64,000 nt of DNA from Candidatus Spongiisociaceae bacterium (GTDB taxonomy: Bacteria > Actinomycetota > Acidimicrobiia > Spongiisociales > Spongiisociaceae). Location: positions 1,440,001 through 1,504,000 of the forward strand of contig OZ253564.1 in assembly GCA_965262915.1 (NCBI GenBank), written 5' to 3'. A program made the position numbers and the translations under genes. Shown here piece after piece: positions 1-64,000 of the stretch; positions within the stretch are counted from its first letter, which is position 1; the number at the start of each line of letters is the position of its first letter. Under the pieces are notes generated by a model that was not told the DNA's origin, searched no databases, and was given only the letters and a program-made list of their open reading frames with translations.

Positions 1-61
1 ACGACGGATACATCAACACAGGGCTGGCACGCTGGGACAGCCGTTCTGGCACCTCGCCGAG

Positions 62-1807
62 CTAGTCCGGGTTATCCGTGCTGTCGGAAGCGAGTGTGTG
101 GCGTAGCTTCTCTAGGATATGGCTTCGGCGCTTCTCGTAGAAGTCCGGGAACCCCTTGATTTCGGTCGGAACGTCGCCCAGATCGTGCAGATGGCAGTGT
201 TGTAGCCTTTCCTTCTCGGAGTACTGTTCGCGTAGCCATTCGGAAGGTGGCTTCTTACCCTTGCTGAGGTTTGCCGATCCCTCGAGGAGTTGGAGATTGG
301 CTAGACGGTTCACTCGCTCGCGATACTTGGGGATCTCGTCGTCGCTGACGCAGGCCTTTCTTAGCTGCGCCGGGGTCATTAGCGCGCGCGGGAAGACATG
401 ATCGATGTGGAAGCGGTTCGTGGCTACGTCGACAAAATCGTACAGGAGGAACAGGAGGCTGTAGGCTCTTCCATCGTACGCGGCGTCGGCCAAGTCCTGG
501 AGTTCCTCGTCGTCGAAGGTCAGGCTCTTGCCGGGCGCCATCGCTTTCTCGATCATGCGAGCCGGGAAGCCGTCGTGGCAAGAACTCTCCCGGATCGCTT
601 TGCGGATCGCCATTAGCAGAGCATCCACTCCACTGCTCCAAATGCCGCGTTTCAGCAGCGAGCGAATCAACCAGTCGCGAATCGCCTCGCGGTCCTTGGT
701 TCCTAATGATGGCTGACGGTGGTGGAGAAAATAGGCGATCGGCAGCAGGGCGTTTGCCGATGTCAGGCTCTGTCCGGAGTAGCCGAACGAGGATGCAAGT
801 TCCACCGTCTCTGTGATCGTGCTTCTGATAAGACCCCATTGATCCTGCAGGGCGCCGATCTTCGATTTCTTGAAGTTCTCGACCTTGAAACGGATGCTGT
901 TGCTGTCGCCGAGCATCAGGCAGGCCTTGAGAACGAAGTCGTGATTGAACGAGAAGCCCCTACCGATGTTCTTGATCTCGTCAACCAGAGAGTGGATCTC
1001 CTGCCGCGCGTCGACCTTATCCCATTGGGCCACCGCCATGCTCAGGAGCATGTCCGAGTAGGAGAGCACCGTGCCGCCGCTGTTGGTGCGAACGAAAATG
1101 TTCAGCACCCGTTCCGGGTCCTGGTCCGCCTCTTCGTAGGCCGAGACTATGCCGTCGCTGTGAACGACGCGGTGAAACCGGTTGAGCACCTTCTGAGGAC
1201 TGCGTGTTTCCGCGAGACCGAGGTCATAGACGACGTCGATCAGGTCCGCGGCATCCTCCACGTCGAGGATGTCCCTCACGCGGTACCAGTGTTCGTGATC
1301 GTTCCTGGTGTTCCGGTTCTTCGCTTCCTTCTCCGGGAGAAGTCTGAACTTGTACAGGAGGTCCTCTTCGTCCTCCATCCGGGGCGCGAGGAGATTGAGG
1401 TAGAGCCGTCGTTCCGGAAAGGCGCGCGGGTTGTTCCACCACAGACGGGGGAGTTTCCATCTACCGCTGCCGTGGAGCCCGACATTCAGCGCAGTGAGGC
1501 GCTGTTGCCCGTCGAGCACCGCCTTCAGGCCGGGCACGGTGGAAGGCGCCCCATGGACGGGATTGTGGGGCTTCCGTTGATCGTAGTTCGTGATGAACTG
1601 GTAGAAGCTGTAGTTCTTGGCAGTTTCGGGATCAACTCGCCAGAACAAAAACGATCCGATCGGATAGCCCCGCATCAGGCTGTCGAAGAGCCGCTCGATC
1701 TGATGCGGTGACCACACGAACTCCCTTTGAATGGCCGGGAGCAGGTAACGGTTGTTGTGAATGTGGTCGATTGCCGCCTTGATCGTGACCGGCGTCTGAA
1801 ATGCCAT
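62..1807 (-). CDS. GmrSD-like type IV restriction endonuclease (DUF262 + C-terminal HNH/DUF1524)
   Basis: Motifs LPAIQREFVW, VLDGQQRLT, IFVRTNSGG (DUF262), then HIDHVFP...NRLANLQLL...N (HNH); 581 aa. Confidence 0.88.
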   Translation of the reverse strand: MAFQTPVTIKAAIDHIHNNRYLLPAIQREFVWSPHQIERLFDSLMRGYPIGSFLFWRVDPETAKNYSFYQFITNYDQRKPHNPVHGAPSTVPGLKAVLDGQQRLTALNVGLHGSGRWKLPRLWWNNPRAFPERRLYLNLLAPRMEDEEDLLYKFRLLPEKEAKNRNTRNDHEHWYRVRDILDVEDAADLIDVVYDLGLAETRSPQKVLNRFHRVVHSDGIVSAYEEADQDPERVLNIFVRTNSGGTVLSYSDMLLSMAVAQWDKVDARQEIHSLVDEIKNIGRGFSFNHDFVLKACLMLGDSNSIRFKVENFKKSKIGALQDQWGLIRSTITETVELASSFGYSGQSLTSANALLPIAYFLHHRQPSLGTKDREAIRDWLIRSLLKRGIWSSGVDALLMAIRKAIRESSCHDGFPARMIEKAMAPGKSLTFDDEELQDLADAAYDGRAYSLLFLLYDFVDVATNRFHIDHVFPRALMTPAQLRKACVSDDEIPKYRERVNRLANLQLLEGSANLSKGKKPPSEWLREQYSEKERLQHCHLHDLGDVPTEIKGFPDFYEKRRSHILEKLRHTLASDSTDNPD

Positions 1808-1997
1808 GCTTTCGACCTCCTAAGGGTACAGGGGCAAGACGGGAATCAAACTTGTCGGCATCGGACCACTCAATGCCGTAAGGGAGGTCACATGCAAGAT
1901 GAGCGAACCCGTACCCTTCCGGCACGCTATACGTTAGCTCAGAAGGATCATCGTGCGCCGCCTCACCGCCCATCCCGACCTTCGCCACGTAGTCCAA

Positions 1998-2738
1998 TCA
2001 CCTGGGACTGACCGTGTCACGAAGGTTGGGAGTGATCCGGTGTCGGGTGGCTAGGCGGGCGAGTTGGGTGGCTAGCGGTGTGGGTAGGCAGGCTAGGGCT
2101 GCTTCGAGTTGTGCCTGGTCGATGACCCGTGGCTCTGGGACGGTGACCGGAATCGTCTGTCTGGGTTCGGTAGCGGGGTTCGGGGCTGGTGTCGGTCCGG
2201 TCGGTGAGCTGTGGTCGCTGTGTGGGGTTCGGTCCTTGAGTTGTTCGTCGAGTCGACGGCCGCGGTGCTGGTTGAGGCGGGTATCGCCGCAGGCGCCTTG
2301 GTGGCGTTGGTGGCATAGGTGTGGTCGGGCGAAGCAGCGGGCGAAATGGGTGGCGAGGCTTCGGCGGTTTCTTACCGGCCGTCCCAGTCGTACTACCCGG
2401 TCAACCTCGAGGGCAGCCTGCTCCGCGACATGCCAACCCCACCGTCGGGCCAGATCCGACCCCACCCAAGCCACGTCGGGTCCCGCCCAGGACCCCGAAG
2501 TAGCCCTGGTTTCGTAGTTGCGTCTCTCCGGAGTCCACCTCCGCCGCCTTCGGACAGGTGGGCCACGTCCCACCACCCCCCGTTTTGTGGTGATTCTTCT
2601 CCTCGGGGCGTCGCCCGAAGGGCGCGCACCTGAAGATTCCTTACGCGCGGAGGTTGTATAGGAAGGCTTGTAGCCGATGAGACCACCCCATAGCCGACCA
2701 GCATCCGGCGGCTCGTTGACAGACGATGGGGCGGTGTC
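1998..2738 (-). pseudogene. C-terminal remnant of an MGE protein (possibly replication-initiator-like), cut at its 5' side by a Tn3-type end
   Basis: Open frame 1998-2762 whose 'start' lies inside the Tn3 IR at 2739. No diagnostic motif. Confidence 0.3.
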
Positions 2739-2880
2739 GGGGTGACCGTAGTAAATGGACAAAATGTTACGGTTTCAGGGGGGTCCGTAGGGGTCAGAGT
2801 TGGCCGTGGGGTGGTGGTGTGGGGTTGGTGAAGTCGTATCGGCCCGAGGGCGTCTCTCCTACGAACGAGCATGCACAGCC
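2739..2880. mobile_element. Single end of a Tn3-derived miniature element (38-bp IR + last codons of tnpA)
   Basis: ggggtgaccgtagtaaatggacaaaatgttacggtttc; about 140 bp nearly identical to 35912-36052; minus strand encodes GRYDFTNPTPPP (Tn3 TnpA C-terminus). Confidence 0.8.
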
Positions 2881-3015
2881 TGGAGAGCTTCCTGGGGGAG
2901 TTGGCTGACAAGCTGGGTGAGATCGGGTTGGACGACTGGCGGGACAGGTTGTCGGCGCACATCCGCCGCCTAGAAGAACGGACAGGATGAACCCGCGCGC
3001 AGGCTCTGCCCCCCG

Positions 3016-3135
3016 TCAAGAGATAGCTGACGGTCTCCTTGGCACCAGTTCTTCATCTGCTAGGTAGCTGTAGCACGCCAGAATGTCGTCTTTGGTCAAC
3101 TCGGGCCACTCTTCCAATATCTCGGCCTCGGTCAT
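3016..3135 (-). pseudogene. DUF433 antitoxin C-terminal fragment
   Basis: Reads GMTEAEILEEWPELTKDDILACYSY, the typical DUF433 tail; N-terminus absent. Confidence 0.65.
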
Positions 3136-3223
3136 GCCAGCCAGCTGGTGAGCTCGTTCGATGGGATAGCTGGCGCCGCCAGCCGCCGGGACCAGAAGCG
3201 CCTAGAGCGTCTGCGGTCCTCCT

Positions 3224-3401
3224 GATGGTCGAGTTCGAAGACTGGATCATCCACCCACCCACAGCATGGTGGGGCATCCGCTGCAAGTCATGCGGTGCGA
3301 GCTACGAGGGCGACAGGCCGACCCAGTGGAGACTCGCCCACGCGTTGGAGGCTCACGGGTCCGACCGGACGTTCGCCGTCGACATCGAGGGGCCTGCATG
3401 A
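3224..3401 (+). CDS. Small hypothetical Zn-binding protein (phage/ICE-like)
   Basis: CKSC...HALEAH; ends in an ATGA overlap with a downstream micro-ORF. Confidence 0.4.
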
Positions 3402-3497
3402 TCTGCACACTCGTGTTGCTGGCGAGGGAGGGTCTGACGGGCCTGCGGTACGGCGCGGCGTGTCCCCTCAACCCGATCCACTGAAAGTGTCAGCCCG

Positions 3498-3764
3498 ATG
3501 AAGGTCATCTACCACCACGGACTGAGCGCCAGCAAGGCACCAGACTCACCCATTTACGCTATCCAACGCCTCGACGGTCGCGGCCCGACCTTGGCAACCG
3601 CCCGACGCATACCGGCAGGCAAGAGGCGCCATACATGGAACCTGGTACGCCGAGGCGAACTCATGGGATCGTTCGACACCCTACGCGCCGCCATGAGATA
3701 CCTAACGCACTCCATCACCGGTCGCGCGTCTGGGGACTGTAGATTTTGCGAGGCTGGCTCGTGA
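3498..3764 (+). CDS. Small hypothetical protein (phage/ICE-like)
   Basis: 88 aa, ATG start, protein-like composition, terminal CRFC. Confidence 0.45.
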   Translation: MKVIYHHGLSASKAPDSPIYAIQRLDGRGPTLATARRIPAGKRRHTWNLVRRGELMGSFDTLRAAMRYLTHSITGRASGDCRFCEAGS

Positions 3765-3920
3765 GCTTCTCGCGAAAGCCGGTGCTGGGCTGGTTGACGG
3801 GTGTCGGCGACCTGAACCAACGGTGCGGCGTGTCGGCCGGGTAAGCCCCGGGTGCTTACCCTAGGCCGAGGGCGTCGTCGAAAGTACGCGGCTCCAGGCT
3901 GGACAAGACCGGTCGGTTGT

Positions 3921-4160
3921 CTAGCCCGTGAGCACAGATGCCAGGGTGGTCGCGGCTCCGTCGATGGCTCGGGCGAGGCAGGTTAGGAACCACTCCATCC
4001 ACTCCGAGATGTCCGGTGTTCCCTTCTGGGTTCGTTCGAGGATGTGGTAGTAGCCGCGGCGTTCCACCCGGATCTGCGATGACATGCTGTGGAAACGCTG
4101 TGAGCTGTTCTCCGAGCGGGCTAGGGCCATGTCAGTGATCGCCCGGGCGATGCGATGGCA
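3921..4160 (-). pseudogene. Internal fragment of a Fic-family protein
   Basis: ARAITDMALARSE...RFHSMSSQI...YYHILERTQKGTPDISEWMEWFL, the segment that follows the Fic motif; catalytic HPFxxGNG is missing. Confidence 0.75.
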
Positions 4161-4205
4161 CGGTCAAGAACGTCGGCGGCACCGCGGCGGAGGGGTTCTC
4201 AGGGA

Positions 4206-4793
4206 TCAGTTGAAGCTGTCCCTGGTTTTCCTAGCCATAAGGAGAGCGCCTTCGGCGGCTTGTTTGCGTTCTTCGGGGAGAACCACGACAACCATCGTGG
4301 TCGCCGCTACGTAGAAACCCATCGCGGCGGCTAGGTCGTCGTCTACAGCCACAGCGATGGGAAGGTTGTCGTTCAGGACATCCATGAAGTTGGTGCCAAT
4401 GTTGCGCTGCGCTGTTTCGATAAGGGCCATGCCTATAGCGAACATGGTCTGCTCGGCGGTGGGTATGTCGTTTGTTTCTGTGTCCGGCCGGAGTTTCTCC
4501 AAGGCCGTAGCGCACCATCTATCCCGGCGGTGGGTATCCAAAAACCGGTAGTAATGATCGACCATCAACATGCTGACCAGTCCCATACGGAAAAGATTTT
4601 CGGGAGATACTTCCCACCATTCAATGTCCGGGTACGTGTTCATGTCCTTGCCCGGTGCGGAACGGGCCATGTGTTGCCATCTGTCCCGGATTCCCTCGAC
4701 CACGTCGTCGCAGCTGACTAAAGATTCGAGGATGTCGCAGGCAAAACTGAACCGTTCCCTGGCCACGTTCGCTGTTTCGGCGTCCATCGCCAC
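4206..4793 (-). CDS. Hypothetical protein
   Basis: 195 aa helical-looking ORF; start uncertain. Confidence 0.55.
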   Translation of the reverse strand: MAMDAETANVARERFSFACDILESLVSCDDVVEGIRDRWQHMARSAPGKDMNTYPDIEWWEVSPENLFRMGLVSMLMVDHYYRFLDTHRRDRWCATALEKLRPDTETNDIPTAEQTMFAIGMALIETAQRNIGTNFMDVLNDNLPIAVAVDDDLAAAMGFYVAATTMVVVVLPEERKQAAEGALLMARKTRDSFN

Positions 4794-5058
4794 CAGAAAC
4801 GCAGGGAACTATCTGGTCGCCGACGCGGAGACGCGGACTGTCGCTGCGTTGTCAGGCATTGTCCCCCATTGTAGGTGACAGTGCCACAATAGCCGGGAAG
4901 TGTGACAGGCCGGGGTGATCTGGGCACTCCGTATATAAGCCCCCTTGCACCCATACCTGGGGTGCCGTCTGACTCAGCGTTCATAGGTCTGGCCTAGAAC
5001 GTGTCTGGGCCTGCGGCCGTGACCGTCGCATGACCGCCAGTTGTCCTATAATGACCCC

Positions 5059-5328
5059 ATGACGAACAGCCCGAACGACGTCCGAGTCGAAGACCACGAA
5101 GCCCAGCTCATCCGCAGCTGGAGAACGCACCGCCTGACACACGCGCACGCCACGGAAACGGTCCGCCGCGCGTCACGTGCTGCCACGGACGCAATCGTCG
5201 AAGCTCATCAGGCAGGCATGAGCGTGGAACGCATCTCCGAGGTTCTGCGAGTAGGTATCGGCGCTGTACAGCACCGACTCCGCGACGCGGAGCTCGCCGC
5301 GCAACCAGATCAGCAGAAGGGCGGGTGA
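5059..5328 (+). CDS. Small HTH protein
   Basis: AHQAGMSVERISEVLRVGIGAVQHRL HTH pattern; first gene of the TA operon. Confidence 0.6.
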   Translation: MTNSPNDVRVEDHEAQLIRSWRTHRLTHAHATETVRRASRAATDAIVEAHQAGMSVERISEVLRVGIGAVQHRLRDAELAAQPDQQKGG

Positions 5329-5335
5329 AAGTCCG

Positions 5336-5599
5336 ATGTTCGATTGGGGTACGGTTCCTGTTCTCGAATCCACACCAGGGATAGCGAGCGGCGCGTGGGT
5401 GTTCAAGGGCACACGTGTTCCCGTCCGGGCGCTGATAGCCGCACTCCAGCGCTCAACGGTCGAGGAGTTCTACCAGGACTTCCCGACGGTCAGCCAAGGT
5501 CAAGCTGAGACGGTCCTGCTCTACCTGTCCGAAAGCCTCATCGAGGACATAGCCCTCTTTGAGGACTTTGAGGATATAGCCGAAACACCGACGTCGTAA
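5336..5599 (+). CDS. DUF433 antitoxin
   Basis: TPGIASGAWVFKGTRVPV...EEFYQDFPTVS. Confidence 0.88.
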   Translation: MFDWGTVPVLESTPGIASGAWVFKGTRVPVRALIAALQRSTVEEFYQDFPTVSQGQAETVLLYLSESLIEDIALFEDFEDIAETPTS

Positions 5600-5925
5600 T
5601 GGACGTGTACCTGGATGAGAGCGTCAAGCACGGCCTGCGGGTGCATCGGCTGATGGGGGGTCACACCGTCAGCACAGCTGTGTACATGAAGTGGGCTGGT
5701 CTTCCGAACGGCGAGTGGATGAAGCTAGCCCACGAAGCAGGGTTTCAGGTTGTAGTCACAACCGATCAAAGTATCCCCCCGCAGCAGAACTTGACGCGCT
5801 ACAGATTCGGAATCGTCGTTCTGTCGAAAACAAACTTCGAGGTAACAGATGACAACGTGACGAAGATCGTCGATGCCATAGACTCGGTACCCCCTCACGA
5901 CTGGAAGCTCGTGGAGCTAGATTAG
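5599..5925 (+). CDS. PIN-like toxin (DUF5615/VapC45-like)
   Basis: VYLDESV...GLPNGEWMKLA...VVVTTDQSI...QQNL; TAATG overlap with DUF433. Confidence 0.82.
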   Translation: MDVYLDESVKHGLRVHRLMGGHTVSTAVYMKWAGLPNGEWMKLAHEAGFQVVVTTDQSIPPQQNLTRYRFGIVVLSKTNFEVTDDNVTKIVDAIDSVPPHDWKLVELD

Positions 5926-6007
5926 AGGGGGGAGGGCAAGTGTTCACAATACGACCAGATACAGACGCGTTCCCCATCGGGGCCACCGCGGTGGCTGGAC
6001 CAGACCG

Positions 6008-6298
6008 ATGAACGGATGGCCGGACCCGGACCCGGTGGAACAGGTCAAAGAGCACAAACGGAACGGCCGATACACCGAAGCGCTGGACATTCTCGAACAG
6101 TGCATGCGCTCTTGGGAATCCAGCGGTGGAACGGTCGCGCCGTGGTACTACGAACAGGCAGCGATCATCCACCGGAAGCTCAAGGACCGTGAAGCTGAGG
6201 TAGCAGTGCTGCGACGTTTCGCCGCTCAGCCGCATGGGCCGGGGGTGAAACCCGCTCGGTTGCTGGAGCGGCTCGCCAAACTCGAAGCTGATCGCTGA
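6008..6298 (+). CDS. Hypothetical TPR-like helical protein
   Basis: GRYTEALDIL...APWYYEQAAIIHRKLK...EVAVLRRF. Confidence 0.65.
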   Translation: MNGWPDPDPVEQVKEHKRNGRYTEALDILEQCMRSWESSGGTVAPWYYEQAAIIHRKLKDREAEVAVLRRFAAQPHGPGVKPARLLERLAKLEADR

Positions 6299-6305
6299 TC
6301 GGGCC

Positions 6306-6533
6306 GTGGTAGAGCGCCGCCAAGCCGCCGACGTTCGCGCAGGGGACGTGTTCTGGGGTCATGGCACATCCCGTGCCAGGACGGTGATAGCGGCCGCCGA
6401 CGCGGAGCCTGTATCCGACGGGCGGGTCCGAGTCCCTTTAGTCATCGACGAGTTCAACACTGACCCAGACATCTACTTCCCAGCGGAGTACTACGTGCGG
6501 ATGCGGGTGCCCTTTCGCCCCGACTCGGCGTAG
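6306..6533 (+). CDS. Small hypothetical beta-barrel-like protein
   Basis: AADVRAGDVF pattern; 7 bp after the previous gene. Confidence 0.45.
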   Translation: MVERRQAADVRAGDVFWGHGTSRARTVIAAADAEPVSDGRVRVPLVIDEFNTDPDIYFPAEYYVRMRVPFRPDSA

Positions 6534-6667
6534 CGGGTGTTGACGTCGCCTAGGTGAGTACGCCTGCGAACCGACCAGGGGCGAAGCAGGGGACCGTCGA
6601 CTGGCGGTAGCTACTGGCGCTTCCGACGATGAGGGCAACACACTATTGTGTTACATAGCCTGTTGTA

Positions 6668-6695
6668 GCTTTACATAACCTGTATTATGGGACAT
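6668..6695 (-). other. dif-like Xer recombination site #1
   Basis: Minus strand atgtcccataa-tacagg-ttatgtaaagc: 11-6-11 layout with a XerD-like arm identical to sites #2 and #3. Confidence 0.75.
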
Positions 6696-6829
6696 CCCCG
6701 AGGCCGGGTACGGCCAGGGTTCGGGCGAGGTCGTCCAAGTTCACGTTAGTTGGCGAATTCTCATAGTCGTGGCGAAAGACGCGTGGCGGAGTTGCTGCGG
6801 TCATGTCCAGCGACTCCCAGCCAGCGTTG

Positions 6830-6955
6830 GTGGCTACCGTGGTCGCCACCGGCGTCACCGCAGACGGCAATCGGGAGATCCTGGGATGTGATGTCGGCAA
6901 CAGCGGGAGCAAAGGGGTTCTGGCAGCAGTTCCTCGTTAGCCTGCGCCACCGTAG
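6830..6955 (+). pseudogene. IS256-family transposase internal fragment
   Basis: VVATGVTADGNREILGCDVG...FWQQFLVSLR. Confidence 0.75.
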
Positions 6956-6985
6956 CGCGGCCGTAGGCCTGGGTACACTGGTCAG

Positions 6986-8263
6986 ATGACGGGCAGCAGC
7001 GAGGCGTCAGCGGCGGAGCTTGCCGAGTTCGTTGCGCTCTTCGATGAGGCCTGCAGTTCGGCCTTGAGAAGTGTGAGTCCTGCGGACGCTCCCTCGTACG
7101 TTCTGAACGGCCAGGCCAGGGCCGAGATTCGTAGGCTTGTCCCACTCGGTGAACGGCGCCGTCTTGGTGCTTTCTTCACTCCCCGCGAACTTGCCGACGA
7201 TGTGGCCTCTTCGCTCCGCTCGGTTCAAGGCCAGGTGACGGTTATCGACCCGTGTAGCGGCGCCGGGGACCTGCTACTCGCTGCCGCTCGTGCCCTAGAG
7301 GAACCCGTGCGAAGTGGCACTGCCCGCGCGAACTTCGTGGGTGTGGACCTCGTCGATGAGTTCTCCCAAGTGGCCCGAATGCGGTTCGAGTTGCTCTCCG
7401 GCCTTTGCGGCCTCGATATGTCTTTCCGCTTCATCACCGGCGATGGGCTGTCCACACCGGATGTCAGTGCCGACACGACTACGCATGTGCTTCTCAACCC
7501 ACCCTTCGCCGTAGTTCCAAGCCACAAGGGCTGCGAGTGGGCACGGGGCAAGGTCAGCGGCGCGGCCGACTTCTTTGCTCGCGTCATTGTACGGTTCCAG
7601 CCTGGAGTCGAGATTTCGGCGATACTGCCTGACGTGCTCCGTAGCGGCTCTCGCTACCGGAGGTGGCGGGACTTCGTCGCGAAACGTCTGGATCTCGATA
7701 CTCCGGAACCGAAGGGTCGCTTCGACTCGTGGACGGATGTCGACGTATTCGTCCTTCGAGGCCGAACACGGCAAACGGAGACAGACCCTCCGGAGATCGA
7801 ATGGGTACCCAGTAACGCTGGGCCGACAGTGGCCGAGCGCTTCGATGTGTCGGTTGGTCCGTTGGTTGACTATCGGTCGTTACTCGATGGCCCAGTCGTG
7901 CCGTACCTGGTGGCCAAGGACTTCCCTACCTGGGGCACTATCTCAAGGGTACAGCGGACTCGTCGGTTTAGCGGACGCCTGCACGAGAGCCCGTTCGTGG
8001 TGATACCAAGGACTTCGCGTCCCGGCGAACCATATCGGGCCCGTGCCGCGGTGGTGACCGATCCCCGTGGAATCGCCGTCGAGAACCATCTGCTAGTTCT
8101 CAGTCCACGGCGGGGGGGCGTCGATGAGTGCAGGCGGCTGATGTGTCGGCTGCAGTCGGAAGAAGTCAACGACTGGCTGGACCGGGTCATTAGGTGCCGC
8201 CATCTGACGGTCGGCGCTGTGGGATCCATCCCGTGGACGCATGGTGAAGGTTTCATCGTCTGA
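6986..8263 (+). CDS. N6-adenine DNA methyltransferase (gamma-type motif order) with C-terminal TRD-like region
   Basis: LGAFFTP, IDPCSGAGDLL (motif I), LLNPPF (motif IV). Confidence 0.88.
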   Translation: MTGSSEASAAELAEFVALFDEACSSALRSVSPADAPSYVLNGQARAEIRRLVPLGERRRLGAFFTPRELADDVASSLRSVQGQVTVIDPCSGAGDLLLAAARALEEPVRSGTARANFVGVDLVDEFSQVARMRFELLSGLCGLDMSFRFITGDGLSTPDVSADTTTHVLLNPPFAVVPSHKGCEWARGKVSGAADFFARVIVRFQPGVEISAILPDVLRSGSRYRRWRDFVAKRLDLDTPEPKGRFDSWTDVDVFVLRGRTRQTETDPPEIEWVPSNAGPTVAERFDVSVGPLVDYRSLLDGPVVPYLVAKDFPTWGTISRVQRTRRFSGRLHESPFVVIPRTSRPGEPYRARAAVVTDPRGIAVENHLLVLSPRRGGVDECRRLMCRLQSEEVNDWLDRVIRCRHLTVGAVGSIPWTHGEGFIV

Positions 8264-10320
8264 TGGCCACGTTCCGGTTCGCGCCCGACATCCTGCGCCG
8301 CCTCGGCGAGGAGCTTAACCCATCGCTGGAGCACAGCGTCATGGAGTTGGTGAAGAACTCCCTCGATGCCGACGCTCAGAACTGCGAAGTCCGACTGAGC
8401 GAAGTGACGTCCCCCGGAGGCGCAATTTTCGTGAGCGATGACGGCGACGGAATGACCGCCGAAGAAATCGTCGACAGCTTTCTACTCCTCGGCCGCTCCC
8501 CTAAGGTCGGTAGCGGCCGGACACGGCGCGGGCGGGTACCGGCAGGCAGCAAGGGCCTCGGCCGGCTCGCGGCCTTGCGAGCGGGCGAGCGTGCGGTGAT
8601 ATCGACAAGACCTAGGACTGATCCCGACCGGGAATATCGTATCGTCCTCGAGTGGTCGGACTTCGACAATGTCGAAGCGATCGAAGATGTCCCGATCGAT
8701 ATCGAGACACGCTGTCGAGGGCCGGCCACTACGACCGGGACCGACATCAGCATCCTCGGCCTCACCGGACGTCTGGGTCGCCGGGAGGTCAAGCGCCTGG
8801 CCAGGGCGCTGGTTCTGCTCGCGGACCCCTTCGGTGACGATCCGTTGGACTTCCGCACGAAGCTTGCGACTCAGGAATTCGAGGACCTCGAAGCACTCGT
8901 GCGCAAGAAGTACTTCGACGCTGCCGAATACAGGCTGGTAGCGCATGTCGGAGGTGACGGGCGGGCGGCGGCGACTGTCAAGGACTGGCGGGGAGAGACG
9001 TTGTACGAGGCTGATCATTGCCAGCTGCGTAAGAGTGAACAGCCCTACCGGTGCCCTCCCGCCCGCTTTGAACTCTGGGTGTTCATCCTCGACGGAAAAA
9101 CGTTCCAGACAAGGAACGCCACGCTCACAGAGGTGAGGGAGTGGCTCACAGAGTTCGGTGGTGTGATGCTCTATGTGAACGGTATCCGTATCCCACCTTA
9201 CGGCGATTCCGGCAATGACTGGCTGGACCTGAATCTGCGGCGCGTCCGAAGCCCCGAGGAACGTCCCAGCACGAACACCTCGATCGGCCGGGTTCGTGTC
9301 GACGACGATGGCGGTGCTTTCACCGAGAAGACCGACAGGTCGGGAGTCATCGAGAACGCGGCCTTCGCTGATCTGCGCCGGATGGCCATTGATGCGCTCG
9401 AATGGATGGCACGGGAGCGCCTCAGGTCGAGGGAAGCGCAGCGCCAGCAAAAGCGTAGCGGATCCGAACCTAAGGAGAAGGTGCTCCGTAACAAGGTCGA
9501 AAGGCAACTCAGCCAGCTGGCGCAGGAGACGCCATCTGGCGCGGAGGCGAGGGATCTATTCGACCGCTACACGAAGGCTCAGGAGCGAGCTCACCGAGCT
9601 ATACGAGAAGAGGTGCAACTCTACAGAACCCTCAGCACAGCGGGGATCGCAGCTGCGACCTTCGCGCACGAGTACGCTGCGGGGCCTCTCAAAGTCATCA
9701 GACGGTCGGTCGCCACTCTCCGTCGGCGTCTCAAAGGCATACTCTTACTCATTCCTGACGATATCGCCGACCCGATCGGGCTGGTCGAGTCGAGTACAAA
9801 CACCCTCGGGACGTTCACCGATGGGACGTTGAGCCTCGTCGACCGCGATAAACGACGGGTGGGACGTATCGAGGTGCACAAGGCGGTCAGCAGGGTGGCC
9901 GAAACATACTTACCCTTTATCGAGGACCGACAGGCCACGCTCGAAATCGAACTCTGCGACGCAAACCCCTACCTACGGAGTTCCGCGGCTGCCATCGAGT
10001 CGATCGTTGTCAACCTGCTAACCAATGCGCTCAACGCCGTGTCGGAGTCGGGCAATTCAAATCGCACGATCCGACTGGCAACGGAATCCTCCGATCATCG
10101 GCTGGTCCTGACCGTCTCGGACAACGGGCCGGGTATCCAGCACTTCGGGATCGACGAGATTTGGCTCCCAGGTGTGACATCAAGGCCGGGAGGCTCGGGC
10201 CTCGGCCTCACAATCGTCAAGGACACAGTGATCGATCTCGGCGGAACTGTGAACGCTATAGCGAGCGGCCCACTCGGCGGAGCGGTATTTGAGGTCACGC
10301 TCCCGATACTCGGGCGATAG
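8263..10320 (+). CDS. MORC/MutL-type GHKL ATPase fused to a histidine kinase
   Basis: N-terminal ELVKNSLDADA, DDGDGM, GSKGLGRLA; C-terminal H-box FAHE, N-box NLLTNALNA, DNGPGI, GSGLGL; TGATG overlap with the MTase. Confidence 0.88.
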   Translation: MATFRFAPDILRRLGEELNPSLEHSVMELVKNSLDADAQNCEVRLSEVTSPGGAIFVSDDGDGMTAEEIVDSFLLLGRSPKVGSGRTRRGRVPAGSKGLGRLAALRAGERAVISTRPRTDPDREYRIVLEWSDFDNVEAIEDVPIDIETRCRGPATTTGTDISILGLTGRLGRREVKRLARALVLLADPFGDDPLDFRTKLATQEFEDLEALVRKKYFDAAEYRLVAHVGGDGRAAATVKDWRGETLYEADHCQLRKSEQPYRCPPARFELWVFILDGKTFQTRNATLTEVREWLTEFGGVMLYVNGIRIPPYGDSGNDWLDLNLRRVRSPEERPSTNTSIGRVRVDDDGGAFTEKTDRSGVIENAAFADLRRMAIDALEWMARERLRSREAQRQQKRSGSEPKEKVLRNKVERQLSQLAQETPSGAEARDLFDRYTKAQERAHRAIREEVQLYRTLSTAGIAAATFAHEYAAGPLKVIRRSVATLRRRLKGILLLIPDDIADPIGLVESSTNTLGTFTDGTLSLVDRDKRRVGRIEVHKAVSRVAETYLPFIEDRQATLEIELCDANPYLRSSAAAIESIVVNLLTNALNAVSESGNSNRTIRLATESSDHRLVLTVSDNGPGIQHFGIDEIWLPGVTSRPGGSGLGLTIVKDTVIDLGGTVNAIASGPLGGAVFEVTLPILGR

Positions 10321-10324
10321 GCCG

Positions 10325-10990
10325 ATGCTCGAACTCGGCGGACGCCGGATCGAAACGGTCGCAATAGTAGACGACGACCCAAAAAGCCGAGACAGCCTCG
10401 CTATGTGCGTCGATGACTCCCCGATCAAGCCATTCCCGCTCGGCGGCCCGCTGGGCAGCATCGAAGCTGTCTACCGGTTGATCCAATCCGAAGCGCAGGG
10501 ATGTATATGCGATCACCAGCTGCAAACAAGAGGACCCTACGCTCGCTTCTCCGGTGCAGAATTGGCGGCTTGGAACAATCGGCATGGTCTGCCGTCCGTC
10601 CTCTGCACGCGATTCATCGAGAGTGACACTCAGATGCCGCTCATCCGAGGATATCTGAAGGACCTACCTGTGCTCCGCAGGCCGGAGCAATTGGAGGAGC
10701 CCGAGCACATCCTCGAGGCCCTTGAGGTATGCGTAGCGGAGTTGAGCGGTTCACTCACTCCCGAGCGGCGCTCCTGGAGGACGCAGGTAGTTGTCGAACA
10801 ACTCGACGCCATGGACCGGACCCTCTCGGTCTCGCTCCCAGCCTGGCAGGTCGATGATCCGGTTCGCGTACGAATAGATGATGTCCCCGCTGGTCTGCGC
10901 GACAGGCTAAAGATCGGATTCTGGACGTTCGTCCGCGCCAACGTCGGTGAATCACAACCGGAATTACTCTACATCGACTGGCCCGACTGA
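10325..10990 (+). CDS. Response-regulator receiver domain + uncharacterised C-terminal beta domain
   Basis: AIVDDD, ICDHQL (phospho-Asp), SGAELA, VLCT; 4 bp after the kinase. Confidence 0.8.
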   Translation: MLELGGRRIETVAIVDDDPKSRDSLAMCVDDSPIKPFPLGGPLGSIEAVYRLIQSEAQGCICDHQLQTRGPYARFSGAELAAWNNRHGLPSVLCTRFIESDTQMPLIRGYLKDLPVLRRPEQLEEPEHILEALEVCVAELSGSLTPERRSWRTQVVVEQLDAMDRTLSVSLPAWQVDDPVRVRIDDVPAGLRDRLKIGFWTFVRANVGESQPELLYIDWPD

Positions 10991-12007
10991 ATGACGAAGG
11001 TCGTCATCTTGGATGTTGGGCACGGTAACTGTGCTGTAGTACAGGACGGCAAGAGATGCCTCGTGGTTGACGCAGGCCCGGGTACTGCGCTACTGGAGTT
11101 CATCCGAGAGGCTGAGATCGACGTCGTGGAGGAGATGCTGATCTCACATGCTGACACCGATCACCTCAAGGGAGTTCAGACTCTACTTGACCAAGATGTG
11201 ATATCTGTCAGAAGTGTGCGTGTCAACAGCGACGCTGCCAAGAACACCGTGCAGTGGGATGGCATGCTGCGTTCGCTAGACGATCGTAACCGTCGGGGGA
11301 CGATTCGTTTCGCAGTACAACTCATGGAAGGTGATCAGATTACATTCTGCGATACCGTCGTGGAAGTACTGGCTCCTAGTGGATACTTAGCGGGCAAGGG
11401 ACCTGGTAGTCGCGATCCAACCGGTCGACGCATCACGACGAACACTGTCAGCGCGGTCGTTCGGGTACGCATGCCTGACCAATCGGTGCTATTCACTGGC
11501 GACCTTGACGAGGTTGGCTTGAAGCTACTCACAGAAACTGATCAAGACTTACATGCTGACGTGCTGGTATTCCCTCATCATGGAGGACACGTCAGTAACT
11601 CTGCTACTCCAGCTCGCAATCGCCGCTTTGCCGAACGGCTGCTATCAGCAGTAAGCCCCAAGATCGTGGTGTTCTCACTCTCACGTGTCAAGTACTCGAA
11701 TCCTCGTCATGAGATCATCGAAGCAGTGAGGACAAATCCGCTTCGAAAGGTGATGTGTACACAAATGTCACAGAACTGTCTCGACGAGGCCCCGAACGAC
11801 GACGAACACCTAGCGAATGTATTCGCCGATGGTAGGCGGTCGGGCCACTGTTGTGCGGGTACCATCGTCATCGCAGGTTCAACTCTTTATCCGTCAGTCT
11901 CCTCCCACACAGACTTCGTGCGTGGAAGGGCCCCTAACGCGCTCTGCAGGCCACTCACCTTAGGGTCAGAGGAGCTAAGAAAGGATGCACTGCTCCCGGA
12001 GCAGTAA
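10991..12007 (+). CDS. ComEC/Rec2-like metallo-beta-lactamase-fold hydrolase (probable nuclease)
   Basis: LDVGHGNC, ISHADTDHLKG, LFTGD, FPHHGG; no TM segments; Cys-rich tail; abuts the receiver gene. Confidence 0.85.
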   Translation: MTKVVILDVGHGNCAVVQDGKRCLVVDAGPGTALLEFIREAEIDVVEEMLISHADTDHLKGVQTLLDQDVISVRSVRVNSDAAKNTVQWDGMLRSLDDRNRRGTIRFAVQLMEGDQITFCDTVVEVLAPSGYLAGKGPGSRDPTGRRITTNTVSAVVRVRMPDQSVLFTGDLDEVGLKLLTETDQDLHADVLVFPHHGGHVSNSATPARNRRFAERLLSAVSPKIVVFSLSRVKYSNPRHEIIEAVRTNPLRKVMCTQMSQNCLDEAPNDDEHLANVFADGRRSGHCCAGTIVIAGSTLYPSVSSHTDFVRGRAPNALCRPLTLGSEELRKDALLPEQ

Positions 12008-12270
12008 CGTACGGACAGTGGAGTCCCCCGGGGCTGGCCGTCGGCCGCGATGAGCCACGAAAGTTTGCGAGGCGCCGCAGGGCAAGCGCATGATCCATTT
12101 CGGGACACCCAACATAGGAGCGAGCTCCAAGAGAACGGTTCGCAGTATCCTGTGCGCAACTGCGTGGGATCGGGCAGGGCCCGTTTGTTCTCATGGCCGA
12201 TCGAAAGGGGCTTCCTCGAGCCCAGCCCTGCTTCATGACCCTCTCCAACGTCGTGATCTGTTGGGAGCAA

Positions 12271-13170
12271 TCACATTTGTTCGACGTAGCTGGCAGCGAT
12301 GTGTTCGGGTGGGTTGGTGTAGCGGGCTATGTACTGTTGGGATCGGTGGCCGAGGCGTCGTTCGAGTTCGTAGGGGTCGGCGTTGGTGGCTTGGGCGAGC
12401 CCGAACGCGAACGTGTGGCGCAGGTCGTGGGGTCGGAGCGGACTGATGTGGCGTTGGGGTTCGGTATGTTCTGCGTCGTGGATTCGGCCGATACGTTCGA
12501 GGATGGTGTTGATGCTGCGGCCGGAGAGGCGCCCGTCCGGGCGGCGGCTGTTCACCGAAGCGGCGGACAGGAACAACGCGGTGGACTCGTCGGTGGCGTC
12601 GGCCGGTCGTTCCTTCTCCAGGTAGTCGGCTAGTGCGTGGCGGGCGTCGACGGAGAGGAAGACTGTGCGCTGAGTTTTTCCTTTGCCCCGAACACCTACG
12701 ATCCGGGCGCGGCGGGCGGCACGCAGCAGTGCTGGTCGGGACGGTTGAACCTGGTCGAGGTCAAGCAGCACAAGTTCGAGGCGTCGGAGTCCGGTGGACA
12801 ACAGCACGAACACGATTGCACGATCTCGGACGGGTCGGCTGTGGCCATGCAGCCGAGGCGGATCCCCTCTCCCCCGCCGCCGGCCCTTACGTTGGCTGTA
12901 TCTTTCCAGCCGATCGCATAGGTTCTTGAGTGATCTCACCTGTCCCGGGGCGAGGCTGCGCGGTTCCAACGGTGGTAGCGGCAACGCAGAGACACCGGTG
13001 GACGGGTTTCCGGTCGCGAACAGCCCGGGCTCTTGTGCGCTCACCCAGGTGGTGAATCCCGACAGCGACGCTAGATGATTGTTGACAGTGGCCGGAGCCA
13101 ACGTGTCGGCGAGTCTACGCTGCCAGTCGATCACGTCGCGGCGGCCTACGGGGGGGATCCCTTCGTGCCT
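12271..13170 (-). CDS. Tyrosine recombinase type A (5' end apparently replaced/truncated)
   Basis: RDRAIVFVLLSTGLR, GKG, HDLRHTFA, LGH, IARYT; core-binding domain starts abruptly. Confidence 0.85.
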   Translation of the reverse strand, partial: RHEGIPPVGRRDVIDWQRRLADTLAPATVNNHLASLSGFTTWVSAQEPGLFATGNPSTGVSALPLPPLEPRSLAPGQVRSLKNLCDRLERYSQRKGRRRGRGDPPRLHGHSRPVRDRAIVFVLLSTGLRRLELVLLDLDQVQPSRPALLRAARRARIVGVRGKGKTQRTVFLSVDARHALADYLEKERPADATDESTALFLSAASVNSRRPDGRLSGRSINTILERIGRIHDAEHTEPQRHISPLRPHDLRHTFAFGLAQATNADPYELERRLGHRSQQYIARYTNPPEHIAASYVEQM

Positions 13171-13481
13171 TTCGTGAAGGGAATCCGGGGAGTTACGACC
13201 TCTATTTCGGGCCTGGGGTGCTGCCAGGGTACTGGTTGCCTTCACAGAAGGGGCATTCCCTGAACCAAACCTATACCACCCCCGAAACCGCCCCCGACCC
13301 GTGAGGTGTTACGTCGCATAGTGGTGAGGCTCACGGCCTGGCGGAACCTCCTCGCAGGGAGACCCGCCCGGTTCTGGTCATCGAGATAGCCCTTGCCCTG
13401 CATGGCCATCGACCGTGACCGACGAGGTAAGGGCTACCCCTTACCTACGGCAGAGGACACCGATTCGACGTCCCCCCGGGT

Positions 13482-13790
13482 CTAGGAGCCCGCGGCTGCG
13501 GCTGCGGGTTGGTAGGGCTCGACGTTGGTCCGGTCTTCGTTGAGGCGTGCTTGGGCGAGGTCGTAGTACGTTTGGAGTCGCATCCAGAACTCGGCGTTGG
13601 ACCATCCGATCTTCTCGAGGCGGATTGCCATTTCTGGTGAGATTCCGCCGCGGCCGTTGAGGACGCGGGAGAGTGTGGGGCGGGTTACGCCGAGGATGCG
13701 GGCTGCTTCGGTGACGGTGAGACCTTCGGCCTCGATGCAGTCCTCTTTGATGGTGCCGCCAGGATGTGGGGGGGTTTTCATCATGGGCAT
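13482..13790 (-). CDS. higA: HigA-family antitoxin
   Basis: PPHPG...[23 protein letters not shown]...ISPEMAIRL...[11 protein letters not shown]. Confidence 0.9.
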
Positions 13791-13802
13791 TGGTGTTCGC
13801 TC

Positions 13803-13856
13803 CTAGTTGTGGTAGTCGATTAGGTCCACGTCGTAGACGTGGTCTCCGTCCATCCG
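13803..13856 (-). pseudogene. higB: Last codons of a HigB toxin
   Basis: DGDHVYDVDLIDYH, the typical HigB C-terminus, directly upstream of higA; the rest is deleted. Confidence 0.75.
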
Positions 13857-13896
13857 GACTCCAGGAGGCGCTGATGTCACCTTTTGGTGATATCAT

Positions 13897-14112
13897 ATGG
13901 TCATGATGAGGCAGACTACCGTGCGGCTCCCCGATGATCTGATGGACGACGCGCAGACGGTCGCCCGCGTCCAGGGCACCAGTATGAACCAGCTCGTGAT
14001 CGACTCGTTGCGTGCAGAGATCAACCGCGTCAGAGGAGACGACGACTTCACATCGCGTGCCCGTCGGCTGTTGAAGAGAGACCGAGAACTCCTTGACCGT
14101 TTGGCCAGGTGA
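13897..14112 (+). CDS. Ribbon-helix-helix antitoxin
   Basis: QTTVRLPDDL...GTSMNQLV...RELLDRLA; GTGA overlap with the toxin. Confidence 0.8.
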   Translation: MVMMRQTTVRLPDDLMDDAQTVARVQGTSMNQLVIDSLRAEINRVRGDDDFTSRARRLLKRDRELLDRLAR

Positions 14113-14510
14113 CAAGATATCTTGATCTAGCCGAGTACCTTTGGCTAGCCGAGCAGGTCACAGGCGTTCCCGCAGAGACGCTAACGCTGCCAGGGCGGAT
14201 CGAACTCGCCGATTCCGCTTTACACGCTCCGATGGCGGCCTTCGGAGGCGAGGAGTTTTACCCGGATCTCGTCGCGAAGGCAGCTGTGCTCTGCTACCGC
14301 CTCGTTCGTAACCATCCGCTGCCGGACGGGAACAAGCGTGCTGGATGGGCCGCGTTGGTCGTCTTTGTGGACCTCAACGCCGGACGGTGGGATCCTGACC
14401 CTCCTGATATCGACGACGCCGAACAGGCGATGCTTGCGGTAGCGGGCGGGTACATGGACGAACATGCCTTCACCCGATGGGTACAGGAGAGGGTGACCTT
14501 CGGGCGTTGA
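14109..14510 (+). CDS. doc: Doc/Fic-family toxin
   Basis: YPDLVAKAAVL...NHPLPDGNKRAG. Confidence 0.88.
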   Translation: MTRYLDLAEYLWLAEQVTGVPAETLTLPGRIELADSALHAPMAAFGGEEFYPDLVAKAAVLCYRLVRNHPLPDGNKRAGWAALVVFVDLNAGRWDPDPPDIDDAEQAMLAVAGGYMDEHAFTRWVQERVTFGR

Positions 14511-14697
14511 TTCCCGCCCAGACCCCCCGTACACCACAAGAACGGACGCCACCAACCCTCCGATGTGGGGCGGTAGTGCACATATGGGACGGATATGTGC
14601 AATACCCGCACCACCCGAAACGCTGTGACCAGGCGGTTCGTGTCCGACCTCACGATAGTTGGCGAATTTTCACGGACGTGGCGAACTTTTTCATCTA

Positions 14698-14859
14698 GGG
14701 CCTGTTCACGCTATTCGGATGGATATCCCCTAGTATTGGTTTAAGGTAGATTTCGTTACAGCCTTGGGATGTCACGGCCAAACCCTTTGACTATATCCGC
14801 TCTTATAGATTGCTACCCAACGAACATTCCGTGGGCTGGGGACTTGTGTGAACAGGCCC
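14698..14859. mobile_element. IS5-family-derived MITE (162 bp)
   Basis: IRs gggcctgttcac / gtgaacaggccc flanked by TA on both sides; ends resemble the IS5 at 41850. Confidence 0.8.
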
Positions 14860-15068
14860 TAGTTGGCGAATGAGCCTTCGGTGTTCACCGCGACACGCCG
14901 GTCTTTTACTATTCGCTGGAATTCTCCCGTGATATGGGAACGGTGCCGTGTCCTGGGGTTCTGAGGTCAATCCTCTCTCCCGCTACCTACCCGACGGGTG
15001 TTAGCGGTTTCGTCTCCGATACCGTGGCAACCTCCACCGCAGACCTGCGTGACGGATGCGGCGGTGAC

Positions 15069-15510
15069 TCACATGTGTTCGATGTAGCTGGCGGCGATGT
15101 GTTCGGGTGGGTTGGTGTAGCGGGCTATGTAGCGTTGTGATCGGTGGCCGAGGCGGCGTTCGGGTTCGTAGGGGTCTGCGTTGGTTGCTTGGGCGAGCCC
15201 GAACGCGAATGTGTGGCGGAGGTCGTGGGGTCGGAGTGGGCTTATGCGGCGTTGGGGTTCGGTGTGTTCTGCGTCGTGGAGCCGGCCGATGCGTTCGAGG
15301 ATGGTGTTGATGCTTCGTCCGGCGAGGCGCCCGTCGGGGCGGCGGCTGCTCACCGATGCGGCGGATAGGAACAATGCGGTGGACTCGGGGGTGGCGTCGA
15401 CCGGTCGTTCCTCCTCGAGGTAGTCGGCGAGGGCGTGGCGGGCGTCGACGGAGAGGAACACGGTTCGCTGGGTTTTTCCTTTGCCCCGAACACCCACAAC
15501 CCGGGCGCGG
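15069..15510 (-). pseudogene. C-terminal duplicate of tyrosine recombinase type A
   Basis: Highly similar to 12271-12715; fused to an IS256 scar. Confidence 0.85.
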
Positions 15511-15730
15511 CCGGCGCCCTACTCGCCGAACAACACGACGAAGGGGCCATCACCCGACGTTACATGAGCGCCCACTGCCTCAACCAGGCCCGCATCCGGC
15601 TCATCGAACCCGAACCCCAACAACTCACCGAGGAGGTCGCACTCCGAACCCAAATCAGCTGAGGCTGCGCGTCGGGACCTGCGCCGGGCGAACGAGATCT
15701 TGAAGTCGGCGTCGGCTTTCTTCTTGCCCA
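15510..15730 (+). pseudogene. IS256 transposase C-terminal fragment followed by an IS3 orfA fragment
   Basis: GALLAEQHDE...RRYMS (IS256), then [15 protein letters not shown] (IS3 orfA). Confidence 0.7.
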
Positions 15731-16591
15731 CCAACAAGGCGGGCGACGCCGGGTGGGTTCCCACGTTCACCATCTGATCGATCGACAAGGGAGGCAGCCG
15801 GCTCTACCCCCACAGCATCGCCGCACCTACGCAGCAGACTTTCGATACGGCCGCAGGACCGAAGTGATGAATCCGGCCTCGGAGTCACCCCCAAAATGGG
15901 GGTGTGCGCTGCAAACCGGCCCTATCCACCAGATTTGAGCCGGCGAGCAACTTACGGGGCTTCAGCCGCTGGTTCAATCGCGTTCTATCTTCGTGTCTCG
16001 CTTGCCGGACCCACACCATCTGATGGTGCTGATTTGCCCCGTCGTTGTGAGGGCTGCTCCCACCCTCCCCTGCGCTCCCAGGATCAGGCTGCCCTCAGCT
16101 TCAACCCGCCCGCTGCGACGAGCCAGCAGCGGAGCCCTTCCATCTCCGCACGATCGGGAAGCGCCGAGTGGCGGACTATCACACGAGAGTGAATTGCCCC
16201 GTTGAGGCGGCCGAGAGCGTTGGGGATCACCGCACTGACCTCAATGGCCGCCATGAACGGGCCGAACGCCTGCGACGACTGGCGACATCGCCCGGCAGTA
16301 ACTTGCGGATGCTTGGCTGGATCGACGACCGCGCTGGAAGTACGCCGAGTCGATAACCGACGGGCCCGGTGTGCTGGCCGCCTACTACGCCTTGTGCGAG
16401 GCCCAAGGGCTGCCCCGCCCCAGCGTGGTCACCTAACTCCGCAGCGGCCAGCGGCCAGCGGCGGGCGGCGCCGACCGGAGGACTGGACTATCGGCTCGTT
16501 GCTAGTGGCTCCGTCTCGGCCTACACTGCACGAGTTGCAGCTCCGGGTTCGCCCTCCGAGGTCGGTTACCGTCTGTAAGGAGGCTTCCGCT

Positions 16592-18241
16592 ATGGATTCT
16601 GTTGCGTGTCGTGTCCGCTGGGCGGGGATCTTGGCGATCCTGGCTCTGACTGCTGCGGTGGCCGCTTGCAGTGGGGACTCGGCGCCTGAGCCGTCCGCGC
16701 CGGACACGTCGTCACCTTCGCCGTCGGTCACCGAGGCGTCCGCGCCGGACACGTCGTCACCTTCGCCGTCGGTCACCGAGGCGTCCGCGGTCACCGACAC
16801 CACGACGCCCCAGCCCACGGCGCCTGAGCCGTCCGTAGCGGCCAGCGAACTCGCCGTCTACATAGACGAGGACACGATCCTACGAGAAGTCTTCGATGCC
16901 TTCGCCGGCTCGGAGCAAGCATGCATCCGCGGCGCCGTCGACGACGAGTTGTTGGAGTCTGTGCTGGACATGCTTGTGCTGTCCGATGACCTTACCGATG
17001 AGTTGGCGGCGTCGATAGTGTCATGTCTCGCTCCGGAGACCGCCCGCGAGTTCCTCCTCTCGGCGTTCATTGCAAGTTTGGAGACGGAGGGGTTGACCGC
17101 CGAGGTAGGGACGAACGCAGAAGCGTGCATGCGAGAGTTCTTGGCTGACATCGACGTGGCCGCAATGGCGAGCGCCATGACTTCTGAGTCTGGCGATCCT
17201 GTCTTTGGCGACGGCTTGTTGGGCTGCATTCACGCCGACGCTCTCAGGGAGGCGACGCCGGTGACGGTCGGCGAGCCTGCGCCCGGCCAGATCAACCACG
17301 ACGACGACGTCGACTTCTTCGTGTTCGAGAGTGAGGAGGGCGAGTTCTACCAGATCGACGTGACGCTGGGAACGCTGCCCGATTCCGTCGCGACTCTCTA
17401 CGACTCCGACGGGTTTGAGCTGGGCTACAGCGACGGTTACGGCGACACCGCCGCATCGCGCATCTATTGGGAAGCGCAAAGCTCAGGGGACCACTACGTC
17501 GCTGTGGAGAGCTGGTCCGGCGTCGGCTCGTACACCCTGACGATCGCGGTCGTCAACATCGCCGACGACCACGCCGGCGCTCTCAGGGAGGCGACGCCGG
17601 TGACGGTCGGCGAGCCTGCGCCCGGCGAGATCAACCCCGACGCCGCCGGCGACGTCGACTTTTTCGTGTTCGAGAGTGAGGAGGGCGAGTTCTACCAGAT
17701 CGACGTGACGCTGGGAACGCTGTCGGATTCCGTCGCGACTCTCTACGACTCCGACGGGTTTGAGCTGGGCTACAGCGACGGTTACGGCGACACCGCCGCA
17801 TCGCGCATCTATTGGGAAGCGCAAAGCTCAGGGGACCACTACGTCGCTGTGGAGAGCTGGTCCGGCGTCGGCTCGTACACCCTGACGATCGCGGTCGCTG
17901 ACATCGCCGACGACCACGCCGGCGCTCTCAGGGAGGCGACGCCGGTGACGGTCGGCGAGCCTGCGCCCGGCGAGATCAACTACGACGTCGACGTCGACTT
18001 TTTCGTGTTCGAGGGTGAGGAGGGCGAGTTCTACCAGATCGACGTGACGCTGGGAACGTTGTCCGATTCCGTCGCGGCTCTCTACGACTCCGACGGGTTT
18101 GAGCTGGGCTACAGCGACGGTTACGGCGACACCGCCGCATCGCGCATCTATTGGGAAGCGCAAAGCTCAGGGGACTACTACGTCGCTGTGGAGAGCTGGT
18201 CCGGCGTCGGCTCGTACACCCTGACGATCGCCACTCGATAG
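16592..18241 (+). CDS. Acidic lipoprotein with three near-identical PPC-like (pre-peptidase C-terminal) domains
   Basis: RBS aaggagg; lipobox VAAC; S/T/P linker with a 45-bp duplication; three ~115-aa repeats DxDFFVF...GEFYQIDV...DSVATLYD...YVAV...GSYTLTI. Confidence 0.82.
   Translation: MDSVACRVRWAGILAILALTAAVAACSGDSAPEPSAPDTSSPSPSVTEASAPDTSSPSPSVTEASAVTDTTTPQPTAPEPSVAASELAVYIDEDTILREVFDAFAGSEQACIRGAVDDELLESVLDMLVLSDDLTDELAASIVSCLAPETAREFLLSAFIASLETEGLTAEVGTNAEACMREFLADIDVAAMASAMTSESGDPVFGDGLLGCIHADALREATPVTVGEPAPGQINHDDDVDFFVFESEEGEFYQIDVTLGTLPDSVATLYDSDGFELGYSDGYGDTAASRIYWEAQSSGDHYVAVESWSGVGSYTLTIAVVNIADDHAGALREATPVTVGEPAPGEINPDAAGDVDFFVFESEEGEFYQIDVTLGTLSDSVATLYDSDGFELGYSDGYGDTAASRIYWEAQSSGDHYVAVESWSGVGSYTLTIAVADIADDHAGALREATPVTVGEPAPGEINYDVDVDFFVFEGEEGEFYQIDVTLGTLSDSVAALYDSDGFELGYSDGYGDTAASRIYWEAQSSGDYYVAVESWSGVGSYTLTIATR
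17239..18233 (+). repeat. Three ~340-bp tandem coding repeats
   Basis: Near-identical DNA units starting near 17240, 17577 and 17922. Confidence 0.92.
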
Positions 18242-18657
18242 AGCCGCGGCTAGGCGACCGTTCCTCTCGGTCCGCTTCGGGCGTGCCTGGGGGTTGGGCT
18301 GCTCAAGGGCTGGCGGGGCATGCTCGTCAAGGCGACTGCCGGAGCCGGGAAGCCGCTGCCGCCGGGAGACTCCTGCTACAGGCCGAATGTGCCGTCGAGG
18401 CGGGTCTTCCAGTTGCCGGAGGCCACCGTGCCTCCGTCGACGAGGATGGACTCCCCGTTGACAACATAGGCCCTGGAACATTGCTCGTCGTTGTTGTGCT
18501 TGCCGCGGTCGGTGCGGGAATCGGATACGCCATCTCTAGGCGTCGCGCCGCTTGATGGGGCTAATCCTGTAGCTCGACCCCCGCGCAATCGCTCACATGG
18601 CGAGGCGAGCGCCGCCAACGACCTAGGCCAGAATCCTCACAGCCAGCGTCAAGGACC

Positions 18658-19236
18658 TGAGCCTCACCGGGTTTCACGCAGGCTGTTTGTTGTGAGTCTC
18701 AGCCTGGTTGGGGGCGCAGCTCCCCGTCCCGGCGGCTGCGGGCCGATCGGCGTTCGGGTTCCCGTTCCCGCCGTTTGTGCTCGCAAGGAGACAGACGGGG
18801 CGATCGGCAACTCAGCACAAATCGGCTCGACCCCATAGGCCTTTCGGTGATCGTCGATGAAGGTGGTCATCTCCGGGGTCGGCGGTCGAACACCTCTGCC
18901 TGGGCGAAATACGCAGACGCCTAACCCAAGATCTCATTCGCCCGCCGCAGCTCCCGGCGCAAGGCTCTGAGCCGCTCCCGCTCTGGACAGCTCAACCCAG
19001 GCCGCAGACCCTGATCCGTCTCAGCACGCCGAACCCATTTGCGTAGCGTCTCCGACGAACACCCGAACTTCTCCGCTCCCGAACAGATAGCCGCCCACCC
19101 AGAACGGTGCTCCCCCCGATGCTCTGACACCATCCGGACAGCACGCTCCCGCACCTCCGGCGAATACATCATCAGTCTTCCCATGACTCCATTATCTCCC
19201 AACTAATCGAGTCTCCGGAAAACCCGGTACGGTTCA
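18658..19236 (-). mobile_element. Internally deleted IS3-family element (relative of 52114-54893)
   Basis: Degenerate orfA and orfB start almost identical to 54370-54893; ends tgagcctcaccgggttt / aaacccggtacggttca. Confidence 0.85.
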
Positions 19237-19298
19237 ATAAGCCAAGTGTCCAGCACATGGGGGGAACTCCAGTCGGCTTCGAGCCGCTGTGGCGTTGG

Positions 19299-19901
19299 CT
19301 AGCTGCTGGCTGCGATTTGGAGTACGTAGGGGTTGTTGAGGGTGGCGTTTGCGGGTGGTGCGTCAACCTCGACAGTGTGGACACCGCCCGGTTCGATGGT
19401 GACCGCCTCGAAGATGTGTTCCCCGCCTTGTTCGTCCCCGCTTTGTTCGTCCCCGCTGGCTGCTTGCCATGACAGTTCGTATCCGTGCAGGTCGACCGGG
19501 TAGCTACCAAGGTTCGACACGGTAACCGTGCGGTTGTCTTGGTTGACTTCCACCACCAGGTTTTTTTGCAACACACCGATGCTGCCCGCGGCTAGGAAGT
19601 TCGCCACTTCCGCACGCGTCGCCCCATCGGGGTACAGCCGGTCCACGACCTTGGCGATCTGGGCGGCGGTGATCGTCTCGTCAGGTCTCAGCGTACCGTC
19701 ACCGTAACCCTTGAACCATCCCTCGTTCTCCGCGATGCGGATACCCACGTAAAGGCGGTGGTCCTTGGTGACATCTGTGAATTCGGTCAACGTTTCGTCA
19801 TCGAACGAGCTTTCCCCCGGAATCTCAGCGCAGTCGTCCCACGCTGCCGCCATAAGCAACAACGCAACAACCACTCCGACGATTCGTTTAGCTACGGTCA
19901 T
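19299..19901 (-). CDS. Secreted S-layer-homology (SLH) domain protein
   Basis: Signal peptide; FTDV...GWFKGYGDGTLRPDETIT...ATRAEVA; C-terminal beta-sandwich-like VTVSNLG..PVDLHGYEL. Confidence 0.75.
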   Translation of the reverse strand: MTVAKRIVGVVVALLLMAAAWDDCAEIPGESSFDDETLTEFTDVTKDHRLYVGIRIAENEGWFKGYGDGTLRPDETITAAQIAKVVDRLYPDGATRAEVANFLAAGSIGVLQKNLVVEVNQDNRTVTVSNLGSYPVDLHGYELSWQAASGDEQSGDEQGGEHIFEAVTIEPGGVHTVEVDAPPANATLNNPYVLQIAASS

Positions 19902-20758
19902 CTTCAAGCCCCTCTCGGCCCTTTCATACTTGTGGTCTAGCGTAGGTGCCCGGCCAAGAGGGACCTGCAATCTGCAACGGTCAGGCTTGTCGTGGTGGGG
20001 TCCTCGCGGCCCTTAAAGCGGTTGTAATGGTGGTTAGCGTTCGGAAGCCCATTTTGGGATGTTTCCGCCCCGAAACCCTCCCTCGGGGGAGAGAGCCGCC
20101 ACGAACCACCGAACACGGCACCCATTTCGGCCTCCCCGGTGCGGGGTAGCCGCCGATCAGGTGACCGGCGGGCGGTGCCCTGGCGGATCATCCGGGAGCA
20201 CAGGCGCCGACATACCGGGCCGCAACTGTCACGACATCCTGGAGGGGAGCCGGCCATCCTGGCTGTTCGCTGCCCGCAGCGGAGGACCCCTCCGCTGGAG
20301 GGGGCTCGGGGGGGAGTTAGGGCTGGCCGGGGTGTTTGAGGACAGCCAGCGCCACAGGTCGTCTCCGTTCGGGTCCTCGCCGGCGTGGTGGATGCTCAGT
20401 GTCGGGGATTTGCGAAACGGTGGGGCCTTGGCTACGCACGAGGCTGCCTGGTGGATCAGTTGACGGCAGGGCGCAAGCAGGTACTCGAAGGGGACGGATG
20501 GGGCAGCGTTGCTGTAGGGGTTTGAGATAGCAGCAGCGTTACGCAGGGGTAGCGACTCGGTTTCGAACGTTGAGAGGTCCGCCAGTTTTGACGCGTGGCC
20601 CATGTGAAGCCGACCACCTCGCCGGCTGTGTTGAGGTCCACGTTCAGCCCACCGACTACCTCGCGTGTCTCCGTGCCCGCGGGTTGTAGCAGCGTCGGTC
20701 ACGTCATTGTGGCGTCGCCCGCTTCGGGACGGCTCACACACCCGGACGGTCGCAGCGG

Positions 20759-23700
20759 TTGACGCGTCGAGCACTATCTCGTCTTGGGCGGCGAGGCACT
20801 GGAAGAGAGCCTTATGTGGATCAACCCCGACAATCATGCTCTTGGTCCTTGGTCTCAGAAAGATGGGACATCCCGGGAGAGCCAACCCAGCCAGCGACCT
20901 ACCATACGCTACGACCCCACAGCCACAGCGACGAGCCTCCACATACAAGTCGGTGGTTCAAATTGCACATAGTTTGGGCTGTTCGGGTGTCGGGTTGTCA
21001 GAGGAGGCTTTTGGTGGGACTGGGTCGGGTTTTGGTGGTTTTGGTGGTGGTGGGCTCGGTTTTGGCTCCGGGGTCTGGGGTGGGGTTTGGTGATGTTGCC
21101 GCAGCGCAGACGGCCGGTGAGCCGTGTGATGCGGGTTCGGCTGTTCAGTTCCCCGATGTTGGGGTGGGGGATTACGCCGCGGAATATGTTCTGTGTATGC
21201 GGGTGTTGGGCTTGTCGGTGGGTGGACGTGACGGTGGGTACGGTCCCGACGCGGAGTTGACCCGGGGGCAGATGGCATCGTTTTTGGTGCGTCTGTGGCG
21301 CGACGTGTTGGGTCGGGGCTGTCCTGATGATGTTGTGCTGCCGTTTGTGGATGTGGCGGGTACCACCCATGAGACCAACATTGGCTGTTTGTACGGGTTG
21401 GGGATCACCATGGGTACTACTGCCACCACTTATGGGCCCGACGACAGGTTGAAGGCGTCGCAGATTTCGCGGTTCTTGTTGCGGGTTTATGAGAAGACTG
21501 GTGGCCGCTGCGACGCTGTGGGTGGGGAACTGGAACGTGGGTTGGAGTGCCTCGTTGGTTTACGGGTGATCCCGTCGGAGGCTGAAGGTGGGGACGACGG
21601 GTCGGTGACCCGGGCGCAGATGGCGGTGTATGTGGTCGGGTTGTGGCACAACGTTTCGGGCCGTGGTGTAGCCCCACCACCACCTGCGAAAGGGACAAGC
21701 CCCGCAGTCGGCGGCACACAGCCTGAACCAACCGAGAACGAACCCCCACCCGCCGGTTCGTTCACCGCGGTGTCCGCCGGCGACTTTCATTCGTGTGCGC
21801 TTCGCGCCGACGGTTCGGTTGTGTGCTGGGGCAGCACCGAGGATGGGCAGGCGACGCCGACGCCACCGTCGGGTTCGTTCACTGCGGTGTCCGCCGGCGA
21901 CTTTCATTCGTGTGGGGTTCGTACCAGTGGTTCGGTTGTGTGCTGGGGTGACAACGAGTACGGGCGGGCGACGCCACCGTCGGGTTCGTTCACTGCGGTG
22001 TCCGCCAGCTACTTTCATTCGTGTGGGATTCGTACCGGTGGTTCGGTTGTGTGCTGGGGCGGCACCGGGTCTGGGCGGGCGACGCCGCCGTCGGGTTCGT
22101 TCACCGCGGTGTCCACCGGCGTCTTTCATTCGTGTGCGCTTCGTACCAGCGGTTCGGTTGTGTGCTGGGGCGACAACACATATGGGCAGGCGACGCCGAC
22201 GCCACCCGCCGGTTCGTTCACCGCGGTGTCCGCCGGCGACTTGCATTCGTGTGCGCTTCGTACCAGCGGTTCGGTTGTGTGCTGGGGCAGCAACGAGTAC
22301 GGGCAGGCGACGCCACCCACCGGTTCGTTCACCGCGGTGTCCGCCAGCACCTCGCATTCGTGTGGGATTCGTACCGACGGTTCGGTTGTGTGCTGGGGTG
22401 ACAACTGGGCTGGGCGGGCGACGCCACCGTCGGGTTCGTTCACTGCGGTGTCCGCCGGCGAATGGCATTCGTGTGGGGTTCGTACCAGCGGTTCGGTTGT
22501 GTGCTGGGGTGACAACACGGATGGGCAGGCGACGCCACCCACCGGTTCGTTCACTGCGGTGTCCGCCGGCGACTTGCATTCGTGTGCGCTTCGCGCCGAC
22601 GGTTCGGTTGTGTGCTGGGGCAGCAACGAGTACGGGCAGGCGACGCCGACGCCGCCGTCGGGTTCGTTCACTGCGGTGTCCGCCGGCGACTTGCATTCGT
22701 GTGCGCTTCGTACCAGCGGTTCGGTTGTGTGCTGGGGCGACAACACATATGGGCAGGCGACGCCACCCACCGGTTCGTTCACCGCGGTGTCCGCCAGCAC
22801 CTCGCATTCGTGTGGGATTCGTACCAGCGGTTCGGTTGTGTGCTGGGGTGACAACTGGGCTGGGCGGGCGACGCCACCGTCGGGTTCGTTCACTGCGGTG
22901 TCCGCCGGTTTCTGGCATTCGTGTGGGGTTCGTACCAGTGGTTCGGTTGTGTGCTGGGGTGACAACACGGATGGGCAGGCGGCGCCACCCACCGGTTCGT
23001 TCACCGCGGTGTCCGCCGGCACCTTGCATTCGTGTGGGGTTCGTACCAGCGGTTCGGTTGTGTGCTGGGGCCACAACGAGTACGGGCGGGCGGCGCCACC
23101 CACCGGTTCGTTCACCGCGGTGTCCGCCGGCACCTTGCATTCGTGTGGGGTTCGTACCAGCGGTTCGGTTGTGTGCTGGGGCAACAACGAGTACGGGCAG
23201 GCGACGCCACCGTCGGGTTCGTTCACCGCGGTGTCCGCCGGCGACTTGCATTCGTGTGGGGTTCGTACCGACGGTTCGGTTGTGTGCTGGGGCCACAACG
23301 AGTACGGGCAAGCGACGCCACCCACCGGTTCGTTCACCGCGGTGTCCGCCGGCCACTTGCATTCGTGTGCGCTTGGTACCGACCGTTCGGTTGTGTGCTG
23401 GGGCAGCAACGGGTCTGGGCAGGCGACGCCACCCGCCGGTTCGTTCACTGCGGTGTCCGCCGGCAGCTCGCATTCGTGTGGGGTTGGTACCGACCGTTCG
23501 GTTGTGTGCTGGGGCAGCAACGGGTCTGGGCAGGCGACGCCACCCGCCGGTTCGTTCACTGCGGTGTCCGCCGGCAGCTCGCATTCGTGTGGGGTTGGTA
23601 CCGACGGTTCGGTTGTCTGCTGGGGCCACAACGAGTACAGGCAGGCGACGCCACCTGCGGGTTCGTTCACCGCGGTGTCCGCCGGCGGCCAGCATTCGTG

Positions 23701-24109
23701 TGGGGTTCGTACCAGTGGTTCGGTTGTGTGCTGGGGCCACAACGGGTCTGGGCAGGCGACGCCACCTGCGGGTTCGTTCACCGCGGTGTCCGCCGGCGGC
23801 CAGCATTCGTGTGGGGTTCGTACCAGTGGTTCGGTTGTGTGCTGGGGTGACAACGGGTCTGGGCAGGCGACGCCACCGTCGGGTTCGTTCACCGCGGTGT
23901 CCGCCGGCCACTCGCATTCGTGTGCGCTTCGTACCAGCGGTTCGGTTGTGTGCTGGGGCCACAACGGGTCTGGGCAGGTAACGCCACCCGCGGGTTCGTT
24001 CACTGCGGTGTCCGCCGGCAGCTTGCATTCGTGTGCGCTTGGTACCGACGGTTCGGTTGTGTGCTGGGGTGACAACAGGGCTGGGCAGGCGACGCCACCC
24101 GCCGGTTAG
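20759..24109 (+). CDS. Surface protein: signal peptide, SLH-like domains and 21 RCC1/BLIP-II-like repeats (true start probably near 20985)
   Basis: FPDV...YGPDAELTRGQMASFL and FVDV...GITMGT...YGPD (SLH); repeats GSFTAVSAGxxHSC(G/A)xRTxGSVVCWGxNxxGQATPP. Confidence 0.88.
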   Translation: MTRRALSRLGRRGTGREPYVDQPRQSCSWSLVSERWDIPGEPTQPATYHTLRPHSHSDEPPHTSRWFKLHIVWAVRVSGCQRRLLVGLGRVLVVLVVVGSVLAPGSGVGFGDVAAAQTAGEPCDAGSAVQFPDVGVGDYAAEYVLCMRVLGLSVGGRDGGYGPDAELTRGQMASFLVRLWRDVLGRGCPDDVVLPFVDVAGTTHETNIGCLYGLGITMGTTATTYGPDDRLKASQISRFLLRVYEKTGGRCDAVGGELERGLECLVGLRVIPSEAEGGDDGSVTRAQMAVYVVGLWHNVSGRGVAPPPPAKGTSPAVGGTQPEPTENEPPPAGSFTAVSAGDFHSCALRADGSVVCWGSTEDGQATPTPPSGSFTAVSAGDFHSCGVRTSGSVVCWGDNEYGRATPPSGSFTAVSASYFHSCGIRTGGSVVCWGGTGSGRATPPSGSFTAVSTGVFHSCALRTSGSVVCWGDNTYGQATPTPPAGSFTAVSAGDLHSCALRTSGSVVCWGSNEYGQATPPTGSFTAVSASTSHSCGIRTDGSVVCWGDNWAGRATPPSGSFTAVSAGEWHSCGVRTSGSVVCWGDNTDGQATPPTGSFTAVSAGDLHSCALRADGSVVCWGSNEYGQATPTPPSGSFTAVSAGDLHSCALRTSGSVVCWGDNTYGQATPPTGSFTAVSASTSHSCGIRTSGSVVCWGDNWAGRATPPSGSFTAVSAGFWHSCGVRTSGSVVCWGDNTDGQAAPPTGSFTAVSAGTLHSCGVRTSGSVVCWGHNEYGRAAPPTGSFTAVSAGTLHSCGVRTSGSVVCWGNNEYGQATPPSGSFTAVSAGDLHSCGVRTDGSVVCWGHNEYGQATPPTGSFTAVSAGHLHSCALGTDRSVVCWGSNGSGQATPPAGSFTAVSAGSSHSCGVGTDRSVVCWGSNGSGQATPPAGSFTAVSAGSSHSCGVGTDGSVVCWGHNEYRQATPPAGSFTAVSAGGQHSCGVRTSGSVVCWGHNGSGQATPPAGSFTAVSAGGQHSCGVRTSGSVVCWGDNGSGQATPPSGSFTAVSAGHSHSCALRTSGSVVCWGHNGSGQVTPPAGSFTAVSAGSLHSCALGTDGSVVCWGDNRAGQATPPAG
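20770..20900 (-). pseudogene. IS110-family transposase 5' remnant
   Basis: MIVGVDPHK start (ATG at 20837), degenerating within a few codons. Confidence 0.5.
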
Positions 24110-24185
24110 TGCCACTGCGGTGTCCGCCGGCTTCTGGCATTCGTGTGCGCTTCGTACCAGCGGTTCGGTTGTCTGCTGGGGCCGT
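21755..24185 (+). repeat. 111/117-bp tandem array: 21 coding units + 1 out-of-frame unit after the stop
   Basis: Units counted directly from the translation. Confidence 0.95.
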
Positions 24186-24809
24186 AACCCCGGTGGAGTT
24201 GCCGGTATCCGCAGTGGTGATCCTGCGGTCACTGTAACCAAGGGCAACCCCGACCCGAGTAAGCCAAAGAACAAGAAGCCCAATACGCTGCCGGACACGC
24301 ACCACCTGCCGGAATCTCAAAACCGTACTCCGCGGCTCCGCCCCCCGGCAGCTACACAGTCGCATGCTCCCACGACGGCTGGAACAACACACCCGCAGCA
24401 ACCTGGTGGACGTTCACCGCCACCGTCGGTACCGAACGATCAGACACCATCGGCAGGCAGTGTTTCATCAACTTCGCTTCGCTCACCGGCAACGGTGCCT
24501 ATGTCACCGTAACCCGATCCGGAACCTCCGCCGTGACTTCCAACTATCTCAAATAGCCTCCGGGCCGTAGACGGCAGGCTTTCTCGTCGGTCGAAGCCCC
24601 CCCGTACGAGGCGCTGGCGGTGGGTGGGTATTGCAGGTATGGGGGCATTATCTGCCGTCGCAGTGCTACCGACACCGCCCTCACCTGGGGTTCTCCAACG
24701 GCTGGGGATGCACGAAGCGGTCGGATTATCTGCGGTCGGCCCTATGCGGGGTCGCTCGGGGTGTCTTTTGCCATGCCTGTGGGGTGCACCGTGGGATACT
24801 CCGGAGGGT

Positions 24810-25730
24810 ATGACCCTGGTCCACTTCCCCCAGGCGCCCGCCGCCCATCCCTCCGCACATGTTCCGCCGGTCGGGGCGGCGGTAGAGGCCTTTTTTGTTC
24901 ACCGGGATCTGGCCCCGAACAGCCGCCGCGTCTACCGGGCCGCGCTCGATCCGCTAGTTGCGGCTGTCGGCGCCGACCAGCCCCTAGCAGCGCTCACTCC
25001 CGCAGCCGTGGCCCAGGTGTTCACCGATCGGTGGGGTGGTGCTGCGCCGGCGACGTGGAACACTCGGCGCGCCGCGGTGCGGGCGTTCGTGTCCTGGTAC
25101 GAGGAAAGATGGCCGCTCGGCGCGGATCCGCTCGCTTCGGTCGGTCCCCGCCGCCAGCACACCGACCACACCCGTGCGGTCCCTTACCGGGATCTTGACG
25201 AGTTGTGGCGCCGGCGGTCGGTGCCGCTTCGGGAGAAGACCTTGTGGAGGATGTTGTATGAGACCGCGGCTCGGGCGTCGGAGGTGTTGGCTCTCGACGT
25301 GGGGGACCTGGACCGGCCGCAGCGCCGGGCGCGGGTCGTTTCCAAAGGCGGCAACACTGACATGGTCTATTGGGCGTCGCCCACGGCACGGTTGGTCGCC
25401 CGTTACCTCGCGGGCCGGGGCGGCGGGCCGCTGTTCCTCACCACCGACCGCTCCCGCAACCCCACCCCCCGGCGTGACGTCTATGCCCCGACCGGCCAAG
25501 CCCGGCTCGCCTACCGCACCGCCGCCGCCCTGTTCGGCCGTCACTCCGGAGGGTGGACTCTGCACCAGCTGCGCCACTCGTCGCTGACACATTTGGCGGA
25601 GGGTGGCGCGTCGGCGGTGATGCTCCAAGCCAAGAGCCGCCACCGGGACCTGCGCACTCTCGGGGTTTACACCCGGCCCGGCCCCGAAGCCGTCGCCCGG
25701 CTCACCGACAACCAGTTCGACAGGGCCTGA
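24810..25730 (+). CDS. Tyrosine recombinase type B (probable resolvase of a Tn3-family element)
   Basis: RBS ggaggg; YETAARASE, VSKGG, HQLRHS, SRH, VYT; pieces of the same gene occur inside Tn3-IR-bounded elements. Confidence 0.88.
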   Translation: MTLVHFPQAPAAHPSAHVPPVGAAVEAFFVHRDLAPNSRRVYRAALDPLVAAVGADQPLAALTPAAVAQVFTDRWGGAAPATWNTRRAAVRAFVSWYEERWPLGADPLASVGPRRQHTDHTRAVPYRDLDELWRRRSVPLREKTLWRMLYETAARASEVLALDVGDLDRPQRRARVVSKGGNTDMVYWASPTARLVARYLAGRGGGPLFLTTDRSRNPTPRRDVYAPTGQARLAYRTAAALFGRHSGGWTLHQLRHSSLTHLAEGGASAVMLQAKSRHRDLRTLGVYTRPGPEAVARLTDNQFDRA

Positions 25731-26186
25731 CAGCAGCCGCAGCTCCGGGTTGGTAGAGCGGCGGACACGCTGGGGTGTAGCCCCCCGACTGGTGCTACCT
25801 TCTCCGGCCCTCGACGGGCGGCAGCGTGGGGCGGGGTCTGGGACGGACGACACTTAGCGGTCGACGATCTCGGGTGTGGAGTTTCCTAGCCCCAGCGTTG
25901 GGCATCTCTAGCCTCCGGGTTCTTAACCCGTCCCCGATCGGGATCCCTCAACCCACACCGAAACCCACAACATCCCATACCTGCCTGGTTATTGCAGGTA
26001 TGGGACGGATATGTGCGATACCGCATGTTCGGGCGGGCGGTCACGGTCGCTGGGACAGGGCTGGGTGTCGGGCGGTTGGGTTTCTGGTATCCTTAGCATC
26101 CCAACCCCATGGGAGCCCCCGGACCTCTGCAAGGTCGGGGGTTCTCCCATTTCTTGGGGTTGTAGAAGCTGGGCATTTACCGTGCC

Positions 26187-26474
26187 GTGTTGTTCGTTTC
26201 CCCCCACCTGTGGGTCCGGGTCCGGTGTGTCATCTGCCGTCTGTGGCGGGGGCGGTGGAGGCGTTCTTCGCTGGCCGTGACCTGGCTTCGGGGACTTGTC
26301 GCACTTACCGTCAGGCTCTCGGCCCCCTCGTCGAGGCGGTGGGTAGTGATCGTGCGGTCACTAGCTTGGACGCCGATCAGGTGGCTGCTGTGTTCGAGGA
26401 ACTATGGGCCGATCGTGCGGCGGCGACGTGGAACACCCGGCGGGTGGCGGTGCAGGCGTTCGCTTCGTGGTGTG
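26187..26474 (+). pseudogene. N-terminal fragment of a second type B recombinase, cut by a Tn3 IR
   Basis: AVEAFFAGRDLA...ATWNTRRVAVQAF parallels the 24810 gene; shared upstream motif attgcaggtatggg (24630, 25992). Confidence 0.82.
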
Positions 26475-26860
26475 GGGGTTACCGTAGAAAATGGACAAAA
26501 CACAACGGTTCGGGTGCGTATCTGTGCATGGACTCGGCCATAGGTGTGGTCTCAGCGACCGGAACTCCCTGTGTCGGGTCATGAACATCGCCTAGGCGCT
26601 GAACTTCTGCACGTCGTTCCCTGCCGCCGACTCGCCCGCCTATCACCGCCATCCACCAACACATCAACTTCTACGGCAAATACGACTTCACCACCCCAAG
26701 GACAACTCCGACCCCTCAGAACCCCTAACACTCCCCCACCTTCCCGCTAATCACCCCACCAACACCAGACAGCAATCACAACCCCGCCCCCAAACCACCA
26801 CCCGCCGCATCAGTCGCCCAACGAAACCGTTGTCCTTTGTCCATTTTCTACGGTAACCCC
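26475..26860. mobile_element. Tn3-derived miniature element (386 bp)
   Basis: IRs ggggttaccgtagaaaatggacaaa at both ends; internal HQHINFYGKYDF (TnpA C-terminus). Confidence 0.85.
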
Positions 26861-27168
26861 CACAGCGGCGAGTGCGGGCCGGTCGCCCAACGCCTCCACA
26901 CCGCCCGCCGAGCCGACGACCTCGACTACCGCCGCCGAGTCATCGACGCCAAACGGCTGCAGCCGTCGGCCACACCCCGGCTACTCCCGGCCATGCCCGG
27001 CCCCGACCGGGCGGAACCCGACCCCCGCATCGTCATGCTCCGGCGGATGATCGGCGGGATCGAAGACGGCACCATGGGCCGAGACACCGTGCTCGACCTG
27101 GTCGAGGCAACCGGCCTCGAAGCCACGCTCCGGTCGGTAGGCACCGCCCCGCCTCGCCGTCCCCCGAT

Positions 27169-27771
27169 TTAGTTCAGGGCATCGAGGAGGGCGTATATCT
27201 CGGTCAGGTTCGGCTCGAAACCTATCGCTTCGAGGAATCTGTCGAAAGCGGACGGGCTGGAGGGGACCAAGGACAGGTAATGGTTGACGGCGGTCAAGTC
27301 GATCGGGCCCAGCTGGTCACGGAGTCGCTGGCGCATATCGAGGCTCAGCACGAAAGTGGCGAAGTCGAGGTCGTCGAGCGTTCCCTTTGTGAACTCCCTC
27401 ATGAGGTCCGCAGAGGCTTCGTCCCCGCTGTTAGTAGCGAGCGAAACGGCGAGGAACGCGGCTTGGTCGGCGTTGTCGAATGCCCGGTCCATAGCTTCGT
27501 AGCTGGTGGCGAGGTCGAGGAGAGCTGCCGCATCGGCGTTGTTAAGAGCACGGCGGAGGTTGGCCGTAGCTGTTTGGACGGGTGACGCCGTGGTGGTTGT
27601 CCTGATGGGTGCAGTGGTGGTGCTGGCCTGGGTGGTGGTGGTGCTGGCGTCGAGCTCTGCGCTTTGTCTACCCCACCCGAACCCGAGGAGGAGCGCGACC
27701 ACGGCGGTTATGACCGCGATCAGGGTCGGGGTCGCAACCTTACGTTCAGACGAGTTGTCGGAGGTAGACAT
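27169..27771 (-). CDS. Membrane-anchored hypothetical protein with Thr-rich linker
   Basis: N-terminal TM helix, TTTTQASTTT linker. Confidence 0.7.
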   Translation of the reverse strand: MSTSDNSSERKVATPTLIAVITAVVALLLGFGWGRQSAELDASTTTTQASTTTAPIRTTTTASPVQTATANLRRALNNADAAALLDLATSYEAMDRAFDNADQAAFLAVSLATNSGDEASADLMREFTKGTLDDLDFATFVLSLDMRQRLRDQLGPIDLTAVNHYLSLVPSSPSAFDRFLEAIGFEPNLTEIYALLDALN

Positions 27772-28039
27772 TGGTCAACTTTAGGTCGTTCTTCTCTCCC
27801 GGTTCGTTCCTCACCTCGCTGCGCTCGGTTCCCTGGCGGCAGCCGTCCGGAGTGGCTAGCGGATCGTGGTGGAGACCTCCGCAAGGGGCGCTCTACCCGC
27901 CGCGTGGCCGACCGTCCGACAGTCCCCCCTTTGGGGGGTACCTGACCCGCTGCGCCAAGTGCCGCTGCTGCCAGCAGCGGACAGCCAAGTAACCGGGCGC
28001 TCTCTTGCAAGGGACGTCTTACACTTCAAGAGGCTTCAG

Positions 28040-28411
28040 ATGGGAGGCACTGGATTGGTCCGTCGAAAGCGAACGGTCTCTCGTCTGGTCCGCCGTCTGT
28101 TCCGGCTGCGGCGTCGCGGCGGCATCCCTGGGCACAGTGCCCGACCACCGGCAGAGGAACCCAGTTCCCCAGTCCCCAACTATCAACTGAAGAAGCTGGA
28201 GAAGCTAGGGCACCGGATGGGGCCCTTCGAACAACAGCGCACCGCCAACGCTCCTGAGCAGGATAGAAACTATCTGTCCAAGTGTCAGGACTGTGAGTCG
28301 CCAGCCATTTACACGGTTTGGGCACCCACGAACTGGACCGTGGGAGATGCGTTAAACGAGGGCATCAAGGGTCGTGCTTCCGAGTCGCCCTGCTCGGATA
28401 CCACCAGGTAA
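28040..28411 (+). CDS. Hypothetical protein with CxxC
   Basis: LGHRMGPF...CQDC...C; start uncertain. Confidence 0.4.
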   Translation: MGGTGLVRRKRTVSRLVRRLFRLRRRGGIPGHSARPPAEEPSSPVPNYQLKKLEKLGHRMGPFEQQRTANAPEQDRNYLSKCQDCESPAIYTVWAPTNWTVGDALNEGIKGRASESPCSDTTR

Positions 28412-28516
28412 CAGGCCGGGACTCCGGTATCGCTGCTTCATCCTGACGCCGGTCACGGGACGGACCCGGCCTCGAGCTCTGAACCTCCAGCGGAGGGGTC
28501 CTCCGCTGCCCACAGC

Positions 28517-29002
28517 GGGGTTAGCGGAATATTTGGACGAGATGGTGCGGTTTCAGGGGTTCTTAGGGGTCGTAGTTGGCCTGGGGGTGGTGGGGTTGGG
28601 TTGGTGAAGTCGTATTTGCCGTAGAGGTTGATGTGTTCGTGGATGGCAGGAGAGAGAGTGTGCAAGGTGGTGCCTGGCGATCTTGGTTCCTGTTTCGGTG
28701 AGGTGTTGGATGGCGGCTTCGGTGTAGATGGTGTTCCAGGTGATGATGGCGTCTGAGCATGGTGTCCCAGTGGTCTTTGAACCTCTGGGGGTTGATGAGG
28801 AGTCTCAGCAATCCTTCTCCAAGCCAAACTCCGATACCACGACCCTCGCACCCTCGCCAGATACGCCAAACCAGGCATCGAAGCCGGGGCCGCCCTCACC
28901 GCCTAACACGACCCGGGTAAGTGATATCCCCACTAGCCAGACCCGGACTCCATACGAGGATCCTGAAATCGCACCATCTCGTCCAAATATTCCGTTAACC
29001 CC
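28517..29002. mobile_element. Tn3-derived miniature element (486 bp), second IR family
   Basis: IRs ggggtta(g/a)cggaatatttggacgagatggtgc; contains HEHINLYGKYDF (TnpA, minus strand) and LARYAKPGIEA (type B recombinase tail, plus strand). Confidence 0.85.
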
Positions 29003-29054
29003 ATGCGGCATGGTCGAGTACTCAGGACGGAACCAAAAGGTTCACCGTCGCATG

Positions 29055-29444
29055 CTACGGCCCCGACCGCCGGGTCTTCCGGAAGTGGCTGATCGTCAAC
29101 CGTCGTGCCGATTTCACAAAGTTGCGACAGACCGGGCAAGTAGGGCGGAGACTGCCGTCCTTCGTCGTCGAGACCTGCCAGACGTGCAGACCGGCAAACT
29201 CCGCCACCGGCTTCCGCCGCCATTCAAACAACGAGGAATCGGCTGCGGCTCTGACATGAATCCCGACAGGTAGTGCACCAGCGAACGCAGGGTCCAGGAC
29301 GGCGTCTCTGGCGAAGCGAGACATCTTCAGTTGCGACTCGCGTTCTGGCAAAGGATCCGAGCCGGGAGGATGCTGGTTCGTGGAAGAGACCGACTCGGAC
29401 ATCCTCGTCGCCGCCCCATCCGCTTGTGAGAAGACCCCGCTCAT
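29055..29444 (-). CDS. Hypothetical protein, coupled to the acyl-CoA dehydrogenase
   Basis: ATGA overlap; CPVC; 3' end possibly damaged near the Tn3 end. Confidence 0.5.
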   Translation of the reverse strand: MSGVFSQADGAATRMSESVSSTNQHPPGSDPLPERESQLKMSRFARDAVLDPAFAGALPVGIHVRAAADSSLFEWRRKPVAEFAGLHVWQVSTTKDGSLRPTCPVCRNFVKSARRLTISHFRKTRRSGP

Positions 29445-30706
29445 CCCCTGAACCTCAATCCCAGAGTCTCCGCGATTGTGGTTCGCTGCACCTCAGCCGA
29501 GCCACCCGGAATCCGCAGATTTCGGGCGATTTGGAACAGCTTGTTGATGTCCGAGTTCTTCATGACGCCGCCGCCACCGTGGATCTGCACCGCTCTGTCG
29601 GCGACGCGATAGAATGCCTCGTCGTTCACGAGCTTCATCGTGCACACGTCCCGGATCTCCCCCTTAGGGCGCGGCATCTTCCACCATGGCCCGGGATTGT
29701 CCATCACCGACGTCACAGCGAGCGAGACGGACCGCGCCTGATGCCAGTCTGCGTACATGTCGGCGATCATCCACTGGATCCCCTGGTTCGCGCCGAGCGG
29801 CCGACCTCCGATGATGCGTTCCCGAGCCCTCGCAAGCGCCTTGTCGATGAGGTATCCGCCCCAGCCGGCACACATCCCGCCGCGGCGCATCCGGGTCCAG
29901 TTGATGGACGACATGGCGATGTCGAAGCCCTGGCCGCGTTCGCCGAGTATCGCTGACTCAGGGAGGGCCAGATCCTCGAAGATCAACTCGCCGGTGAAGC
30001 CATCGTCGAACATCGTCTGATAGAGGTCGCCCCGAGTGAACCCCTTACCCTCGTAGTCGGCTCCACGGAATTGGAAGTATGAGAAAGAGTGCCGGCCGCG
30101 CCCTGGGTCGGTCACGGCGAACACCTGGATGATGTCGGCGTGCTTCCAATTTGTAATGAACGCCTTGTGACCGTTGAGAACCCAGTCGGGGCCGCGCTTC
30201 ACCGCGTTCGTCTTGAAGTCGAACATGTTCGAGCCGGCACCAGGTTCGGTAACTGCGTGGCAACTGGTCATCTCCCCTCTGACCAGTGGATCGATGAACT
30301 CCTCGCGATCGTCGTCGGAGGCCCAGATGAGCCGCGGAGTGGCTCCCTCCGACCAGGACAAGAGCGCCGGGTTGAGGCCAACGCCATAGCCATACACCTT
30401 CTCCTCGATGTACACCATGTCGTTGCGCGTCCAGCCCTGGCCACCGATGCGCTCCGGAAGGTACCCCGCATATAGACCGCGGCGTGCCGACGCTTTCATG
30501 ATCTCGCGACGGGCCTCCCAGATCTCGGGGTGGAGCGTGCCGTCCTCGGAGAGGTACCTATCCCGGTCCGCGAGCCGATGCCGCAGAGCATCTTCTCGCG
30601 GCTTTACCTCCTCGTCATACAGCGCCTCGATCTGCAACAGCACGTCATCTAGGTTCTCGGGAGCCCGGGTGATGGGACGCTCTGGGCCTTTCACGTGATC
30701 CTCCAT
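29441..30706 (-). CDS. Acyl-CoA dehydrogenase
   Basis: AVTEPGAGS, WVLNGHKAFITN, AVQIHGGGG, RIPGGSAEVQR. Confidence 0.95.
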   Translation of the reverse strand: MEDHVKGPERPITRAPENLDDVLLQIEALYDEEVKPREDALRHRLADRDRYLSEDGTLHPEIWEARREIMKASARRGLYAGYLPERIGGQGWTRNDMVYIEEKVYGYGVGLNPALLSWSEGATPRLIWASDDDREEFIDPLVRGEMTSCHAVTEPGAGSNMFDFKTNAVKRGPDWVLNGHKAFITNWKHADIIQVFAVTDPGRGRHSFSYFQFRGADYEGKGFTRGDLYQTMFDDGFTGELIFEDLALPESAILGERGQGFDIAMSSINWTRMRRGGMCAGWGGYLIDKALARARERIIGGRPLGANQGIQWMIADMYADWHQARSVSLAVTSVMDNPGPWWKMPRPKGEIRDVCTMKLVNDEAFYRVADRAVQIHGGGGVMKNSDINKLFQIARNLRIPGGSAEVQRTTIAETLGLRFRG

Positions 30707-30709
30707 TGG

Positions 30710-31654
30710 TCAGACGGATTCGATGTTGCGGGGCGACACCACGGCATCGTGGAGGCGCTTGAACTGGTCGATGGCCTGCGCCGGGTCTCCGCCGTAGAGG
30801 AAGATCAGGTGGCGGACACCACTACGCTCGTACTCCGAGACGCGGGCTGCTACCTCGGCGGGGCTTCCGGCAAGGCACAGCTTCGATATCAGTTCGTGGG
30901 TGAACTCTCGGTGGTAACGCTGAGTGAGATGGCCGGCGAGGTCCCGTCTCGCTTCATCCCCGTCGTCGGCTAACCGGGTGGGAATCATAAGGGCGGCAGC
31001 GACACCGTCCGCGTCGCGTTGGGCGTCGCGGGCGTGTGTACGAACTCTGGCGATGCTGGTCTCGAAGCGATCAGGCGACACCATGTAGCCCATCCAGCCG
31101 TCGCCGAGCCTGCCCGCACGCCGCAGCGCCGCATCAGCCCTTCCCCCGACCCAGATCGGCGGTCCGCCCAGGCGGACCGGCATCGGGTTAATCCCCACGT
31201 CGTCGAATCGGGTGAACCGCCCGTTGAAGCTGGCCTCAGGATCCGTCCATAGTGCCCGCATCACCTCGATACCTTCGTCCGTTCGGACACCCCGCTCACT
31301 TCGAGGAATGCCAACGAGCTCGAAGTCCTTGGCGCTCTCGCCACCCACTCCGACACCACACACGACCCGCCCTCCGGTCAAATAATCAAGGGACGCCATC
31401 TGCTTGGCTACCAGTCCGGGCGGCCGGAGTGGGAGCAGAAGTACCCCCGTGCCGATTGTGATAGACGTGGTGTACGAGGCGAAAGCCGATAGGGCAATGC
31501 TCCCCTCAAGGATGGGGTTCCCGAAGGACAGGTGGTCGCCGCACCAAAGCGAATCGTACCTGAGATCCTCGGCACAGGCCGCTATGTCACGAAAGATGCC
31601 GGGATCGGGCAAAGCCTCGGGCATCTGCCCGCTGGCCATGACGCCGAACTGCAC
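30710..31654 (-). CDS. LLM-class flavin/F420-dependent oxidoreductase
   Basis: YDSLWCGDH, TIGTGVLLLPLR, PPIWVGG, RRAGRLGDGW. Confidence 0.92.
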   Translation of the reverse strand: MQFGVMASGQMPEALPDPGIFRDIAACAEDLRYDSLWCGDHLSFGNPILEGSIALSAFASYTTSITIGTGVLLLPLRPPGLVAKQMASLDYLTGGRVVCGVGVGGESAKDFELVGIPRSERGVRTDEGIEVMRALWTDPEASFNGRFTRFDDVGINPMPVRLGGPPIWVGGRADAALRRAGRLGDGWMGYMVSPDRFETSIARVRTHARDAQRDADGVAAALMIPTRLADDGDEARRDLAGHLTQRYHREFTHELISKLCLAGSPAEVAARVSEYERSGVRHLIFLYGGDPAQAIDQFKRLHDAVVSPRNIESV

Positions 31655-31661
31655 CGCTCGC

Positions 31662-32369
31662 TCAACCGAGGTCAGTCGGAAGAATGGCGATGAGCTCTTC
31701 GAGGTTCGACGCTGTGCCCAGCCCTTCCACGACGTCAGCGATCTCATGCCGACGCCCTGCTGAGTAGACGTGAGTCGTAAGCTCGTCGAATTTCGACCGC
31801 AGTTCCCGAGGAGACAGCGGGTTGTTCGGATCTCCTTTCGGATCATCGATCGATTCCCGGAACGTCCGGCCGTCGGTCGTCTTCACTTCGGCCCAGCCCG
31901 ACCACTGCTGCGGATAGATGCGATCCAGTTCGGTGTCCACCACGCAATGAGTGGCGTCCATGATCCGAAGCACCTCGGGGTCGCTGAACAAGGAGCCGTC
32001 GTACTCTGCTAGCGACGCACGACCGGCGCGCACGGCGGCGGCGAAGGCTGCGGGGAAGATGACGACGCCAGGATGGCTAGACGCGGCACTGTGGACGTCG
32101 TCGTATTCGATGGAGTGGGCGGCGACGGCGTTGGCCATCGCGGCGTACAGCGGCGTCGCACTCAACGACGTGCCGACGATCGACGACGATCCCTCACCCG
32201 AGGCGAGCGCGAACCTCTGGATGCAGGCTCCTGAGTCGGTGGTCGAGCCGTTGGCGGCGACGCCGAGGTGGTCCAGCAGCAGCAAGCGGGTCGCGCTGAG
32301 GTCCTCCTGAGCCAGATCATCGAACTGCAACTCGAATACTCGTTCGACGAGGTTTCTCGTCAGCGACAT
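31662..32369 (-). pseudogene. MmgE/PrpD-family protein with a large in-frame internal deletion
   Basis: HSIEYDDVH...SHPGVVIFPAA joins directly to the C-terminal PKGDPNNPLS; 235 aa versus roughly 450 aa typical. Confidence 0.8.
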
Positions 32370-32432
32370 CGGGCGCTCCTCGGCAAAGGTCCGGATCGGT
32401 TCGTCAAGCTTATGAGCCGACGCGCACCACCG

Positions 32433-33668
32433 TCAAGATCGGTTCTCGTCAACTCCTCCGAATGCTCCCGTAGCCTCAAGCTCAGCCACTCGCTCTGGCG
32501 GGTAGCCAAGAAGCTCGGAGATCACGTAATCCAGATCCTCGTTGCGCGTTGGGGCTCGCCGGTACGTCACCTCCGACGGCTGCCCGACCCGCATCGAGCT
32601 GGCCACCTCGTACACGGTGCCCCACTCGGGATGGTCGACCTCGATCACCATTCCTCTAGCTACGGTGTGAGGATCCCTCAGGGCGGGTCCTACCGACTGG
32701 ACCGGAGCACACGGCACCCCCGCCTCAGTCAGCAAGTCGATCCACTCCTCGGTGGTGCGCTCTTGAAAGACGGAGTCGAGGATCGAAAGCAGCTCATCCG
32801 CGTTCTCACGACGATCTCCGAAGGTCCTGTACCGATCGTCTGTGGCCAGGTCGGGGCGGTCCAAGGCCTCGACGAGACGATGCCAGAACTTCTCCTTGGC
32901 GCACCCCGCGACGATCCATCCATCCGACGTTTCGAAGTTCTGGAAGGGCACAAGCGATGGGTGGGCCGAGTGACGAGTGCGGGTCGGCTCGAAACCCTTC
33001 GTGAGGTGCCACGTAGCCTGATACGTCAGCATGTTGATCGCGACGTCGTACAGGCTCAGGTCACAGTCCATGCCGATTCCGTCACGCCGGGCGGCGTGCA
33101 GCCCAGCAAGAATGGCCCCCGCGGCCATGTACCCGCCGGAGAAGTCGACCAGCGAGAGCCCCGACTTTGTAGGCGGCCCATCGGGCTCACCCGTCAGATC
33201 CATCCATCCGCCCAGGCCCTGGAGAATGTAGTCGTATCCGGGCTGTTTGGCACGTGGGCCCGTCATCCCAAAGCCGCTCAGAGAGCTGCATACGATGGCG
33301 GGATTCAGATGCTTGAGGTCGTCGTACATCAGACGAAGACGTGCCGGCACGTCGCCGCGAAGGTTGGAGTGCACTACGTCGGACACTCGTACGAGATCTT
33401 CGAAGACTTCTCTGCCTTCGGCTACCGTCAAGTCGAGACTCAAGCTCCGTTTGTTCCGGTTGAACGTCTCGAAGAACAGGCTGTCCTCTCCGTCCTGGTA
33501 CGGAGGTATGTACCGAGATACGTCGCCGCCGGTGCGGGGATCCTCGATCTTGATGACCTCGGCGCCGAGATCCGCCAGATGGAGCGAGCAGAAGGGTCCT
33601 GCTCCGAACTGCTCGATGGCGATAATCCGGACGTCTTCCAGCGGTCTCAACGGGTCCTCCTCATCCAC
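32433..33668 (-). CDS. CaiB/BaiF family III CoA transferase
   Basis: GAGPFCSLHLADLGAEVIKIE, NRNKRSLSLDL, GYDYILQ. Confidence 0.95.
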   Translation of the reverse strand: MDEEDPLRPLEDVRIIAIEQFGAGPFCSLHLADLGAEVIKIEDPRTGGDVSRYIPPYQDGEDSLFFETFNRNKRSLSLDLTVAEGREVFEDLVRVSDVVHSNLRGDVPARLRLMYDDLKHLNPAIVCSSLSGFGMTGPRAKQPGYDYILQGLGGWMDLTGEPDGPPTKSGLSLVDFSGGYMAAGAILAGLHAARRDGIGMDCDLSLYDVAINMLTYQATWHLTKGFEPTRTRHSAHPSLVPFQNFETSDGWIVAGCAKEKFWHRLVEALDRPDLATDDRYRTFGDRRENADELLSILDSVFQERTTEEWIDLLTEAGVPCAPVQSVGPALRDPHTVARGMVIEVDHPEWGTVYEVASSMRVGQPSEVTYRRAPTRNEDLDYVISELLGYPPERVAELEATGAFGGVDENRS

Positions 33669-33728
33669 TCGCACCCGACACCAATGCAGGCCATTAGAGT
33701 ACTCGCAAGACACACGACCTCGGAGGCC

Positions 33729-34286
33729 ATGGCACCTTCTCACGCGCCCGCCGGATGCGTCACCGGTCGGTTGCAGCCCGTCCACAACGGGCACCTCGAA
33801 CTCTTCAGGATGGTCCTCGGTGCGGGCTTACGTCTCATTGTCGGCATCACAAACCCGGATCCGCCATCCAGAGAGGCGCACCCCGACCACGATTCGCGTC
33901 ACCTCGCAGAGAACAACCCTTTCACGTTCCACCAGCGCCTCACCATGGTTCATGCGGCTCTGGCATCAGCAGGCATCAGCCCTGTGCGCTATGACATAGT
34001 CCCGTTCCCTCTTCACAACCCGGAGCGGGTAGAACACTATGTTCCTCTCGACGTAGTCCAGTACGTCCGAGTCTTTTCCCCGTGGGAGGCCGGCAAGGCT
34101 GACATGCTCCGCGGCTACGGATACACTGTGGAACTCGTCGACGGAGACGGCGAACATCGCATCACAGCCTCGTCCATTCGGGAGGCTTATCGCCTTGGAC
34201 GGCCGTGGCGTGACCTGGTGCCCGCACCGGTTGCCGACCTGGTAGATGACTATATCCGCAGCGGGCACTTCGCGTCCCGGCCGTGA
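33729..34286 (+). CDS. NMN adenylyltransferase-like nucleotidyltransferase
   Basis: RBS ggagg; GRLQPVHNGH, NNPFT, ITASSIR. Confidence 0.85.
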   Translation: MAPSHAPAGCVTGRLQPVHNGHLELFRMVLGAGLRLIVGITNPDPPSREAHPDHDSRHLAENNPFTFHQRLTMVHAALASAGISPVRYDIVPFPLHNPERVEHYVPLDVVQYVRVFSPWEAGKADMLRGYGYTVELVDGDGEHRITASSIREAYRLGRPWRDLVPAPVADLVDDYIRSGHFASRP

Positions 34287-35626
34287 TCCCATATGGCGAC
34301 ACCCATCCGATGTTGCCTGACAACCGGCTGCCCCTGGTCCTGGTCATCCTCGACGGACTAGGAGACCGGGCCGTACCCGAACTCGGCGGCCGCACCCCTG
34401 CGGAAGCGGCCGAGACTCCACACCTTGATCGGCTCGCCGCTCGAGGTGCCTCCGCTCTTCACCTACCCTTCGGACCCGGAAAGGCTCCTGCGAGCGAGAT
34501 CTCTCACTGGGCTTTGTTCGGCTGTGAGCCTGATACCTTCCCCGGCCGAGCCGTGCTTGAAGCCCGCGGGCATGGCGCGGTCGTACAAGCCGGGCAGGTC
34601 CACTCGTATGCCGCCTTGCGGGTCGGGGAGGAGCGAGACGGTGTCGTATGGGTCACCGGGAGGGCTGCACCCTCCGACGGTGCCGACGCCCACGTCCTGT
34701 TCGAGGCACTCGACGGGATAACGATCGATGGATTCCGCTTCGGCTTGCAACGCCTCACCAGGGGTGAAGCCTTGCTTTCGATCTCCGGGCAGGCCTCGCC
34801 GGACATCACCGACTCCGACCCGTTCTTTGAGCAAATCCATCCGTGGCTACGACCGCTCCCACTCGCGGATGCAACAAACCCGGCCACGGCTACCGCCACT
34901 TCATCTGCGGTTGAGGAGTTCCTGCGGTCGAGTCGCCGCCTCCTGCACGCACACCCGGTCAACGTGCAACGCCGGGAGCGCGGCCTACCGGTGCTCGACG
35001 TGCTCACCACGAAATGGACCGGCATGGTGCGTCCGGTTCCGTCATTCGAAGAACGGGTCGGCGTACCCGGCGCAGCGGTGACGTCGAGCGCGTTGTACCG
35101 GGGACTGGCGGCGACGCTCGGTCTCATCTCTCATGACATCGAGCCTCTGCCGGACCCGGGCGAGGATCTCTTCGTCCGTTTCGAGACCGCGGCGACTCTG
35201 CTCGACGAGGGAGCACAGTTCGTCCACGTACACACCAAGGCAGCGGACGAGGCAGGCCATACCAAGGACCCGCGCGAGAAGATGCGCGTTCTCCAGCTCC
35301 TCGACGAAGCCTCGCGCAGGCTCCACCAGAAGCCCTTCCTCTCTGCAGTCGTCGTGATCACCGGCGACCACGCCACACCGTCCGTCGACGGCATCTTGCA
35401 TTCGGGAGACCCGACTCCGTTCTTGATGACCTCCCCGACCACACGGCCCGACGCCGTCACGAGCTTCGGCGAATCCTTCGCCGAGCGCGGTGCCATGGGG
35501 ACTATTGGAGCCTGTGACGTGTTGCCGCTGATGCTCGACCGCGCCAACCGACCTATGTTCCTTGGCTCCAGGATCACGCCCTACGAAAGCCTCGGGCTAC
35601 CCGACTGCCCTGAGCCGATGACTTAG
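34283..35626 (+). CDS. Cofactor-independent phosphoglycerate mutase-like (ApgM family)
   Basis: ILDGLGD, TPHLDRLA, HTKAADEAGH, TGDHATP, HSGDP. Confidence 0.88.
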   Translation: MIPYGDTHPMLPDNRLPLVLVILDGLGDRAVPELGGRTPAEAAETPHLDRLAARGASALHLPFGPGKAPASEISHWALFGCEPDTFPGRAVLEARGHGAVVQAGQVHSYAALRVGEERDGVVWVTGRAAPSDGADAHVLFEALDGITIDGFRFGLQRLTRGEALLSISGQASPDITDSDPFFEQIHPWLRPLPLADATNPATATATSSAVEEFLRSSRRLLHAHPVNVQRRERGLPVLDVLTTKWTGMVRPVPSFEERVGVPGAAVTSSALYRGLAATLGLISHDIEPLPDPGEDLFVRFETAATLLDEGAQFVHVHTKAADEAGHTKDPREKMRVLQLLDEASRRLHQKPFLSAVVVITGDHATPSVDGILHSGDPTPFLMTSPTTRPDAVTSFGESFAERGAMGTIGACDVLPLMLDRANRPMFLGSRITPYESLGLPDCPEPMT

Positions 35627-35707
35627 CAACAGGACACCTCAAGCATTCAGACACGGCATGAAAGGCGGGCAATAACCTCCCGACGGTAGCTCGGTGGTCG
35701 TGTCTAC

Positions 35708-35911
35708 GGGGTTAGCGGAATATTTGGACGGGATGGTGCGGTTTCGGGGGGTTGCCGTGGAACGTTTCGCTCCGGGCGCTGGGGGTGGATGCTGGGGACG
35801 GTCTGCTGGTAGTCATTGGCTGTGGCCGGGGTCACCGTAGAAAATGGACAAGAGACAACGGTTTCGTTGCGGACCTGTAGGGGTTGGGTTGGCGTCAGCG
35901 GAGGGATCTAA
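35708..35911. mobile_element. Two orphan Tn3-type ends stacked in the same orientation (35708 and 35828)
   Basis: ggggttagcggaatatttggacg (as at 28517) and ggggtcaccgtagaaaatggacaa (as at 26475). Confidence 0.8.
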
Positions 35912-36416
35912 GGGGTGACCGTAGTAAATGGACAAAATGTTACGGTTTCAGGGGGGTCCGTAGGGGTCGGTGTTGGCCGTGGGGTGGTGGTGTGGGGTTG
36001 GTGAAGTCGTATCGGCCCGAGGGCGCCTCTCCTACGAACGAGCATGCACAGCCTTCAGGGAAGCCAGCGGCGGGTTGACCCTCCACCAACTCCGCCACTC
36101 CTCCCTCACCCACCTCGGTGAAGCCAGCGCGTCGGCATGCTGCTCCAAGGCAAAGCCGCCACCGTGACCTCCGCACCCTCGGCCGCTACACCAAACCAGG
36201 TACCGAAGCCGTCGCCGCCCTCGCCACCCACTTCGACAACAGCCGCTAACAGCACACGACCGAACAGGGCAGCGAAATAGCCAACCACACGGCAACACGA
36301 CTACCGGAGGCTGATCCCGACAGCCAAATACCACCCAACACCAGCCGACTGCGGCAGCAGGTACTGACCGCTGGTCATGAAACCGTAACATTTTGTCCAT
36401 TTACTACGGTCACCCC
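35912..36416. mobile_element. Tn3-derived miniature element (505 bp), third IR family
   Basis: Perfect 38-bp IRs ggggtgaccgtagtaaatggacaaaatgttacggtttc; tnpA tail (minus) and recombinase tail LHQLRHSSLTHL...RYTKPG (plus). Confidence 0.9.
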
Positions 36417-36479
36417 CAACACCGGTCCGGTGATCTCCACCGATTCACGCTGCTATCCCCCTAACCAGCGGAAACGTAC

Positions 36480-37316
36480 GAGGTCGTCACGTTTGCACGT
36501 AGCTGTTCCGCGCTCTGTCGTAACCAACGATCCGACCCCGGCTGCCCAAATGCTGAACACGATGCGCCTCGTTGCGAAACCGCTCTCTCCTGGTCAAGGG
36601 ATAGCCCCGTACGTCGCCGAAGTCCATGCGGGCGACCTCGTCGAGTTCGGCGGCCTGCCGGTTCTGCTACAAGAGCTGGTAGTCGACGCCGACCTCCGTG
36701 TCGTAGTAGTCGGATCACGCGCTTGGACATGGCGACGACCGCGCAATCCAGACGCGATCGACTGGCGCGCCGAGGACCCGCACGGAACCGGTTTCGAACG
36801 CGCGTCATCCCCCGCCGTCGAGCGCGAAGCGATCGACTTGACCGGAGCACTGGGCCTCACCATGAGCGTGCAGGACTGGCTGGAAACTCCCGATGGCATC
36901 GTGTTCTTGGAGGCGAACCCCCAAGGGGCATGGACATTCCTCGACCGCTCCGAGGAAGTCATCCCTGACGCCCTCGCAGCACACCTCATTGAACGGTCAG
37001 GGGAGGTCCTAGCCGACGGGAAATGGCCGCATCCGTTAAAGCTCGTCCTATGGGACCTCTACCCGGCGAGTAAGGCGCCTGACAACGACGGCGCGGTCGC
37101 ACCCCCGTTCGCTCCGCCTCCCTGGGCATCCGCAGCTGCACGATCCCCTGCAGCGCTGTCCGTTGCGGTCAGAGCGAACGACGAGGCGAAAACTGGAGCC
37201 AGAACAGCGGAGGACAAGGCAGCCCGACTCGTCCGCACAGCACTCACAACGCTCACCGTCGCTACAGCACTCTTCGGCTACGAGTTGCAGGTCGCGCTCG
37301 CGCGCGTCGCTTGGTG
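36480..37316 (+). pseudogene. ATP-grasp (MvdC/D-, RimK-like) fragment fused to a membrane region, truncated at both ends by Tn3 IRs
   Basis: LLQELV..DLRVVVVG...IDWR...VFLEANPQGAWTFL. Confidence 0.7.
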
Positions 37317-37340
37317 GGGGTCTCCGGAATATTTGGACGG

Positions 37341-38750
37341 TGGTCTCAATCGGTGAACGCAACGGATGGCTGTCTTGTAGCTTAGAGTTGAGGTAGTGAA
37401 GCGGCGTGTCAGTCCCCGTTGTTTCGGCCGTGTGAGGTTTAGAGGAGTGTTTCGTCGCAATATCTCCGTGGAGGCTCCTTGTGGTCGTGGGTCGTCTCAA
37501 TGACCAACGCCGTGGGCATCGGAGTGTTCAAGATGTTTGTTTGGTTACGGCTGTTAATGCTTGGTGGGGTGTTTGCCAGCCGAGGGTCTGGCGTGGTCGG
37601 TTGTTTAGTTCTGCTGCTACCTGGTCGTACGCTCTCTGGTCGAGCTTGTAGAAGTTGGTTGACTTGGGGAAATACTGGCGGAGCAGCCCGTTGGTGTTCT
37701 CGTTGGTTCCGCGCTGCCAGGGACTGTACGGGTCGCAGAGGTAGACTTCGATACCGGCCTTCTCCCGGAGGGTCTTATGGCCGGCGATCTCCTTGCCCTG
37801 ATCCCACGTCAACGTTCTACGCAGAGTGGGCGGGAAGGCTTCGAGCTGGGCGGCTATCGCGTTGTTCAGTGCCTCAGCGGTGCGGCTCCCTGGGAGGGCA
37901 GCCAGTATCAGGTACCGGGTCTTGGGTTCCACCAGGGTAGCCACGGCGGTTACTCGGTTCCCCACCAGTAGATCTCCTTCCCAATGCCCAGCCTCCTCAC
38001 GGGTTTCAACTACGCCGGGTCGGGCTGAGATCAAGACAGGATCCCTGATCACACCCTGGCCTCTCCCTCGACGATGCCCTGTCCGTGGTGTTCGAGCAGC
38101 ACGGCGGGTGCGAAGGCATCGCCACAGTTCTTTGCGGAGCACACCACGATGATGGGCGTACACAGACCGGTAGATCGTCTCGTGGCATACCCACATCGAC
38201 GGGTCAGTCGGGTACTCGGTACGAAGCCACCCCGAGATCTGCTCGGGTGACCACCGAACTGCCAGTTTGCTCTCCACGAGGATCCGCAGGCGGCTGTTAG
38301 CGGCGAGTTTGGGCACCTTCGGACGTTTCGCTCGTTCACGGACTCGATCCTCAGCGTCAACAGCCCGATAGGCACCCCGCCCACCGTTGGTGTTCACTTC
38401 ACGACAGATCGTCGAGGGCGCGCGGTCAAGCCGCCTGGCTATCGACCGCAACGACTCACCCGCTACCAGCCCCCAAGATATCTCTTCTCGGTCCATCAGC
38501 GACATCCGAGCCGAAGACCAAGCAGGCGGCCCCACAGGCCGCCGGAACCCGTGACGGGCCACATAGTCCCGCACCGTGCTCAACGGCCGCCCGACCGACG
38601 CCGCTATCTCCCTCAAAGTCTGACCAGCCTCGTACCGATCCCAAATCTCTGTCTGTTCCACAGTATTCATATGACGGCCCATCACAACACCTCCTACCCA
38701 TCCCGACTGGTATTTCCAGACCTAGGTGTTGCGTTGACCCTCTGAGGCCA
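37341..38750 (-). mobile_element. IS30-family element (with an extra IS30 end fragment at the left)
   Basis: Ends tggtctcaatcggtgaacgcaac / reverse complement tggcctcagagggtcaacgcaac (18/23 identical). Confidence 0.75.
37528..38685 (-). CDS. IS30-family transposase
   Basis: WSPEQISG, GHWEGDL, TWDQGKE, SPWQRGTNENTNGLLRQYFPK. Confidence 0.95.
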   Translation of the reverse strand: MMGRHMNTVEQTEIWDRYEAGQTLREIAASVGRPLSTVRDYVARHGFRRPVGPPAWSSARMSLMDREEISWGLVAGESLRSIARRLDRAPSTICREVNTNGGRGAYRAVDAEDRVRERAKRPKVPKLAANSRLRILVESKLAVRWSPEQISGWLRTEYPTDPSMWVCHETIYRSVYAHHRGVLRKELWRCLRTRRAARTPRTGHRRGRGQGVIRDPVLISARPGVVETREEAGHWEGDLLVGNRVTAVATLVEPKTRYLILAALPGSRTAEALNNAIAAQLEAFPPTLRRTLTWDQGKEIAGHKTLREKAGIEVYLCDPYSPWQRGTNENTNGLLRQYFPKSTNFYKLDQRAYDQVAAELNNRPRQTLGWQTPHQALTAVTKQTS

Positions 38751-38927
38751 CAGTCCCCATTTACTACGGTCACCCCCAGTCGCCGCCCCGGATCAGGAAC
38801 CAGTTGGGGTGAGCCCGGAAAGCACCTGAAAAACCGGGCATCCAAAAGGCCTTGGTTCCACAAGTCGTCGAACCTCGATTTTTGGTTAACCTATCTAGGC
38901 CGGTTCCAGGGAAGGGGAGACACAAAC

Positions 38928-39761
38928 TTGAGCACTATTGACGGTCCAGCGTCCACGGGGACTCCTAGGGATACAGTCGATAGTGGAGGCGAGCTAGATC
39001 TAACGCCGAGGAGAGACGGATCCCGGCGGCGGCTGGGATTCGGGATCGTAGTTGCTGCTGTGTTGGGCATTGCCCTTCTGGTCTTCTTCGGCGGCGCTGG
39101 CAGGTTCGACGAAGACCTGCGAGAAGCTGCGGCAGCTGCTGAGGCGTCCAGAATCGCTGCCTACTCCGTCTCTGTTGCTGCCTACGCAGATTTAGTAGCG
39201 GCCCAGGTCGACGTCCAGACCACGTACGCCGACTTCGACGCCGCGCACTCGGTGTACTTTTTCGCCGAAATTGGCTCCTTAGCTGAAGCTACCGCTCTCG
39301 CAGCGTCTGGTGGAGCAGCGAGAGCGACAGCTCAGGCGTCCATAGTTGCGAGCCGTGCGGCCCTCGCGTCTGGTGAAGCCCTAGCCGCCGCCCATGACGC
39401 TGACGCTGCTGAAGCCGATGCGTATGTCGCTTACTTCAACGATGAGGAACCCGCCCGCGCCGCAGCCACCGCCGCTTTCGTCGAGATGGCTGCGGCGGCT
39501 AGAGAAGCCGCCCGTGCGGCCCTCGCGTCTGGTGAAGCCCTAGCCGCCTCCTATGACGCTGACGCTGACGCCTACAACGCCTACGCCCGCTTCGCCCAGA
39601 GCAGCTCCGTCGATGACACAGCGGTTACAGCAGCATGGGGGGCGGCCACCTACGCCAATTCAGTCTCAGCTGAAGCTGATGTCGCCCTTGCTCAAGCCAC
39701 TAACCGCTTTGTAGCGGCACAAAAGTCGGCGTTCGACGCTGCGGGCGCCGTTGACGTTTGA
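38928..39761 (+). CDS. Ala-rich single-TM coiled-coil protein
   Basis: One TM helix; internal duplication RAALASGEALAA. Confidence 0.7.
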   Translation: MSTIDGPASTGTPRDTVDSGGELDLTPRRDGSRRRLGFGIVVAAVLGIALLVFFGGAGRFDEDLREAAAAAEASRIAAYSVSVAAYADLVAAQVDVQTTYADFDAAHSVYFFAEIGSLAEATALAASGGAARATAQASIVASRAALASGEALAAAHDADAAEADAYVAYFNDEEPARAAATAAFVEMAAAAREAARAALASGEALAASYDADADAYNAYARFAQSSSVDDTAVTAAWGAATYANSVSAEADVALAQATNRFVAAQKSAFDAAGAVDV

Positions 39762-40061
39762 GGTATCCCCCAAAGGCGAGCCCTCCGTCGCTCCTTAATA
39801 CACCCAGCTAGCTGGGTGTTCTCTGCACTGGGCAACGGACTGCCACTCCGCAGGCGGGCAATCAGCGCCGCAGGAGCGATTCCGTAGGATGGCCCGCATC
39901 TCGCCTTGTCGGACCGGCCCGACAAGGCGCAGCGGCCAGAGCAAGCGACCGAGTGGAGTGCAGGGTACCGGCCGGTAGACCACAAGCGCCGGCGGGACAC
40001 GGAGGTTGCCAATGTCGTGGGTTGGTAGAGAAGTCGAACGAATCCGGCAGGAGACGAGTAC

Positions 40062-40685
40062 ATGGCAATGACGAATCCCATTCCCACCGACGGTCCGATC
40101 CCCGTCGGCGTCATCGCCGGGATCGACGAAACCGTCTTCTCTGAAGACGACAACATCACCATCACCTATGTCCTCGCTGGCGTTGTGTACCGCGACGCCC
40201 AAGCGGCCCGTCGGGCCTTCCAGCAACTTATCGCTGGCCGCAAGGGACCGTTTCACTGGCGGGAAGAAGGCCGCGAGCGCCGTGAGGAAGCAGTCACCCT
40301 CCTAGAAGAGCACGTTGTCGCTACCTACCTGCTTGCTCGACCAACTGGAATCCACCGCCCGCTAGAGGCGCGTCACGAACTTCTCGCCCATCTCGTAGCA
40401 GAACTCCTCAATGACGGAGTCGACCACGTCATCATCGAATCAGCACGGGTTCCAGCCAATGACGGTCGGGACCGCGATACGATCGTGGAATCATTCCGAG
40501 CCGACAGCGCCAACCGTACGTTCACTTACGACTGGCGCACTAAGACCGAGCCGCTGCTGTGGTACCCCGACGCGCTCGCCGGCGTCGCCCATGAATTCCT
40601 CGCCGATGGAAAAGCACACCACTTTCGACGACTTCAGAGAGCAGAAGTCGTCACCGAGATCCGCTACCCCCGTTCTGATCACTGA
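40062..40685 (+). CDS. DUF3800-like (RNase H-fold) hypothetical protein
   Basis: GIDET...YVLAGV...FHW...PLLWYPDALAG. Confidence 0.6.
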   Translation: MAMTNPIPTDGPIPVGVIAGIDETVFSEDDNITITYVLAGVVYRDAQAARRAFQQLIAGRKGPFHWREEGRERREEAVTLLEEHVVATYLLARPTGIHRPLEARHELLAHLVAELLNDGVDHVIIESARVPANDGRDRDTIVESFRADSANRTFTYDWRTKTEPLLWYPDALAGVAHEFLADGKAHHFRRLQRAEVVTEIRYPRSDH

Positions 40686-40822
40686 AGTTCCTCTTTACCT
40701 TGGGTGGCTCTGATGTGTCAGGATCGGGGCTGGTCGCTCACAGCGGCCAGTAGGGCCTCACCGTTCGTTACCGGGTTGCTTGCCTTTAGGGGCGATCTGA
40801 TCCTAGGACCACCGGGGATGTG

Positions 40823-40850
40823 ATGTCCGATAATGAACATTATGTAAAGC
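40823..40850 (+). other. dif-like Xer recombination site #2
   Basis: atgtccgataa-tgaaca-ttatgtaaagc. Confidence 0.8.
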
Positions 40851-41350
40851 TACGGCTGCGGTGTTTCCCCAGGTAGATGACGGTTTCGGGGTAGGGCCGT
40901 CCGGGTCGTGCATAAACCGTCCCAGCCACGGTCGAATATGCGACAGTTAATACCGGTCGACGATGGTCGGCAGAGACCCGGCTGGTTGACGAGCTCCCGG
41001 CGGGTACCGTTAACCCCCTATGAGCAGAGTCCGCCCCCCAGGGCGCCCACCACCCACATATCCCCCCGGCCGCTACTGCGCCACCGACAGCTGAACGGCG
41101 CGCCTATCCATCTACAACCCGACCGACCACTGCAACCTCCACACCCCCCTCCGACGCCGACCCGCACTGAGCCGCCGACGCTGGTGAGACCATTCAGGCG
41201 GGTAACCGCTGTCGGCGGCCGGCCGAGCCCCCAGCGGAAAGGAGTGTCCGCTGCCTGTCACCCGGGCGAACAGCCAAAGTATCCGGTTCCCCCCAGCACG
41301 CCGTGGCGGCGAAACTCCTCGAAGAGGGTTTCGGGCGGAAACGCCCCAAA
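40851..41350 (+). repeat. Long modular non-coding repeat, most complete copy
   Basis: 40851-41000 matches the reverse complement of 43705-43851; 41000-41245 matches the reverse complement of 51068-51312; 41270-41350 matches 45205-45280 and the reverse complement of 48843-48913. Confidence 0.85.
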
Positions 41351-41427
41351 CCCTGTCTCCAGCCCGCCGGGGCGGGTACACGCCCCGGCATGGCCATGTT
41401 GGAAAGCTGCGGGAGGGGGGCCGGCGG

Positions 41428-43398
41428 CTATGGGACCAGAAGTTGCCCGAACCGGACTATTTCCTCGTTGAATTCGTCGAAATCGGCGGTGAGCGTAAGA
41501 GTCATACCGACAACTCGGGGGCCGTCATCAGTGTGTCCCTCGATGGCCTCATCGAGGGATGGAATAAAGCTGTGCCCGAACTCCCAGATCTCGTCGAGTA
41601 TGTGGGCGTTCGTGGTTGACAGCAGCTCAACGACACGTTCTGCGTCAGGGTCGACGCGAACAGCGCGGCAGCGCAATGTCCAGCGGGCGCTGTCCTCCCA
41701 GACCTGGGCGAGGCGGCGCGCAGCAGCGGCGATCTCGATCGGGTCTCCTGACACCTGTGGGAGGTAGTCGTTGACGATGGCCGTTGCTGTGCTCGTGTAC
41801 CCACTGAATTCGTGCATCCTGTCCTGTGCCCACGGGGCGAAATCGTTTAGGGCGTGTTCACCTAAAGTTACACTGATGTGATATCATTACGATATGACAA
41901 TAACACAAGAACAATACCAACTCATAGTAGACGTGTTCCCGAAACCCCGCGGTACCGTCAAGGTATCCAACCTCCAAGCCCTCAACGGCATCCTGTACGT
42001 ACTGGAGCACGGCTGCAAGTGGCGGGCGCTTCCCGAACGGTTCGGGAACTGGCACACCGTTTACATGCGGATGAGCCGCTGGGCGGCCAGCGGCGTCTTG
42101 GACCGGGTGTTCCAGCGTCTACAGCAGGAACAGCTCATCGACCTCGAAGTTCTGGGCCTGGACAGCACGTCGGTCAAGGTTCATCCCGACGGCTGTGGTG
42201 CTCTCCGAAAGCGGGGTCCCCAGGCCATCGGTCGCTCCCGGGGAGGGTTGAACACCAAGATCCACATGGTCGCGGCCAGCGCTTGTAGCGCCGTCTTATT
42301 CGCTCTTTCCCCAGGTCAGGACCATGATGCTCCCCATGGGCGGGAGCTCCTCAAAAAGATGGGCCCACGAAAAAAGGAGCAGGAAGGGGAGCAGCTAGAG
42401 CTGTTCCTGGTAGCGGACCGCGCCTATGAAGGGGACGAAACACGGCAACTGGCCGTCGCTCTGGGCTACACGCCGGTCATCCCACCCCGAAGCAACCGCC
42501 GCCACCCGTGGGACTACAACCGTCCGATATACAAGCGACGGAACGAGGTCGAACGGCTCTTCCGACGGCTCAAAGGCTACCGGCGTGTCTTCACCCGCTA
42601 CGACAAACTCGACGTGATGTTCCTAGCATTCATCACCCTCGCGCTCATACACGACACGCTCAGAAACGTAACACGCCCTAGGTTGATGTGGGTCACTTCG
42701 GCTTGAGCGAGCCGATACTCGATCTCGCGGCGTAGCGGTGCTCGACGATCCAGTTCTGCTTCGAGGACTGTTCCAAAGAGCCTGATTTCCCAGAGCGTGT
42801 CGCGTCGAAGCGCCACCATCAGCGCGTCGCCGGCGAGCTCCTCTAGGAGACGGTCGTGGCCATGTGCCTTCTGATGGAGAGCGAGGGCGTCTTGCACGAG
42901 GTATGCGAACTGCTGGCGCAAGGTGTCAACGATGTCCTCGGTGGCAGTAAACGAGAATGTCCAGACGTCGCCACTCTCGCGGAACGAATCTATGAACTCG
43001 AAAACGCGCGGCGTGTCGACGACGCCGGAGTAGTCGGCGTCGGGGTTGCTCCGCCACACACTCAACTGTGCAAGAACGTCGCTGTCGACGAAGACGTACG
43101 TGGGTACGCCCCGTGCTCGGGCTTCAAGAAATTCGAGGTTGGTGACGGACTTGTCGGTATCGGGGTCGACCGAGCCGTACCGCGCGCCGACAACCATCAC
43201 GAAGATATCGGCGTTCTCTCGGACGTTCCTCACGCTGTTGGTGACCGTCGTCTGGTTCGCGTCGATCGGGAACGAACCGTGCTCGGCCATCACGGCACGC
43301 CAACCGAGTCCCCCTATGAATTGGCGAAGCTGCGAGCGGAGATGGTTGAGGTCGTACATGGTCGAACTCACGAAGACATTTGGTGGTCGGTTCTTCAC
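41428..43398 (-). pseudogene. DUF4062-domain protein interrupted by IS5
   Basis: VFVSSTMYDL...ADIFVMVVGARYGS...SVTNLEFLEA; removing the IS and one TA restores the frame ...THINL-NDFAPWAQDRMHEF... Confidence 0.88.
41850..42678 (+). mobile_element. IS5-family element (IS427-like) with TA duplication; transposase 41894-42706
   Basis: IRs gggcgtgtt / aacacgccc; GCKWRALP, LDSTSVKVH, ADRAY, YKRRNEVERLF. Confidence 0.93.
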
Positions 43399-43851
43399 TG
43401 GCCACTCCGTTCAGTCGCAGGAGACGCCCTCGGGCACTTTAGGGCCGAATCCCGGATCACCACCCCGTCGGCGAGGACCCCGACGGGGAGCTGTGGCACT
43501 GACTTGTCCTGAGACGCTCGGCCGGCCTAACTCCCCCCTGAGCCCCGCCCAGCGGAGGGGTCCTCCGCTGGAGGGACTCAGGAGGTGGTAGGGAGGGGCG
43601 GCCTCTCCTGCCTCGCACCGAAAGGTGGCGCCGGGGGCCCCCACACCCAACGGATCCAGCGGCACCGGGGTCAGGAATCGATGCTGACCCCTCCGAACAT
43701 GCGGGAGCTTGTCTACTAGCCCGGTCTCCGCTGACCATCGTCGACCGGTATTAACCGTCGCATATTCGACCGTGGCTGGGGTGGTTTATGCACGACCTGG
43801 ACGGCCCTACCCCGAAACCGCCATCTACCTGGGGAAACACCGACGGGCGTG

Positions 43852-43879
43852 GCTTTACATAATATCTATTATCGGACAC
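43852..43879 (-). other. dif-like Xer recombination site #3
   Basis: Minus strand gtgtccgataa-tagata-ttatgtaaagc; inverted relative to site #2. Confidence 0.8.
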
Positions 43880-43936
43880 CGCTGCCCCTGACAATCCGGC
43901 CCCCGCTGCGGTTCGTCGGTGTGGTCCTCTCGGGGG

Positions 43937-44899
43937 TTAGCCCCGCTCCCAGCCCCGCTCCGTGTAGTACCAATCGCACGCAGGGCAGCGGCACTTATCG
44001 GCATGGATGAGATCAAGGCAGGCGTCGCATTCGCAGCCGTCGTTGCCCGACTGGTCATGGCCTGGGATCCCGCCGAGGGGGAACAGCCCCTCACGCTGTT
44101 TGCGCGGGACATGCCGGTTGAGTTGACACTGGTCGCATGCGCACACCGGCGGCGCGGGCAGCGTGTTATCGGGACTGTCGCCGTCCTCGGGTTTGGTTGG
44201 CACATAGCGGACTGAGATGGTCTTGATTTGGCTGGCCGATACGATCACTCGGTCTACATCCCAATCCTCTGCAGCCGTTATGTTGTCGCCGGGAGGGCGG
44301 ATCTTGACGGGGCGCCCAATTTGGATACTACGAGCGTCGTTCTCCTCGAGGTCGGTGCTGAAGGCGAAGAGCGGGCCGTAGAGGTAGGTCCCGTCCTTTA
44401 GGTCGAGACCGACATACACCCGATGGTGAGGGCGTTTAGTGAAAGCGAACCCCCATCCTGACAATTGTTCGATAGGCCCTTGCAGTTGCCTGGTTGCTAT
44501 GAACGTTGCGATTGTGGGACCAGGCCAGAATCTGATTTTGGAAGCGCGCTTACTGCTCCACGCTGGGGGGACAGCGATTACTGCGGCAAGGCCGGTTGCA
44601 GCGAGAAGCAGGGCGGCAGACCAGAGTGTGACCTCGGCGTAGTTGCTCTGGAAGTAGCCACTCGGATCACGGACAATCGCCCCGGCATCCGGTGTGATAG
44701 TTGGCAGTAGGTATCGGAGAATGGCGAATAGGCCGAGTATGACCCCGTTGACTGCGAGGCTGACCGACACGATCGTCACGGTCTCGCGGAGAAGGCTGTA
44801 TCTCCTCTCGGGGAGCCGCGTCTCCGTTCTGACGAGATAGACGAACCCAGGTGTCAGGAATGTGACGAAGATGGCAAGGCCAACGAGAGTCGTAGGCAT
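43937..44899 (-). CDS. Multi-TM hypothetical protein (DUF6338-like)
   Basis: MPTTLVGLAIFVTFLTPGF, three TM helices, LKDGTYLYG soluble domain. Confidence 0.7.
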   Translation of the reverse strand: MPTTLVGLAIFVTFLTPGFVYLVRTETRLPERRYSLLRETVTIVSVSLAVNGVILGLFAILRYLLPTITPDAGAIVRDPSGYFQSNYAEVTLWSAALLLAATGLAAVIAVPPAWSSKRASKIRFWPGPTIATFIATRQLQGPIEQLSGWGFAFTKRPHHRVYVGLDLKDGTYLYGPLFAFSTDLEENDARSIQIGRPVKIRPPGDNITAAEDWDVDRVIVSASQIKTISVRYVPTKPEDGDSPDNTLPAPPVCACDQCQLNRHVPRKQREGLFPLGGIPGHDQSGNDGCECDACLDLIHADKCRCPACDWYYTERGWERG

Positions 44900-45361
44900 T
44901 ACGAGCGGCTATCCGAAGGTGGCAGCGAGGACGAAGTTAGCCTTTGGGCGGCGGCTTCGGGTCTGCATTACTGCTTGACGAGGCGGCCGGGGCGTTCGGG
45001 GGCTGCTGTTGACCTCGGTCGGTTACCCCTCGGACCCGAACCTGTCTTGTCTGCGATCCGCCATCTTCACGCTGCACGCGCCATCGGCCGTGTTCCTTCT
45101 TGGCTGGCATAGCCCTAAAGATTACCAGTTCCCCCGGGTACGCTCGACACGGGCACCGAGGCCGGATACCTCCGGTCCGCTCCTCCGCTGCCCACGACGG
45201 TCAACAGCCAAGTAACCGGTTCCCCCCAGCACGCCGTGGGCGGCGAAACCCTCGGGGTTTCGGGAGGGAACACCCCCAAACCCGCCTGTCCCCGACCGAC
45301 GCGAATCAGGTGGAAAGTGGTGCACGCCGCGGTAGGCGACGTGATCGCGGAGTGGGTTCGT

Positions 45362-45775
45362 ATGGTCCGCTCCGGCCAGACGAAGCCCAGACTCGTCGAA
45401 TTCAGCACTCGCGCTGTGGCCTCAACGGATCTGCTTGAGCAGGTCCGGGCTCTGAATGCGGACAACAGAGTTGTTCCGGCCGCCCCGATCGTATTGGCTG
45501 GAGTTGCTCTTGAGATCGCACTTCGGTCCGCGGTCGAGGAACTCGATCTCACCGTCGAGGGACGGGGAAGCATCGATGCTTATGCCAGGGCGCTCCGCCA
45601 GGTCGATGTGCTGAACAGGCAGGACATGAAAGATGTCACGCAGATGGCGGGCCTTCGCAACGACGCCGCGCATGGAGTCCACGAGACACTCAGCCGTAAG
45701 GGAGCGAGCTTGATGGAACAGCAAGCGAACCTCTTCCTCGCCCGGCTAGATCAGGCCGTCCAGCAGTCGAACTGA
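45362..45775 (+). CDS. HEPN/DUF4145-like protein (5' end uncertain)
   Basis: IVLAGVALEIALR...LRNDAAHG (RxxxxH). Confidence 0.7.
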   Translation: MVRSGQTKPRLVEFSTRAVASTDLLEQVRALNADNRVVPAAPIVLAGVALEIALRSAVEELDLTVEGRGSIDAYARALRQVDVLNRQDMKDVTQMAGLRNDAAHGVHETLSRKGASLMEQQANLFLARLDQAVQQSN

Positions 45776-45950
45776 AACCCAAGCCGTCGCCCAACCAGAA
45801 CCTCAAACGAGGCTGAGTTCGGGTGCTGTTCGCTGCTGGGGGCAACGGAGGACCCCTCCGCTGGAGGCGCTCAGGCGCTGTGGCTGTGGGTGTTGGGCCA
45901 GCCCAGGTCGGAGGGCGTTGTCACATGGATACTCGGCGGCGGTGGCACCG

Positions 45951-47048
45951 CTAAGGCCGTATTGGACGCTCCTCTCCCTTGATCGTGAGTTTGATCTTGT
46001 CTGCAAACTGCCTCTTGTCCCCGGTCACACGAACCGCTCTCTTGGCTTGGACTCTTAAGCTTCCCGTTACCCCGACGTACTCGGCTTCGTCCAGGATCAC
46101 ACGGGCGGCCTTTGCCAAAGACCGTGCGGGTTGGGGGCCAGTCATTCCCCTGAACGCATCGGTTCCTACAGCAGCCTCGAAGTACCGCCACTTCCCAAAG
46201 GTACCGCGGTTCTCTGTCAGCACATCCCGTATGGTTGCGAAGTCTGCTTCGATCCGATCTCGGCTCTCCCGTGGGAGGTGGTCAAATAGATTCAGCAGGT
46301 CGTGGATCTTTCTCGCTTCATCGGTACAAGTTAGTGAGATGGCCTTCAGCGCGAGCTCGCACGCGAAGGCGGCGATCATCCCGTTCCCTAGCAGCAAGCC
46401 AGCTGTCGCAAGAAGTTCTTGCTCTCGGTGCCGCGGGTTCTGGCTCAGGGCATGCGCATCGATCTGGAACGAGACCGACCCATCGGCGTTGACTCGGTAA
46501 TCGCGAAAGTCCGCGATCGAGACCCTCTCATGGTCGGTGTTACGGGATACTCCGTCGAGGAGAGCTCGCGCCTGGAGGAAGAACAAACCTGGTGAACCTG
46601 CGGGGAAGTCACGGCGGGTGAGCTTTCCCCTAGGGCTTTTGCTGCGGGCAACCCGGTCCAGCAGCTCCTGCTTCGACAACCTGTGGAGCTTAGGAAAAAC
46701 CTTTTGAGCGAACGGACCGTCACCGTACTTGGGTTGATGTCCCAACATCATGTTCAACGCGTTGCTGAAGGACTCCTCGGATATCCTCTTTGCCTCTGCC
46801 GCTGCAGCGCTGCCTTCCAGTATCTCGCCACAGACGATGCACTTTATGCCGGTGACAGCACGCTCCGGGTCGGTTCTTCCCCTGAGGACTCCCCAGCACC
46901 GCTTGCAGCGTCCCGTGGCATCGAACTCTGAGAAGGGGGGCTGGCCACCGATGACACCGAGCGAGACGGTTGTGGCGTCCATGTCCCAGTCCCACTCAAT
47001 GGGAATCGTCTGTTTGGTTCTCTCATTCGGTTCGTTCATGTCGATCAA
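45951..47048 (-). CDS. Zn-ribbon + HEPN-like protein
   Basis: CKRC...CIVC; FACELALKA...HDLLNLF...KWRY. Confidence 0.65.
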   Translation of the reverse strand: MIDMNEPNERTKQTIPIEWDWDMDATTVSLGVIGGQPPFSEFDATGRCKRCWGVLRGRTDPERAVTGIKCIVCGEILEGSAAAAEAKRISEESFSNALNMMLGHQPKYGDGPFAQKVFPKLHRLSKQELLDRVARSKSPRGKLTRRDFPAGSPGLFFLQARALLDGVSRNTDHERVSIADFRDYRVNADGSVSFQIDAHALSQNPRHREQELLATAGLLLGNGMIAAFACELALKAISLTCTDEARKIHDLLNLFDHLPRESRDRIEADFATIRDVLTENRGTFGKWRYFEAAVGTDAFRGMTGPQPARSLAKAARVILDEAEYVGVTGSLRVQAKRAVRVTGDKRQFADKIKLTIKGEERPIRP

Positions 47049-47159
47049 CGCTCTGCTCCTGCTACGTAGGATGCGGGCACATCGAAGTCCATTCCGGGCT
47101 GTCTGACCGCTCCGGACCGGGTGGCACAGCAGGCGGATGTTTCACGGCGCCGACCATTT

Positions 47160-48119
47160 CTAACCAGTCAGTTCGTGACGTGTGATCACGGTCCGGCCCG
47201 ATGGTGTTTCCTTGCTTGCGGGTTGTCGGTCCGTTCCGATATCGATCGTGACCAAGAAGAATGTCTTGCCGTCGTGCATGATTCTGGGCGGGAATTCGCC
47301 GTCGGGTGAGTCTTCGGACGGCCAGACCAACTGATTGTTCGAACAGTTGAACACGACGAGATAGCCGATGTTCTGCTGGTAATCGTTGGCGTAACGCAGA
47401 ACTTGGTGGAACCCTTGACGCAGGCGGCTCTTGTCCCTGCCCCGAGCCGGGTCGAAGACCTTGGCTTCGAGGACCAGCGGATCGTCCGCGTCGTCGAGGC
47501 TGACGACATCCGCCCGCCCCGACGGCGAATCGGGCTGCGAGAAGGGGAAATCCACACCCCCGTCGAACAGCGCCTCCCGCAGCCGACGGTCGAGGTTCTT
47601 CTCACCTGACCCCGTGTCACGAAGATAGGCCTGATGTAGTTCTTGTTGGCTGAACCACTCGGCTTTCCGCTTGAACCGTTGCAGCAGGTACACGACGTTG
47701 CCTGTGTCGTCGATCCGGTCATCGAGATAGTTGACAACCGGATCGAGCACGGCCTCGTTCAGATCATTGAGCATTTCGTTGAACCTCGACTCGTGGCTGA
47801 ATGCACTTCCCCACGAGATGGCTGCTCGCTGTTCAGGGTCGTACGCACACTCCTTCAGGATCCCAAGGCAGAGTTTCGCCCTGGCCGTCTCCGAAGGCGG
47901 AAACGCGATAGAACGCGACTTGGCAGCAGCGTCCTTCCATTCCCCAAAATCCGCTTCGTCGCCGGCGTCCAGTGTGTGTAACAGGGCACGGAGATACGGG
48001 TTGTCATCGAGGAACTGCAGGAACAACTGCAGTTCTGTCTCATAGTGCCGATAGTCCACCATGTGTACACGGTTCCGGCGCTGCTGCAAGCGGACACGCA
48101 AGTCGAGTAGGTACCGCAT
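47160..48119 (-). CDS. Hypothetical protein with C-terminal PD-(D/E)xK nuclease-like domain
   Basis: GRADVV...LVLEAK...GFHQVLRYA...GYLVVFN. Confidence 0.72.
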   Translation of the reverse strand: MRYLLDLRVRLQQRRNRVHMVDYRHYETELQLFLQFLDDNPYLRALLHTLDAGDEADFGEWKDAAAKSRSIAFPPSETARAKLCLGILKECAYDPEQRAAISWGSAFSHESRFNEMLNDLNEAVLDPVVNYLDDRIDDTGNVVYLLQRFKRKAEWFSQQELHQAYLRDTGSGEKNLDRRLREALFDGGVDFPFSQPDSPSGRADVVSLDDADDPLVLEAKVFDPARGRDKSRLRQGFHQVLRYANDYQQNIGYLVVFNCSNNQLVWPSEDSPDGEFPPRIMHDGKTFFLVTIDIGTDRQPASKETPSGRTVITRHELTG

Positions 48120-48129
48120 TCGTAAACTC

Positions 48130-48372
48130 CTAGATCGTGATGGTGATCGTCGTGTCCAGGTTCTTGATCTCGCGCTCGAGGTCCGTGAGAGCGTTGTGGA
48201 CACTCCGACGCGTTCTGTGACCGCTAGCCCGGTCGTCGGAGAACCGTATACGTCCTTTGCAGCATGGACAGAACACCGCATCCTCCAACTGTGCCAGCCG
48301 GAACCGAACATCTACCTCGTAGCCGCACCGCGGGCACGGGACTCTCAGAAAGGCGCGATCGAAGGGGTACAC
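48130..48372 (-). CDS. Small Zn-ribbon protein upstream of the nuclease-like gene
   Basis: CPRC...CPCC; 10 bp gap containing an RBS (ggag). Confidence 0.7.
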   Translation of the reverse strand: MYPFDRAFLRVPCPRCGYEVDVRFRLAQLEDAVFCPCCKGRIRFSDDRASGHRTRRSVHNALTDLEREIKNLDTTITITI

Positions 48373-49104
48373 CGTCTGGTCACCTCCGAATAACGGTCCT
48401 CGACACACAACCGGGACCGGCCGGCCGTGTCAGGCGGCCAGATCAAGCACGAAAGCCCCGTATGGGTTCGGGGTCAGAAAGCGAAGCGAGCAATGACGAG
48501 GAGAGCCACCAGGCACACCGCGATTCCGACTCCCGCGAACACGACATCGACGACGTCGCCTAATAGGTCTCTGATTAGTTTCATGGTCGTAATTCTACAA
48601 CCCGACCCTGACAAGGGTCGGTCCCGCCGTCTCACCCGAAATCACAGCAACCGACCGCGGGTGAGGAACGCATGTGATTTCTGCACCGTTCCGGATGTTC
48701 AGGTCAGGGCCCCCTGTCTGGGTTTTGTTGTGCGAACTGGTGTCCGCAGGGGTGTGCAGATCGTGGGCGGGTTCTCCCGGCCCCCAAATCGGCCTCTAGG
48801 CCTTCGGGTTGTGTTGGTTAACGTGCTGACGGGCGGGTCGTGGGTGTTTCCGCCCGAAACCCCTCGAGGGGGAGAGCCGCCACGGCGTGCTGAGAGAATC
48901 GGCTACCTGGCTGTCCGGCCGGCCGGCGGCAGCGGACTTCCCTTCCGCTGGGAGGGACTCAGGAGGCGACGGGGAGTAGGCAGACCCAGGCACCTCTCGG
49001 CACCGAGCGCTGCCGGCCTTCCCCTAGCCGCCGACCGCTACTAGGGAGCCCCCCTCTCTGAGAAACCCGAGATGAGGGTGGCCCTTGCTCTATTCTCCAG
49101 CGAG

Positions 49105-49923
49105 ATGCAACGGCCTCCTCTTTCTGTTCGACACAACAATGAGGCCCTCGAGGCATATCGGGAACTTCATGAGGGGATCCCAGATTGGATGATGCAGGGG
49201 GTGGGCGAATGGGCTGTCCAGGTCCTTAGCCACGCCAGTGATCTGCAGGCAGCTGAACAGTATTTTCGTATAGGACTCGATTGGGCAGCCATACAGAGTT
49301 CGCACGAAGAAGGTGTCGCGCAGCTCCTCGCATTTGAGGACCTCGATGTCTTGGACTATTGCCTGGGCATCTATTACCACCCCGACCACGCGGCGGAACT
49401 CCGAGAGATCCTGGATAGATCAGGGTCGGCGTGGACGGTGGGGACAGACGACGATGAAGGGCTGTGGTGTTTGAAACGGCGCGTGGACGTGACCGTTCTG
49501 GCGGCAGCAAACGAAGAAATGGAGCAACGGAGCAATGCCGCTGAGTACCTTCGGAGGGCTTGGCACCACGTCTACGGTCGGAACCCGAACCCCAGCACTG
49601 CTTACCACGACGCCGTTCGTGCAGTAGAGGCCGCCGCCCGTCCGGTCGTGACCCCCAACGATGACCGGGCCACATTGGGCAAGATGATCCTTGCCCTCGA
49701 GGACAAGCCAGGGAAGTGGGAAACGGTAATCGGCGATGTTGACACCGTGCGGAAGATGATGGCAACCATCTGGAAGTCACAGTCCGACCGGCACGGCACC
49801 GACGACACCACCAGGTCCCTCAACGTGTCACAGCCCGCAGCCGAAGCCGCAGTCCAGATGGCCGTAACGCTGGTGCAGCTGTTCCGTACCGGGGCGATCC
49901 GGAGGGAACACGACAGCCTCTAA
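49105..49923 (+). CDS. Abi-like hypothetical protein
   Basis: LHEGIPDWM N-terminus; AYHDAVRAVEA...ATLG...SDRHG...AAEAAVQMAVTL. Confidence 0.65.
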   Translation: MQRPPLSVRHNNEALEAYRELHEGIPDWMMQGVGEWAVQVLSHASDLQAAEQYFRIGLDWAAIQSSHEEGVAQLLAFEDLDVLDYCLGIYYHPDHAAELREILDRSGSAWTVGTDDDEGLWCLKRRVDVTVLAAANEEMEQRSNAAEYLRRAWHHVYGRNPNPSTAYHDAVRAVEAAARPVVTPNDDRATLGKMILALEDKPGKWETVIGDVDTVRKMMATIWKSQSDRHGTDDTTRSLNVSQPAAEAAVQMAVTLVQLFRTGAIRREHDSL

Positions 49924-50090
49924 CAGTCGTGACCCTCTAGAACGCAACGGGTCGTCTGTTGTCTGGTCCGCCCGAGGCAGAGGTGCTGCAACAACTGGAA
50001 AGGGTCAGGCTGTCGCTTAGCCTTCTTCTATCTCCGGGCCCCTGCGGATGGGTCTGGGTCAGAGGTTGGTGGCTAGCATCCCGCTGGCCT

Positions 50091-50805
50091 ATGAGCGATG
50101 ACCACGAAACGACCGAAGACCAAGCGGCAGGCGGCGACACGGTTTCCTATGAAGGGTACGTGTACGTGGCGACCAATCCTGCTATACCGAACATGGTCAA
50201 GATCGGCAGCACGACGCAACACGATCCCCGAAGCCGTATCACTGCGCTGTTCACGACCAGTGTGGCCCCTGCCGTTCGAACTGGAGTACGCGGCAGCAAT
50301 AGCGGATGATCCCGCCAGGGTTGAACGGGCGCTGCACAAGGCTTTCACACCTCAACGGCTGCATCCAAGGCGTGAGTTCTTCAAGGTCGAGCCGTACCAG
50401 GTGATCGCGATCCTCAGGCTGCTCAACGTTGCTGACGTCACTGAGCAGGCCAAGTCCGATGTTGAGGCCGAGAAATCACAGGAGGACCGGGAAGCCCTTG
50501 CGCGAGCCAGACGACCAGTGCTCAATTTCGCCGACCTAGGGCTGCCAGAAGGATCGATCCTTACGTATCTGAGAGACGAGAGAGTCAAAGCCGAGATAGT
50601 CGACGGGCGGCGTGTGCGACTTATCGAACTGCCCGAAAACAAGTACCCCGCAGTCGTGTTGGACGGCGAACCTTCGTTCCTTTCGCCGCTCTCAAGAGAC
50701 CTTCTCGGGGTTGCACGTTATGTGGGCCCCACCCGGTACTGGCGTGTTGAGGACGGACGGTCACTCCTTGAGATCTACGACGAGAAGCACGGTCCAAGGG
50801 AGTAG
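50091..50805 (+). pseudogene. GIY-YIG/T5orf172 protein with a +1 frameshift near 50265
   Basis: GYVYVATNPAIPNMVKIGST...TTSV, then in another frame PLPFELEYA...VERALH...REFF. Confidence 0.85.
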
Positions 50806-51562
50806 CACACCTCTCTGCCTACCTACGCCGGCTAGACCAGCACCCCGTCAACGCCTCGGCTGCTCAAGCTCTTCGAGGGCCAACGTGGCTATGAAAACAT
50901 CGGGGGAGGAACCCTGTACGCAGCACAGGGACGTGGGTGAAATACTGTCAGTTCGGTCCCGCTACAACGAACGCCCACGGTCGAGGAACATCGTGAGCGT
51001 GCGGCTCCCGGCGGGGCTTCTTCTCTGGAGTCTGTCCACGAGAGCACTCTCGCGGACTCGATTTCTCTCCCTTCCGCTGGGGGCTCGGCCGGCCGCCGAC
51101 AGCGGTTACCGGTCCGGTGGTCTCACTAGCCTTAGCGGTTCCGTTTGGGTGGGTGTCGGTTGGGGGAGTGGAGGCGGCAGTGGTCGGCCGGGTTGTAGAT
51201 GGATAGGCGTGCTGTGCAGCTGTCGGTGGCGCAGCGGCGGCCGGGGGGATATGTGGGTGGTGGTCGGCCTTTGGGGGGTAGGACTCTGGTCATAGGGGGT
51301 TGACGGTACCCGGGAGCGGTTTCCGCTGACGGCCGGCGGCATCGGAGTATCCCTCCGTCGGGGGGCTGAGGGATCAGCCGGGCGGGCTGTTGGGGAGCTT
51401 CCGTCTCAGGTCTGCGCCGGGTGACTCGGGCGTTAGGGAGCGGGGGAACGGAGAGTCTGTAGCCTATCGTTGACTAGCGCTGTGTGGTGTATATTCAAAC
51501 GTGGGTGGGCGGGTTTATGCACGGGGCTGGCCGGCTGTTGCCGAAACCGGCTTTTACACCAA

Positions 51563-51943
51563 CGCGATAATATAACGAACATCGAAACAGCCGCCCGCAA
51601 GCTGAGGCAGGGCGCGCAGGTGCGGGAAGGTCTCATCGTGGAAGAGGTTGAGGAGTTCGACTACGACCGTAGCCTCGGCACCAACGCCGAGGAGTTGGCC
51701 CTGTCTGTCCAGTTCACGGTCGGTGTGGTTGTGAGGCGTGCTCGGGTGCTTCGTACCCGAGCCCGGTTCGATGAGTGGGCGGCCACTATCCGGGTGGATA
51801 CAGATCCTGAGTTGGTGGACCGTGAACAGTTGCTGACCTGGTTGGACATTGGGGGGCGTCGTATCGGGGTGGGGAATTGGCGGCCGGAGAAGTCAGGCCA
51901 GTTCGGACGGTTCGAGGTCAAAAACATACAAACCATCTCATAG
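51563..51943 (+). pseudogene. Stand-alone RAMP/Cas7-like protein, C-terminal part (5' end replaced by the non-coding repeat)
   Basis: IETAARK...RARVLRTRARFDEW...GGRRIGVGNWRPEKSGQFGRFEV with a terminal Gly-rich loop; the upstream part of the ORF is repeat DNA. Confidence 0.65.
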
Positions 51944-51954
51944 CGAAGACAGAC

Positions 51955-52073
51955 AGCGTGGCGTGGCTTCGCCTGGCAGGGCTGGGCTCGGCGCCGCACC
52001 GCAGAGCGTGGCTCCGCACCGCACCGAAACCGGACAGGGCCGGGGACAGTGACACACCCTGGGAAACCCGGGT
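51955..52073 (+). ncRNA. Putative small RNA: 14 in-phase NGC-NN pentamers + GAAA-loop hairpin
   Basis: agcgt ggcgt ggctt cgcct ggcag ggctg ggctc ggcgc cgcac cgcag agcgt ggctc cgcac cgcac; hairpin accctgg-gaaa-cccgggt at 52056-52073. Transcription is not shown. Confidence 0.55.
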
Positions 52074-52113
52074 TGGCCACACCCCCCGCCCCGTCCGGTC
52101 AACAGCCCTGAAG

Positions 52114-54893
<2,780 letters not shown>

Positions 54894-55099
54894 AAGAACC
54901 CTTTGACATCCCGCCGGCGGTGTCACGGAAGAACAACTCCCCCAAGTCTCAGACACCCCGGCGGCATTCGGCTGTCTAGCAACGTAGAGGCTGACCCAGC
55001 CCCACCGAAAGCTGATAGGCCTCCCAACTCCGACCTAGCAAGACAGGCACAGGCCCCGGCCACCCTTGGCACGTTCAATCCGCCATGTGTGGTTGACTG

Positions 55100-55883
55100 A
55101 TCTCATCCACCAGCATCTGCTAACAGTCCCGTGGGACGTATGGAGCACCGAGGGTGCACGCTGAGCTGAGGTTGGGCTATGGAATCAGGGTCGGGCACAA
55201 CGCGGCGGGGGATGCTCATGAGACGAGCCGGCCTGCAGGCCTGAGCGGGAGCCGAGGCCCCAGACGGCGGCGAATCAGACCGGTGGATACCCCAGCGGAC
55301 CTGGTCGAGAGGAACTTCGTCCGCCATCAGCCGGACCAATTATGGGTGGCCGACGTGACCGAGCATCCAACCCGAGAAGGCAGGTCTACTGCGCGGTCGT
55401 CCTCGACGTGTTCAGCCGCCGCGTCGTCGGCTGGTCTATCGACCACTCCGCCACCGCTGGGCCGCTCACCTCCGCCCTGGGTATGGCTATCCAAAACCGC
55501 CAACCGGGCTCGGAGACGGTGATCCATTCAGACCAGGGCACCCCCTACACCTCCTGGGCGTTCACGGACCGGGCGCAGCAGTCCGGGCTCGTTCCCTCGA
55601 TCGGTGTCAGTTGGGGACTGTTTCGATAACGCGTTGATTGAGTCGTTCTGGGCTCGGATGCAGGTCGAACTGTTGGACCGCCGGCGATGGCGCACCCGTA
55701 TCGAGTTGGCCAACGTGATCTTCGAATACCTCGAGATCTTCCACAACCGGCAACGACGCCACACCGCCCTAGGAATACGTTCCCCGGTCGAATACGAAAG
55801 AATCCACTGGCGCGCCGCTGATCCAAGTGAACTGACTCCACAAAACCCGGTCACCATCAGTCCACGAAAGCGGGGCAACTCCA
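55100..55883 (+). mobile_element. Degenerate IS3-family orfB with right end
   Basis: YGAPRVHAEL, WVADVTEHPT, VIHSDQG, CFDNALIESFW across frameshifts; end ...gcggggcaactcca. Confidence 0.88.
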
Positions 55884-56101
55884 GAACCCTCGGAGGCCGG
55901 CACCCGGCCTGAAGGTTGATGCGAGGCTTCGTCCGGCACGTCCCGACTTCGTTATGCGGGCAAGCCTCGAGAGACTCAAGATCCCGGCTTTGCGGGCAAC
56001 GTTCGACTGGCCTTGCCAAACAGTGGCTGCACTCGAAGCTCGTGGTGGGTCACAGAAGATCGAAGAGGAGCAACGAACTGACGGTTACCCTTCCAGCCGG
56101 T

Positions 56102-58483
56102 ATGACAGAACCCTCTTCCACCCTTGGCTGGCACGGGTACCGGGTGGTTGGTGTCCTGTTCATGGCGGTACCAACCGCGGCCGGCCTTGCATGGTGGTTT
56201 GCCGAGACCCATAGCGGACCTCTACTTCGGGACGCTCTGACCGCTGCCCTAGTGCCTGTCGGATTCATCATCGCGTTCGGATTCGGATATGCGGGAAACA
56301 CGTTCTCCAGACGTCTTGCCCTGTATGGGTACGAAAGGGAGACACACCCGGCGATTCTCGTTCTTCTGTTCTTTGGCCTCGCTGTTGGAACAGTGGCTCT
56401 GATTCTTGTCTATCTGGCGCTCGGAGACAGAGACAACTTGTGCTTGGGTCCCTGTCGTCTCGCCGTCCCGCTTCCATGGATAAACGCGTACTGGCAGCCG
56501 CTACTGGTGGCGCATTCCACGATCGGCCAGTTAGCTACGGCAGGAGTAGGGATGGTGCTTGCGGGGTCAGTTCAGGTGCTCTTCGGTCTACTTCATCCAC
56601 GTCGGCTCGATGTGTACTCGCACAACCTCCTCCTCGGACGCCGCTTCGCTGCCCGGCTCCTTGACAGCTTGGTCCTCTTGGCGTCGACCTTCTGCATGAT
56701 CGAGTATGGCCCCGAGTTGCTCGTCGGCCGCTTCGGGCTGTCATGGACGGCCGCTCGAGTCACTCTCAGCTGTCTGCTCTTGGCGCTGCCCTTCTTATAC
56801 GAGGTCACTCCCCAGTTCGGCTGGAAGTGGTGGCTCGGGTTGCGGCTGGTAGCCCCTCCCGACGGTAGACCGGTCGCTATAGGGCGGTTAGCTGTACGGG
56901 CGCTCGTCACGTCACTTGTGTTCTCTCTCGGTATCGACGCGGCAGTTGTCCTTTGGACCATCGAAGGTTCGTATTTATTCTGGGTCATGGTCGGGCGGAT
57001 GCTGCTCCTGGTCGCTCTGATCCCAGCGGTGGTGCATCCACACGGCCAGGGATTCCATGACGTACTGCTGGGTACCCAAGTCCGCGGCGATCTCGATGGA
57101 GACACGGAACCGGGCCAGTCTTCCGAGTCCGAAGGGCTACGGCTCCGCTCCGCGGATTTCACTGCCGACGAGGACGATCCGTTCGCGAACGACCTACTGG
57201 ACCGTCAACCCCAGGTCGAGTATCTCTCCGCTGTGATCACGGCAACGGATAGCCCACTTGTGGTGATGGTTGACGCGCCGTGGGGTAGCGGCAAAACCGC
57301 ATTCCTAAGGATGTGCGCTGCCCACCTGCGACACCAAGGCGTTACTGTGGCGGAGTTCAACGCCTGGACCGACCAACATACCCAGCAGCCGCTCCTTGAC
57401 ATGGTCGGTGCGCTCTCGGCCCGCCTTCCAAAAGGGGCTGCCACCCGTATCGGGTCGGCTGCCTCGGGCCTGCTCACCCTGCTCACCACCGACCATCCCA
57501 GCCCAAGGATTGATTCGTGGGATGACCACAACCGGGCCGTGAGATCGTTCACCGAATCGTTAGCGGAAGTAGCGGCCGATCGCGGGCGTCTGGTCGTGAT
57601 CGTGGATGAGCTCGACCGTTGCCGACCTGAATACACACTCGGGATACTGGCGGACATCCACCATCTCTTCTCAGTAGACGGGGTCACGGTTCTGCTCGGC
57701 GTTAACCGTCGCCAACTATGTCACGCTGTGCAAGCCGTGTACGGACTCAGCTTCGATGCAGACTCGTATCTTAGGCGATTCGTCGATATCCCTATTAACT
57801 TGCCCTCCCCGAACCGCACAGAACTTGAAGCTTTCCTCGACCATCTGTACGCCGAATCCCGTCTTCACGGCCGGACTTCGCGTGGACTGGCCAAGTGGCC
57901 AGCTACGAGAGCCGTGCTCCGCCTGGTTATCGAGCTCAAGTCGTGTTCATTACGGGATCTGCAGCAGGCTGCCCATATCTACGCTCTAGCGCTGGTCAAG
58001 CGGGTTCCCGATGATCATCCGTACGATGTGTGGCAACTTTCGGTCGCAGCGATGGTCGTGTTGCGCGTCGCGGACCGGGACGCCTACGACCGCTTTGTAG
58101 TTGGCCAATCCGACAGCTTCGAGGCTCTGACCTCCGCTTACGCTGCTCTCGGGCCGGAACCACATCTGAGGCCTACGGACACGCTGCCCCATGGAACCCG
58201 AAGGGATCACTTCGCTGCCGCCTTGATCAACATCGGGTCGCGCGACGACTGGTGCGATACCATCAGCGGTGCTGAAGATGCGTTCGTAGAGCGGTACCGG
58301 CGCGCCCACGCTGCTCTCCCACAATCTATCGAGGGTTCTCCACGGGATTCGACACAGGCTGCCCGCGATGTCCTCAAGATTCTCTGCCATATAAGGAGTT
58401 GCTATCAGCCACTACCTGTCTGGCGCACCTTGGAAGCAGACAGACTGGCCAACTTGATCGACCTCGCTGTCGATCTCCGATGA
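56102..58483 (+). CDS. Multi-TM / RDD-like region fused to a KAP-family P-loop NTPase
   Basis: GRRFAARLLD...QGFHDVLLGT (RDD-like); DAPWGSGKT, FNAW, VIVDELDRCRP, YLRRFVD (KAP). Confidence 0.85.
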   Translation: MTEPSSTLGWHGYRVVGVLFMAVPTAAGLAWWFAETHSGPLLRDALTAALVPVGFIIAFGFGYAGNTFSRRLALYGYERETHPAILVLLFFGLAVGTVALILVYLALGDRDNLCLGPCRLAVPLPWINAYWQPLLVAHSTIGQLATAGVGMVLAGSVQVLFGLLHPRRLDVYSHNLLLGRRFAARLLDSLVLLASTFCMIEYGPELLVGRFGLSWTAARVTLSCLLLALPFLYEVTPQFGWKWWLGLRLVAPPDGRPVAIGRLAVRALVTSLVFSLGIDAAVVLWTIEGSYLFWVMVGRMLLLVALIPAVVHPHGQGFHDVLLGTQVRGDLDGDTEPGQSSESEGLRLRSADFTADEDDPFANDLLDRQPQVEYLSAVITATDSPLVVMVDAPWGSGKTAFLRMCAAHLRHQGVTVAEFNAWTDQHTQQPLLDMVGALSARLPKGAATRIGSAASGLLTLLTTDHPSPRIDSWDDHNRAVRSFTESLAEVAADRGRLVVIVDELDRCRPEYTLGILADIHHLFSVDGVTVLLGVNRRQLCHAVQAVYGLSFDADSYLRRFVDIPINLPSPNRTELEAFLDHLYAESRLHGRTSRGLAKWPATRAVLRLVIELKSCSLRDLQQAAHIYALALVKRVPDDHPYDVWQLSVAAMVVLRVADRDAYDRFVVGQSDSFEALTSAYAALGPEPHLRPTDTLPHGTRRDHFAAALINIGSRDDWCDTISGAEDAFVERYRRAHAALPQSIEGSPRDSTQAARDVLKILCHIRSCYQPLPVWRTLEADRLANLIDLAVDLR

Positions 58484-58790
58484 GCGCTAGAGATTCCACT
58501 GCGGACGTCAGTATCGAGGCTGAGCCTCCTTTCCTCGAGCAGGATGGCATTCAACTTACCCCGAAACATGGTCCGCAAGCGATACTCCGAAAACATGGTC
58601 CGAAGGTCCGAGGACCAGATGGTCGCGGCCTATACGGCCACCCCGGGCTCGGCCGGATACGTATCCATCGAGCATTTCACCGGGTCGGTCGGCGGTAGGT
58701 CGGGCTCGTTCATCCCTCCAGGACCATGGTTTGATCGAAAGAGGCGATGCCGCGCTGACGGTGATGATAGTTCCGGACTCCGGCACCGGT
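58480..58790 (+). pseudogene. DUF3224-like fragment
   Basis: TPGSAGYVSIEHFTGSVGGRSGSF, with frameshifts. Confidence 0.6.
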
Positions 58791-59372
58791 GAGCTGGCTG
58801 GGATCTCGGGCAGCCTCGAGATCGACAACGAGGACGTTGAACACTCCTACGTCCTCGACTTCGAGTATCGATGAGGGAACGCTACCTCGTGATGCCGAGG
58901 GGTATCAACGTCGGTACCCGAAATCGGGTACCGATGGCGGCGCTCAGGTCTGGCTGGCGAGGGTGGGTTGCCCCGACGTGGAAACGGTTCGGGCGAGCGG
59001 GAACGTGATCGTTTCGGCCGAATCACGTCGCCCCAAAGAGGTCGCCAACATCGCTTCGACCGGTCTCGGGGATTGCAGATATCGAACGGATACATGAAGT
59101 GTTTCTGTTAAAGGGTGCTCTCCACTGTGAGTGACTTCAACCCACTCATCCCATGTTTCCACGCGCCGCCCGCAAGTTCCTCTTTGAGCTCTGGATCCAA
59201 GCGAGGGCCACGGTGATCCCAGTTCTTCTGGCCAGAACATGCGTTCGGGGTGGGAGAGTCGTCTGCAAGTTGTTGCTACCCGGTACGAACCCGAACTTGG
59301 TCCCATCCGAATTGCTGTGTGGGATAGAGTGTGGGACTTAAATCCAGGAAACAAGGGTTTAACTGGGATGTT

Positions 59373-59433
59373 ACGCGGTCTTAAACTCCGCTGCCCCTAA
59401 GGGGCGTGTGGGTTCGAATCCCACCCCGGGTAC
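59373..59433 (+). tRNA. 3' two-thirds of a tRNA-Leu(TAA): non-functional remnant, probable att site
   Basis: Anticodon arm gcggt-cttaaac-tccgc, long variable arm gcccc-taa-ggggc, T-arm gtggg-ttcgaat-cccac, acceptor 3' strand; D-arm and 5' strand absent. Confidence 0.8.
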
Positions 59434-59848
59434 TGGGTCTCCGTAACGTCTTGGACAGTTTCTCGACGTTTCAGGATCACTCATAGTCCCTGGTCAGAGG
59501 CTATTTAGTTCGAACCATCACGGACTTCAGGTAGGGTCGGAGAGCCGCACGCTCGTGTAAGCTCACGTTTCTTGATTCCTCGTGATGTTTCCGATAGTTG
59601 CTCTTCTGGGTAATTTCGGTGATCGCCATCACATCAACCCGATCCCCCGACACGAACCACCTCCCCGTGGGCTACCGTCTGCTAAGGGGTTCTGGCAAGA
59701 AGCGGCGGACAATACACTCACGGTGCTGGAAGCTCAGTCAAAGCTCCTATAAGGTCACATCCGCTTCGAGCCAACCCCGCCCCCCCGGACCGGAGGGACA
59801 GGCCGACAGATCCCCAGAAAGGCGCTCACACGCCAAATTTCGATTGGG

Positions 59849-60574
59849 TGGAGTTCCTCCCATGTGCTGGACACTTGGTTCACGCGACCGTGGCTCCTAT
59901 GGTTCGCCCCGGGTGTGCGCCGAGCTACGCCGACAAGGGCTGGTCGTGAACCACAAGCGGGTGGAACGGCTGATGAAACGCCGCCGTGATCGGGAACCAG
60001 CCACCGAACGATGGGAGGACAACTACTACCATCACACACCGGAGTCTGCCTAGATGGCCCGGATCTCGTCCACCAGAGCGGCCTCCGCCATCTGAGCAGG
60101 ACCCGGCTCCCGTCGCTTCTTGTAGGCATAATACGCGGAGGGTGACACCCCCACCACAGAACACACCAGTCTGACGGGGAACCCTTCGACCTTCTGGTCA
60201 TCGACGAAGCGATGGAGCGTCACTCGATCGACTCCCTCACCCAGAAGGACACAGTTCGTCTTAAGAGTTCACGTTCCATCCGCAGCCGAGCGTTCTCCCG
60301 CTCCAACTGCGTAGCCGTTCCCGCTCACCCCGGTTAATCTCATCCTGACGTAGCCAGTTGCCCAAGTCGAGTCACAAATTCCCAACTCCTTGGCAACCTA
60401 GCGGATCGGTTCGCTTGACCTGCGGACGATCTCCACAGCATCTCGTTTGAACTCATCCGAGAACTTCCGTCTCGGTCGTTACCTCCCAACAGGACTCCTT
60501 CCCAGCGCGCACTTCCAACTGTCGGAGACAAAGCACGCTCACTGTGGAAGTATCCGGCCACCGGGGGAACTCCA
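59849..60574. mobile_element. Rearranged IS3-family remnant
   Basis: Ends tggagttcc / ggaactcca; YGSPRVCAELRRQG (plus strand) and orfA RRKFSDEFKRDAV...ERENARLRMERE (minus strand); the left end is also seen at 19246-19272. Confidence 0.75.
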
Positions 60575-61126
60575 GAGCATTTTGGTCGTTCGTGACTGTG
60601 TGACTTATCTAGCGTGCCTCAGGGAAAGGGCACCTCGACAGGTGACTCCGGGGCTCTACTCCGAGCCGCCATACAGAATCGGTCGTCTGGTATTACATCG
60701 ACGTGGACGTCTCTGCCTTCGGGCTGGTGTTCGTGGTCGCTCAGCGGGAACCGACCAGGCACCCTTATCAGGTCTGCTGTCGTGAACCACCAACTATGTT
60801 AGTAACCGGATCCAATCCACTGGGCAACTACCCAACCCATTACTGACCAGCATATGTCCGTACAGCTCCCTCTGGTCCCTCCTCCGTCGTTTGTCACCCG
60901 TCCCTCGACTCGTGCGTTATCATGGGGGCCCGCTGTTTCCGACGGGTTCCGTTATTACCAGACAGCTATCGCACCGCATCTGCCCGTATCTTGCGATGTA
61001 CAGGACGGCCACACGTAGTTCGGTGGTCCACCCAAGTGCCTCTACACCGGTGCGATACGACGTGTCCGCAGTGGCCGTACCAGCAACCTAACTCGGGAGA
61101 ACCGCCCGATGGGGCAATGAGTTCCT

Positions 61127-61742
61127 TTATGCTCTGTTCTCTTTCACTAGCCAGCCAACACACCGGCCCCTCTGGTACACTCCATGTACTAGGTCCGACC
61201 TAGTCTCCTCCACCCGCTTGCCCAAGGTGACTCCGTAGAGGTGCTGGGCAAGAATCTCAATCGCAGCAAGTATTTCGTCAAGGTCTGCTTCAGGCGGATC
61301 ATGTTCATAGCCGATTGCAACAACGGCTCTATTCTGAAAATGGCCGTCTAGAGATCTCCTAGGATCAGATCCAGACAATAGTCTGGCGTCACTTAGGAGT
61401 GAATTCTCTACGTATAGGTCAAGCAATTTCTTGAGCCAGGCGTCCTCCCTCTTTCTGTTATCTCTATATGGACGCGCTAGTTTTAGTTCAAGTGCCCAGT
61501 TTGCTTCTTCTGAACCGGTGATTTCGAATCGCCAGATCAGGATGGCCCATTAGGGCGAAGTGCACCTTAACATCCTGTCCACCAATCCTCGATGTGTTGA
61601 GTTGTGCGGTAATCGTCATACACAAGCGATCTTCTGGTAGTGGACCGATTCCCGGCTTGAACTCACGATGTGTCGGCCGCTCATCGTTGTAGCTCTTCAG
61701 AATATCAGCAATAGCCTCTATTATCTGTCTCAAGTCAATCAC
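61127..61742 (-). pseudogene. Low-GC PD-(D/E)xK restriction-endonuclease-like gene, frameshifted near 61500
   Basis: FKPGIGP...HPDLAI, then WALELKLARPYRDN in another frame. Confidence 0.55.
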
Positions 61743-62439
61743 AGCACCTCCTGATGGGAGCCAAGTATACAGAGGAGTTGATACCCCTTGCCTCGGGGAG
61801 TCAGTTCACTGTGATCAGTTGATGTGACGGTTCTACGGCGAATACATAAGGGATCTATATCTCTCGTGCTCTGAGATGGGCAACGCTTTAGTGGTTGGTT
61901 TCTCACCTGTGTCTGAGCCTCACTGTGCGCCATCCAAACCCACCGACCTGCGCATAATCGGCTCGCAGCGCCTTCTCAGCGCCTGAAAACGAACTGCGTA
62001 TAACAGGGAGAGGGGACGCATTGGTCGTTGGTGACTGTCGAGTTCGCGGGCAGAGTCCCACGATGCAGCACTTCGACCTATGACTCCGGGGCGAGGACTC
62101 TGTATTGTGATCGGCCATGTAGAGCGGGTCCTCTCGTGCGACACGACGCGGACTTCCTCCCTGCCGAGCCGGATGTGAATGGATGACGAGCCGCGACCCG
62201 ACCAAGCGCACGCCTCCGCCCGTCGTCGTGAACCACCAGCGAAGTATTGAATTGGATTCCAATCACTTGTTAACCATCCGTCAGCCGCTGCCGGTATCAG
62301 GCTGCTGCTTCGATCTCGGGGCGCTCCTTCACCGCTTCCAGCGGCGGGTCACTCGTGGCTTTGGCCTGGGACGGCACCGTGTTCGGTGTCTTCCCTCCCT
62401 GTTTCAGACGGAAACGGGGGGGCATAGACCCAGCAGTCC

Positions 62440-62745
62440 GAACTGGCGGTTGGACGATGCTCGGATGAAAGGTGCCGTCCCTCGGCGCTGACCGAGACCA
62501 GCCCGGCTGAGCGCGGGCAAGGTCGGTGGCCACGTCGACGGGATGCCGTGCATCCTCTTTCGCACCATCGGCCGCCGCTCCGGCAAGCCGCATACGGTCT
62601 GCCTTAGCTACCTGCCCGATGGTGACTTGATGGTGGTCGTGGGGTCTTCGGCGGCACCGAGCGTCACCCGGCCTGGTACCACAACCTGCGGGCCAACCCC
62701 GAGGTGACCGTGCGCGACCGGGATCGGGCATTCGCTACGGACTAA
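62440..62745 (+). pseudogene. F420-dependent nitroreductase (DDN-family) remnant
   Basis: TIGRRSGKPH...VVVGS...HPAWYHNLRANPEV across frameshifts. Confidence 0.75.
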
Positions 62746-62767
62746 CCGACGAGGCGCGCACCGCTGA

Positions 62768-63167
<400 letters not shown>

Positions 63168-63968
63168 GTAGGGTCCGGGGCGCCCCTCCTGCTTTTCAGC
63201 TGGTGGGTTTCCCCGGCCCGCCCTCCGAACCGGACGTGCAACTTCGGGTGCATCCGGCTCTCCATGTGTTCATGCCACTGGTGGTTCAGCCTGTGTCTGC
63301 ATCACACGTACCCGCCGCCCAGCCTCTCCGAGGTCAGGCCACGGTGCGCCGGTATTCACCAGCGACCTCCGCGATCAGCAGTTCGGCTACCAACACACTG
63401 GACCCCTTCGCCATGTGACCGGCTTTCCCGGCCTCGGACTACTACGGGTCCTCCGCCCCATCCCACCGGCATCAGCCGGCAACAAGCCTTCCCGCCGACC
63501 GACAAGACGCCGGCCGGTGAGGGCACCGGGGGGATGGTTCCCACGTTCACTTTCCAACCGTTCGACAGGGTCGGCGCCCAGCTATGCCCCTGCAACATCG
63601 CCACGGCTACGCCGCAGGCCCACACCGTGGCCTCCCGGTCGGCGATATCAACCGACCAAAGAGTCACCGCACACAACAATTGCTGTGCGAGTGTGCGCTG
63701 CTACGCGGCCCTGATCCGCCAGGTTCGAGCCGCTGGGTTGTCTTGAGGAGCTTTCAGACGCTGGTTCCTCACGTACGCCTTTCTGTCTTGCTTGCCGGAC
63801 CCGGACCATCTGGCAGTACTGGTCCGTCCCATCGTTGTCAGGGCTGCTTCCCACCCAAACCCCCCGTTCCACAGGGTCCAGGCTGCCCTCAGCTTCACGC
63901 GCACGCTGCAACGAGCACGCAGCGGTGTCCTTTCACCACCGCACGGTTAGAAACGCCTCGTGGCGCTC
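63168..63968 (-). ncRNA. Group II intron, ORF-less (801 nt), inserted in IS3 orfB
   Basis: 5' gagcgccacgaggcg; domain V gagccggatgcacccgaagttgcacgtccggttc; 3' end ...ccccggaccctac; exons read ...WVSDI / [11 protein letters not shown]. Confidence 0.88.
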
Positions 63969-64000
63969 GATATCCGACACCCAGATTCGGTCCGGTCCGC

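Follow-up and report, generated by a model that had tools for sequence, protein, structure and literature searches.

IMEX elements such as CTX-phi, TLC-phi, VGJ-phi and the gonococcal island use dif-like sites without having an integrase of their own. In cer, psi and the IRS of Tn4430, a core recombination site is joined to accessory sequence on one side, which in cer and psi is the XerC side. In Acinetobacter, dif modules bounded by pdif sites are described from plasmids and chromosomes (PMC13141974, PMC12907356, PMC6449649), and insertion sequences of the IS1202 family are described as targeting pdif and dif sites (PMC10132070).

Here, we analyzed a stretch of 64,000 nucleotides (the window) from an actinobacterium whose genome contains 4 WhiB genes. 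The original prediction of three 28-bp dif-like sites with different spacers held in full: the consensus has exactly three matches in the window when up to 3 mismatches are allowed (sites 1 to 3, Table 1), and none of 100 dinucleotide-preserving shuffles of the window gave a match. The orientations were also as predicted. Sites 2 and 3 are inverted and flank a DUF4062 ORF, sites 1 and 2 are inverted too, and the ATG of the N6-methyltransferase ORF (6986) is 291 bp past the end of site 1, where a gap of about 290 bp had been given. Our best explanation, to which we assign a probability of roughly 0.55 as a whole, is that the window contains two different kinds of dif-derived tyrosine-recombinase site and not one system. 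Site 1 would be a copy of the dif locus with an island at a neighboring site of another type (class C), and sites 2 and 3 would be members of a genus-specific repeat with cores on which Xer enzymes act.

Table 1. Features discussed in the text, in window coordinates
Feature	Position	Strand	Description or basis
Fic/DOC-family gene fragment, XerD side of site 1	3928-4154		94% identity to dif-adjacent Fic gene
Site 1	6668-6695	-	ATGTCCCATAA TACAGG TTATGTAAAGC (own strand); dif-like core, class A2, lineage-dif arms
Extension of ~30 bp, XerC side of site 1	6696-6725	-	Sequence comparison with other dif-like sites
attL, left attachment repeat (class C site)	6723-6777	+	~55-bp direct repeat with 14631-14686
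Island cargo: N6-methyltransferase, GHKL/HATPase protein, 233-aa ORF, metallo-beta-lactamase-fold protein	6986-12007	+	Pfam, PADLOC
Tyrosine integrase of island	12271-13245	-	Pfam Phage_integrase
attR, right attachment repeat (class C site)	14631-14686	+	Direct repeat of attL
C-terminal integrase fragment	15069-15497	-	Direct repeat D4, 91% identity to 12271-12570; XerD-model match
Site 2	40823-40850	+	ATGTCCGATAA TGAACA TTATGTAAAGC (own strand); dif-like core, class B, XerC arm TGTCCGATAA
A module: core and ~150-bp conserved XerD-side arm	40824-40999	+	Genome matches, alignment
B module: truncated copy of a separate ~520-bp non-coding repeat	41001-41232	+	12 genome copies
C module: 3' flank accompanying the DUF4062 gene	41223-41357	+	Sequence comparison
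DUF4062 gene, split by IS	41398-43446	-	Pfam; paralogue, orthologue
IS5-family insertion sequence (DUF4096 and DDE_Tnp_1)	41847-42683	+	Pfam; copies
D module: 5' flank of DUF4062 cassette, REP-like GC-rich hairpin	43444-43571	+	Sequence comparison
A' module: inverted A-module copy	43702-43878	-	90% identity; inverted repeats I3, I15
Site 3	43852-43879	-	GTGTCCGATAA TAGATA TTATGTAAAGC (own strand); dif-like core, class B

Between site 1 and sites 2 and 3, the XerC arm (C versus G), the class of the spacer and both flanks differ. Hence, what appeared as one family with an invariant arm and a variable spacer is really two families. Judged by their sequences, all three sites are close mimics of the lineage dif: their arms fall inside the natural variation of single dif sites across the same bacterial family, and the G variant of the XerC arm belongs to the sole site of G009 and of G014. 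The chromosomal dif, with which a comparison had been proposed, is the site at genome position 2308072. It has two-sided gene synteny with G002 and G007, its spacer (TGCACG) is the genus consensus, and skewed octamers flip their orientation at 2.30-2.45 Mb, a range that contains it.

The genome has multiple dif-like sites. We counted 15 (4 of class A and 11 of class B) with up to 5 mismatches allowed and matches with at least 5 treated as noise-like, whereas relatives mostly have one: a matching site is present in 14 of the 18 other genomes of the family and is single in 11 of these 14, while G001, G005 and G006 each have one dif-type site and 1-2 class B sites. All 7 genomic occurrences of TTATGTAAAG fall within dif-like sites, and the genome encodes XerD-like and XerC-like genes. 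Eight sites between 1.26 and 1.48 Mb alternate in orientation with one exception. Inverted pairs around single-gene cassettes occur in both arrangements, with the XerD arms or the XerC arms facing inward; the pair at 1260856/1262060 is a C-type module, and the pair of sites 2 and 3 is a D-type module. The spacer of site 3 recurs at genome position 1427951.

Where does site 1 come from? It is probably a paralogue of the chromosomal dif locus. The Fic fragment on its XerD side is 94% identical over ~227 bp to the Fic gene adjacent to the syntenic dif of G000 (2296528-2296754), G002 and G007, of which the intact gene of G007 has DUF4172 and Fic domains by Pfam. The extension on its XerC side is common only to the dif-like sites at 2850963 and 4016100, with ~14 bp of it also present at 2308072.

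The island next to site 1 is 7.85 kb long and has its own tyrosine integrase and a flanking direct repeat of ~55 bp. The attachment site (class C) has a GTCCGA-type left arm, a different right arm and GGCGAA repeats; attL consists of a GTCC-type left arm, the core TCACGTTAGTTGGCGAATT and a GTGGCGAA repeat, and begins 28 bp beyond the XerC arm of site 1. In this genus, the class C site is located ~35-45 bp from dif or dif-like cores: in G002, the motif is next to the true dif, at a distance similar to that at site 1, and in G001 and G007 its left arm is next to the dif. Moreover, the syntenic dif has DNA homologous to the integrase (84% identity) 3.8 kb away, in the same arrangement; such DNA is also present at 2862324 (95%), and attR is ~90% identical over 109 bp to genome positions 2861930-2862040, beside another integrase fragment. 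On this reading, an integrase hotspot adjoining dif, rather than exchange at the dif-like core, accounts for the methyltransferase operon being near site 1. The proposed capture of defense cargo is correct in that the local tyrosine integrase captured defense-like genes (the N6-methyltransferase gives a weak mad2-like match) next to site 1. The island would have inserted at the class C site, leaving the direct repeat behind; entry at the dif-like core was rejected, given the position of attL. The nearby C-terminal integrase fragment suggests the remnant of a neighboring island of the same type, and tandem accretion.

Two inverted arms of ~177 bp with 90% identity have sites 2 and 3 as their outermost 27 bp. 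The two sites belong to a repeat, restricted to this genus and with 11 cores in the genome, in which a dif-like core is followed on the XerD side by a conserved non-coding arm of ~150 bp. The A module gives 13 genome matches, fragments included, and has invariant blocks in an alignment of 15 sequences; neither an RNA structure nor a promoter or Rfam match was predicted in the arm. The homology between class B copies begins at the XerC arm's outer edge, or as much as ~40 bp farther out, and extends ~170 bp inward, and its extent is alike between G001-like contigs and G000. The XerD arms of sites 2 and 3 face inward and enclose a cassette with the D flank, the DUF4062 gene, the C flank, a nested B repeat and, as a later arrival, the IS. 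An intact paralogue of the DUF4062 gene is present at genome positions 302771-303925 and an orthologue in G001. The IS5-family element interrupting the gene is 836 bp long and has ten other copies at at least 99% identity; contigs from runs X5 and X9 have 41846 joined to 42678 and no IS. The flanks of the pair show no target-site duplication, phage or plasmid genes are absent from the segments between the two sites, and the class B loci examined in relatives have no dedicated recombinase accompanying the sites.

The original prediction overlooked the ~177-bp inward arm homology, the IS in the DUF4062 gene and the differences between site 1 and sites 2 and 3. The region is dense in nested repeats: the B, C and D modules, REP-like hairpins, MITEs whose terminal repeats are 40 bp long, and IS5, IS30 and IS3 elements.

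We hypothesize that host XerC and XerD bind the dif-like cores, that class-specific spacers allow a core to exchange only within its own class and prevent a reaction with the true dif, and that the XerD-side arm serves as accessory sequence. Occasional core-to-core exchange would link different XerC-side and XerD-side segments, and most recent change in the region would be due to homologous exchange of one arm with another, to IS insertion and to nested repeats. Sites 2 and 3 have spacers unlike at 3 of 6 positions, and by the spacer rule described for Acinetobacter such a pair would not readily recombine (PMC13141974).

The evidence for shuffling at dif-like cores is mixed, and only one of several breakpoints examined is inside a core. 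In the recent duplication 1260717/1428116, the boundary of divergence is inside the core spacer. The inverted duplicates (1260717-1263492 and 1428116-1425343) have 16 mismatches in 154 bp between the A-module end and spacer position 1260870, only ~10 over the next 2.2 kb, and unlike sequence beyond the A module. The other end, near 1263492, has no recognizable dif-like core, and given the invariance of the XerC arm, the spacer breakpoint at 1260870 could be imitated by a gene-conversion tract reaching the edge of homology. This duplication agrees with the expectation that breakpoints coincide with spacers, but other loci do not: the D-DUF4062-C cassette of G001 has no class B site within ~1.3 kb, in G005, a duplicated unit of 974 bp contains the core and has its breakpoint in the conserved arm, and in runs X6 and X9 a contig joint connects the two arms at 40915/43774, 53-67 bp inside the arm. 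None of the 15 joints listed from public runs, which have 24 further joints, is at a core. The truncation of an XRE-type gene at genome position 2894336 lies 16 bp outside the XerC arm.

The breakpoints outside the cores, including the joint within the arm, would also be expected if the family of sites 2 and 3 were a passive MITE- or REP-like repeat or an element scar with a dif-derived end by chance. Such a relic would have no present Xer role and would spread or rearrange only by homologous recombination, segmental duplication and the insertion of other elements. We consider this the most serious alternative but rather unlikely. The many other nested repeats crowding the region are consistent with it, as are the class B sites of G005, which are within variable islands and not at island borders. 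However, many copies match the lineage dif near-perfectly at the 21 arm positions, against a divergence of 10-30% in the adjacent arm, which argues for selection on the core. In addition, the repeat is not consistently accompanied by a transposase, the pair of sites 2 and 3 lacks a target-site duplication, and the in-spacer boundary would be an unlikely spot for a homologous crossover, as it falls in the final 13-16 bp of a 177-bp stretch of homology.

Could the class B core and arm be a multimer-resolution site of the cer/psi or Tn4430 IRS type, left by integrated and broken-up plasmids or transposons? The copies would then mark former replicon or transposon backbones and not cassette borders. 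The architecture fits, with a core of ~27 bp, a one-sided conserved arm free of predicted RNA structure or promoter, and invariant short blocks, one of which (GTGCATAA) resembles a XerC-type half-site; moreover, the copies are concentrated where mobile elements abound, near integrase fragments. We nevertheless find this improbable, as the repeat gave no match in 72,556 plasmid records, 50,697 phage records and a viral contig collection, replication or transposition genes do not consistently accompany the copies, the arm extends from the XerD side, and many copies form inverted pairs around single genes, which resolution does not need. Least probable of all is that the three window sites are scars of tandem IMEX elements using host Xer enzymes, as had been proposed: the genome has multiple dif-like sites, at 2850963 a class A core with extension is directly followed by an A module (class B flank), and variable DNA adjoins the true dif in several genomes, but 0.8 Mb separates the window from the syntenic dif, sites 2 and 3 have an inverted and not a direct arrangement, the intervening segments lack phage or plasmid genes, the island at site 1 has its own integrase and flanking repeat, and there are no viral or plasmid matches.

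Under the preferred reading of two kinds of dif-derived site, the locus shares features with several known systems. As in the Acinetobacter pdif modules described, there are many sites of XerC arm, 6-bp spacer and XerD arm beyond the main dif, with alternating orientation, spacer classes and inverted pairs around small accessory-gene modules in both configurations. Unlike in those descriptions, the host is an actinobacterium, the context is chromosomal and without a Rep_3/OrfX plasmid backbone, every class B core has a conserved XerD-side arm of ~150 bp, the spacers of sites 2 and 3 differ at half of their positions, and only one of several breakpoints is inside a core. The pdif-style architecture originally suggested survives in the dif mimics, the inverted single-gene cassettes and the one in-spacer boundary, but not as one system of three sites. 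The site at 2850963 resembles the host-element junction of an IMEX, whereas the sites of the window are neither at dif nor in direct repeat and lack phage or plasmid genes and matches in viral, phage or plasmid collections. Conserved accessory DNA of ~120-200 bp on one side of a core is also known from cer, psi and the Tn4430 IRS; here it is on the XerD side, and the copies are located on the chromosome, are often inverted and flank cargo genes. The site 1 island is like attL/attR tyrosine-integrase islands in its integrase near one end, its direct repeat, its defense-type cargo and the truncated integrase of the same family next door, and unlike them in that its attachment site is a Xer-like hybrid and not a tRNA gene. 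It also differs from the IS1202 family as described, being an integrase island at an attachment motif and not an IS with terminal inverted repeats and target duplication, but both show repeated landing of mobile DNA close to the XerC arm of dif-type sites, at a constant spacing.

The original prediction placed three 28-bp dif-like sites in the window, and all three are present, oriented as claimed and with 291 bp between site 1 and the methyltransferase open reading frame (ORF). The consensus it gave, with up to 3 mismatches allowed, matches the 64-kb window at these 3 places and nowhere else, and none of 100 shuffled versions of the window contained any match to the site consensus. The genome is a single 5.06-Mb contig with 64% G+C, of which the window takes up positions 1,440,001 to 1,504,000. 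It contains 4 WhiB genes and is therefore actinobacterial. Its numerous tyrosine recombinase genes include a single XerD-like gene and a single XerC-like gene, the latter at genome position 2013458-2014300. A fuzzy genome scan with the site consensus, the first check proposed, returned 15 sites at up to 5 mismatches; whole-genome matches at 5 to 7 mismatches resemble noise. The sequence TTATGTAAAG occurs 7 times in the genome, each time inside a dif-like site. Two core classes can be distinguished, namely, class A (TGTCCCATAA-N6-TTATGTAAAG; 4 sites, including site 1) and class B (TGTCCGATAA-N6-TTATG(TAAAG/ACAAC)C; 11 sites, including sites 2 and 3). The arms of site 1 are those of the dif of the genus, the last base excepted. 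Sites 2 and 3 are one base off the genus dif in the XerC arm (G for C), and this variant is the form of the sole site in each of two related genomes, G009 and G014. The available text on the dif proposed for Frankia alni (PMC3025954) gives the same CCGATAAT...ACATTATGT core; hence, classes A and B are ordinary actinobacterial dif-type sequences. A search for degenerate partner cores near the three loci yielded nothing beyond noise at 5 to 7 mismatches, and no missing partner site was present near genome position 1388055.

All three sites derive from dif, and sites of this type are unusually numerous in the genome. To this extent the original interpretation stands, but its view of the sites as one system does not: two unrelated structures lie in the window, namely, a duplicated dif locus that adjoins an integrase island and a cassette framed by a genus-specific core-plus-arm repeat.

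Coordinates of dif-type sites, repeats, and other features in the window and in the rest of the genome (site sequences are given on their own strand)
Feature	Frame	Position	Strand	Remarks
Site 1, class A	window	6668-6695	-	ATGTCCCATAA-TACAGG-TTATGTAAAGC
Site 2, class B	window	40823-40850	+	ATGTCCGATAA-TGAACA-TTATGTAAAGC
Site 3, class B	window	43852-43879	-	GTGTCCGATAA-TAGATA-TTATGTAAAGC
Other class A sites	genome	2308072; 2850963; 4016100		
Class B pair	genome	1260856/1262060		XerC arms inward, around a DUF4352 gene
Class B pair	genome	1426747/1427951		XerC arms inward, DUF4352 gene; inverted copy of 1260856/1262060
Class B pair	genome	514425/515813		direct repeat, 266-amino-acid ORF between
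Inverted duplicates, 2.8 kb	genome	1260717-1263492; 1428116-1425343		
Island attL/attR	window	6723-6777; 14631-14686		direct repeat of ~55 bp, XerC side of site 1
Island tyrosine integrase	window	12271-13245		
Class C motifs	window	6748; 14657		
Class C motifs	genome	2297690; 2308009; 2861999		
Class C motif	L053 (G002)	10035-10106		
XerD-like gene	genome	2402673-2403542		
IS5-family copy	genome	2404252-2405087		as in window
Partial XerD-like ORF	genome	2405559-2406209		model positions 2-218
B elements	window	41001-41232; 51079-51312		
B element, example	genome	1385692-1386204		
XRE-type HTH gene, intact	genome	1431996-1432388		
XRE-type HTH gene, truncated	genome	2894293-2894730		
Inverted C-module copies	window	45237; 48882		opposite-strand joint
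Skipped stretch	window	47158-48312		383-amino-acid ORF at 47160-48311
Duplicated stretch	window	45825-47158		98% copy at genome 2848109-2849442, adjoining site 2850963
MITE-like elements	window	26471-26864; 28517-29002; 35895-36433		also 2739-2777
Tandem repeat	window	21732-24167		inside ORF 20759-24109
REP-like palindromes	window	20267; 28484; 43550; 45833; 48920; 51330		
Defense and mobile elements	window	62-1807; 55916-58483; 50098-50805; 63168-63262; 18796-18915; 54447-54563; 37528-38685		

We searched 30 relatives, including 18 other genomes of the same family, for dif-like sites. A match was found in 14 of these 18 genomes, and 11 of the 14 have a single site; G001, G005, and G006 each have one dif-type site and one or two class B sites. 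The spacer at 2308072 is TGCACG, as in the single sites of G001, G002, G007, and G013, and the genes to either side of this site are in synteny with those at the dif of G002 and of G007. Skewed octamers, with the strand bias learned outside the 2.2- to 3.0-Mb interval, change orientation at 2.30 to 2.45 Mb, with the maximum at 2,378,953. On synteny, spacer, and octamer skew, we take 2308072 as the probable dimer-resolution site. The cumulative GC skew is flat from 2.4 to 2.85 Mb and peaks at 2.855 to 2.875 Mb, beside the class A site at 2850963. This site, nearest to the GC-skew maximum, was rejected as the true dif on the same synteny, spacer, and octamer data, which favor 2308072; the syntenic dif at 2,308,072 and the octamer switch lie about 0.5 Mb away from the skew maximum. 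The comparison with the chromosomal dif that the original prediction called for sets the window apart, 0.8 Mb away from the syntenic dif. A chromosomal dif is a single-copy site at the terminus; the window sites belong to a set of 15 copies, and the window is at 1.44 to 1.50 Mb. The XerD-like gene of this genome is followed by a copy of the IS5-family element seen in the window and then by a second, partial XerD-like ORF.

What remains of the dif neighborhood at site 1 is a Fic fragment and the class C motif, an integrase-type attachment motif near dif. The fragment, of 227 bp, lies 2.5 kb off on the XerD side and is 94% identical to the Fic/DOC gene that adjoins the true dif in this genome, G002, and G007. 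The true dif also has integrase DNA 3.8 kb away; this DNA is 84% identical to that of the window and matches it in side and strand. Given the Fic fragment, the class C motif, and the dif-near integrase, site 1 is a paralogous copy of the dif locus. On its XerC side, the core continues into an extension of ~30 bp that is common to 2850963 and 4016100 and, for ~14 bp, to 2308072; the dif flanks of relatives share nothing with it. Two explanations of this extension were rejected: protein coding, as, judging from the sequences, the copies do not preserve the reading frame, and the terminal repeat of a dif-targeting element, as the genome has no independent or inverted copy.

The methyltransferase island is bounded by the attL and attR repeats, with the common core TCACG(T/A)TAGTTGGCGAATT, a GTCC-type arm before it, and a GTGGCGAA repeat after it. 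It carries genes for an N6-methyltransferase (weak mad2-like match), a GHKL ATPase, a metallo-beta-lactamase-fold protein, and the tyrosine integrase, along with a 233-amino-acid ORF and two small ORFs, and a truncated integrase of the same family lies just past the right repeat. Both features of a tyrosine-integrase island, an integrase and flanking direct repeats, are thus found beside site 1. The island entered, as its repeats indicate, at the integrase attachment site adjoining site 1 and not at the dif-like core. In 7 genomes of the genus, nothing syntenic with the window flanks was found.

The class C motif, an Xer-like hybrid, combines a GTCCGA-type arm with a short spacer, (A/T)AGTTGGCGAA, and GGCGAA repeats. 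In this genome and G002, the motif lies ~35 to 45 bp from dif, to one side or to both. It stands ~37 bp past the XerC arm of the G002 dif and 37 bp past the XerD arm of the true dif of this genome, which has more copies (table); its left arm adjoins the dif sites of G001 and G007. In the genome under study, ~10 kb of extra DNA lies between dif and the Fic neighbor, with two class C motifs flanking it. The class C motifs beside dif look like a hotspot of island accretion. Both sides of dif would then be an integration hotspot in the genus, with its own Xer-like attachment motif that could serve as a marker for defense islands in relatives.

Sites 2 and 3 belong to a different kind of element. 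Class B copies are homologous from the outer end of the XerC arm, or from as much as ~40 bp beyond it, to ~170 bp on the XerD side, and we call this unit the A module. The inverted arms at sites 2 and 3 are 177 bp long and 90% identical. In an alignment of 15 A-module sequences, copies from G001, G005, and G006 included, invariant blocks (GTTTCCCCAGGTAGA, GGTTT, a GCATAA-type block, and CACG...ATATGC) extend to ~150 bp from the core and are confined to the XerD side. An RNA element was rejected (RNAalifold gave 0 pairs on 15 copies), and Rfam at gathering thresholds found no family in the A module; a promoter or terminator was also rejected (0 promoter-like sites, terminator-like sites at chance level). 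From site 2 to site 3, the order is A module, truncated B element, C flank, minus-strand DUF4062 gene, D flank containing a REP-like hairpin, and inverted A module. The DUF4062 gene is interrupted by an 836-bp IS5-family element, of which there are ten more near-identical copies and which is absent at this position in the contigs of two public sequencing runs. Other class B sites form pairs around single genes (table), and single sites adjoin a PLD-like gene, a DUF2971 gene, and a truncated XRE gene. The B element is a non-coding repeat of ~520 bp with 12 copies at 80 to 95% identity; it starts with GGGTACCGTGAACCCCCTATGAGCAGAG, stops at a REP-like hairpin, and frequently adjoins A modules but also stands alone.

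In the databases searched, the A-module repeat was found in this genus only, in 1 contig of a species-representative genome collection and 4 metagenome contigs. The metagenome contigs are all G001-like, and all five contigs have chromosomal contexts resembling G001; viral contigs, plasmids, and phages gave no match. An Xer-like integrase at 1430745 was rejected as the dedicated class B recombinase, with no homologue in the class B loci of relatives. No empty site for the module of sites 2 and 3 was found in the relatives; in G007, homology to the left flank stops ~75 bp short of site 2, past which the sequences diverge. The search for an orthologous empty site of the G005 copy placed its class B unit inside a variable island and not at the island border.

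Does exchange occur at the cores? The class B arms are within the natural range of genuine dif sites, and the cores are nearly perfect, whereas the adjoining arm is 10 to 30% diverged. At 2850963, a class A core with its extension is joined to an A module, and the homology between the G001-like contigs and this genome begins at the core. The 2.8-kb inverted duplicates have 16 differences over the 154 bp from the A-module end to spacer position 1260870 and only ~10 in the next 2.2 kb, which puts the divergence boundary inside the spacer of site 1260856; past the A module, they run into different DNA. One XerC-side segment joined to two XerD-side partners by core exchange would give this pattern. 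A gene-conversion tract reaching the homology edge could imitate a spacer breakpoint, because the XerC arm is invariant, and the other end of the inverted duplication has no dif-like core. Elsewhere, a 974-bp unit duplicated in G005 includes the core and has its breakpoint within the arm, and no class B site lies within ~1.3 kb of the D-DUF4062-C cassette of G001. At the class B site at 2894293, an XRE-type HTH gene, intact at another locus, is truncated 16 bp beyond the XerC arm. The boundary in the 1260856 spacer speaks for the expectation that cargo varies with breakpoints at the spacer; the G001 cassette, the G005 unit, and the XRE gene speak against it.

Public runs were used as Logan contigs aligned at 90% likeness. 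In the contigs of two runs (X6 and X9), an opposite-strand joint connects the two arms at 40915/43774, and diagnostic differences place this arm-arm crossover 53 to 67 bp inside the arm. Among 15 of the 39 joints in the contigs of four public runs, where contigs drop rare variants, none lies at a core. Joints such as 43736>51466 are probably from paralogous copies, since the contigs were aligned at 90% likeness. Three of the 6 spacer positions are different between sites 2 and 3, and site 3 has the spacer of site 1427951; the rearrangements seen in Acinetobacter (PMC13141974) are between sites whose spacers are the same or nearly so. Exchange by Xer at the cassette sites is plausible, with one good trace in the sequence. 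Most of the recent changes in the region have causes other than Xer exchange at these sites.

The window contains further repeats and mobile DNA. The contigs of all four public runs have the opposite-strand joint between inverted C-module copies and a join that skips exactly the 383-amino-acid ORF. Three MITE-like elements (~390 to 540 bp) are bounded by ~40-bp terminal inverted repeats of the GGGGT(T/G)ACCGTAG(A/T)AAATGGACAAAA type, and a tandem repeat of 20 copies of a 111-nt (occasionally 117-nt) unit lies inside a 1,116-amino-acid ORF. The REP-like GC-rich palindrome CAGCGGAGG(A/G)(C/G)(C/T)CCTCCGCTGG is intergenic and forms the core of the D module. Defense and mobile elements are also plentiful in the window, among them a GmrSD-type restriction enzyme, a KAP-family NTPase that carries an RDD domain, a T5orf172/MUG113 protein, a group II intron domain, a pair of IS3 frameshift pseudoknots (ALIL), and transposases of the IS30 family. 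A copy of one IS30 element, 99% identical, is inserted directly behind the B module at genome position 308619.

Our wider reading, to which we give roughly one chance in four, is that the genus runs a chromosomal counterpart of the Acinetobacter dif modules. XerCD would shuffle single-gene cassettes, many of them defense-like, between class B cores, with the XerD-side arm of ~150 bp replacing FtsK as the activator, and Xer-related integrases would stack islands at hybrid sites flanking dif. The spacer classes would serve as a set of addresses, with TNCNCG at the true dif, TA..GG at duplicated dif loci, and NRRAYA at cassette sites, and these addresses would hold cassette exchange off the dimer-resolution site. 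Movable gene modules framed by extra dif-like sites are documented almost only in Acinetobacter. If the reading is true, the hijacking of Xer for cassette exchange is not limited to one genus, as it occurs in a high-GC actinobacterial chromosome with 15 dif-type sites, class-specific spacers, and a conserved accessory arm. This chromosome would also be a natural setting in which to study the parts that spacer identity and accessory DNA play in directing Xer recombination away from the terminus. With inert class B sites, the finding would shrink to a well-characterized repeat family and an ordinary integrase island.

The Acinetobacter dif modules are the closest described system to the class B sites. 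Both have multiple XerC/spacer/XerD sites, C-type and D-type modules, and spacer classes, and the pdif-like alternation of orientation is seen here, with XerD arms inward at sites 2 and 3, XerC arms inward at other pairs, and one direct pair. In contrast to the Acinetobacter modules, the sites here are chromosomal, in an actinobacterial host, and have a conserved arm of ~150 bp at every core, and clear core-centered rearrangement products are so far without example. Reacting pdif sites have identical or near-identical spacers, unlike the pair of sites 2 and 3. In a limited literature search, dif modules were found described for Acinetobacter only, and IMEX were unmentioned in the papers found with actinobacterial or Xer/dif terms. 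The core with a one-sided accessory sequence resembles cer/psi-type resolution sites, for which ~150 to 200 bp is typical, but the context is chromosomal, no plasmid matches, and many copies are inverted. Inverted arms are present as in MITEs or insertion sequences, but the flanks of sites 2 and 3 (ggggatgtga and ccgctgcccc) show no target-site duplication, and no transposase is consistently linked to the A-module repeat. The IMEX reading offered in the original prediction has little support, as there are no direct dif-like repeats at the host dif (the window is 0.8 Mb off, and sites 2 and 3 are inverted) and no extrachromosomal phage or plasmid form was found among viral contigs, plasmids, and phages. 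Hence, IMEX, cer/psi-type sites, and MITEs each match some features of the sites and fail others. The methyltransferase island is an ordinary tyrosine-integrase island, except that its attachment site is dif-adjacent and Xer-like.

Follow-up and report, generated by a model that had tools for sequence, protein, structure and literature searches.

VIPR (Viral Interference Programmable Repeat), a CRISPR-like system of RNA-guided DNA targeting, was reported in April 2026 (10.64898/2026.04.26.720920), with the type II VIPR of Escherichia phage SUSP1 (PDB 36pp) as its experimental exemplar (10.64898/2026.04.26.720920, 10.64898/2026.04.26.720927). According to the available portions of these reports, SUSP1 Vipr protomers polymerise on a guide RNA, the vrRNA, with one protomer per pentamer, such that the constant triplet of each pentamer is buried and the variable NN dinucleotide is presented (10.64898/2026.04.26.720927). 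The NN positions pair with double-stranded DNA carrying the same dinucleotides with one skipped base between them (10.64898/2026.04.26.720927). Specifically, residues H17 and D177 contact the first anchor nucleotide (G1), and R138, W178 and R179 contact G2 and Y3 (10.64898/2026.04.26.720927).

In addition to this exemplar, the accessible text mentions that some Viprs stand alone, that vap genes for nucleases or helicases occur in types III-V, with HNH among the vap domains named in the legend to fig. S21, and, in its methods, that the definition of VIPR admits 'a related consensus' including YNNNG (10.64898/2026.04.26.720920). The portions available of a later report describe satellites and 346 vipr-null phages that carry solo vrRNAs, together with recurrent vipr-vap deletions, and document solo vrRNAs for which Vipr is supplied in trans in other systems (10.64898/2026.10.15.759431).

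Here we describe a chromosomal locus from a Candidatus Spongiisociaceae bacterium, contained in a stretch of 64,000 nucleotides that we refer to as the window. An earlier interpretation based on the letters alone (the sequence-only reading) had pointed to a RAMP/Cas7-like gene followed by a pentamer tract as a candidate non-CRISPR RNA-guided system. The resemblance that it proposed to 'VIPR' GGY/NN systems, and its inference that each subunit grips the constant triplet and displays the NN pair, both agree with the SUSP1 mechanism in the published text available (10.64898/2026.04.26.720927). The novelty was overstated, as VIPR had been published in April 2026 and the copy examined here is a remnant; the locus adds no new kind of system, VIPR being already known. 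On the basis of its sequence, the locus is almost certainly a damaged VIPR remnant, an identification that follows from the profile match of the protein, its RAMP fold and the downstream tracts of its relatives.

Organization and boundaries of the locus

The components of the locus and of its flanks are listed in Table 1. Homology to the full-length relative P0002 (198 aa) begins at its residue 78, corresponding to window position 51578, and the N-terminus had indeed been proposed to be lost. Alignment to the repeat copies and to vipr homologues places the vipr breakpoint at 51577/51578. Furthermore, contigs from runs X7 and X8 agree with the window from 51578 on but carry different sequence upstream, one of which reads as intact vipr codons; these contigs run on into intact vipr and thereby confirm the breakpoint. 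The window retains neither the upstream HNH accessory gene nor vipr codons 1-77, and a repeat element lies in their place. The final ~90 nt of this second repeat element recurs at three other genome sites, in the copies found at positions 516048-515862 (85%) and at 1262200-1262109 and 1426633-1426724 (86%).

Table 1. Features of the vipr remnant locus and its flanks, in window coordinates
Feature	Position	Strand	Basis
Multi-copy repeat element, 5′ of the break	51066..51364	.	blastn of window 50800-51600: at least 11 other genomic copies, 84-92% identity
Second repeat element, its end; takes the place of the locus front	51371..51557	+	Similarity ends at window 51557
Junction filler, 20 nt, unlike both repeat element and vipr remnant	51558..51577	+	Alignments end at 51557; vipr homology from 51578
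vipr remnant, codons 78-198 plus stop	51578..51943	+	97.5% identity to P0002 residues 78-198
Spacer, 11 nt, from stop codon to guide repeats	51944..51954	+	Sequence inspection
vrRNA guide region, 14 NGC/NN pentamers	51955..52024	+	Sequence inspection and genome-wide period-5 scan
vrRNA 3′ tail	52025..52112	+	Predicted fold and 4-sequence consensus
IS3-like element, adjoins the tail	52113..54521	-	HTH_21, rve, rve_3 (Pfam); IS end at 52113/52114 with 12 other copies
IS30-like element, splits the IS3-like element	52457-53854		HTH_38, rve (Pfam)

At the other end, the IS3 element that had been placed 40 bp downstream proved to be where it was expected, with a multi-copy IS end 40 nt past position 52073 and open reading frames carrying the transposase domains given in Table 1. 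The surroundings as a whole amount to an IS graveyard in a repeat-rich genome, and candidate defence genes predicted by PADLOC surround the locus in the window. A scan of 51300-52200 found neither promoter nor terminator sites, and a promoter seen by eye in the repeat element was dropped on this result. A search of Rfam with 51000-52600 returned no match at E ≤ 1.

The remnant protein belongs to the Vipr family

The remnant is free of internal stops, has the C-terminus ...GVGNWRPEKSGQFGRFEVKNIQTIS and ends with a TAG codon at 51941-51943. It retains the thumb hairpin and the glycine-rich G-loop (GVGNWRP...FGRF) and is devoid of strand β1, helix 1 and the helical bundle. The remnant matches phrog_4652 (E 3e-18, profile positions 79-191 of 194). 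A Pfam search of the remnant open reading frame found no family, and NCBIfam and PADLOC searches with P0002 gave nothing meaningful. A profile made from 40 homologues matches PDB chain 36pp_D, annotated 'SUSP1 Vipr protein' (E 3.2e-19, 72.7 bits, residues 4-194 of 198 against 5-190 of 202); this match is that of the family profile, the window protein itself spanning residues 78-198 only.

The structure predicted for P0002 (mean pLDDT 90.6, pTM 0.85) gave 36 PDB matches at E ≤ 0.001 with Foldseek. Those listed are all CRISPR RAMP proteins or complexes, mostly of the Cas7 type (Csm3, type VII Cas7, Cmr, Csf) with one Cas6, and the best structural neighbours have TM scores of 0.33-0.55. As modelled, this full-length relative contains a minimal RAMP fold with an RRM core, a thumb and a glycine-rich loop. 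The RAMP/Cas7 fold foreseen for the family is therefore supported both by these structural matches and by the profile match to SUSP1 Vipr. The window fragment, being without β1 and helix 1, would be unable to form the whole fold. R138, W178 and R179 are kept at all loci with alignment coverage, save L008, which has a stop at 178.

The Cas7 backbone subunits of class 1 CRISPR systems (Csm3, Cmr4, Cas7) likewise have an RRM core, thumb and G-loop, and both Vipr and class 1 Cas7 polymerise along the guide with a fixed period. In contrast, there is no sequence-level match between them (no Pfam family), the period here is 5 rather than 6 and the guide is non-contiguous. Nor is there a cas operon, a CRISPR array or Cas1: in agreement with the sequence-only reading, which had seen no cas1/cas2 or CRISPR array in the window, a search of the genome with PF01867 was empty, whereas the same search was positive in 7 of 14 control genomes. 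SUSP1 VIPR similarly has no array and no cas1 (cas1 judged here by the PF01867 search, and the tract by its want of a repeat-spacer structure).

The guide tract and the 3′ tail

The tract consists of 14 consecutive units, all of which have GC at positions 2-3 (14/14), and it begins 11 nt after the stop codon. The first triplets are GGC in seven units, CGC in five and AGC in two, and the dinucleotides run gt, gt, tt, ct, ag, tg, tc, gc, ac, ag, gt, tc, ac, ac; each of these particulars had been read correctly by eye. Period-5 GC runs of at least 7 units occur exactly twice in the 5,055,038-base genome, as this tract and as a second one of 10 units, and the next longest are five runs of 6 units. 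The tract is thus far beyond chance. When 51944-52160 was searched by blastn, only the sequence itself was recovered up to the IS end at 52113. A central NN run (TG, TC, GC, AC or AT, AG) is common to this tract, to that of a related locus (L078) and to the second locus of the genome.

The hairpin with a GAAA loop that had been noticed at about 52056-52073 is present, with a 7-pair stem that includes one mismatch, and in the predicted fold it forms the apical tip (52058-52072) of a longer imperfect hairpin (52029-52099). A consensus of the tail has 13 pairs, of which four show compensatory changes; being derived from 4 sequences only, it counts as weak evidence. The fold of the whole RNA has a z-score of -1.85 (-83 kcal/mol). 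Tails of relatives begin with GGA or CGA and continue into a GC-rich hairpin, and the tail in the window may have been shortened by the IS at 52113. The guide RNA would presumably be transcribed at the locus. None of the runs recorded as containing this stretch is listed as RNA. In run X11, the RNA label of which is a guess, a 229-nt contig lies on 51610-51838 and another contig over 52000-52034; with the label only guessed, nothing follows from these contigs.

Related loci in sponge-associated bacteria

The sequence-only reading had expected period-5 tracts downstream of homologues, and this expectation is borne out by 60 of 76 related loci, which carry a plus-strand GGY/NN tract within 1500 nt downstream. 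In 57/76 a tract lies within 100 nt of the vipr stop, and by the search criterion a downstream tract is absent from 16/76. Tracts upstream of the gene (8/76) and on the minus strand (2/76) are also found. This gene-then-tract architecture spans many phyla with a conserved anchor. The NN dinucleotides are hypervariable, differing from locus to locus, and so were rightly supposed not to be invariant.

An HNH gene lies upstream of vipr and overlaps it at 50 of 72 related loci, with approximately the first 80 vipr codons overprinted. Six truncated vipr copies, found in different genomes, begin between residues 66 and 88, which is where the HNH gene ends; no upstream sequence is common to the six. 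The hosts are sponge-associated metagenome-assembled genomes (MAGs) from many phyla, with both chromosomal and defence-island contexts, and the clade is common to sponge-associated bacteria of very different phyla at 50-80% identity. As judged from sequence, this distribution points to mobile-element traffic inside the sponge community. Intact alleles circulate in related populations.

Compared with SUSP1 VIPR, these loci have the same protein family, a G-loop of the form GxGDWRP...FGRF, a Cas7-type RAMP fold and the same retained residues R138, W178 and R179. They also have 5-nt units made up of a constant triplet and a hypervariable NN, followed by a tail that is predicted to be structured; the published text available gives 9-16 units, and there are 14 here. 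Unlike SUSP1 VIPR, the window is without Vipr residues 1-77 and without an accessory gene, has NGC rather than GGY as its anchor and has a long predicted hairpin as its tail. Moreover, the accessory gene of the relatives is an upstream overlapping HNH endonuclease instead of the vap1 DNA-binding protein, and the hosts are sponge-associated MAGs instead of coliphages. Types III-V, as far as the accessible text describes them, are resembled in the HNH gene of the relatives, in the fit of NGC/NN to YNNNG and in the candidate defence genes nearby. An assignment to type III would be consistent with two sentences and a figure legend in the portions available of that report (10.64898/2026.04.26.720920).

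A probable relaxed first position in the anchor

The canonical GGY anchor does not describe the tract in the window, in which the anchor is NGC and G1 is present in only 7/14 units. Since the published definition, in the portion available, admits a related consensus, NGC does not bar membership in VIPR; read from the pyrimidine, NGC/NN becomes C-NN-N-G and fits YNNNG. In the clade to which the remnant belongs, the SUSP1 G1 contacts H17 and D177 are replaced by D16 and N177 (S in two homologues). The clade comprises the window, L078 and homologues P0001-P0014, and guides are available from two of its loci. One of these, L078, encodes an intact 198-aa Vipr (86% identity) with D16 and N177, and its tract has G1 in 4/13 and GC in 13/13 counted units. 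Of 121 tracts, the two from N177 loci rank lowest for G1. We infer that the changes to D16 and N/S177 may cause the relaxed first position.

An unlikely alternative is that low G1 in the window arose by mutational decay after loss of the protein and does not represent an NGC code of the clade. A broken protein leaves its guide unconstrained, and G1 is down to 0.60-0.70 in tracts of some D177 loci as well. However, the seven changes at position 1 stand against none at the 28 anchor positions 2-3, which is unlike uniform decay. The L078 tract, which accompanies an intact Vipr of the same clade, and the bottom ranking of both N177 tracts argue in the same direction.

Further members of the clade were sought. 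Among 60 related genomes, L078 was the only N177-clade locus; a metagenome scan with P0002 gave two distant loci only (35% and 25% identity), and from viral sequences the profile recovered a single locus (55%). The metagenome, viral and related-genome scans having added no more, the claim for the N177 clade rests on two loci.

State of the locus

Intact relatives suggest an ancestral order of HNH-endonuclease gene, vipr (encoding a 198-aa Cas7-like RAMP protein) and one or more vrRNAs. In the window, the repeat element has displaced both vipr codons 1-77 and the HNH gene, while the IS3-like element lies at the tail end. The survivors are vipr codons 78-198, the 11-nt spacer and one vrRNA comprising 14 pentamers and a hairpin tail. 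In the clade, the NGC anchor in place of GGY goes together with the changes at both residues that read G1 in SUSP1. By analogy, an intact system of this kind may work as in SUSP1. Most probably the locus is a relic that was inactivated recently, and we regard it as probably a VIPR remnant that is inert here; the copy appears to be non-functional and is probably dead.

The genome offers no replacement for the missing protein. The 10-unit tract, at genome position 541867, adjoins the sole paralogue of the Vipr remnant, and a profile search of the genome for vipr recovered residues 77-197 and 86-197 only, with no intact vipr. Both loci of the genome have lost the front of vipr and kept the guide. 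As the other copy is also decapitated, the guide in the window is without a resident protein partner.

Target searches used a skip of one nucleotide between NN pairs, the published criterion for natural VIPR targets, in the text available, being a match of at least 80% of NN. In its own genome, the best match to the 14-unit guide was 21/28, against 19-23 for 30 permuted guides, and there were no matches for the 10-unit guide of the second locus or for the L078 guide. In this genome, a skip of 0 or 2 brought no improvement, and with a skip of 3 the sole perfect match for the two guides of the genome was the tract itself. Four exact 10-unit patterns each had 0 matches in IMG/VR viral contigs, where only exact matches were sought. 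Even when up to 3 mismatches were allowed, the 14-unit pattern had no match in 61 related genomes (0/61), and 513 kb of vipr loci held nothing above permuted controls.

These results bear on the idea that the tract is a functional solo vrRNA, kept after loss of vipr and the nuclease. Such a guide would load onto a same-clade Vipr carried in by an infecting phage or mobile element and would redirect or hijack that protein, as a decoy or as 'guns for hire'. The available text on SUSP1-family phages and F5 satellites provides a precedent, with guides kept after vipr and vap loss and with recurrent deletions (10.64898/2026.10.15.759431). Consistent with this idea are the retention of GC in 14/14 units and of the tail hairpin, the same outcome at both loci of the genome, the six truncations at residues 66-88 in different genomes and the intact alleles in related populations. 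However, in that text the whole of vipr-vap1 is cleanly deleted, whereas here two-thirds of vipr stays and the replacement is by repeat and IS elements. Targets are predicted for the guides of that text (vipr, satellites, host REP decoys), whereas none was found here above controls in the own genome, 61 related genomes or vipr loci. The IS-graveyard surroundings and the lack of a promoter site in the scan also weigh against a functional solo vrRNA. Furthermore, the 97.5% identity of the remnant to intact relatives indicates that truncation is recent, and so retention of the tract needs no selection. We therefore consider a functional solo vrRNA improbable.

Finally, although the region is GC-rich and foldable (-83 kcal/mol) and the genome repeat-rich, an origin unconnected with the open reading frame, as a terminator, simple microsatellite or REP-like repeat, is so improbable that we take it as refuted: the tract is single-copy by blastn, the genome has only two such tracts, each adjoining a vipr fragment, the scan showed no terminator-like site and the same architecture recurs in 60/76 loci from many phyla.

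Implications

As a damaged VIPR remnant, the locus adds a decayed chromosomal example to the family and carries little weight alone. It indicates that VIPR loci, like CRISPR loci, erode through IS traffic in IS-rich genomes. The clade around it has wider interest, as its changes at the G1 contacts and the overlap of HNH and vipr go beyond the portions of the published text available. A joint reading, which we offer only tentatively, is that the clade is a natural specificity variant of VIPR and that cells repeatedly disarm the HNH nuclease and keep the guide.

If G1 is no longer demanded, the clade would use a code with a 2-nt anchor, NGC/NN, in which every pentamer has three variable positions. 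Should position 1 also aid targeting or discrimination, each unit would carry a different amount of information than in the published code. The tie between this Vipr clade and an HNH nuclease gene that overlaps vipr bears on the regulation of nuclease-bearing VIPR types. Moreover, GGY gives way to NGC where H16/D177 gives way to D16/N177, and this coincidence represents a natural experiment on anchor recognition, which is testable by the published GFP-repression assay.

Identification of the gene fragment as vipr

The feature at 51563-52073 is almost certainly the remnant of a VIPR locus. In the accessible text of three reports (10.64898/2026.04.26.720920; 10.64898/2026.04.26.720927; 10.64898/2026.10.15.759431), the Vipr protein of these RNA-guided systems is a minimal RAMP, the guides (vrRNAs) have a conserved tail behind 9-16 YNNGG units, and the NN pairs are set apart on the target DNA by one skipped base. 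One protomer binds each unit, sequestering G1, G2 and Y3 and presenting N4 and N5 (10.64898/2026.04.26.720927). Seven types and the further repeat consensuses NNNGG, YNNNG and NNNNG are on record in the part of 10.64898/2026.04.26.720920 consulted, and the 'VIPR'-type systems named in the sequence-only reading are those described there. Solo vrRNAs left by deletion of vipr and its accessory gene (vap) are reported from satellites and 346 phages in the corresponding part of 10.64898/2026.10.15.759431.

The mechanically called ORF 51470-51943 has no family in Pfam and matches phrog_4652, of unknown function (E 3e-18), only at profile positions 79-191 of 194. Among 374 candidates from a word-indexed protein search, 284 are relatives at E ≤ 0.001; of the best 120, nearly all are 196-204 aa long, and they align with only the final ~77% of the query. 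A full-length relative of 198 aa (P0002) is 97.5% identical to the window protein over residues 78-198. A profile of 40 relatives matches one PDB sequence, 36pp_D, the 'SUSP1 Vipr protein' of an Escherichia phage (E 3.2e-19; residues 4-194 against 5-190 of 202), and the alignment takes in the G-loop GVGDWRP...FGRF. The RAMP/Cas7 fold that had been proposed from the sequence is borne out by an AlphaFold2 model of P0002 computed on the relatives' alignment (pLDDT 90.6, pTM 0.85). Foldseek gave 36 PDB matches at E ≤ 0.001, and those listed are all CRISPR RAMP proteins, mostly Csm3, type VII Cas7, Cmr and Csf backbone subunits with one Cas6 (TM normalised to query 0.33-0.55 among the matches listed). 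No Vipr entry was returned from the Foldseek library (PDB to 8 April 2026), and the Vipr identity is therefore drawn from the profile match to 36pp_D.

Features of the locus, in window coordinates unless stated
Feature	Position	Remarks
PDC-M14B	47160-48311	weaker match
PDC-S32	49072-49923	weaker match
PDC-S57	50098-50805	T5orf172 domain
More abundant repeat	51066-51364	copies in the genome
Repeat-element end	51371-51557	three other genomic copies; adjoins the vipr break
Stop codon of vipr remnant	begins 51941	TAG; 51941-52112 read directly
Spacer	between TAG and first pentamer	11 bases
Guide tract	51955-52024	14 pentamers; GC at positions 2-3 in every unit
Multi-copy IS end	from 52113/52114	part of an IS3-like element, split by an IS30-like element
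PDC-S20	55916-58483	KAP-family NTPase with RDD domain
Second decayed VIPR locus	genome 541865-546563 (L001 3867-8560)	minus strand

The guide tract and its tail

Direct inspection of the sequence from the stop codon to the IS end agreed with its earlier description in every element, including the first triplets (GGC 7, CGC 5 and AGC 2 in 14 units). The tract is followed on its 3′ side by a GC-rich tail, in which the GAAA-loop hairpin noted at 52056-52073 is present and, in the RNAfold prediction, caps a longer imperfect one (52029-52099).

Chance does not explain the tract. Period-5 GC runs of seven or more units occur exactly twice in the 5,055,038-base genome (64% G+C), as the 14 units of the window and as 10 units at genome 541867, and the next class is one of five runs of 6 units. 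A rescan allowing single interruptions again gave these two as the sole long tracts. One is the window tract and the other lies downstream of the only paralogue; the observation is real.

The guide also differs between near-identical strains, both in the number of units, by steps of one, and in the NN pairs: a contig of one sequencing run (X11) carries an additional unit (CCGCA) behind 52013, and two contigs of another (X8) differ at NN positions 51969 and 51973. A central NN run (TG, TC, GC, AT or AC, AG) is common to the guides of the window, of the second locus in the genome and of L078, an intact relative, and points to their probable descent from one guide.

Tracts in related loci

A contig scan of genomes yielded 76 related loci. 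A tract was counted when it had at least six GGY units in register with the pentamer, single interruptions being tolerated; by this criterion 60 of the 76 loci have a plus-strand tract in the 1500 nt that follow the gene, and in 57 it lies within 100 nt of the stop. The 60 are a lower bound, as a looser scan found downstream tracts in at least two (L048, L075) of the 16 loci where this criterion found none; some of the 16 are fragments or have upstream arrays. Plus-strand tracts upstream of the gene occur in 8 of the 76 loci and minus-strand tracts in only 2, and many loci carry arrays of two to seven guides.

The NN positions are hypervariable over 1707 units, with all four bases at position 4 (A 722, G 435, T 387, C 163) and at position 5 (T 551, C 388, A 385, G 383). 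On fold, downstream tracts and NN variability, the three points on which the sequence-only reading could have failed, it was not refuted.

The anchor triplet and residues contacting G1

The window guide has G1 in 7 of 14 units. Among intact relatives with available DNA, L078 stands closest (198 aa, 86% identity, same taxonomic family), and its single guide has G1 in 4 and GC in all of the 13 units counted. To compare loci, downstream tracts of at least nine xGY units were pooled, a definition that makes no use of position 1. Loci with D177 contribute 119 tracts from 60 loci, with G1 in 1557 of 1707 units (per-tract minimum 0.60, median 0.93); in the two N177 tracts 11 of 27 units have G1, and every other tract among the 121 has a higher share (Fisher p 1e-10, counting as independent units that are not).

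In SUSP1, as far as the accessible text of 10.64898/2026.04.26.720927 describes, G1 is contacted by H17 and D177, G2 by R138 and W178, and Y3 by R179 among others; in the HMM alignment these residues (H17, D177, R138, W178, R179) are family positions 16, 177, 138, 178 and 179. R138, W178 and R179 are kept in every locus whose alignment extends to them, the sole exception being a stop at 178 in one (L008). Among the best 120 of the 284 homologues, N or S at 177 occurs only in the 14 closest (P0001-P0014), ten of which reach position 16 with an intact front and have D16; the other 106 have D177, and 95 of them H16. Both G1 contacts thus change together in the clade whose guides lost G1, a lead rather than proof that comprises one clade, hence one evolutionary event, and two guides. 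An altered G1 pocket behind the NGC anchor is a tentative reading of these sequences, one that we would sooner doubt than adopt. NGC/NN corresponds to the consensus YNNNG, which the accessible text of 10.64898/2026.04.26.720920 gives without details.

An HNH gene overlapping vipr

In relatives, an ORF upstream of vipr has invariant C40, C43, H52, H53, C81 and H85. Its profile matches the HNH domains of ZRANB3 (E 2.3e-5), of a Cas5-HNH protein deposited as 'CasD' (7.4e-5) and of IscB (1e-3) in the PDB, and 10 of 25 members match Pfam HNH (best E 7.8e-5). AlphaFold2 models residues ~20-115 confidently and the remainder below or near 50, save a short helix; this poorly modelled tail, predicted to be mostly disordered, lies in the +1 frame of vipr. 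In 50 of 72 loci the open HNH frame reaches back 230-1060 nt before the vipr ATG and closes at a stop that lies 183-297 nt into vipr (between +210 and +269 in 43 of the 50); it covers the first ~78-99 vipr codons (for example L002:2660-3259 and L078:1163-1759). Across the first 76 codons, 44 of 70 loci keep the +1 frame open, compared with 15.3 expected from synonymous-codon resampling and with 15 loci in a control stretch within vipr; for the +2 frame the figure is 9 loci, with 9.7 expected. The +1 excess is indicative only, the loci being related. Where the accessible text of 10.64898/2026.04.26.720920 speaks of an overlap, it is not of these genes.

The window has lost its HNH gene. Six vipr copies are independently truncated, starting at residues 66-88: those of the window (51578), the second locus (L001 8560, minus strand), L072, L075, L077 and L083. 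Their upstream sequences are unrelated. The starts lie near the end of the HNH frame; the locus-finder seeds, at residues 83-92 and 133-142, biased which truncations could be found, and the clustering is possibly a product of that bias.

Breakpoints and state of the locus

The loss of the N-terminus and the IS3 downstream, both suspected earlier, are evident: vipr similarity starts only at 51578, and an IS3-like end follows the guide. A repeat of ~90-190 nt (51466-51557), with copies at genome 1426633, 1262200 and 516048, closes with a hairpin, GGCTGGCCGG...CCGGC; what follows the other copies is different and looks non-coding. Between the end of this repeat and the vipr remnant lie 20 nt that match neither. 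A promoter-like TTGACT...TATATT seen by eye in this repeat was not confirmed by a promoter scan.

Contigs of runs X7 and X8 that match from 51578 on carry different upstream sequence, in one case intact vipr codons; the break is thus specific to this lineage, and related populations carry intact alleles. One contig each from X7, X8 and X9 has a joint skipping 203 nt within the remnant (51634-51838; side 36, likeness threshold 85), and these contigs may derive from other organisms or relatives. An X7 contig spans 52010-52143 without differences, so the IS junction is no assembly artefact of the window genome alone.

A whole-genome profile search found only two vipr pieces, residues 77-197 in the window and 86-197 elsewhere, and no intact vipr in the genome (96% complete by marker genes); one may reside on an unassembled plasmid or phage. 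The second piece (72% identity to P0002, D177) belongs to a locus whose guide, a perfect GGC/NN array of 10 units on the minus strand, lies downstream of it at a distance of ~4.3 kb. The gap is an IS110-ISL3-IS110 composite, with two inverted identical IS110-family copies around an ISL3-family element.

Of the predicted fold, the window remnant has lost strand beta-1, helix 1 and the helical bundle; we infer that it would be unable to form a RAMP. The VIPR remnant as a whole is likely to be inert in this cell. The locus is a genuine VIPR of a known kind and a recent wreck, consisting of a decapitated vipr and one NGC-anchor guide.

Targets, neighbourhood and spread

Searches by the 1-nt skip rule found no target in the genome itself, in 61 related genomes or in the vipr loci of relatives, and four exact 10-unit patterns found none in IMG/VR. 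Window neighbours match the PADLOC candidate defence families PDC-S57 (E 1.2e-35) and PDC-S20 (E 5.8e-68), and the stretch looks like a defence island, which fits the account of nuclease-bearing types in the accessible text of 10.64898/2026.04.26.720920. DUF4062 and DUF6338 proteins and an IS4/5 transposase are also encoded within 42598-50805 and 55916-58483.

The best-preserved relative (L002) lies between an ORF that resembles a tyrosine integrase by eye and an AlpA-family gene, flanks that suggest a small integrative element. The 76 related loci, almost all from MAGs, come from taxa that include Dehalococcoidia, Binatia, Alphaproteobacteria, Gammaproteobacteria, Acidimicrobiia, Caldilineaceae and Vicinamibacterales (also Chloroflexota and Acidobacteriota), and several record titles name sponge-associated taxa. 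Identities of 49-80% to P0002 across such different phyla, together with these names, suggest that this Vipr clade has been spread by mobile elements within one habitat.
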